DNA of 39,140 nt from Porpidia crustulata (lineage: Eukaryota), in NCBI GenBank assembly GCA_964255105.1, contig CAXUWE010000005.1:1-39140 (forward strand), read 5' to 3'. The translations under genes and the position numbers were made by a program. Below, in pieces: positions 1-39,140 of the stretch. Position 1 is the first letter of the stretch. Each line of letters starts with the position of its first letter. The notes under the pieces were generated by a model that was given only the letters and a program-made list of their open reading frames with translations, ran no database searches and had not been told where the DNA came from.

Positions 1-1
1 A

Positions 2-27
2 TAACCCTAACCCTAATGCTTAGGGTT
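2..27. repeat. Telomere-type repeat (TAACCC)2.5 followed by an inverted TTAGGG unit
   Basis: TAACCCTAACCCTAA at 2-16, then TGC, then TTAGGGTT at 20-27. A further CCCTAACCC lies at 92-100. TTAGGG is the usual filamentous-ascomycete telomere unit. Only 2.5 units are present and base 1 is A, not C, so a true chromosome end is not proven. Confidence 0.55.
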
Positions 28-234
28 TTCGAACTAGGGGTGAATACGAGTACTTGTCAGTTCGGGCAAATCCGCAAAACCGATCCTGTAGCCCTAACCC
101 TTGGTATGGTGCGGTGAATACTCTACAAGTAATAGGTAGTAGACTCGTTCCGTTAATTGCGAACACTACTTCGGTCGATTTATGAACGTTTTCAAGAAGT
201 TCCGTCTAGCATATCATAGTTAGGTAGGTCGTTT

Positions 235-332
235 ACTCAGGCTAGCTTTTAATCTTCGGACACAGAGGCGAGGATTTCCGCCTAAAAAATTTTTTTGTGT
301 CCGAAGACTGTGGATTAAAATTGAGCCTGAGT
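235..332. repeat. Imperfect ~100-bp inverted repeat / multi-stem hairpin
   Basis: ACTCAGGCT (235-243) pairs with AGCCTGAGT (324-332). TTTTAAT (247-253) pairs with ATTAAAA (314-320). TCTTCGGACACA (253-264) pairs with TGTGTCCGAAGA (296-307). Inner AGGCG (266-270) pairs with CGCCT (279-283), followed by an A6/T7 run. Confidence 0.75.
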
Positions 333-602
333 CACAGAGTAATCAACGAAGGTATCGATTTAATTAAAGGGAACCACTAACCGTACACCCCTTTTACTTA
401 TCCCCAATATGGTGTTTAGTTTTAGGATTATAAATCTATTCCTCATCAAATCGCTTTTTCACTCTGTATTTTGAAAACATCGAGCAATTACACCCTATGC
501 TAATTCGATCAAAAAACATTCTATTTAATACGGAGGTGTCATTCAAAGTCCTTTCGTCCGCCTAGAAGAAGAAATTGCTCTCTCACGATCTCAAAGTCGA
601 CG

Positions 603-775
603 CTCTCCTCTTCTCTCTTCCTTTCCTCCCTATCTATCATCCCCCTATATAATTCGCTTTCCTTCCCCCCCTTTCACCTTCGTCCTCCCTATTACTCGTA
701 CCGCCCCTACTTTTTTCAATCCAGTCTCGTCCTTGTGTCGCTATTTGCTCATGCTTCTCCTCTTATTCTTCTCGA
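603..775 (+). promoter_or_regulatory. Pyrimidine-rich (CT) tract with a TATATAA box, promoter-like
   Basis: Long C/T-rich stretch containing CTATATAA at about 645-652. CT boxes and TATA elements are typical of fungal core promoters, but no convincing ORF follows closely. Confidence 0.25.
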
Positions 776-1939
776 TGATGGTGCTCAACAGAATGGTAGG
801 AGATCGGCGAAGCTAGACTTAGTTGGGTTGGTACTAGACTCTAAGTGGCACTATACCCCTTTGGGATTTCCGGGGAAGGTCTGGTCATGACCAATGTAAT
901 TTATGAATTTAAAGCCAACGTAGAAGATACTGTTATGAGTTATTATCACAAGCATTATTAGCAGATCCAATCTCATTCTACTGAGGTGAACTCAAGACCT
1001 TGTTCCTCAATTCCAAATTATCAACCCGTGTTGAGGTATAGCGCGGAGAAGGTGACAGTCGTCGCCAAAACAAGAAACGTAGTAGCGGGACTCCAATTCA
1101 ATTTGGCAGACGTGGCAGACCAACAGCGCTCGCCGCTAGAGCAGGCTGAGGGCGGCCCCTAGATCAGCTGATCAGCTTTCTGAACCTTATTCCTCGTCCC
1201 GCTACCTCATGACGGCAGAATGGATGGAAACTTACAGATACGGTCAGTCGGCGCTAAATGTAAATTTCAAGCGGCATACACGTACCGTACAAGCCGTAGG
1301 GGTACGTCTCTGCAGTCCCTGCAAGCCTATTTAGAGCTGCTCTCATCCCGCTCCGCTGTCTTTCAGCCACGAGGTTGCATCAACGACCATGCACCTCCAT
1401 CGGATCGGATGTTATTGTCCATCATTGTCCAAAGAAGATTGCTCCGTATGCAAGATGAGGCATACGCGCAGCACGCCTGCCTTCCAATGCGAGGTTAGAA
1501 ACCTTCAGCTTCCAGCCTCCATTTTCCAACGTCCGGCGGAGTAGCAAATCATTGAGCCATGCACTACAGGCTCATCGGCATATGTATGCACCACCAATAG
1601 TAATCTCGTCTACACTTGCCAGTACCTTGCAGTTGTCTATCGATCTCCCCCACGTATGTGTAAGAGGTTACACAAGAGGATGGGTCATTCTAGTTCTTCT
1701 GTTCTGCAACTAAAACGCGTACTATGTATGCGGGCTCTTGACGACCTTGTTTTTTCTCATTGCCTTGTCTACGGGATTTCTTCACGGGTGAGGTCAGTGG
1801 CAACATTAGCTCCATCATCGCTTTTCCCCATGAGAATTATCATGTTTTTCGCGAGTATGAGCCGCTCAGACACATTAAAGCGAGGCGTCCGTCTATTACT
1901 GTGGGCTTTACTCGTGCAATTGATCAGCTACGAGGAGTC

Positions 1940-4816
1940 ATGATGCTGTTCCTTTACTTGCTCGTCCTCGTTGCCGCACCGGTCCTCTCGTTCTCCAAAC
2001 AGAATCGTGGATTACGCGGACGAAGCCCTCAGGTTGTCAAGCATGGAATGTTTCCTGGCAGCATCAACAAACAAAGTGGTCAAAGCAGCAAATTTGGGGA
2101 AAGAGCTCCTATCTATCGACGTCAAGCTTCTCCCCCTGCGTCCTGCGGCTCAAGAAATCCATTAGCCATCAAGGCACCTAAGTCGAATATCTTCGCAGGT
2201 TTGACCAACGACGAGGCGGCTGCCGTAACGTCTTTTCTTCATGGTCAGAGCAGGCTGAATCTGACAGCAGCTGCGACTGCGACTGAGTGAACTCTCCCAG
2301 AATCCCGGAGCAAGCCATATATCAGGCTAAAATATGTATAGTTGGGACAACAAACTTCTGCAGGTGGAACTCTTGCAACCAAATAAATCCGACGCACTTT
2401 CCTATTTGAACTCCAGCGCGGCGGCCCCAGTCCGCTATGCTCGAGCCGTCATTCAATTCGGTGCCACTTTGGAGCCCTACATTCAGGAATACCAGGTTGG
2501 ACCTTTACCCGTTGTCAATGGATCAACCGCCTTGGCTTCACTGGACTCTATTTACAACAAGGGCAAGGGTTCCATCCGCGTCTACGATCAAGACTCAGTA
2601 GCATTAGTAGCATTCTCGTACCAGATCAGTACCGGTATTGCTGATATCACCCAGTCTCTGCTCAATGGCGTAAGTCGATACCTCACACATGTCAACCATG
2701 CTGACTTCCTTGAGAAGACGGCCTTAGGAGTTCCAAACGACACTCTGGCCATTGCCGGCAGTGCGCCGTTGACGTTTGAAGATAACAAAGTTTTCCAGTG
2801 GAACCAATTTTACAGCATCAATACGACCCCATGTCTCGACGAATATTTATTGCAAAGCGGCCTCGAATTCAAAACTGAAATTACTGGTCGTGATCCCGCA
2901 AAGTGGTCCGTTGTTGCCTGGCAATACAACGGAATCTTCTATGAGTCGGAGATGGCTTTCCGTCAGGCGTTGAATTCCTCCACCTTCACCAGGCCAGGTC
3001 CGACTTCCGATGGCCCCTGGGCCTGCACAGACTACCATGGTGGCTCTTTCCCTCATGACGAGCTCCATCCACCGGTTCCGGTGCAACCAGATGGCCCACG
3101 GTTCGCTGTAGATGAGCAGGAGGGATACATAGAATGGAGTACGTCAACACAATCCCTCGAGCAGTCTTCAGAGTACCCAGGCTAACAATTGCCAAAGTGG
3201 ACTTTAGTTTCTATCTCTCCTCGACCAGAGATCGGGGTATGCAGCTAAACAACGTCGCATACAAAGGCGAGAGATTCATCTACGAGGTGGGACTTCAGGA
3301 AGCCGTAGCTCATTACGCCTCCGCATCCGACCCATTCCAGGCCTCGAATGCGTATCTCGATAGCGAATTTGGATTTGGTCAATCCTCCTTCCAACTCGTC
3401 AGTGGCTTCGATTGTCCTGCATATGCCACTTACCTGAATACCTCATTCTACATCGAGGAGACGACTCATACCCACCCAAGCAGCATCTGCCTGTTTGAAT
3501 TTGATACCGGGTATCCCATCCAACGCCACACTGCACCCAGCTATGTCAGCGTCACCAAGAATATTGCTTTCATTGTGCGCAGTGTTGCAACCGTTGGTAA
3601 CTACGACTATATGTTCGATTACGAATTCTACCTCGATGGATCAATCCATGTTACCGTTCGTGCGTCGGGATATATCCAGTCTTCATTCTGGACTACAGGC
3701 AACCCTATCAACGACGGTTTCCATATTCACGATCACGTGCTGGGGTCAATGCACGATCATGTGTTGAACTACAAGTTAGATCTCGACGTGGCCGGAACAG
3801 CTAATAGTCTCGTGAAGAACGCTCTAGTCCCCACCACTCAAGTGTGAGTATACTACACAATTTCTTTTGATTCGAATGGTGCTCTAATGGAGGCATCAGG
3901 TACCCTTGGTCCAACGGCAAAGCCAGGAGTACAATGACATTTGACCGCTCCTTCATCACCTCCGAAAACGAGGGAAAATTGAACTGGGACGTCAACAACG
4001 GCGTCATGTATTCCGTGGTGAACAAAGACGCGCCCAATCAATACGGAGAATATCGCGGCTTCAAATTCTTGCCAGGCAAGTCCACTCAAATTTGTCTCCT
4101 AGGGTTCCCAAAGTTGACATTGAGACCAGCAACCGGGAATAGAAATTATCTCACAGTCCAAAACTCCAGTACCCTCGGTGCCTCTGTGAATTGGGCGACG
4201 AACCATTTTTATGCGGTTCAACGCAAGGATAATGAGCCGCATAGCGCGTATCCGTACAATTCGTACGATCCAAATAACCCAGTGGTCGACTTTGATAAGT
4301 TTTTCAATGGGGAGAGTCTTGATCAGGAGGATATCGTTATGTAAGCCAGCATTCCCATGCTCTGTCCTTCGATCACTGTTTGAGGTCGGTGACTAACCGA
4401 GTTTTGAAACGCAGCTATTTCAATCTTGGCATGCATCACGTACCAGATACTTCCGACATCCCCAACACGGTCCTCACGGTAAGCCTTACTCCTCCCCTTC
4501 CCATCTTCTCTTTAATTAGTCTAACCGCTAACAGACCTCCCACTCCTCCATGATAATCGCCCCCTCAAACTTCTTCGACGGCGACCCCTCCCGCAGTACT
4601 ATCCACCAAACACGCATCAACGTCATCAACGGCACCGTGACCGACGCGCTGACCTTTGGCGCTACACAGCCGTCTGGCTCTATCGATTGGTCTTGTACAG
4701 CGCCAAATTTGCAGTCATTTATTGGGGAGGAGTATATTAGTAAGTATCCGTATGAGCCGGATGCGCAGCAGGTTGGGAATTTGGGGGCTGGGACGGGAGT
4801 TGGCGGGCCACCGTAA
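1940..4816 (+). CDS. Secreted copper-containing (TPQ) amine oxidase, lysyl-oxidase(PPLO)-like; exons 1940-2286, 2342-2669, 2718-3138, 3198-3843, 3900-4075, 4130-4340, 4415-4478, 4535-4816 (824 aa)
   Basis: Hydrophobic N-terminus MMLFLYLLVLVAAPVLS. TPQ consensus TVGNYDY, Cu-ligand motifs SMHDHVLNYKLDLDVAG and NLGMHHVP, and a candidate catalytic Asp in AYLD. Seven 48-74 nt introns with branch-point motifs join the ORF fragments into one frame (2475 nt): TDWDNK, EWMDFSF, QVYPWS, DIVIYFNLG, VLTTSHSS. Many N-x-S/T sequons. Confidence 0.93.
2670..2717 (+). other. In-frame, stop-free 48-nt intron (amine oxidase intron 2)
   Basis: GTAAGT donor at 2670, GCTGAC branch at 2700-2705, AAG acceptor ending 2717. 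Splicing removes VSRYLTHVNHADFLEK and gives LLNG-TALG. Confidence 0.75.
4076..4129 (+). other. Non-canonical GC-AG intron, 54 nt, in-frame and stop-free (amine oxidase intron 5)
   Basis: AG|GCAAGT donor context, TTGAC branch at 4114-4118, CAG acceptor ending 4129. Splicing gives FKFLP-A-TGNRNYLTVQNSS. Confidence 0.65.
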
Positions 4817-6593
4817 TTGAGGTAGAACATGTATAGGTTTGGGAGTAGCAGCGACTTGTTGTGGAGGTGAGAAAGATGTCGATTGCTTGCTCAAAGCGGC
4901 TCAAAGGATTAGGATCCCGTTATGTACCATCCGGGAAGCTCGAGACATAGTCACAGATTAGACAATGCAATTGCAGAAACATCCGAGTTCTGGCTGGCGC
5001 AGTGCATTATTTGTGGGAGCCAAGGACACCACGTAGCCAGCGAATAGCGGCAACGATAACGCCGGAAGATTGTTAAGATGAGGGTGGAATTGAACGTTGA
5101 ATCATCTACAGACCCGATATTCGGGATATCTATACCTGAGTCAGCATTTGAGGAGCGTCGTTAACCCAAAGGGGCTTAGCGATGCACGTCAGAGAACTGA
5201 GGCAACGGTGTATCTAGATAAGCGGCTCATGGTTCTATTGCCCGCTACTTAAACCGTTCCTTACTCCGCATCCCGTCTGAACAGTGCGTGGACGTACTCG
5301 TATATTGGAAAGTCCGCTCCTCTGGTCTACGTCTGAGCAAGCAAGTCGCTATTCCTATGGGCAATCGCTCCTGGAACGCCCCTAACGTTGCCGCTTTCAC
5401 CACAGATTGCTATCTTGATCAGATACCTTCAAAGAGCTTACCAAACGTGAGCAAGCGGTCCTACATCACCAAAACTTTTTACCTCATCGCACAGCCTTTG
5501 AAGTCAGTGAGATGACTCTGTGTCAGGGTTTGCAGCAAGTCAATGCGTTCAAACGCAGTTCATTCAGATTCGCAGCCAATGATCTCTACAGTAGATCTAA
5601 AACCTTCTACAACTTAACACGGTTGATGAAAATAATGCAGTCACCGACTGAAGCCTTTCCTTCCATGATGACTAGAAAATGTGTGAAAAGGAGGAGCACA
5701 ATCACACTTGACATTGGCCCTACATCATCGAGATCTCCGGCAGTGCGTCCGAGTAAAGAGCATAAACCGCTTTACAAAGATCCTATCACAAGCCCGCTTC
5801 CTTCGCCAAATCTGTGCGGGGTATCAGCAGAGATTTGATCGTCCCCTCACATTGTTCTAAAGGGGAGGTCATGTCTGGCAACGGCGCATAGGTCTTATTA
5901 ATGGACAATACAGAATTCCGAGTCTGCTGCTGTTGCGAAATGGAATCTTGCTTGCACTCTGCCCTTTATTTCCCGAGGTGAAGATGATCGTCGATAGGGT
6001 TGGGTGCGCGATGATAATTCGATCGCACAGGAGCTTGAGTATCGAACATTTCCGCTTTGATGTGCTTCGTCATTTGACTTTGTGTCTGCAGTTTTGATTG
6101 TAGCTCTTGACCGTGATCGCCGCTGCAAGAGCTTTTCATCGGTGAACAAATGGCTACAGAAACTCGGTATCATCTGGCAGGCGACGACTAATGCAACGAT
6201 ATGATATTATCCGACACCACCTCTCTCGCAGCACGGATCGGCGAGGAGCATTATGTTCAAGTGATCTCGGACCCCCGCTCTCGTCGACTTTAATACTTGA
6301 TATTTAGGCAACTCCACGGGGCTTTGTTAGATCAATCATGCCACCTCTTTCATCCCCTCTCCTCTTGAGCTTGCTCCCAGCGTGTAGATGGCCATAGGGT
6401 ACTTCTCTACAAAAATTTAACCATCTGATTACGCATTCGTGCCCGAATTCTATTGTCTAAGAAACAGTATCCGGGGTGGTATCATACTCACCATATAGCG
6501 GACGAGTTAGGAAAAACTTTTCGGATATCTATAATATCTAATCATAAGTTATGTACTGATTGCACGTATACTACCCTCCCTTCGCCTTTATTC

Positions 6594-9500
6594 TTAAAAG
6601 TCTCTCGCAACATTCTCCTTAAGCTCCTCTGCAACACAGCTGTTGTATAGCTGCCGGAAGGCTGATGACGGTTGCGTCAATAGCACATGTGGGCTTCCAA
6701 ATTCTATCAGGGTCCCATTGTCCATCACAGCTACTTTGTCAAAGTCTGTGATAGTGTCCAACTTGTGAGCTACTGCTAGGATCGTGTGCTTCGAGAACTT
6801 CTGTCGGATGATCGTTTGGATCAACTTGTCCGTAACGTCGTCAACACTAGGGAAAACATTAGTTGCGTCTTGACTTCATGGCGAGAAAAATTATGCACCA
6901 AGAACTCACCTGCTTGTCGCTTCATCAAGGACGAGGACTGAACTGCGTCGGAGCAGTACTTGCGCAAAACATAACAGCTGCTTCTGACCATGAGAAAGAT
7001 TGACAGCGTCAATGCTAGCATCAAGCCCGCCTTTGTCTCGGAGAACATCCCAGAGCCGCACATCCTCTAGTGCACCAATGATTGCCTTATCAGAAGCCTT
7101 CTTGTAAGGATCCACATTCAGACGAACAGTTCCATGAATCATGAAGACGTCTTGAGGCAGCCCAATAATTCTAGAGCGGACTACCTCGCTTGGAAGCGTA
7201 GAGGTGTCGACACCATCAATACTTATGGAGCCCCCATGAAGCTCTATCATTCCGAAGATGGCTAGAATGAGTGAGCTTTTCCCGCTGCCTGTCCGCCCAC
7301 AGACACCAATCTTTTCACCTGCTTGAACAGACATCGTCAAATTTTTTAATACCATTCGCGACGAATCATAACTGGCATAGACCGAATTGAATTCAATGCC
7401 ACCTTGTGGCGGCCAGCCAGGGGGAGGGCCTGCCTTTCCGTGAGACGACTCCTCGCGGTCAGTGCGAGCCGCAAAATTTTTGATCCTGGCGACTGCTCCA
7501 ATGTGCGTCTCCAACATTGTCCAGTACTGAATGACCAGCTTGATGTGCTGGCTGAACAGAACAACATTCAGTAAAGCGATGCCCACCGACGCTCCTTGGA
7601 TAGTGCCTCGCAGCTGGGAAACGAGTACCATCAACAAAACTCCGACTGCAGCTACAAGCATGTCTAGAACCAATTGCAGCCAGCGTTGAACTGACCAAAG
7701 AAGGTAGAACGGTCTCTGAGATAGATCGAGGAGATGATTGGTTTTTTTGCCCAGGTCATTTTGCCACCCGAAAGCACGCACAGTCATCAGGCCCCCCAAA
7801 ATCTCCGTGAACTGGGAGTAGAGTGGAGCCTTGGCCTCCAGATCAAGGAATCGCAGCTGTCTCGACGTTCTCAGGTAAAATCTTTGGATGAGATAAAGAG
7901 CTATGAACCAGACTGGAAAAGAGATAGCAGCATAGGTCGAGGTGACCCCGATAAGAATAATCTGAGCAAGACACAACACAGCAGCGGCAAATACATTCAA
8001 AGCCGAAGTAGGTAAGTCCATGTCGATAAGCTGGAGATCCTGGGAGAATCTGTTGAGCGTGACTCCAGTATCTGTTGTCGAAAAGAACGACAGTGGAGCG
8101 GCTAGAACAGTATCGAGCAGCTTTTGGTGGAAATTTTCACCTGCTTGTGACACCATGGTGACAAGTAGCTGCCAGCAGCCGACCACGAGGCATGCTAGAC
8201 CACCAACCCCGAGCAGAGCATAGATACCCAGGTAATACCCTAGTTTTTGATTTGGATGGTCAGAATTTGCAGTAGACCACCATCCTAGCCAGACTTGTGG
8301 GAAGGTCATCGCGAAGACATAACCGCAGATGGCAGCCACGAAACTTATCACGGTGAATCTTCCAACCGTCTTAACGTAATATCCATACACAGAAAGGTCG
8401 CCAGTCCGCCTATTGGCGTCGAGCTCGGATTCACTCAGGCCCTTGATTGCCTTCACTGCGATAGGGGCATGGATAGGCTCGTCGGGAGAAGAGAAAAGCC
8501 GATCAAATTTGGCCTCCTTTGTTTGAACCCTCCAGTCTGGTTCCGGCAAATCAAGGTTGGAAACGTAACCGCCACTCGCATTAAGCTGTTGGAAATTTCC
8601 CTGCTCTGAAACATTGCCCTGTTCATCGAGAACGACGATATGATCTGCAAATGGCAAGCGCTTGGTGGAAGAGGAAGCAAGAATGACGGTCGCACACTGA
8701 CGGTGGAAGATTCCATCCACGCCAAGCAGGCCGTGGAAAATGCGATTTTCTGTGTCAAGGTCGAGACCACTGAAGACGTCATCGAGGATGCAGAGAGCTC
8801 GTCGCGCGTATGCAGCACGAGCCAAGGCGAGCCGCTGACACTGGCCACCGCTCAATTTAATGCCTTTGCTTCCAATCTGTGTTTGATCCCCGAGTGGCAA
8901 TTGCTGCAGATCCTCGTTTAAAGCGCACCCCTTCAGTACACAGTTGTACCATCGTTCATCAAACTCTTCGAACATCAATATGCTGTCGCGGATGGAACTA
9001 TTCATGAGGAATGGAGACTGCTCGCAGTACGCGATATCATCAGAGAAGAGCTGCACCGTTCCAGATATTGTTGGTATTTCACCAAGGAGCGCTTTTAGCA
9101 AGACAGTCTTTCCGCATCCTACCGGACCAATTATCATAGTAAGCTTTGCACGGGGAACCTTCATATCTAAAGATCTGATCAAAGGTTCTTTCTCGCCTTC
9201 AAAGCCGAAGCTCGCGCCTCGGACGATGAGCGCATCGCCTTCAGGGTTCGAGAATGGAATCATAACTTTTTCCAGCACATCAAGAGCGGGGGCTTTTTCG
9301 CTGCGAGAGAGTATCTCAGTCCCACTACCATCTGTTTGTGGACTTTCAATTTTGGAATTGGACTGGGAACTCGAGGTCTTCGCGGAACTGTCAGGAAAGG
9401 GCTTCGACCTTTGATCCACGTGTTCGCATTTTCCCAAGAAAGCCTGAATGCGATCGAAGCAGCCCACAGAGCCCGCAAATTGGGCCATAGCCATAAGTAG

Positions 9501-11255
9501 CGAAGCCAAAGGCTCGGAGAGCAGCGCGAAAAGCGAAAGCGACGTGAAGGCTTTGCTGATAGTCAGGGTGGTATTACCATCCTTCAGCGCTAAAAGCGAG
9601 AACACAGCGAAAGTCAAAACAGGAGCGATCAGTTGTGTAGCGTACGAAAAAAAAAGGTTGGCTATCAGGAGCCTACGAAATCTACCGGAAACGCTAAGTT
9701 CCTCCATCCTTAAACCGTGAAGACTTGTATTGAAGACGTCTGTTAAAGCGCACATCTTGACCCGTTTCATTGAGCCTAGCATGGTGGTTGTGGCGCTGAT
9801 CCGTCGTTCAATTGCTTCAAGCCAGTGCGCTTGACTTTGCATGATGACATTCAAAATCAAAACGGAGCCCAGCAACGATACTGCATACACAATCAGAAGC
9901 AGACTCAAGCTAGAGAACGAACCCGGCCCATTGCGAGGGTCGACTTACCAACGGCAACAGCAATTGGAATTGCGCAGGCTGCTCCCAGCTGACGTTCCAG
10001 CAGATATATCGCGACACCGATTTCAATGATGTTCGCCCAGATTTCATGCATTGTTTGCCAACCGTTCGTTATTCGCTCGATGTCAGCGCTCATCAACGTC
10101 AGTGACGCTGATGGATCAACGTCATCTGACTTCAGCAAAGACGTCTTGGCAAAGAGCATCGAGATTAGACCTCCCCTGGCCATTGTGATCGAGCGATAAG
10201 CCCAATGCTGATACTGGGCCATCGTGATCGCAATACCAACGTACACGATGAGATAGGCGGCAATAAGTCCGTATCCAGCATTTATTGAAGCTGGCGTGAT
10301 TGGCTGTGAAGAAAGATCAACCGCTCGAGTGATCAGGAATGGTTGGCAAAAGGTGAAGCCGATGTATACGAGGCGAGGCGGGACAGCGCAGAGAAAGTCC
10401 CATTTGAATCTCTGGAAAAAAAGCAGCAGCAGTGAATGAGGACCCTTGACCGCGACGTTCTCCCAGGTTTTCTTCACCCGTGAATAGAGATAATCGGACG
10501 ATAAATGTTTGTCCAGCCCGTATAGCTCTTCCAATTCCAGTGACTTGGAGTGGCCTTTGATGAAAAGAGGATTCAGCCACCAGAAGAAAGCCTGGTTATA
10601 GAAGCCTGCGGTCGACTCAGGTGTGGCAGCTTTCCATTTGCAGCGCAAAATGGTTCGTTTCTCAATTGCTTCGACTATAACAAGAACAGTCTTGATGGCG
10701 ACCGAGACTGTCATGACAGGGGCGATCGTCGACTGATATCCTTGTAACCATAACGTCCTGACTTGAGCAATATCGAAAAGCAGAGTTATGAATAACCAAG
10801 AATTCAAGATGAATGAGGGCCGGAGCGTTCGCTGGTGTTCCGTGAAGGATAGGACTCCAAGGGCGCATGCGCCGACAACCCTGATAACAGCGTTTGCTAT
10901 CGAGGCTCTGGTTCTGATCGCTGCTGGTTCCGCCCACAGCGCTAGAAGAGCAACTTGGATACCTCCATAGACTACGTACAGCACCTATACGATCTCAACT
11001 TCAGCTCGGCGTTAGTGTCTATGCGAGAAGTGCACATACCAATTTAGAAGTCGATAAGAGACTCTGATTGACCTTAATACTCCTCTTGATCAGGTATGAG
11101 ATCCGGAGAGGGACCACCAGAAGCAGCAAACAGAGCGGAAGGAGAGATAAGATTGACTCCTCAAAAAATAAGGTGAAATCGAATCCTCCCCGGCAGCTGC
11201 CGGCCCATGGCCCAAACGTATCGTCGACCCATGAACATGAAGCAGGCGCTACCAT
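6594..11255 (-). CDS. ABC transporter, ABCC/MRP subfamily (N-terminal TM extension-TMD1-NBD1-TMD2-NBD2); exons 11255-11040, 10984-9949, 9880-6910, 6846-6594 (1491 aa)
   Basis: Fungal ABCC N-terminus (DDTFGP..CRGGFDFTLFFEESIL). NBD1 has GPVGCGKT, LSGGQ and ILDD. NBD2 has GRTGSGKS, LSHGQ, VLDEATS and AHKL. TMD2 has the NRFSQDLQLID motif. Introns 10985-11039 (GTATGT..TAG), 9881-9948 (GTAAGT..CAG) and 6847-6909 (GTGAGT..TAG) restore a single frame. Confidence 0.95.
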
Positions 11256-13531
11256 GTTTGCGTGTGGACAATACAAGTCACACAAAAGTATGCATCTCAC
11301 GTGGAAATCAACAGTGCAGTTACGGCAATGTATCTACCAGACGCAGAGGTGAAGATATCAGTAGAGCGGGACCACAAAGATCGGAGTCGGATATGTCATA
11401 TAAACCATGCGAGGTCTGAAACTACCTACAGAATGCCCCGGTGCACGTTCTGCCGTTGGACCAAAGATCGGGAGCACGACGCTCGTGGCTATGACCCGTT
11501 GTGTAGAATCGGCCTGGGTTCGTCATGGGTCAAGCCACCCGGATCTCTCCACTCAATTCTCCTCAAGTGAAGTTCGAGACGACAAATCACAAGCTGTTGG
11601 GTCTATCCCCATGAGGCCGCTGATATGCTCATCGATATGGTGGGACAACCCCCAGGGATGCTGTGGGCCCATCGACGAAGGTTAATAGGATCGGTTAGCA
11701 GGCGCCCGGCCAAATTTCCAGTCGTGTTGGCTTTTTCAGCGGTCATCATGATCGACAGCTGAGCCTAGAGGACAACACCCATCGGGCGACGTCTTTGTTT
11801 GCCTATACAACCCATACGGTGGTTTGGCATGGGCGTTGCCCCTTGGAGGCATGCCACAGCGCCACCATCGGCTTCCCCACTCATCGACGTTTTTGTTGAT
11901 GTACCTGACAAAGCAGGCACTAATGCAACGACATACCGTGTATTCTTTGTCATTACACTAGTACAACCTGTCATGAAAATTTGGTGGAGTCCGACGGGCA
12001 ACGATAGGCGCGGCTGATCTGCACCCCGCACCCGAGCTAGCTATCCTGGTTTAGTTTAACTTCAACTGGGGATTTGGTCCTACCCGAAGCAACCTGTCAT
12101 GCATGCAAGAATTCACCAACTGGCGCCACAACAAACGACATTTGCGCAAGGAACCTCAACAGTCTTGCCGGTCAACGAGCAACTGGTAGCGGAACACCGA
12201 TTTCCGGTGGCTTTGGCAGACACGCACCGTTACACTCGTTAGTCAGTCGTTTAATCCCTCTCGTTTGCTTTTCCTTCTCGCATAGAGTACCTTACCTTAC
12301 TCTAGAGTCGCTCGCGCTACGACGCTTTACCGTCGGGTCTGAGGACGGAAGAACCCGCAAGGGCCCGTCAAGCACAAAATGAACGACACAACAATTCATT
12401 ATTGACGTTGTTGAGCTTTCGATTCGATGTCTCCGCGTACGCTATTACTCTACGGCTGTACAGTAAGCAATGGATGAGTTTCCGCACTGACCGGCACCGT
12501 TAGGTAAAGGAAATCGGTTCCCGTTGCACTTCGACCGCGTGCGACTGCAAGCACCGTTGATTTCTGCAGGACATTAGCCTAGACTTACATAGGTACCGAG
12601 TCATTGCGCATAACGACGCTGCAGCACTAAGCCTCCACTTCTGCCTTCATTTCAGCAAAATTTGACGCGATCCACTGAGCTCAAGATGGCATGGGTCTGC
12701 TTGCTTGTTCCTCTCATTAAGCACGCAATATCGCTTGTATTTTCTCTTTTCAGAGACTCCGAGAATCATGTGAGGCTGCCCAGCGCCGCAGTCTTTAATT
12801 TAAAAACTTGATTAATCCTTAGCCTGCCTTTTGCGAATCAGAGACGCCACGCGTGAGGTGGAGTTTTTACCCAAATCGCACTCATGAGGATGGTGCAATT
12901 TCACTTGAACCTATGGCGGATCGGTGCTATTTTTAGGCTGAGACGTAGTTCATCAAAGATGGAGACGGCAGACACAGCGGATTGGTGTGACTCGGATGAG
13001 TATAGGCCCTTCCCACTACGACTGCTACTTCTCTACATGGCACGCTTGCTCGTATACCACGGAACTCCACCGTCGTCACGATGGGTCCTTGCTCTCGCCT
13101 GGAGCCGAACGGCACAACGAGCGCGAAGATATGGCTCGCCACCTTGCCGCCATGGATGGTAACATGACGGCATGGCTTGAAAGAGAAGACAATGACACTT
13201 AGAGTAAGGTCAGAAGAGTATACCAAATGGGTGTGATTGGGCCGTAGAACAGCTCCTGTGACGTTGAAAGTGTCAGCATTTTCATCGAAAATGCGAAAAC
13301 TCGGTACTCCCCAGACTCTAGGAATCCCAACCCCAGGTTTAGTTCATGCAATCCTGTGACGCTTTTACATTGTTTTTCACGATGCCACAGACCATTTCCA
13401 AGGAAGGAAGAATCCACACCCCTCATAATTTGTTTATGAAAACGCTGCTTCTGCACTGACCCTAACAGCAGACATCACATTAATAACACTGTATTAGACA
13501 TTTTTTGGCTTACCACGAAAAATTTGTCGTT
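11256..13531. promoter_or_regulatory. Divergent intergenic/promoter region shared by the ABC transporter and the NRPS
   Basis: About 2.3 kb between head-to-head ATGs at 11255 (-) and 13532 (+). The short ORFs inside have no recognisable motifs. Confidence 0.6.
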
Positions 13532-14280
13532 ATGGAGAACCAAGCCTCTTGTACTTCCTTATCAGGTCCAGACACCGAAGCTTGCAGGCTCCCTCTCTTG
13601 GATGGCGAGACTAGCGGGTCTGCTGAGAACATCACGACTGAAGTTCGGCTTGAGAATGCTTCTAGCATTCTCAATGTCTGCCGGCGTGACAAGATTCGGT
13701 TTTCTAGCACAGTTTGTACGGCTTGGGCACTTCTGCTACGGTGCTACACAGGCCAGGACCGAGTCACGTTCGAGTACACAACCGATAACGCGAGTGCTAC
13801 GGCATCCTTCCTCCGGATGGACTTCGGTGAGGATGAGATTCTGTCCAAGCACACGGAGAGCGCCAGAGATGTCATTACCGGCATTGAGCAGAAGCGACTC
13901 GTTGCAACAAGATTAAGCGCGGCTAGCGTAAATTATGAAACGGCGTCACCGTTGGTCAATACTGCAGTCTGCATTTGCGATTCGGAGATGCGTTCGGGAA
14001 TGCTTGCTAAGACAGCCGAGAAATCCATAGAGGTAAGTGGCTACACATGTGGCCGCAAAACAATATCGACAGTTAGTCTAATGACTCAACTCAGGGACAT
14101 GTCATATTGCTAGTGGAAGTCATCAATGGAATTCCGAGACTGTCGTTGAGGTCGTGGAGCTCTGATGCTTCGTTGATCTATATCGACAGTCTTGCGGACG
14201 CTTTCAGTCATGTCTTGGAGCTGCTTGCTCAATCGTCTGGCCAGCGATTGAAAGAAGTAGACTATTTGAGCGATACTAAC
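13532..14280 (+). other. NRPS N-terminal truncated condensation domain (C-terminal lobe only)
   Basis: TEACRLPLL..TAWALLLRCYTGQDRVTF..NTAV resembles the second half of C domains (compare AWALTLEAYTGSKDICY in module 2). No HHxxxDG motif is present. Confidence 0.7.
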
Positions 14281-17200
14281 AAAGACCGACTTCACCGATG
14301 GAATCAGGTCCCCTTTGCGCCCGTAGATAGATGCGTGACCGATCTCGTCTACGAACAAGTGCAGGCCGAGCCTGATCACGAAGCAGTCTGTGCGTGGGAT
14401 GGTAGCCTTACGTACCGCAAACTTTGGAAACATGTCCATAGGCTTGCGCTAAGCCTGGTAAATGAAGGGGTCGGACCTGGCCTCATTGTCCCTCTTTGCT
14501 TTGAAAAATCAATGTGGGCACCGGTGGCGATGCTAGCCGTCATGGAGGCAGGAGCAGGTTTCTGTCCATTAGATGCCTCCCAACCACTACCACGGTTGAA
14601 GAGCCTCGTGGGAAGATTGGAGGCTGGAGTGCTGCTCTGCTCGCCGAAATACCATGAGACGTTAGCATCAATTGCTGACAAAGTCATACCGGTCGATGCG
14701 GAGATGATTGAGAATCTTCCGGAAGACCTCATGGACAAGTTTTTCCGGTCCGCTCCATCAGATGTGGCTTACGTCCTATGGACCTCTGGCTCAACTGGCG
14801 AACCGAAAGGTGTTGTCATAGAGCATCACGCATATTGCGCGAGCGCCAAGGCTCATGCACCAGCATTCTCGATTGATTCCAACTCTCGAGTCTTGCAGTA
14901 TGCGTCTTACGTTTTTGACGCATCTATGATTGAAAATTTGACGGCACTCATGGTCGGTGCTACTATATGTATTCCAAGTGAGTTCTCCCGACTCAATGGC
15001 CTCTCCGAAGCTATGAACCAGATGCGTGTCACTTACGCCGAATTTACGCCGTCTGTTGTCAATTTCTTGGATCCATCTGAGCTCCCAGGCTTGAGAACCT
15101 TGCTGCTCATGGGAGAAGCAATGAGTCGAGATAACATGATGACGTGGTCGCGGACGGGGATTACGTTGTCTAATGCATATGGTCCAGCTGAATGTTCTGT
15201 TGCCGCGACCTCGAACCCTGACGTTCGCTTACATGGCGAACCATCGCTTATTGGCCATCCGCTCGGAGTGAAGACTTGGGTCGTGGATCCCGAGAACCAC
15301 GATCGGCTTGTTCCTCCTGGATGTATTGGGGAGTTGTTGATCGAAGGACCGACGCTAGCCCGTGGGTATCTGGATGACATAGATCGCACACGGGAAGCAT
15401 TCATCGAGAATCCAGCTTGGGCGCAGCAGTCAAGTGACCTCGAATGTGGGATCAATCGGCGGATGTACAAGACTGGAGACCTCGTTCGGTATCGCACTTC
15501 GAACGGGATGCTTCACTTCATTGGCCGTAAAGATACGCAGGTAAAGCACCATGGGCAGCGGATCGAGCTTGGCGACATCGAGCATCATCTCCGAGCCTGC
15601 CTATCTGTCAAGCATGGTATGGTAGTCCTGCCGAAAGTAGGGCTATGCTCGGGGCGGTTGGTTGCTGCGATATCGTTGGAATGTAGCTCGACAGTCGATA
15701 ATTCGAAAAAGCCGATGTTGGTTGACACAAAGGCTCGAGAAGAGGCAGCATCTATAATTGATGCAGCTCGTGCGAGACTTTCCATTCAACTGCCTGCATT
15801 TATGTTACCCTCCATTTGGCTTATCTTTCAATCGATTCCGTTGCTGAGTTCTGGGAAAATGGACCGCAAAGCTTTGATGAGCGCCACTCAAGATATCAGC
15901 GACGTAGATTATGCTCGATGGGTCGGGTCTGGTGATGTCAATGAGAATGAAATGCCTGCTACAGAAATCGAAAATCAACTGAGGCTAATCTGGGCCCAAG
16001 TGCTGAATCTCCGGCCCACCCAGATAGGCTTGAGTAAGCAGTCTTTCCTAAGCTTAGGAGGCGATTCGATTTCTGCGATGACTGTACAGAGTCAATGCAA
16101 GAAGCGAAAGATCGGCATTACCGTTCAGGATATACTACGCGCCAAATCTATCCGTCACCTCACGAATTTTGCAGAGACTGTTGCGCGCAATACAACGTAT
16201 GACGAGAAGATCGAAGAAGATTTTGACCTTTCACCAATCCAAAGGTTGTACTTTGAATTCCCGCGGGATAAGGGCCATTTCAGCCAAAGCTTTTTCTTGC
16301 GATTGACCAGAAAAGTGGATCCAGCGGTGATGCATCAAGCGGCGGAGACGATCGTGAATCGTCATTCCATGCTGCGAGCGAGGTTTCATTTGTCAGCACT
16401 GGATGACGAGTGGAAACAGCGCATCACCAGTGATGTTGCAGGATCATATTCTTTCCATCATATTCGATGCAGCTCCAAAGAAGATGCCGTCCCTGCGATG
16501 TCGAAAAGCCAAACTTCGCTCGACCCAGTGGATGGGCCGTTGTTTGCAGTCGACCTCTTCGACGTTGATAGCGGCGCTCAGCTACTTTTCATGACCGCTC
16601 ACCATCTTGTCGTTGATCTTGTCTCCTGGCGAGTGGTCCTGGAGGAGGTGGAAGAGCTCCTTACCAACCCCACGGCTGGTGCAGTGGCCGAGCCATGTCT
16701 AAACTTTCAAGCGTGGTGCAGACTACAGCAAGAGGATGCGCAGAAGGCTCCTATCAATACGGTCTTGCCTACTAGTGAGATACCAGCGCAAAGCTTTGAT
16801 TACTGGGGTGTCGAAGAACGTGAAAATACCTACGGCAACGTCAGTTGTAAAGGGTTTGAACTGGACGCAGCTTCAACATCCTTACTAATGTCAAAGTGTC
16901 ACCAAGCGTTCCAGACTGAGCCACTCGACTTCCTGCTCGCAGCGATGATTCACTCCTTTTCCCGAGTCTTCACTGACCGAACTTCTCCTGCAATTTTCAA
17001 CGAAGGCCACGGCCGCGAAGTATGGGATAGGTCAATTGACTTATCTCGGACCGTCGGCTGGTTTACAACAATGTATCCAGTGTATATCGCCTCAGCTGAC
17101 GCCAAGGACTTCACCAATGCCTTGCGTCGCGTGAAAGACTACCGCCGTTCAGTTCCCGGCAACGGTAGGCCGTATTTTGCCAGCCGCCTGCTTACTGCCA

Positions 17201-20200
17201 AGGGCGCGAAAAGGTTCGGAGGGCATTGGCCTCTTGAGATCACCTTCAACTACTTGGGAACTTACCAGCAACTCGAACGGGAAGATGCCTTTCTTGTACC
17301 AGCTGAAGAAATGGCGGGTGAGGCACGAGGGGCTGGAGGCAAAGCTGATTATGGTCATGAAACTCCTCGTTTTGGACTGTTTGAGATCTCAGCCGTTGTC
17401 GTGCAAGGCAAGCTTCGCTATTCATTCACGTTCAATCGAGGCATGAAGCACCTGGACAGGGTGGATGCCTGGATATCTGAGTGTCACGATACGCTCCACT
17501 CGATGCCATCAGCCGTTGCGTGTATGGCGCGTTGTCCTACACTCTCCGATTACCCTCTTCTGCCACTGGATTACAATGGGCTTCAGAGACTGACATCAGA
17601 GAGACTCCCCTCCCTTTGTGTGGACGTTGCTAATGTTGAAGATATCTACAGGTGCTCACAGATACAGCAGGGTCTTGTGATTAGTACGAAGCGAGACGCA
17701 GGAATGTATGCAGTTGAAGGAACCTATGAGATCAAACCGGCAGATGCCAGAATCCGAGTCGACAGCGGACGACTTGCAAAAGCATGGCAAAATGTCGTGG
17801 ATCGACATGCTTCTTTGCGCACTCTGTTTATTGAGAGTCTAAGCCAAGGCGACGCACTTTACGATCAGCTGGTCTTACGAAACGTTGATGCAAGGATTGA
17901 ACTCATAGCGTGTGAATCTGAAAACGACGTTGATCGTACTTTTTCTGAGCAATCCAAGATGCAATACAGTAACTCCGCCCCTGCTCATCGACTGACAATC
18001 TGCGAAACAAGTAGTTGGAAAGTATTCCTCAAATTGGAAATTAGCCATACTCTTATCGACGGTGCATCGATGGATATAATCTACGAGGAAATTGTGTCCT
18101 CTTACGAGGGGAAGCTTCTTGGAGAGCCCGGGCCACTGTACAGTAGCTACATCTCTTTTCTGCTGCAGCAGCCTCTCCAAACAGGCCTTAGGTACTGGAA
18201 GTCCTTTCTTTCCGGGGTAGAGCCTACTTCCTTCCCCGTACTCAAGGATTCTTCCGCTGAGCGGAAGCTCCATTCGCAGCGTTTCGACTATACAGAATTT
18301 GAGGATCTACAAAAATTCTGTGAGTTACACGGCGTCACCATGGCTAATGTTTTTCATGTTGCATGGGCCTTGACGCTTGAAGCCTACACTGGATCTAAGG
18401 ATATCTGCTATGGCTATCTGATTTCGGTACGAGACCCAGCAATCAAGGACGTGAACAGAATGGTGGGGTATCTCGTGAATATGGCCGTTTGCCGAGTGGT
18501 GCTTTCTCCGGATACCCCGGTCATGGCAGTGATACGACAGGTGCAAAAGGACCTTTCGAAAGCCCAGGAGCATCGGCATATAGCATTGTCAGAGGTTATG
18601 CACGCTCTCAAACTTTCTGGAGAAGCGCTCTTCAATACCTGCTTGTCATATCGAAAAATTGCTCCTACAATGAAAGCTGAAAAGCATGATGTTTTCTTGG
18701 AAGAACATCGCCCTTATTACGATCCTACGGAATACAACCTTTCGATCAACATCGAAGTCTCTGAACAAGCTGCCGCAATCGATCTAGATTACTGGATTGA
18801 TTGTCTATCGGACAGTCATGCCATCAATGTAGCGAACTCTTTTTTCCACGCGCTCAGGAATATCGTTGGGCACTCCGACGAGAAGCTTGGCCAATTAAAT
18901 GATGTCAGCGAACCGGACAGACGTCTGATCATGTCTTGGAACAAGATGATTCCTCCTACCATTCACAAAACTGTCCACGAGGTTGTCAGCGAACAAGTCG
19001 CGCTCCAGCCCAACAAAGAAGCCATCTGCGCTTGGGACGCGTCTCTCACTTTTGCTGAGCTTGATACTCTCGCAGAAAAACTTGCAGGGTACTTAAGATT
19101 CTGTGGTGTCGAGCCTGAATCCTTTGTTTGCCTGTGCTGTGAAAAGTCTGCATATACACCAGTTACCATGCTTGGTGTTTTGAAAGCTGGAGGTGCGTTC
19201 GCGAGTTTGGATCCTATTCATCCCACTGAGGCACTCGAGCTGCGCATCAAGGATACACAGGCGAAAGTCATCCTCACTTCGCCATGCTACAACTCTCTCT
19301 TCGACGGCATGGGACTACGTGTTGTTTCGGTTGACGCTGCATTCCTCGATCAGTTGCAGCTTCTTCCGAACAGAGCTATCGAATCAGTAGGGCCCAGTAA
19401 TCCTTGCTGCACAATTTACACGAGTGGTAGTACTGGTAAGCCTAAAGGGGTTGTCTTAGAGCATTCAGCGCTCGTAACGAGCGCTGCGGCCCATGGGTCC
19501 GTACTGGGGATGGATAAAGGGACACGATTCTTGCAATACGCTAGTTACACATTTGATAACTGCCTGGAAGAGACTTTCACCACTCTGATGCGTGGTGGCA
19601 CTGTTTGTGTGCCTTCAGATCATGATCGTATGAACGATGTAGCCGGTGCTTGCACGAGGCTCAATGCCAACTGGATCGATTTGACTCCTACCGTGGCAAT
19701 GTATCTAAATCCCGCAGAGATGCAAAGCATTAAATACATGTCTTTAGGTGGTGAGGCTTTAACGAAAGCTGTGGTGGAAGTTTGGGGCGGTGAAGTGGAG
19801 ATCCATGCCCAATATGGTCCTTGTGAATGCTCAATAAACTCCGCCCATAGAATCATATATGAGAAGGATATTGACCCTACGAGCATTGGAACGTCTGTTG
19901 GCAGTGTATCTTGGATTGTCGATCTGACTGATCATAATCGTCTTGTCCCAATCGGCCGCGAAGGTGAACTACTAATCGAAGGTCCAATACTTGCCAGGGG
20001 ATACCTCAACGATAAAGAAAAGACTGCCAAGGCCTTTATCGAGGATCCAGAATGGGCTCAAGCTTATCGACCAAGGATCGAGAATCATTCTGGCTCTCGA
20101 CGAATGTACAAGACAGGTGACCTAGTGCGGTATAATACTGACGGCACAATGGACTATTGTGGACGAAAAGATCATCAGATCAAACTCCATGGCCAGAGAA

Positions 20201-23200
20201 TCGAATTGGGTGAAATCGAATACCATGTCAAACCTCAACTTCCCCCGGACTGGCAATTCGGTGTCGACTTGGTTGCGCCTAGTGGCTTAAAGATGCTGGC
20301 TCTCTTTGCATGTCCGCAGAAATATAATTCCGCTACTACAATGGGCAACACCGTGCTTCCTATGTCCACGGAACTTCAAACCATATTCCGGACTTTAGAG
20401 GTGGCATTAGCCAAGTCGCTGCCAAAACACATGGTTCCTTCGATGTACATTCCTTTGGCGAGCCTCCCACGTTCAAGCTCTGGAAAATTGGACAGAAAGC
20501 AGCTGAAAGCACTTGCTCAATCCTTGGATGAGAACCAAATCGCCATGTTTCGTCTCGCTGGGAAAAGTGGCCGCAAGCCATCATCTGAGGTCGAAAAGAC
20601 GCTGGCCGGCCTGTGGGAAAATTTGCTCAAACTTGAAGCTGGCTCAATTGGCATGGACTCGCAATTTTTCCGCATGGGCGGGGATTCTATCGCTGCAATC
20701 CGACTAGTTACTACAGCGCGGTCTAAGGGGATCAACCTCACAGTAGCAAGCATATTCCGCAACGCAGTGTTCTCCGAAATGTGCGCTAGTGCGCAACTCT
20801 CTGACGAATTGACTGTAGATTGCAACACATTACCTGCACCGAGACCATTCGAGCTTCTGCCGGCAAATATTCCGGCTGATCAAGTCATCAGCGAAGTTTC
20901 GCATTTGTGCAATGCCGAGCAGCTGGAAGTCGTGGATGTATACCCTTGCACGCCCATGCAAGAAGGACTCATCGCATTAAGCAGCAAGAAACCTGGAGCC
21001 TATGTCGCACAGACTACATATCGTATGACCAATGTTAACGTCGAAAAGTTCAAGAACGCTTGGCAGGCTGTTGTGGCTACTGAAAACATCTTGCGAACTC
21101 GGATCGTGTTTACTGAGTCGCTTGGCTTCCTTCAGACCGTCGTCAATAAACCAATCGTTTGGTCTGAGCCTGAAGATCTAGATCATCTATTTGATGCAAA
21201 GGAGTTTCAAGGGGCTTACAGTGGGGGTAGTCTATCAGATTACGCCGTTGTCAAAAGGGGAGATGAAACTGGATTCTTCTTCGTGTGGACTATTCATCAT
21301 GCCTTGTACGATCGATGGTCTGTGCCAATGATCTTGCAAAAGGTTCGGACACATTACTACGAGGGATCATTGGCGGCTCCCACTAAAGCGCCACTGTTTC
21401 CCCAATTCATTCGATTCTTACTTGGCCAAGACAAAGCCGAGTCCGCGAAGTTCTGGCAATCGAGACTTGCTGGAACCATGTCGCCCCAATTTCCTACACT
21501 ACCCAAGCCGACATACCAGCCGAATGCAACCGGTCGCTACTTAAACTTCATGCCAATTTCCAGAAAGCCGAACGCAGAACTAACGATACCAATGCTCATT
21601 CGTTCGGCGTGGGGATTGACAATTTCAGCATACTCCAATTCTGATGATGTAGCATTCGGTGAGATCTTCTCAGGCCGTGATACTCCCCTCGATGGCATTG
21701 AAGATATGACTGGGCCTGCATTCGCTACTGTACCCATTCGCGTGCAAGCGAAACGTGACCTCAAAGTGGGAGATTATCTGAAGCAATTCCAAAAGGACTT
21801 CACAGAGGCGCTACCGTATCAGCACATGGGCCTTTTGAGCATCACGCGCATTGATGCAGATACCAAAAACGCCTGCGAGTTCCAGAACTTGATTTCCATC
21901 AACAACGAAGTGGCAGATACGAGCGACTTTTTCGGGGTGGAACGCGCCGCTGGTTCTGGAAGTGCGTTCTTCACTTACGGGCTTACGGTCTCGTTTGACG
22001 TTCACGCCTCCGAGATTGAATTAGAGGCCCACTTTGACCCACAATGCATCTCTCAATGGCAGATCGGGAGGCTGCTGAAATATTTTGAATATGCTCTAAA
22101 TCAGTTGAGCTTGATAGAGACAGATCCTTCTACATTAGGCGAGATGCGGATGCTTCATGCGGAGGACGAAGCTATCATCAGAGACTGGAACAGCGAAGCC
22201 CCAACACATGTTGAGAAATGCGTGCATGAAATCGTCCATGAGAAGGCAAACACGCTTCCGCTTTCATGCCCCGCTGTCTGCGCTTGGGACGCTCAAATAA
22301 CATACCATGAATTGGATCAGATAGCAACGTCTTTCGCGCACTACCTACTGAGCAGCGGTATAGGCCATCAAAGCTACGTGCCAGTGTGTTTTGAGAAGAC
22401 AGCACTCGCCGTGATATCGATGCTGGCGATCATGAAAACAGGAGCAGCCTTTGTGCCAATTGACGGGGATGCCCCGACAGCACGACTGCAAGGAATCGTG
22501 CAAGATGCCGATGCTACTCATGTTCTTTGTTCGCCAAAGTATAAGCAGCTATGCGATTTTCTGGAGTTAAGGACGGTAGTTGTGGACCGTCAGACTATCA
22601 TGGACTGCCCTAAGAATTACGAACCACTACCATACTACGCAAGTAGTGATATCGCCTACATCATCTTCACGAGCGGTTCAACCGGCAAGCCTAAAGGGAC
22701 ATTGGTATCGCACTCAGCATTTTCTAGCGGGGCACTCGCACATGGCCCAGCTATGGGAATGCAATCTTCATCGCGGGTGTTGCAATTTGCGTCCTACACA
22801 TTTGATGCCTCGGTGATGGAGATCCTGTCCACGCTCCTCATGGGCGGATGCGTTTGTATACCAGATGACAAAACGCGTCTGAACGATGTTGCAAAAGCGA
22901 TCAACGACCTTGATGTCAACTGGGCCTTATTGACGCCTTCATTTGCAAAGCTGCTCTCACCAGATACGGTCCCAGGATTGAAAACTCTAGTCCTGGGTGG
23001 AGAGGCTATGTCTCAGACCGATGTCGTGACGTGGGCAGACAGAACTCGCCTGGTCAATGCGTACGGGCCCAGCGAAGCTGCGGTCGTGGCCGCTGTCAAT
23101 GGTCACGTCACCGCTGATTCCAAGTTCTCCAGTATAGGAACCGCGGTCGGTGGTCGCTGCTTCATTGTGAATCAGCATAATCATGATGAGCTGGTTCCTG

Positions 23201-26200
23201 TGGGTGCAGCGGGGGAGCTGGTTGTTCAGGGTCCTATCCTCGCTAATGGGTATTTGAAAGAGAAGGCTAAGACTGAGGCAGCGTTCGTACCGGGACCGGC
23301 TTGGTTGAAGAGGTTTCAGGTGCCGGGGATGAGAGCGTATGAGAGTATCTATAAGACTGGGGATTTGGTTAGGTAAGTCTTAATTATCAGATTATTTTCG
23401 GGGTCCGAAGTGGCTGACTCCAAGGATTCTTAGGTATGCTGAAGACGGATCAATCTTATATTCTGGCAGAAAAGACAGTCAGACAAAACTCCACGGGCAG
23501 AGACTAGAGCTTGGTGAAATTGAGCACCATCTTCGTCACGACCCGGCTGTTCAGCATGCTCTGGCTTTAATTCCAGGATCCGGCCATTTCGCAAAGCGCC
23601 TCGTTGCTGTGCTATCTTTCAAAGAAAGCATGAATTTAATGACCACATACAATGATCTAGAGATAGTCGCGCAGGAAGACGCAGCCGCACATGTCGAAAG
23701 GATTCGGGATCATCTCCGCAGTCACCTCCAGCCATTCATGGTCCCCTCCAATTGGGTTGCTCTGATCAAGATCCCCATGCTGCCAAGTGGGAAACTGAAC
23801 GGTAAGCGGATCAAGACCTGGCTCGAGGACATGCCTGAAGAGGTGAACCGGAAGCTTTCTGGGAGTAGCGATTTCAACAGCACAGCAGGGATAGCAGCTT
23901 CAGAAATGGAGGAGCGTCTGCAGAAGATTTGGTCAAAGGCCTTGGATCTTCCTTTGGAGAAAACGGGATTAGAAGCCAACTTTCTTTTCCTTGGTGGGGA
24001 CTCCATTTCCGCGCTGCAAGTCATATCGAAATGTCGGGCAGAAGGAATCAATACAACGGTTCAGGATGTCATCCGCAGCAATTCAATTAGGCATTTGGCG
24101 AGCAATGTCAGCATTGAGAGAACTAAGGTCGAGTATACGGAGGAGGAGTTGGGAAGAGAATTTGGGTTGAGCCCGATGCAAAAGCTATATTTCGAGTGGG
24201 TGGGGAGCAAGCAGGTTCACCATTTTAATCAGAGCGTCGTATTGCGATTGCCTCCCACGCAAAGCCTCGAGAACATCGCGTCTGCTCTCAAGATTCTAGT
24301 ACAGTCGCATTCGATGCTGAGGGCAAGCTTTCAGAAAGACGAAAGTGGCCAATGGACACAGAAGTCAGCCAAAGACTCTGCAAAATCGTATCGGTTCACG
24401 CTTCAGTCCGGCAAATCTTCCCTCGAGGAGATTACTTCTTCAATCAAAACGAGCCAGGAGAGTCTGAACATCGAGAAAGGTCCAATCTTTGCTGCTAACC
24501 TTTTCGAATCCGATCCAAGTGACTCGAAGGTTCTCGTACTTGTCGCACACCATCTCATCATCGACATCGTATCTTGGAACATTATCCAACAAGATCTCGA
24601 TGGATTACTTACCATAAAGCGAGCGGCGCTGCATAAGTCGCTCCCATTCCAGACCTGGTGCAAATCCCAGGAGGACTATAGCCAGACTCAACTATGTAGC
24701 GGCTTGGACTTTGAAGATGAGGTGCCAATGGCTAATTTCGCATACTGGGGTATGGAGAAATCGAAGAATGTTTACGGCGCTGTTCGCAATCTCGAGTTGG
24801 AGGTGGATGCTGCGACTACCGCTAAACTACTTGGTCCTTGCAATCATGTAATTGGCGCCGAAATGATTGACATCCTTCTTGGCTCGATCCTTTTCTCATT
24901 TTGCAGGACGTTTTCGGATAGGAAATCCTCGCCTGCAGTGTTCAACGAAGCCCATGGTCGCGAACCGTGGGATTCAAGTCTCGACTTGTCCCATACAGTG
25001 GGTTGGTTCACGACTATCAGCCCAGTCTTCCTTCCTTCTGAAGCCACTACAGAGAACGATATCGTCAACGCTATTCGGTGGGTCAAAGACCTGAGAAGCC
25101 GTACTCGGGATAAAGGTAGACAATACTTTTCCCACCGCATGTTGACCAAGGAGGGCAAAGATAAATTCAGCAAGCACTGGCCAATGGAGATAGCGTTCAA
25201 TTACTCTGGTCAGGAGACAAAGTCCGCCGGTGAAGTCAGTAACGCCTTGATACAACCAATGGAAAGGGTGTCATCCACATTTGACATTGACCCGGCGTTG
25301 CCACGATTCGCTCTTTTTGAAATTTCAGCTGGCGTTCTTAACGGCAGTTTGAAGATTTCCTTCTCGTTCCCTCAGAACATTCGACGCCAGTATTCGATCA
25401 AAATGTGGATTTCAGCACTTGACAAAGCCTTAATGCGATCTTCGGAGGAGCTGCTCAGAACTCCATCTAAGCCGTCGCTCGATAGTTTCCCGCTTTTGCC
25501 TCTGATGTACAATGGCACCAAGAAAATTCAAGGCAAACTCAACATGGCAGGTATTGCCTCCCTAGTAGACGTTGAAGATATTTACGGCTCATCACCCATG
25601 CAGCGGGGCGTTCTGCTTAGTCAAGTCAAGAACCCAAAGCAATACATGTACCAAGCTATATTGGTGCCACGCCTTGCTAATTCCTCTGCACCGCTGAATG
25701 CGAGAAAGCTGGCACATGCGTGGCGGATGGTGGTGCAGACACATCCATCGTTGAGGACAGTCTTTATCGAAAGCCTAGCGAGAGATGGTCTGATGGATCA
25801 AGCTGTTCTGAAGACTATCGAACCTAGGATTGGGTTCTTGCAAACGCATGCAGCTAATGCGGTCGGAAAATTGAGGGATCAGGTATCGATTGACTTTACT
25901 GAGAAGCAACCACACCATCAATTCACGATCTGCGAGACTACTTCAGGGAAGATAGTCTGCAAGTTGGAACTTAGCCATTCGATCTGCGATGGGACTTCTG
26001 TCTCTATCATTCTCAAAGATCTTGCAAGGTTCTACGATATCGGCACGGAGAAAGTTGAGTCAGCACCAACGAATCGTGATTTCATCTCCTATCTTCAGAA
26101 AAGTTCTTATGAGTCTGATCTCACCTACTGGCGCCGTTACCTGCAACATACTGAGCCTTGCTCTTTCCCATCTTTGCTCGATGGCCCAGTGCAGGAAAGA

Positions 26201-29200
26201 GAGAACCTGACATACCAGCTGAATCTCGAAGACCTTCCTGGACTCAATTCATTTTGTGCCCAAAATTGTGCGACGCTATCAAATGTCTTGCAACTGGTTT
26301 GGTCCCTGGTCCTTCGCGTCTTTACCGGCAACGAGAACATCTGTTTTGGCTACATCACCTCTGGCAGAGACGTCCCTATTCAAGGTATTCAAGATACTGT
26401 GGGACTCTTCATCTCAATGCTTGTGTGTCATCTGGAACTAGATGATAATCTCGAGGTCAATAAAGCTCTCGAGCAGATTCAAGCAGATTACTCAGATAGC
26501 ATGGGACATCAAGCCTTCTCCTTGAGTAACATGCAACATGAGATGGGCGGGGGACATGCACTTTTCAACACCGTATTCACATTTCAGAGACGGTTCAGGT
26601 CATCGGATAAGGGGAGTGAGACGCTTGAGTACGAAGTGATCTCCGCATATGACCCGGGAGAATATCCCCTCACTGTCAATGTCGAAGCTTTGGAGCAGAG
26701 TATCGACGTCCAATTCAACTACTGGACAGACTTCCTGTGTGAAACCCAAGTCTCGAACATCTCAAACACATTTGAGCAGATCTTACATTCGATCATGGAT
26801 CCCGCCTCTTCTCGAATGACAGTCGGAGGCATTGCATTTTGCAGCGAAAAACAACAACAGCAAATTTTGGGCTGGAACGATACGTCTCTTCCCAAAGTTG
26901 AGAAATGCGTTCATGATATCATCTACCATCAATCACAGACGCTGCCGTTATCTGCACCGGCAATTTGCTCGTGGGATGAAAATCTTACCTATGTCAAGCT
27001 TATGTCTTTGGCGAAGAGACTTGCCAAGCACCTCGTTGCGCTTGGTGTTGGGCCTGAGACGTACGTTCCACTGTGCTTCGAGAAATCCGCGTGGGCTGTT
27101 GTGGCTCTCTTGGGTGTACTTGAGGCCGGCGGAGCTTTCGTTCCATTGGAGCCTTCACATCCTGAGAGTCGCATCAAGTATATCATCGACAATGTAAGGG
27201 CGAGGTTTGTGCTTTGCTCTGAAAGATACTGCGAAATATTTGCCGATATACCTGGTGTCGAAACTTTTGTCGTGGACGAATCTTTACCAAGACGGCCACA
27301 GCCAAGTGCACCATCTGGAGTTGCAGTGAAACAGCCGACTCCAGCTAACGCGGCATATTTGATTTTCACCAGCGGGACCACGGGGCTGCCTAAAGGCACA
27401 GTGATTTCTCACCATGCTTTCGCAACTGGTGCTACATCACACGCACCTGCAATCCTCATGCGCCAGTCATCTCGAGTCCTTCAATTCTCTAATCTCTGTT
27501 TCGACGCCTCTGTCATGGAAATCCTGACCACCTTGATAACTGGAGCATGTATCTGCATTCCAAGCGATGAAGAGCGCATGAATAACATCTCTGGGGCGAT
27601 CAATCGTATGGGAGTGACGTGGACGCTTTTGACACCATCAGTCGCGAATATGCTGGATCCGGAAAAGGTGCCAAGTCTCCAGGTGCTTGTCACGGGAGGA
27701 GAAGCGATGCAAGCAAGACATATCGCTAAGTGGTGTAGCTCCACTGCTTTGGTCAACGCTTATGGACCCAGTGAGTGTGCGGTCATTGCCACCACAAGCG
27801 TCAAGGTGGATTTGGATGGATCGCGTCTTAATGAAGACTCTTCCAATATTGGTCGCGGCGTTGGTTGTCGATGCTGGGTTGTGAATCCGCACGACCACAA
27901 CCTGCTTATGCCGGTTGGCAGTGTAGGAGAGCTAATTATAGAGGGAAACACCGTCGCACGGGGCTACCTTAATAACGAAGAAAAGACTGCCAGAGCTTTC
28001 ATTATGCGCCCTGATTGGATGAGCTACAACGATGATGAGATTGTTGCTGGCCATTCTCGGCTGCTTTACAAGACAGGAGACTTAGTACGCTACAGTACGA
28101 CGGGTGACCTTATTTACGTCACAAGAAAAGACACGCAGGTTAAACTGAATGGGTTGAGGATTGAGTTGGGCGATATCGAACATCACGTTAAGGAACATCT
28201 TCCCGGTCGTATCGAGGCAGCTGTCGAAATGGCCGCGCCCGCCGGTCAACCAACTGCATTGGCGGTTTTCATGTGTCCCAAAGATGATAGCTCGTCTACG
28301 GACGCTTTGATCTTGCCCATGTCTCAGAGCATCACCGCGCTCGGTAAAGATCTCAAAATGAAGCTCACCAAAGTGCTTCCGGGATACATGGTTCCTTCAC
28401 TCTACTTCCCAATCTCCCACATGCCCTGGACAGCCTCTGGTAAGCTCGACAGGGTCAGACTTCGCAAGGCAGTCACAGCACTTCTGCAGGAGGAGCTGGC
28501 TCCATTCAGGCTAGCAAGCTCATCCAGCAGCAAGAAGAGTCAGGAGCCGAGTACTGAAATGGAGAAGAGTCTTCGACACTTATGGGCATCTCTCTTGGGC
28601 ATTAGCCCTGAATCCATCAGTACGAGTGATAACTTCTTCGACATTGGTGGTGACAGTGTCATTGGGATGAAACTCGGCTCCGCAGCAAGGGCAGAGCGTA
28701 TCTCGCTTAGCGTTTTCGATATTTTCCGCAAACCAACTTTGGCTGAGATGGCAGAAGCTTGCGTTGAGCTTGAAGAGGACCGTGAGACGGTGTCCAAACA
28801 GTTTAGCCTCCTTGGCGACATTGTCAGTAACCTTGATCAGCACATTGATGAATTAGCGGGACATTGTGCTGTGAGCAAAGAAAAGGTGGTAGATGCCTAC
28901 CCTTGCAGCCCTCTCCAAGAAGGCCTGATTACGATCTCTGTAAGCCAGGCCGGAGCTTACGTTGCTCACAATGTTTTCCGCCTACCTGAGTCTGTTGATG
29001 TCGGGCAATTTCAGGCAGCATGGCAGATCGCAGTTGAGGAAATGGACATTCTGAGGACGCGGATTGTTCATACAAGCTTGGACACCTTTGTCCAAGTTGT
29101 TCTGAGCAATGAAGCCATAGACTGGCATTATGCAAAGTCAACAAAAGAGGCGTCAGATACAGCACAGCTACCTGAACACAATGGCGGCCCACTTGCTAGA

Positions 29201-32200
29201 TTCACCATCGTGACTGGTATTGATTGCTACTTTGTCTGGTCAATACATCACGCCATCTACGACGGCTGGAGCATGCCTCGAATGCTTCAGCGAGTCGAGG
29301 ACATTTACTGCCAATGTTCCCCGCAACCCGTCCAGACTCCCTACGCCAGATACATTAGCTACCTTCTACATTTCGACAAAGAAGCATCTCATCGCTTTTG
29401 GCAAGACAAGTTCCACAACCTCCAGTCTTACCACTTTCCTCCGGCTCTACGCAGTTCAGTAAGCGAGCAAGAAGTCGATTTCAAGACTTTACGCCACGTT
29501 GTGCAAATACCGCACAAGCCGAAGATCACGGGTGTCACTTTACCAACCCTGATTCGGGGTGCGTGGGCAATCTTATTGTCTGCGCATACAGGTGGATCCG
29601 AGGATGTGGTGTTTGGGGAAAGTTTGACGGGTAGAGATCTTCCGCTTGACGGGATCATTGATATGTTGGGTCCGACATTGACGACGGTTCCCACGAGGAT
29701 CAGCGTCAGGCGAGAGTTGACGGTGGCGGAGTTCTTGCGGGATGTCCATCAGAAAGCCGCGGAGGTTATCCCCAACCAACATGTTGGCCTGCAAAACATC
29801 AAAAGGCTGAGTGCTGAGACGGCACTCGCTTGTGATTTCCGAAACCTTCTGGTCATCCAAACAACAGCGAAAGAAGATGATGTGGAGAAAAGTAATTTTT
29901 GGCAGCCGCAAGACAATGGCGTTAGCTCGAAGTTCTTTAATTATCCTCTTGTGGTGGATTGCGATGCAAGCGGATTAAGCGTCCGGCTTGATTTCCACTA
30001 CAATGAGGTGTACGTATCGAAGTGGTTGATCGAGAGAATGGTGCACCAACTCGAACATGTGCTGGTCGATCTTTGTGCTGCGACTCCCGTGAGCGAAACA
30101 AGACTGGGAGGCTTGGAGATCGTGAGCGAAAAGGACATTGAGCTCCTTCAGAAGTGGAACAATTACCAGCCAATGCCTGTTGAGAATACAATTGGCGAGC
30201 TTTTCTTGCAACAGGTCAAGCGAGCTCCTTCGACCCTGGCTGTCTGTTCCTGGGACGGCAACTTTACGTACAGAGAGCTGAAGTTACATGTAGAACGGCT
30301 AGCTGGGCATCTGCTGCAACTGGGCGTCAAGCCTGAGACCCTGGTCCCGTTCTGTGTGGATAAGTCGCGATGGGCAATCGTGGTGCAACTTGGCATCATG
30401 ATTGCTGGAGGCGCTATGGTTCCTTTAGACCCATCGCACCCCTTTGGGCGGCACGAGGGTATTATTCAAGATACACGAGCTCGGTTCCTTGTTTGCTCTC
30501 CGCAATACACCGAGAAATACCAGCGGTTGACTGACATCGTGGTCCCGGTCGATGAGCAATCGTTACTGAATTTACCTAGACGTGATACCGAAGCCGTACC
30601 ACTCACTCGACTCTCAAGTAAAAATGCGGCCTATGTCATCTTCACATCAGGCTCCACGGGCCGTCCAAAAGGCGTCGTCATCGAGCATGAAGCCGTGTGC
30701 TCAGGCTCGGAAGCTTATTGCAAAGCTTTGTTGATGGATTCAAGTGCCAGAGTCTTCAACTTCGCATCCTTCACTTTCGACGCTGCAATAATGGAGAGTT
30801 TATCGCCCTTGACTATAGGCGCGTGTGTATGCATACCCAACGAGGAGGAAAAGATGTCGGACCTGGCTTCTGCTTTCAATAGCGTTAGACCAACATGGGC
30901 CTTTTTGACTCCATCCGTTGCAAGTCTTATCCAACCGTCAGATGTGCCGTCCTTAAAAATCTTAGTGGTTGGTGGTGAGACAATGTCAGAGGAGATTGTG
31001 CTCAAATGGGGAGAGGATGTCACGCTCGTTAATGGATATGGTCCGACAGAAGCGTGTGTCATTGCCGTGACCAACCGCAAACTTTCGGAGCAGAAAGACC
31101 CCAAGAACATTGGATATGCACACCACAATAGCCGCGCCTGGATCACTGATGCTACTGATCACAATCGCTTGGCGCCTTTAGGTTGTGTGGGGGAACTAGC
31201 CCTCGAAGGTCCAACTCTTGCCCGCGAATATCTGCAAGACCAAGAGAAGACCGCAAGCACCTTCATTCAACGTCCAGCCTGGAGCAGCAGAGTTGGAGAT
31301 GTGCAGCGTCTCTATAAAACCGGAGACTTAGTCAAGTACAATGTGGACGGCAGCATCGTCTTTTGCGGAAGGAAAGACAACCAGATCAAATTAAATGGCC
31401 AACGCATCGAGCTGGGAGAAATCGAGTCAACGCTTCTGCTTCACGAGCGTATTCAACACGCCGTCGTTGTCTTACCTAACGAAGGCTCGTGCAAGAACAG
31501 ATTGGTGGCAGTTGTTTCATTGGCTGATATTGCCTCCTCCGCTTTAGGAGAATCAGTAGCAACATCAAAAAATGCGTGCACACTCATCCAGGATTCCCGA
31601 ATGGAGACAGCACAAGCTTATTTGAGAGAAGTTCGAGACTTCCTGGCGGAGACATTGCCTGCTTATATGATCCCAGCGATGTGGGCGATTGTGGAAACGG
31701 TTCCAATCCTCGTGTCTGGCAAAGCTGATAAGAAACAACTTGGGAAATGGATCAAAGGTCTAGATAGCGCCGCTTACAAACAACTCACGGCACAAGAAAG
31801 CATGAGCATCGACTTGGTAGAACTGACCAAAACGGCGCAACGACTGAGGGAGATCTGGGCAGCTGTTTTTGACAGACCTTTAGAGGAGGTCGATCCTGGC
31901 CGGTCATTTATGGGCCAAGGTGGTGACTCTCTGCAATCTATGTCCATTGTATCCCGTTGTCGGAAGATCGGTGTAAGCATCACGGTGCAGAATGTACTAC
32001 AAAGCAAGTCGCTCATCCAGCTTGCCAAGTTGATTGACTCGAACAAGACTTCGGTGAAACCGACGAATGCATCAAGTCTCAAAGAGAAGGTTGATCAGCC
32101 ATTTGCGCTTTCGCCTGTGCAGCAGCTGTATTTTCGAGTGGCAGGGTCCTTAAGCGACCATACGCGCAATGGCCGTTTCAATCAAAGCCAGATGCTCAAG

Positions 32201-35200
32201 GTCAACCGGCATATAAGTACTGGTGCAATCAGACATGCTCTGGATATCATCGTGGGGCAGCATTCTATGTTCAGAGCCAAATTCTCCAGAAACACGCATG
32301 GTACATGGCAGCAAAAAATCGCTTCTACTACGGCCAACGCTTACCGCCTTCAAACGCACCATGTTGATGACTTGAAACAAATGGTACCCGTGGTGGCAGA
32401 AAGTCAGACGTGCCTTAATATTACGATGGGGCCTTTACTTGCCGTAGACTACTTTTGCACGCGGCAAGATGAATGGATCCTCTCTCTGGTTGCCCACCAT
32501 CTAATCGTCGACGTCGTGTCTTGGAGTATCATCATCCAACAATTAGAAGGCTTGCTTACTTCAGAGGATAATCAGACGACCGAAAACCCTATGCCATTCC
32601 AAGTCTGGCTTGAATTGCAGCAGAATCACACCCATCAGGAGCTTGTCAAGAACGTCCTACCTTTCGAGATTAGCCCCGCCAATACTGGCTATTGGGATAT
32701 GGCGGAGCGGCTAAACGTGTATGGGGATACCAAAACCCAAAGCTTTATACTTAAACGATCATATACTGAGTCAGTCCTTGGTGATTCTAACGACACGTAC
32801 CGTACGCAGCCCGTTGAGCTTCTCTTATCTTCGCTGGTCTTTTCTTTCAAGCGCGTCTTCTCAGATCGTAGCGCCCCAGTCATATTCAACGAAAGTCACG
32901 GCCGGGAGACGTGGGACGACTCAATAGACCTTTCCGGTACAGTAGGATGGTTCACCACCCTTTCTCCGATGTATTTACCTGTTGAGTCTTCTTCCGAGGA
33001 AACTGTCTTGGATACAGTGAAGCGAGCGAAAGACCAGAGGCGCTCGATCCCCGGCAGTGGGAGGGATTATTTCGCTAATAGGTTCTTGACGCAAGATGGG
33101 CGAAACCGATGCGCGGAGCATGAGCCAATGGAGATTTTGTTCAACTACACAGGGCGCTCCCAACAACAAGGCGGCAACGGTAGTGGTTCCCTTCTACAAC
33201 CCATAGACATCCAGTTAGATGAGAAGGATGAGAAGCTTACCGCAGACGTTGGTCCTGAGACAGTGCGACTGGCATTGATCGAGATAAGTGCGGGTGTGTC
33301 TGACGGCTTGTTCAGATTCTCCTTCATATACAATAGGCACATGAAACACCAAAACAAGATCCTCGATTGGGTCACGGAATGTCAGCGCACGCTTGAAGAT
33401 ATGACGGGACAACTACTAAACGCCTCGCCGGAGCCCACACTCAGCGACTTCCCTCTTCTTCCCACCAAAGCTAATGGGATGGCAAGACATTTCAACGAGA
33501 CTCTACCTGATATCGGGATCTCTAACATGGATGAGGTAGAGGATATGATGGTTTGCGCGCCTATGCAGGACGGCTTGCTCCTTTCACAGATCAGACAGCC
33601 GGATAATTATCTCAGCTATATGATCTCCGAGGTGAAGAAAGGACATAATGCGCGGGTTGACGGTCGGCGATTAGTCCGAGCGTGGCAGAAGGTCGTGGAT
33701 CACCACCAGATGCTTAGGACAACGTTTGTGTATAGTGTGTGCCAGGGACATGCATTTGATCAGGTGGTGATGAAGTATGCGAATGATGGCGCGAAGTTGG
33801 TACAGTGTAAGGATGAAGAAGTCGAAGAGGAGCTTGCGAAGATATCATTGAGGGAAGTCAACAGTAAAAGGCAACCGACGCTTCCCCATCAATTATCAGT
33901 CTGTACAACGGATTCGGGTAAAGTCTTTATGAAGCTGGAGTGCAATCATGCCGTCATTGATGGAATCTCGGTAGGGATAATCAAACGCGATTTGGCCTCC
34001 GCCTACCAAGACCGACTCGAAGGACCCAGACCATTATACTCCGATTACATTAAATACATTGCCCATCGAACCCTCACAACCTCAGTCCAATTCTGGACTG
34101 GATATCTCAAAGGGGTCCAGTACACTCATCTTCCACCTTTGAATCCTGGCCCTCGTGAAACAGAGCGCATAAATTCAATTTACATACCCTTTGACCGATT
34201 CGACGAGTTGCAATCCTTTTGCCGGACAAATGATTTGACGCTCTCGAACATCATGCTTGCAGCTTGGGCTCTCGTTCTACGCCGATACACCGCTCAGGAT
34301 GACGTTTGCTTTGGGAATTTGTCTGCTGGCCGGGATGCACCGGTGGATGGAATCCAAAACACAGTCGGCGCATTCATCAATATGTTGGTTTGTCGAGTCG
34401 ATTTCGCCAGTCACAGGAATAGGACATTGACAGACGTGTTCCGGAAAGTCCAAAGCGACTTTGTCGAAAGCTTGCCGTATCAGCAATGCCCGCTTGCTAG
34501 GATCCAGCATGGTCTCGAGCTTCCAGCTGGAGAGGCTATGTTCAATACTGCGTGCTCACTACAGAGTCAAGGATCGTCGGGTGAGGGAGTGGGGGAGGCG
34601 AACACAATTCGGTTTGAGGAGGTCGCAGGGCATGATCCCACCGAGTATGCTGTCACCGTCAACATCAATACTGCAACCGGGTTTGAGATGGCATGCATCA
34701 AGCACTGGACGTCTCACATTTCTGTTCCCGAAGCGGAAGCTCTTTCAAGGGTTTATGCTCATGTGCTCGGTTGGGTTCTAACTAATCCGGATCAGACAAT
34801 TGCAACGCTTGAGGAACCAAAGCCAAGCTTGAAGATCAAGGAGAATCGTAGGCCACCTGCAATAAGAAAAGCTAGTGGAGTACGATTTCAGGCTATAGAT
34901 GGCCAAATACAAGATACCAAGGGCACCGACAGCATACTTGACCAGCCGAAACTTCCAGTTGAGACATATCGCAAGATTGTCAAAGACTGTGTAAAGGAAG
35001 TTCTTGAACAGTTGATTAAGTCGGGCGAATATACCATTCCAAAGAAAGACGCAGAAGATCAAATGTCAAACGCGTTGTCGACAAAAGTCGACGAAACCCA
35101 GAAAAAGGAGTCGAAGTCATCGAAGTCATCGAAGCCATCGGATACCACTTCCAAAACCCTGCGCTCGCTTTGGAGCTCCCTGCTCGACATACCCAAGCGA

Positions 35201-37369
35201 GAGGTACATGACAATGATTCCTTCCTAGAGCTTGGAGGGGACTCGATTCTCGCGATGGAGCTCGCAAGTAATGCCCAAAACGCTGGGCTACAACTTACGG
35301 TGGCCGACATCTTCAATAAACCCATATTTTCGGAAATGGCTCATGCCAGTGCAGTTGCGATGCAAAAAAGGTTTCACAAGGCAGCGATGCGACGCACGGC
35401 TTCCAATCAAGCTGCAATTACCGAGCAGAGGAATCTAGAGCGACGTACACTGTTTTCAGGCCTGGGAGCAGCAGACGTGGAAACCTTCATTCAAGACTAT
35501 ATCTGCCCGAGAATTGGCGTCTTCCGCGGAGGCATAACTGATGTACTTCCAGTAACTGACTTCCAAGCCCTTTCTGTGATTGGAGCCATGCTCAAATCAC
35601 GATGGATGATGAACTATTTCTTCTTTGACGGGCAAGGATATCTGGATTTGACTCGCCTTAAGAGAGGCATCTTTAAGCTCGTACAGAGCTTCGATATCTT
35701 ACGCACGGTCTTTGTATATTGCGGTGACCGCTTCTGGCAAGTTGTCCTCCGGAAACTCCGACCACAATTTCACGTATACCACACAGAAGAAGACTTTGAC
35801 GTCTTCACTCGCAACCTTCGCGAAGCCAGCATGGAAGTTTACCCACGACTGGGTGAAGCCTACGTCCAGATTAGCGTTATTAAAAAACCAGGCACTAATA
35901 TCCACCGCATCATGCTACGGCTATCTCATGCGCAATACGACGGTATTTGCCTTCCAAAAATCATCGAGGCTCTCAAGGCATGCTACGAGGGCAAAGAGGT
36001 GGTGCCATCACCATCCTTTTCTAACTATGTCTTGCAAGCCACGGGTCCTGCCAACCGGAAAAGCTATGATTACTGGAAAGCTCTTTTGCAAGGCTCCTCG
36101 ATGACAAGCGTTCCGCAGCGTGAACAGCCAAAGTACAATGTCTCGGACCAAGCATCTTCCATAGTGAAGAAGACAATCAAACTATCAGCCCTTAATTCCA
36201 AGAATGTCACGCCAGCCACGATCTTTAAAGCTGCTTGGGCTCTCACTTTAGCTCAATTGACAGGCAAGTCTGATATTGTATTTGGAAATCTAATCAGCGG
36301 GCGAAACGCTGCAGTGTATGGTGTCGAGGATATTGTTGGCCCTTGTGTTAACATTGTCCCCGTCAGGATTACTCTTGGGTCGAAGGCGACAGCTCTAGAT
36401 CTCCTCCGTATGATCCAGAGCCAGCAGGTTACCGCCATGCCGCACGAATCGCTCGGCTTCCAAGAGATTATCCAGCAATGCACCGATTGGCCAGAATGGA
36501 CATACTTCTCGAGCGTGGTGCAACATCAGAATATCTCTCAAGAAATGCCGCTGCGTCTGGACGGTCGGCAGTACAAAGTTGGCTCCGTCGGCACTGGAGA
36601 CAATCTATCTGACTTCACCCTCTTGTCCACACCAATGGAGGGCGGCACGGTAGAAGTGGCCTTGGGCGTGTGCGGCGACGGCACCATTCCAGCATCGCTT
36701 GCCGAAAAGGCCCTTGACATGACATGCTCTTTCGCCGAAACCCTCGCCCGCCGCCCTGACGACACTTTACCCTCCTTCCTCCAAAATCCCAACAGGAAAG
36801 CAATGGCTCAACTCCAGGATCTTGTACAACCATCAGAGCAAGAAAGACCGTCTTCTCCCTCCCTGACCGCCAATCTAAGCGGCCTCCGAAAACGCGAAAT
36901 CTACGACATGGTCGACATCCTCCGCCGCTCCTGGCGCGTTGTCCTTCCCAAAGGGAGACAGCTCTCATCCAGTGATATCAATCTCCATACATCCTTTTAC
37001 TCCCTTGGCGGCAACATCATCGCCATGGGCGCTCTATACGCTTCCCTACACGATGAGGGTTACACCGACATCCGACTCGAGGATCTCATCGAGCGAAGCA
37101 CAATGGGCGAGCAGATTGCCTTGCTCTCATCTCGGGCGCGGAGCCGTCACCGAACGATCAGGGGGCAGAGGGAGGAAAGTGAGAGCGAACTTGATCCGAG
37201 CTCGTCGAGCACTTTGGCCGGGATGCCGGAGGCGGGCACGGGGCATGGGGAGAGGAGTCCTGAGAGGGGAGACGAGGTGGCAGGGTCGGCGACGAGGGAA
37301 GGCGAGGGGGTGAAGGTGAAGTGGTGGAGTAAGTTCACGAGGAGGATGAGGACAGGAAAAGCGGAGTAG
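13532..37369 (+). CDS. Multimodular nonribosomal peptide synthetase (5 A, 3 E, 7 T-like domains), Pes1/NPS4/AbNPS2-like; exons 13532-14032, 14095-23372, 23434-37369 (7904 aa)
   Basis: Five A domains (TSG[S/T]TG.PKG, YGP.E, YKTGDL, SGK). Six GGDS carrier motifs and one GGNI. Three E domains (HHL.[VI]D.VSW, E.HGRE, TVGWFT). Six full C domains. Introns 14033-14094 (GTAAGT..CTAAT..CAG) and 23373-23433 (GTAAGT..CTGAC..TAG) join three ORFs in frame, for example YKTGDLVR|YAEDG..GRKDSQ.KLHGQRLELGEIE. Family assignment comes from domain order and the neighbouring ABCC gene. Confidence 0.96.
14320..17560 (+). other. NRPS module 1: A1-T1-E (D-residue)
   Basis: YVLWTSGSTGEPKG near 14770, LGGDS (Ser 16066), HHLVVDLVSW, FNEGHGRE, RTVGWFT. 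Boundaries approximate. Confidence 0.9.
17620..20800 (+). other. NRPS module 2: C-A2-T2 (L-residue)
   Basis: SHTLIDG near 18045, IYTSGSTGKPKG, MGGDS near 20680. Boundaries approximate. Confidence 0.9.
20920..25500 (+). other. NRPS module 3: C-A3-T3-E (D-residue)
   Basis: HHALYDR at 21295, IFTSGSTGKPKG, LGGDS near 24000, HHLIIDIVSW, FNEAHGRE. Boundaries approximate. Confidence 0.9.
25560..28770 (+). other. NRPS module 4: C-A4-T4 (L-residue)
   Basis: SHSICDG near 25975, IFTSGTTGLPKG, IGGDS near 28650. Boundaries approximate. Confidence 0.9.
28880..33460 (+). other. NRPS module 5: C-A5-T5-E (D-residue)
   Basis: HHAIYDG near 29246, IFTSGSTGRPKG, QGGDS near 31920, HHLIVDVVSW, FNESHGRE. Boundaries approximate. 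Confidence 0.9.
33530..37125 (+). other. NRPS terminal region: C-(linker, no A)-T6-C(CT-like)-T7*(degenerate)
   Basis: NHAVIDG near 33944, LGGDS near 35235, SHAQYDG near 35924 (terminal CT-type motif), FYSLGGNII at 36995-37021. No thioesterase or reductase domain is visible. Confidence 0.85.
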
Positions 37370-37745
37370 GCTGTCGAGGAGATGATAGGAGTTGGGTGGC
37401 CTGAATTGCTTGCGAGAGAGCGGCGACCGCTTGATCGTTGGAATTGGAAAAGTAAAATCATTGAGCCAAGGGAGTTACGGGGAGGAAAAGTGAAATTGAA
37501 CCCTAGCCGGTGCATTGCAAGCGTATTGTCAATCATGTGGAAAAGCATAGAAAAGCTAAAACCTTGAGTATAACTAATCTTAATCATGTTATCTAGTTTA
37601 GTGCTAATAGTAAGTAATCTTTGCAATCTAAATCGTTTGTCTGCTTCAGACTTGGTTACCTCTGTTATTTACAATCATTCATGCAAGACCTATTCTAAGC
37701 CAATGGAATTCGGCTGGCAACAGCAGCTCTTGGAATCTGTATAAG

Positions 37746-37800
37746 TGGAGCACTGGGTGGGCATTAAATGGAGCACTGGGTGAGCATTAAATGAAGCATT
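37746..37800 (+). repeat. 23-bp tandem direct repeat (2 copies plus a partial third)
   Basis: TGGAGCACTGGGTGGGCATTAAA (37746-37768), TGGAGCACTGGGTGAGCATTAAA (37769-37791), then TGAAGCATT. Confidence 0.9.
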
Positions 37801-38000
37801 TAATGTCATCTTTAAATCAATACCTGGAATTATCATGTGCGCTGACGCGCGATGCGGTATCCGCTTTGATTTTATCCGAAATTCCGATTATATGGACTGC
37901 CGTAGAAGAGCCACAATACAAAAGATATCCCCAAACATCGATGTCTGTGTTAACGATGTTCGAGATCATCGCCATATAACCTTAGGATACGTACACACAG

Positions 38001-38007
38001 TGAGTCA
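38001..38007. promoter_or_regulatory. TGAGTCA (Gcn4/CpcA/AP-1 type bZIP site) just upstream of the Mtf2-like ATG
   Basis: Exact TGASTCA match. A single 7-mer can occur by chance. Confidence 0.25.
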
Positions 38008-38032
38008 TTCGAGCTTCTATTGCGACTTCAAC

Positions 38033-39140
38033 ATGAATCTGAGAAGCTCGTGCGCCAATCTGCAAGCCTTTCATTCATCGTCGTCCCTGCTGCCCTTCCT
38101 CTACCAGACTCGAACATTACAAGCGAAGGTACTGCCCAGAAAGGCTTGCAGTTCGAGGCGTTATATATACGGAAGCAGTTGCACACTATCTATTACACCT
38201 CAGCGTCATGCGTCCAGTTTCGCATCACAAAGAAATAGCAGTATACCCTTTGAAGGAATACCTGAACATTTACAGGACCAGTTAGCCACAGCCCCGCAGC
38301 CTCTGCCTTTTCTGAAGCCAGACCAGAAGTCGACAATCACTGCATCGGAGCGGACGGTTTTTGACAGAATTTTCGACGACCTAGCGCAGACATCACCCAA
38401 GCAGAAGCCAGAAGATGAGCTCAGGGACGATGAGCTCAGGGACGGATTAGAGACTGAAGAAGACATCTTATCCATCTTTGAGCAAAGTATCACGGTGACG
38501 CGCCCCGACCAAGACCAAAACACCGAAGACGTGATTAAGGGCCTACCCAAACTTGCTTCCCAACCATATCTCCGAGCGGTCGATGTGGTCTACTCCCCCG
38601 ACGATCGACCCAGTGAAGGCCGACCGAGAAACATAACAGGAAAAGATAGTGTGTGGGGCAGACCAGGAGAAATTGGTAGCGATTACGACGATCTGATAAC
38701 CGCACACGGCGAACACGCCAGGAAAGTCTACGGCATGCTCGGAAAAGCCGAGACTGATGTCGAGCTTTGGCGGGTCCTCGAGACCGAAGTCTTCAAGCTA
38801 GTCGAGGTCTACCACGCCCGTCAAGAAGAAGAGGTTGCCAATAAACCTAAAATCGATAAAGAGGCCGGCGCGGCCACCAAAAAGCCTCGTAAAAGCCGTG
38901 GCCGACCCACAAAAGCAGTGAGAGCAGCAGAAACAGCAGCAAAACGCCTCCTCCCAGAAGGGTCCAAAGCTCTCGTCCCCAACATTCTGCTCTCCATCCT
39001 CCAAGCCAACTACGGCCACTACTGCCTGTACGCGATGCGCCTCCTCCGCACCCGCTTCCCCGCCTCCCCCTACACCCTCCGATTCCTGCCGCAACTGAAA
39101 CGCCTGGGGTCCATCTCATACGTGCTGGGCGCCAACACAC
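38033..39140 (+). CDS. Mitochondrial Mtf2-like protein, 3'-truncated by the window edge
   Basis: Open frame from ATG 38033 to the window end, absent from the ORF track because it has no stop. It reads MNLRSSCANLQAFHSSSSLLPFLYQTRTL (Ser/Arg-rich presequence)..IPFE..STITASERTVFDRIF..TDVELWRVLETEVF..YAMRLLRTRFPASPYTLRFLPQLKRLGSISYVLGANT. I recognise these motifs from ascomycete Mtf2-like proteins. Confidence 0.8.
   Translation, partial: MNLRSSCANLQAFHSSSSLLPFLYQTRTLQAKVLPRKACSSRRYIYGSSCTLSITPQRHASSFASQRNSSIPFEGIPEHLQDQLATAPQPLPFLKPDQKSTITASERTVFDRIFDDLAQTSPKQKPEDELRDDELRDGLETEEDILSIFEQSITVTRPDQDQNTEDVIKGLPKLASQPYLRAVDVVYSPDDRPSEGRPRNITGKDSVWGRPGEIGSDYDDLITAHGEHARKVYGMLGKAETDVELWRVLETEVFKLVEVYHARQEEEVANKPKIDKEAGAATKKPRKSRGRPTKAVRAAETAAKRLLPEGSKALVPNILLSILQANYGHYCLYAMRLLRTRFPASPYTLRFLPQLKRLGSISYVLGANT
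38414..38443 (+). repeat. Perfect 15-bp tandem duplication within the CDS (DELRD x2)
   Basis: GATGAGCTCAGGGAC at 38414-38428 and 38429-38443. Confidence 0.9.

Follow-up and report, generated by a model that had tools for sequence, protein, structure and literature searches.

The window analysed here, a 39,140-base stretch that makes up an entire contig (C5) in a fungal assembly of 22.9 Mb (G000), carries a putative secreted copper amine oxidase next to an ABCC exporter and a nonribosomal peptide synthetase (NRPS). This arrangement raises the question of whether the oxidase acts on the peptide that the other two genes would make and export. A sequence-only reading had proposed that it does, the oxidised peptide then being cross-linked into a wall coating. 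Taken as a whole, that interpretation is partly supported: the NRPS-ABC pair is of a type already known, and the oxidase neighbour, together with its proposed tailoring role, represents the new part. The features of the locus are collected in Table 1.

Table 1. Features of the window, with positions counted from its first base.
Feature	Positions	Strand	Basis or remark
Dispersed-repeat end with hairpin and two CCCTAA units	1..52	no strand	contig breaks there
Copper amine oxidase, secreted (predicted), ANAO/PPLO-type	1940..4817	+	Pfam, motifs, PDB matches, dN/dS
Short repeat (5162-5205) and right breakpoint of local inversion	5162..5300	no strand	locus comparison
Non-coding spacer between oxidase and ABC gene, alignable to L005/L008	5300..6593	no strand	alignment
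ABCC/MRP-type exporter	6594..11255	-	Pfam, gene model, dN/dS
Intergenic region between the divergent ABC and NRPS genes	11256..13531	no strand	
WARP/NRPS4-type NRPS	13532..37369	+	domain order, pockets; single copy of its kind in G000
A2 specificity pocket region (E239, D278, N331)	19489..19866	+	positions checked against GrsA (1amu)
Mtf2-family gene, truncated where the contig ends	37835..39140	+	Pfam Mtf2, E 6.8e-08

The three genes are intact, coding for an oxidase of 824 residues (excluding the stop), an exporter of 1,491 and an NRPS of 7,904, and their adjacency, already pointed out from the letters, is confirmed by a single Logan contig from run X1 (in all probability the source data) that covers positions 26-15000 with 0 differences and flat depth. 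A chimeric contig as the cause of the adjacency is thereby ruled out; runs X2 and X4, without cover over the oxidase, and X9, consisting of fragments only, were left out of the evidence. The nearest named relatives are three Xylographa species, with 86-89% identity over the three genes. In comparison with two metagenome loci (L005 and L008), the parts tested of all three genes are under purifying selection, with dN/dS values of 0.03-0.12 for the oxidase (computed on exons 2 and 4), 0.09-0.10 for the ABC gene, and 0.15-0.17 for the NRPS. The spacer between the oxidase and the ABC gene has a mean column identity of 72% with the same two loci and many frame-breaking indels. Its longest ORF (5419-5835) gave no Pfam match, and a small gene hidden there (for example, a hydrophobin) is unsupported on both counts.

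Positions 1-900 have 36 matches in the assembly, several of them inside contigs, and in L089-L093 the left-end repeat is flanked by ordinary DNA, with no telomere arrays (hairpin z -2.07). A telomeric position of this end was, thus, rejected, the CCCTAA units being part of the dispersed hairpin repeat. As far as tested, the Mtf2-family gene at the opposite end lies outside the cassette.

The NRPS and ABC genes form a divergent pair, 2.3 kb apart, and very probably correspond to the known locus for water-repellent peptides (WARP; NRPS4/Pes1/AbNPS2), which bears out the link of this NRPS-ABC type with surface hydrophobicity drawn beforehand (10.64898/2026.07.13.738209). The same preprint defines the WARP cluster as an NRPS plus an upstream ABC gene and lists the Lecanoromycetes among its carriers; the two genes have neighbouring locus tags in 10 named lichen-fungus genomes, and the NRPS cluster is single-copy in the assembly. 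The NRPS with an upstream ABC gene is shared by the clusters of F. graminearum NRPS4 (fusahexin), Ap. arundinis NRPS4 (apiosporins), HcpA/Pes1 (fungisporins), AbNPS2, and ChNPS4, as are the E domains in alternate modules. The exporter gene, with introns at 11039-10985, 9948-9881, and 6909-6847, codes for a TMD0, two membrane domains, and two NBDs; the TMD0 was detected in the X. parallela orthologue, which is 88% identical.

The NRPS gene has two introns (14033-14094 and 23373-23433) and its product five A domains, in the order partial C - A1TE - C A2T - C A3TE - C A4T - C A5TE - C T - C (terminal) - degenerate T. Every other module (1, 3, and 5) contains an E motif, located at residues 1137, 3765, and 6413, respectively, which predicts a D-L-D-L-D pattern over the five modules. 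The protein ends in a C-T-C tail, with a T domain at 7193, the terminal C motif SHAQYDG at 7424, and a last T lacking its serine. Fusarium NRPS4 has the same five-module D-L-D-L-D arrangement and C-T-C ending.

The predicted specificity codes are DAIELMAVAK (A1), DNEDSGQINK (A2), DAMLVGAVVK (A3), DAMLVGAVIK (A4), and DAMFVGGVIK (A5), so that the A3-A5 pockets are aliphatic and those of A1 and A2 acid-bearing; the A5 pocket is one residue off the HcpA A3 code, DAMFVGGVFK, given in the available part of PMC4041764. The acidic A2 pocket to which attention had been drawn is real (E239, D278) but not specific to this locus. Among the 93 five-module orthologues found within the best 120 listed NRPS matches, positions 239 and 278 are both acidic in 67, and one of the two is acidic in 87; the Podospora and Mytilinidion orthologues have the A2-type pocket DNEDAGQINK. 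Judging from these codes, the acidic A2 pocket is ancient, family-wide, and independent of the linkage to the oxidase. Acids at 239/278 may form a pocket for Lys, Orn, or Arg; E278 is also present in McfA, an NRPS of the echinocandin type, in the first module, which presumably loads Orn. No published codes of A2-type strings were found in the literature searched. D278 also occurs within a predicted Glu code (in a table of PMC7256872, a source available in part), and Gln or Glu are therefore possible A2 substrates as well.

These data can be brought together in the following pathway. The NRPS would build a cyclic hexapeptide patterned like fusahexin, D-X1 / L-(Lys or Orn) / D-Leu / L-Leu / D-aliphatic / L-Leu, with the additional T domain carrying its sixth residue, and the ABCC protein would export this peptide as a more soluble, cationic precursor. 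Outside the cell, the secreted copper oxidase would deaminate the sole side-chain amine to an aldehyde (-1.03 Da, with NH3 and H2O2 released), and this would collapse intramolecularly, first to a hemiaminal and from there to an N,O- or N,N-acetal ring (an oxazinone as in fusahexin, an imidazolidinone as in apiosporin). The end product would be a neutral, insoluble peptide coating the surface non-covalently. That the oxidase converts the exported Lys/Orn side chain to an aldehyde closing an intramolecular ring has, in our opinion, almost an even chance of being correct; the role of the oxidase is the uncertain step of what we consider the best explanation.

The chemistry of known WARPs is consistent with this pathway. 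Apiosporins A and B, with m/z 814.5 and 856.5, contain Lys in an N,N-acetal imidazolidinone (10.64898/2026.07.13.738209). For rings with an intact Lys, we computed 815.54 and 857.59, and at the allysine level (-NH3, +O) 814.51 and 856.55, the latter in agreement with the published masses. The apiosporin masses, from another fungus's WARP, therefore fit lysine minus 1.03 Da, which is the amine-to-aldehyde shift of about -1.03 Da that the sequence-only reading had named as its signature. Similarly, Orn -NH3 +O -H2O is isobaric, by computation, with the ring residue of fusahexin, whose ring fits the ornithine-aldehyde level; for the Orn precursor of fusahexin, m/z 626.42 was computed. According to the available part of PMC12340964, a peptide with a Glu-delta-aldehyde passes quantitatively to the hemiaminal and then, by acid alone, to the natural fusahexin ring. 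In F. avenaceum, a fusahexin+H2O species is the more abundant one (PMC11677700, accessible text), and this species is equally compatible with the open aldehyde and with a hydrolysed form. The masses are silent on which enzyme acts and on whether the aldehyde stems from primary metabolism; the introduction of PMC12340964, in the text available, gives Pro oxidation or Glu reduction as proposals for the origin of the ring. No link between copper amine oxidases and fungal NRPS tailoring or fusahexin was found in the literature searched, which takes in a minority of the subscription papers and not the first description of fusahexin; one match there concerned a histone demethylase.

The aldehyde might instead react with wall amines (chitosan, protein lysines) or with other peptides, yielding the covalent coating suggested at first. 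The same linkage and enzyme-class evidence would speak for such cross-linking as for ring closure, and WARPs are indeed located on hyphal surfaces; however, they also occur in exudate droplets, are solvent-extractable, and are proposed to be anchored non-covalently (10.64898/2026.07.13.738209). Moreover, ring closure of the aldehyde to the hemiaminal within one molecule is quantitative (PMC12340964, available part), as aldehyde-level residues close intramolecular rings in known WARPs. The pockets point to one amine per cyclic peptide, which would therefore be monofunctional and would allow tethering or dimers at most. On these grounds, covalent cross-linking appears improbable, and this part of the former proposal is unsupported.

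The oxidase gene consists of 8 exons, separated by introns at 2287-2341, 2670-2717, 3139-3197, 3844-3899, 4076-4129 (GC-AG), 4341-4414, and 4479-4534. As had been noticed, the protein has a putative signal peptide and an intact TPQ/Cu site: residues 1-20 form a hydrophobic N-terminus (hydropathy), followed by a dibasic propeptide site (RR, 60-61), both features being conserved in relatives, and the catalytic motifs include D420, the TPQ motif T497-V-G-N-Y501-D-Y (497-503), and the Cu histidines H551/H553/H718. There are 11 N-glycosylation sequons, and the Pfam domains are Cu_amine_oxid, N2, and DUF1965. The best PDB matches are 3pgb (E 1.5e-79), which we take to be the Aspergillus nidulans amine oxidase (ANAO), and then P. 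pastoris lysyl oxidase (PPLO, 1n9e, E 2e-54), so that the likeness to the Pichia enzyme holds. The X. pallens orthologue matches 3pgb over its full length with E 8e-225 and 1n9e with E 2e-131; the identity of the window oxidase with the Xylographa enzymes is 87-88%. No further ANAO-type oxidase was found in the assembly, where two other oxidases are 28% identical.

ANAO and PPLO share with the window oxidase the TPQ motif, the Asp base, the Cu histidines, and the signal and propeptide, and their channels admit whole peptides (review PMC3382800, part available). Membership of the window enzyme in this peptide-accepting group is supported by its sequence, although it falls in a separate 17-row clade with enzymes of Glonium, Viridothelium, Circinaria, and Nectriaceae, and the oxidation of peptide-bound lysine was shown for its relatives, the window enzyme being assigned by homology. 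For neither ANAO nor PPLO did the literature searched contain a role in the processing of NRPS products.

A precedent of another kind is FmqD of the fumiquinazoline cluster, a secreted oxidase that completes an NRPS product in the cell wall, with a hemiaminal ring as the outcome (PMC9134587, available part). Like the enzyme proposed here, it is encoded in the cluster and acts on an exported NRPS product; however, it is a flavoprotein with an alkaloid substrate and an MFS transporter, whereas the window has a copper/TPQ enzyme, an ABCC protein, and a primary amine. The window enzyme belonging to the copper/TPQ family and not to the flavoprotein fold, the comparison concerns only the way in which the two would work. 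Among the WARP clusters in the literature searched, none is described with an amine oxidase, while the window has one beside the ABC gene; the available part of PMC10967133 describes the F. graminearum cluster with no oxidase, and the main text of the WARP preprint (10.64898/2026.07.13.738209) never mentions one. No lichen WARP product was found in that search.

We then checked how far the oxidase is linked to the pair. X. pallens (MMC27_006126/7/8) and X. parallela (MMC32_006828/29/30) have all three genes in consecutive tags, and in X. soralifera (MMC17_001045/44) the oxidase adjoins the ABC gene. Xylographa thus does have the oxidase, although a 237-aa fragment stands for its cluster at 90% identity; absence among the best 120 of 698 oxidase matches was not counted as evidence. 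From the metagenomes, 79 loci were fetched via the ABC gene, nine of them with an ABC identity of at least 85%. Eight of these had enough flank, and all eight harbor the oxidase, 5.3-5.5 kb from the ABC gene and in two sequence types. In the window, the oxidase is convergent to the ABC gene, whereas in the eight loci (L004-L005, L007-L011, and L029) it is on the ABC strand. By comparison with them, the window copy is apparently inverted, the block being bordered by repeats on either side, and the linkage persisted through this inversion and through a dS of 0.64-0.85. In 10 cases, oxidase fragments lie on contigs of the same size as those with ABC/NRPS matches or locus L011. More distantly, the oxidase P0007 and the ABC protein P0211 (63% identity, from the other ABC clade) are both on 65,982-base contigs, a probable second case of linkage; the chance expectation of the coincidence is 0.02 for 9x240 pairs versus 0.27 for 120x240 pairs.

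Other data speak against the linkage. No copper amine oxidase was found in 34 more distant loci with at least 6 kb of flank downstream of the ABC gene (the NRPS was visible in 23 and absent from view in 11, and many are redundant). Nor did other oxidase families appear beside distant ABC loci in 103 scanned ORFs (about 100 chosen by hand among 226 candidates in the flanks, together with 3 from the window), which included one short-chain dehydrogenase. The genes downstream of the ABC gene vary there (Nup120/Rad51, permeases, MFS). Where both were listed, the oxidase is on a contig other than that of the cluster in 13 out of 16 named genomes. In six of the 13 (Bacidia, two Letrouitia, cf. Caloplaca sp. 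2, Mytilinidion, and A. nanangensis), the cluster lies on a contig longer than 100 kb, the unlinked contigs of Bacidia measuring 2.03 and 1.78 Mb; in the other seven, the cluster contig is below 100 kb, and such cases prove little. The synteny on which the first proposal was to be judged, thus, stands among close relatives and is lost in most of the distant genomes that keep the same pocket.

This pattern would fit an incidental, hitch-hiking neighbour. The two-gene WARP locus would then be complete, in accordance with the canonical cluster of NRPS and ABC gene only, and the oxidase would be a general secreted amine oxidase (nitrogen scavenging, H2O2) that in a single lineage ended up next to the ABC gene and was then inherited or transferred alongside. 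A2 would load Gln or similar, or the aldehyde would arise intracellularly (Pro oxidation, Glu/aminoadipate reduction, P5C/P6C loading), and oxidase-free routes to the fusahexin ring are published (PMC12340964, available part). The single ANAO-type copy in the assembly is as expected of a housekeeping gene. Since the spacer is still alignable among linked loci, the linked species are close, and their linkage may only reflect recent ancestry. On the other hand, the adjoining enzyme is of precisely the class that yields the apiosporin mass shift, a second linkage is probable in the other ABC clade, and the oxidase is still present in genomes where it is unlinked. We consider an incidental neighbour almost as probable as the proposed tailoring role, and likewise short of an even chance; the locus would in that case be an ordinary WARP locus, possibly with a history of horizontal transfer.

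That history was followed in quick trees of 15 chosen rows, with the Circinaria oxidase taken from a 3.6-kb contig of a metagenome assembly. Xylographa, Circinaria, and Stictis belong to the Ostropomycetidae, and Bacidia and Lecanora helva to the Lecanorales. In the tree of NRPS module 2, Xylographa and the window are sister to L. helva, and a grouping of Xylographa with Stictis and Circinaria is rejected (AU p 8e-88; 1e-42 with the window rows). In the oxidase tree, Xylographa and the window nest with Letrouitia, Bacidia, and Teloschistaceae, and a grouping of Xylographa with Circinaria is rejected (AU p 3e-8). The ABC tree, which has no Ostropomycetidae control, agrees with both placements. 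Because the NRPS and oxidase trees alike place Xylographa among the Lecanoromycetidae, against taxonomy, the cassette may have moved whole; this suggests either that the three genes were transferred together or that there was an old paralogy with matched loss. The shared conflict speaks against a merely incidental neighbour, but the co-transfer of neighbouring genes is no proof of function.

Finally, the oxidase might be functionally linked to the pair without acting on the peptide, as a source of H2O2 or aldehydes for the maturing surface during WARP production. The persistent linkage and the purifying selection would agree with this role, but no shared motif emerged between the region upstream of the oxidase and the ABC/NRPS intergenic region: at k=7-8 there was nothing beyond shuffles (two common 7-mers against a null mean of 0.5 and a maximum of 6; no common 8-mers). 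The 151 common 6-mers, against a null mean of 87 (maximum 116), come from a mononucleotide shuffle and are not trusted. We regard this role as very unlikely.

Returning to the oxidation and ring closure of the exported peptide, a broader scenario, possible but rather doubtful in its entirety, would make secreted copper amine oxidases the missing WARP tailoring enzymes across the Pezizomycotina. A conserved DN[E/A]D module 2 would load Lys/Orn, the soluble cation would be exported and insolubilised outside by oxidation and ring closure, and the fusahexin 'proline' would be an oxidised ornithine; the lichen locus would retain all three genes, moved as a cassette between lichen-fungus subclasses. 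For the step that yields the aldehyde-level rings of fusahexin and apiosporin, the locus supplies a candidate enzyme and exact masses, making it directly testable. If the proposed role of the oxidase is true, it would give fungal lysyl-oxidase-like enzymes a physiological substrate, show how an insoluble coating can be exported as a soluble precursor, correct the module-to-residue register of NRPS4, and open a way into the water repellence of lichen surfaces.

As regards the register, the A3 and A4 pockets are at most two residues apart in 80 of the 93 orthologues (among the matches listed). This likeness fits a D-Leu/L-Leu pair and would make module 2 the source of the aldehyde residue. Should Fusarium NRPS4 be built in the same way, modules 3-4 would, on this indirect evidence, supply its D-Leu/L-Leu pair, and module 2 the 'Pro' that forms the ring. 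The module-2 assignment conflicts with the published F. graminearum register, which in the available part of PMC10967133 has Pro on module 4. Indirect support for the revised register comes from PCR fragments matching a Neonectria NRPS (PMC7256872, available part), whose A1, A3/4, and A5-like codes are shared with a Stictis-type orthologue.

Both acids of the A2 pocket (the adenylation domain of NRPS module 2) are gone in the Gallowayella, Squamulea, Flavoplaca, and Polycauliona orthologues (P0290, P0293, P0320, and P0333), which harbor Q at position 239; this loss implies that module 2 would take a different residue, and these four proteins represent a natural control set.

Concerning the metagenome loci L028 and L066, the A1 code of the former is that of P. 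chrysogenum HcpA, and the A1 code of the latter is related. The neighbors of both loci are Nup120 and a member of the Rad51 family, and no oxidase flanks either locus, which fits the fungisporins (the HcpA products) having no amine residue.

No Pfam domain was retrieved in the N-terminal stretch of the window NRPS; with an Atlas score of 0.97, this stretch resembles part of a condensation domain. At the other end, the final T domain lacks the phosphopantetheine serine (residue 7784).

In the tree with the Nectriaceae matches (P0013–P0023), the Circinaria calcarea oxidase P0011 is the sister of the Fusarium/Neonectria oxidases (support 97–98). This grouping spans fungal classes, and such a position may reflect a transfer, a paralogy, or an assembly contamination. 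The NCBI model of the X. pallens oxidase translates the GC-AG intron, resulting in an insertion not present in the solved structure 3pgb.

Features of the window discussed in the text
Feature	Position	Strand	Remarks
Dispersed element end	1-52		Subterminal hairpin with telomere-like CCCTAA units
GC-AG intron, oxidase gene	4076-4129	+	54 bases, in-frame
NRPS N-terminal stretch	13532-14029
Final NRPS T domain	about 36880-36960

The dispersed element end, similar to a Helitron-type 3' end, is shared by contigs C40, C13, C189, C1049, C228, C282, C863, C1356, and C1069 of the same assembly, and many contigs break at it.
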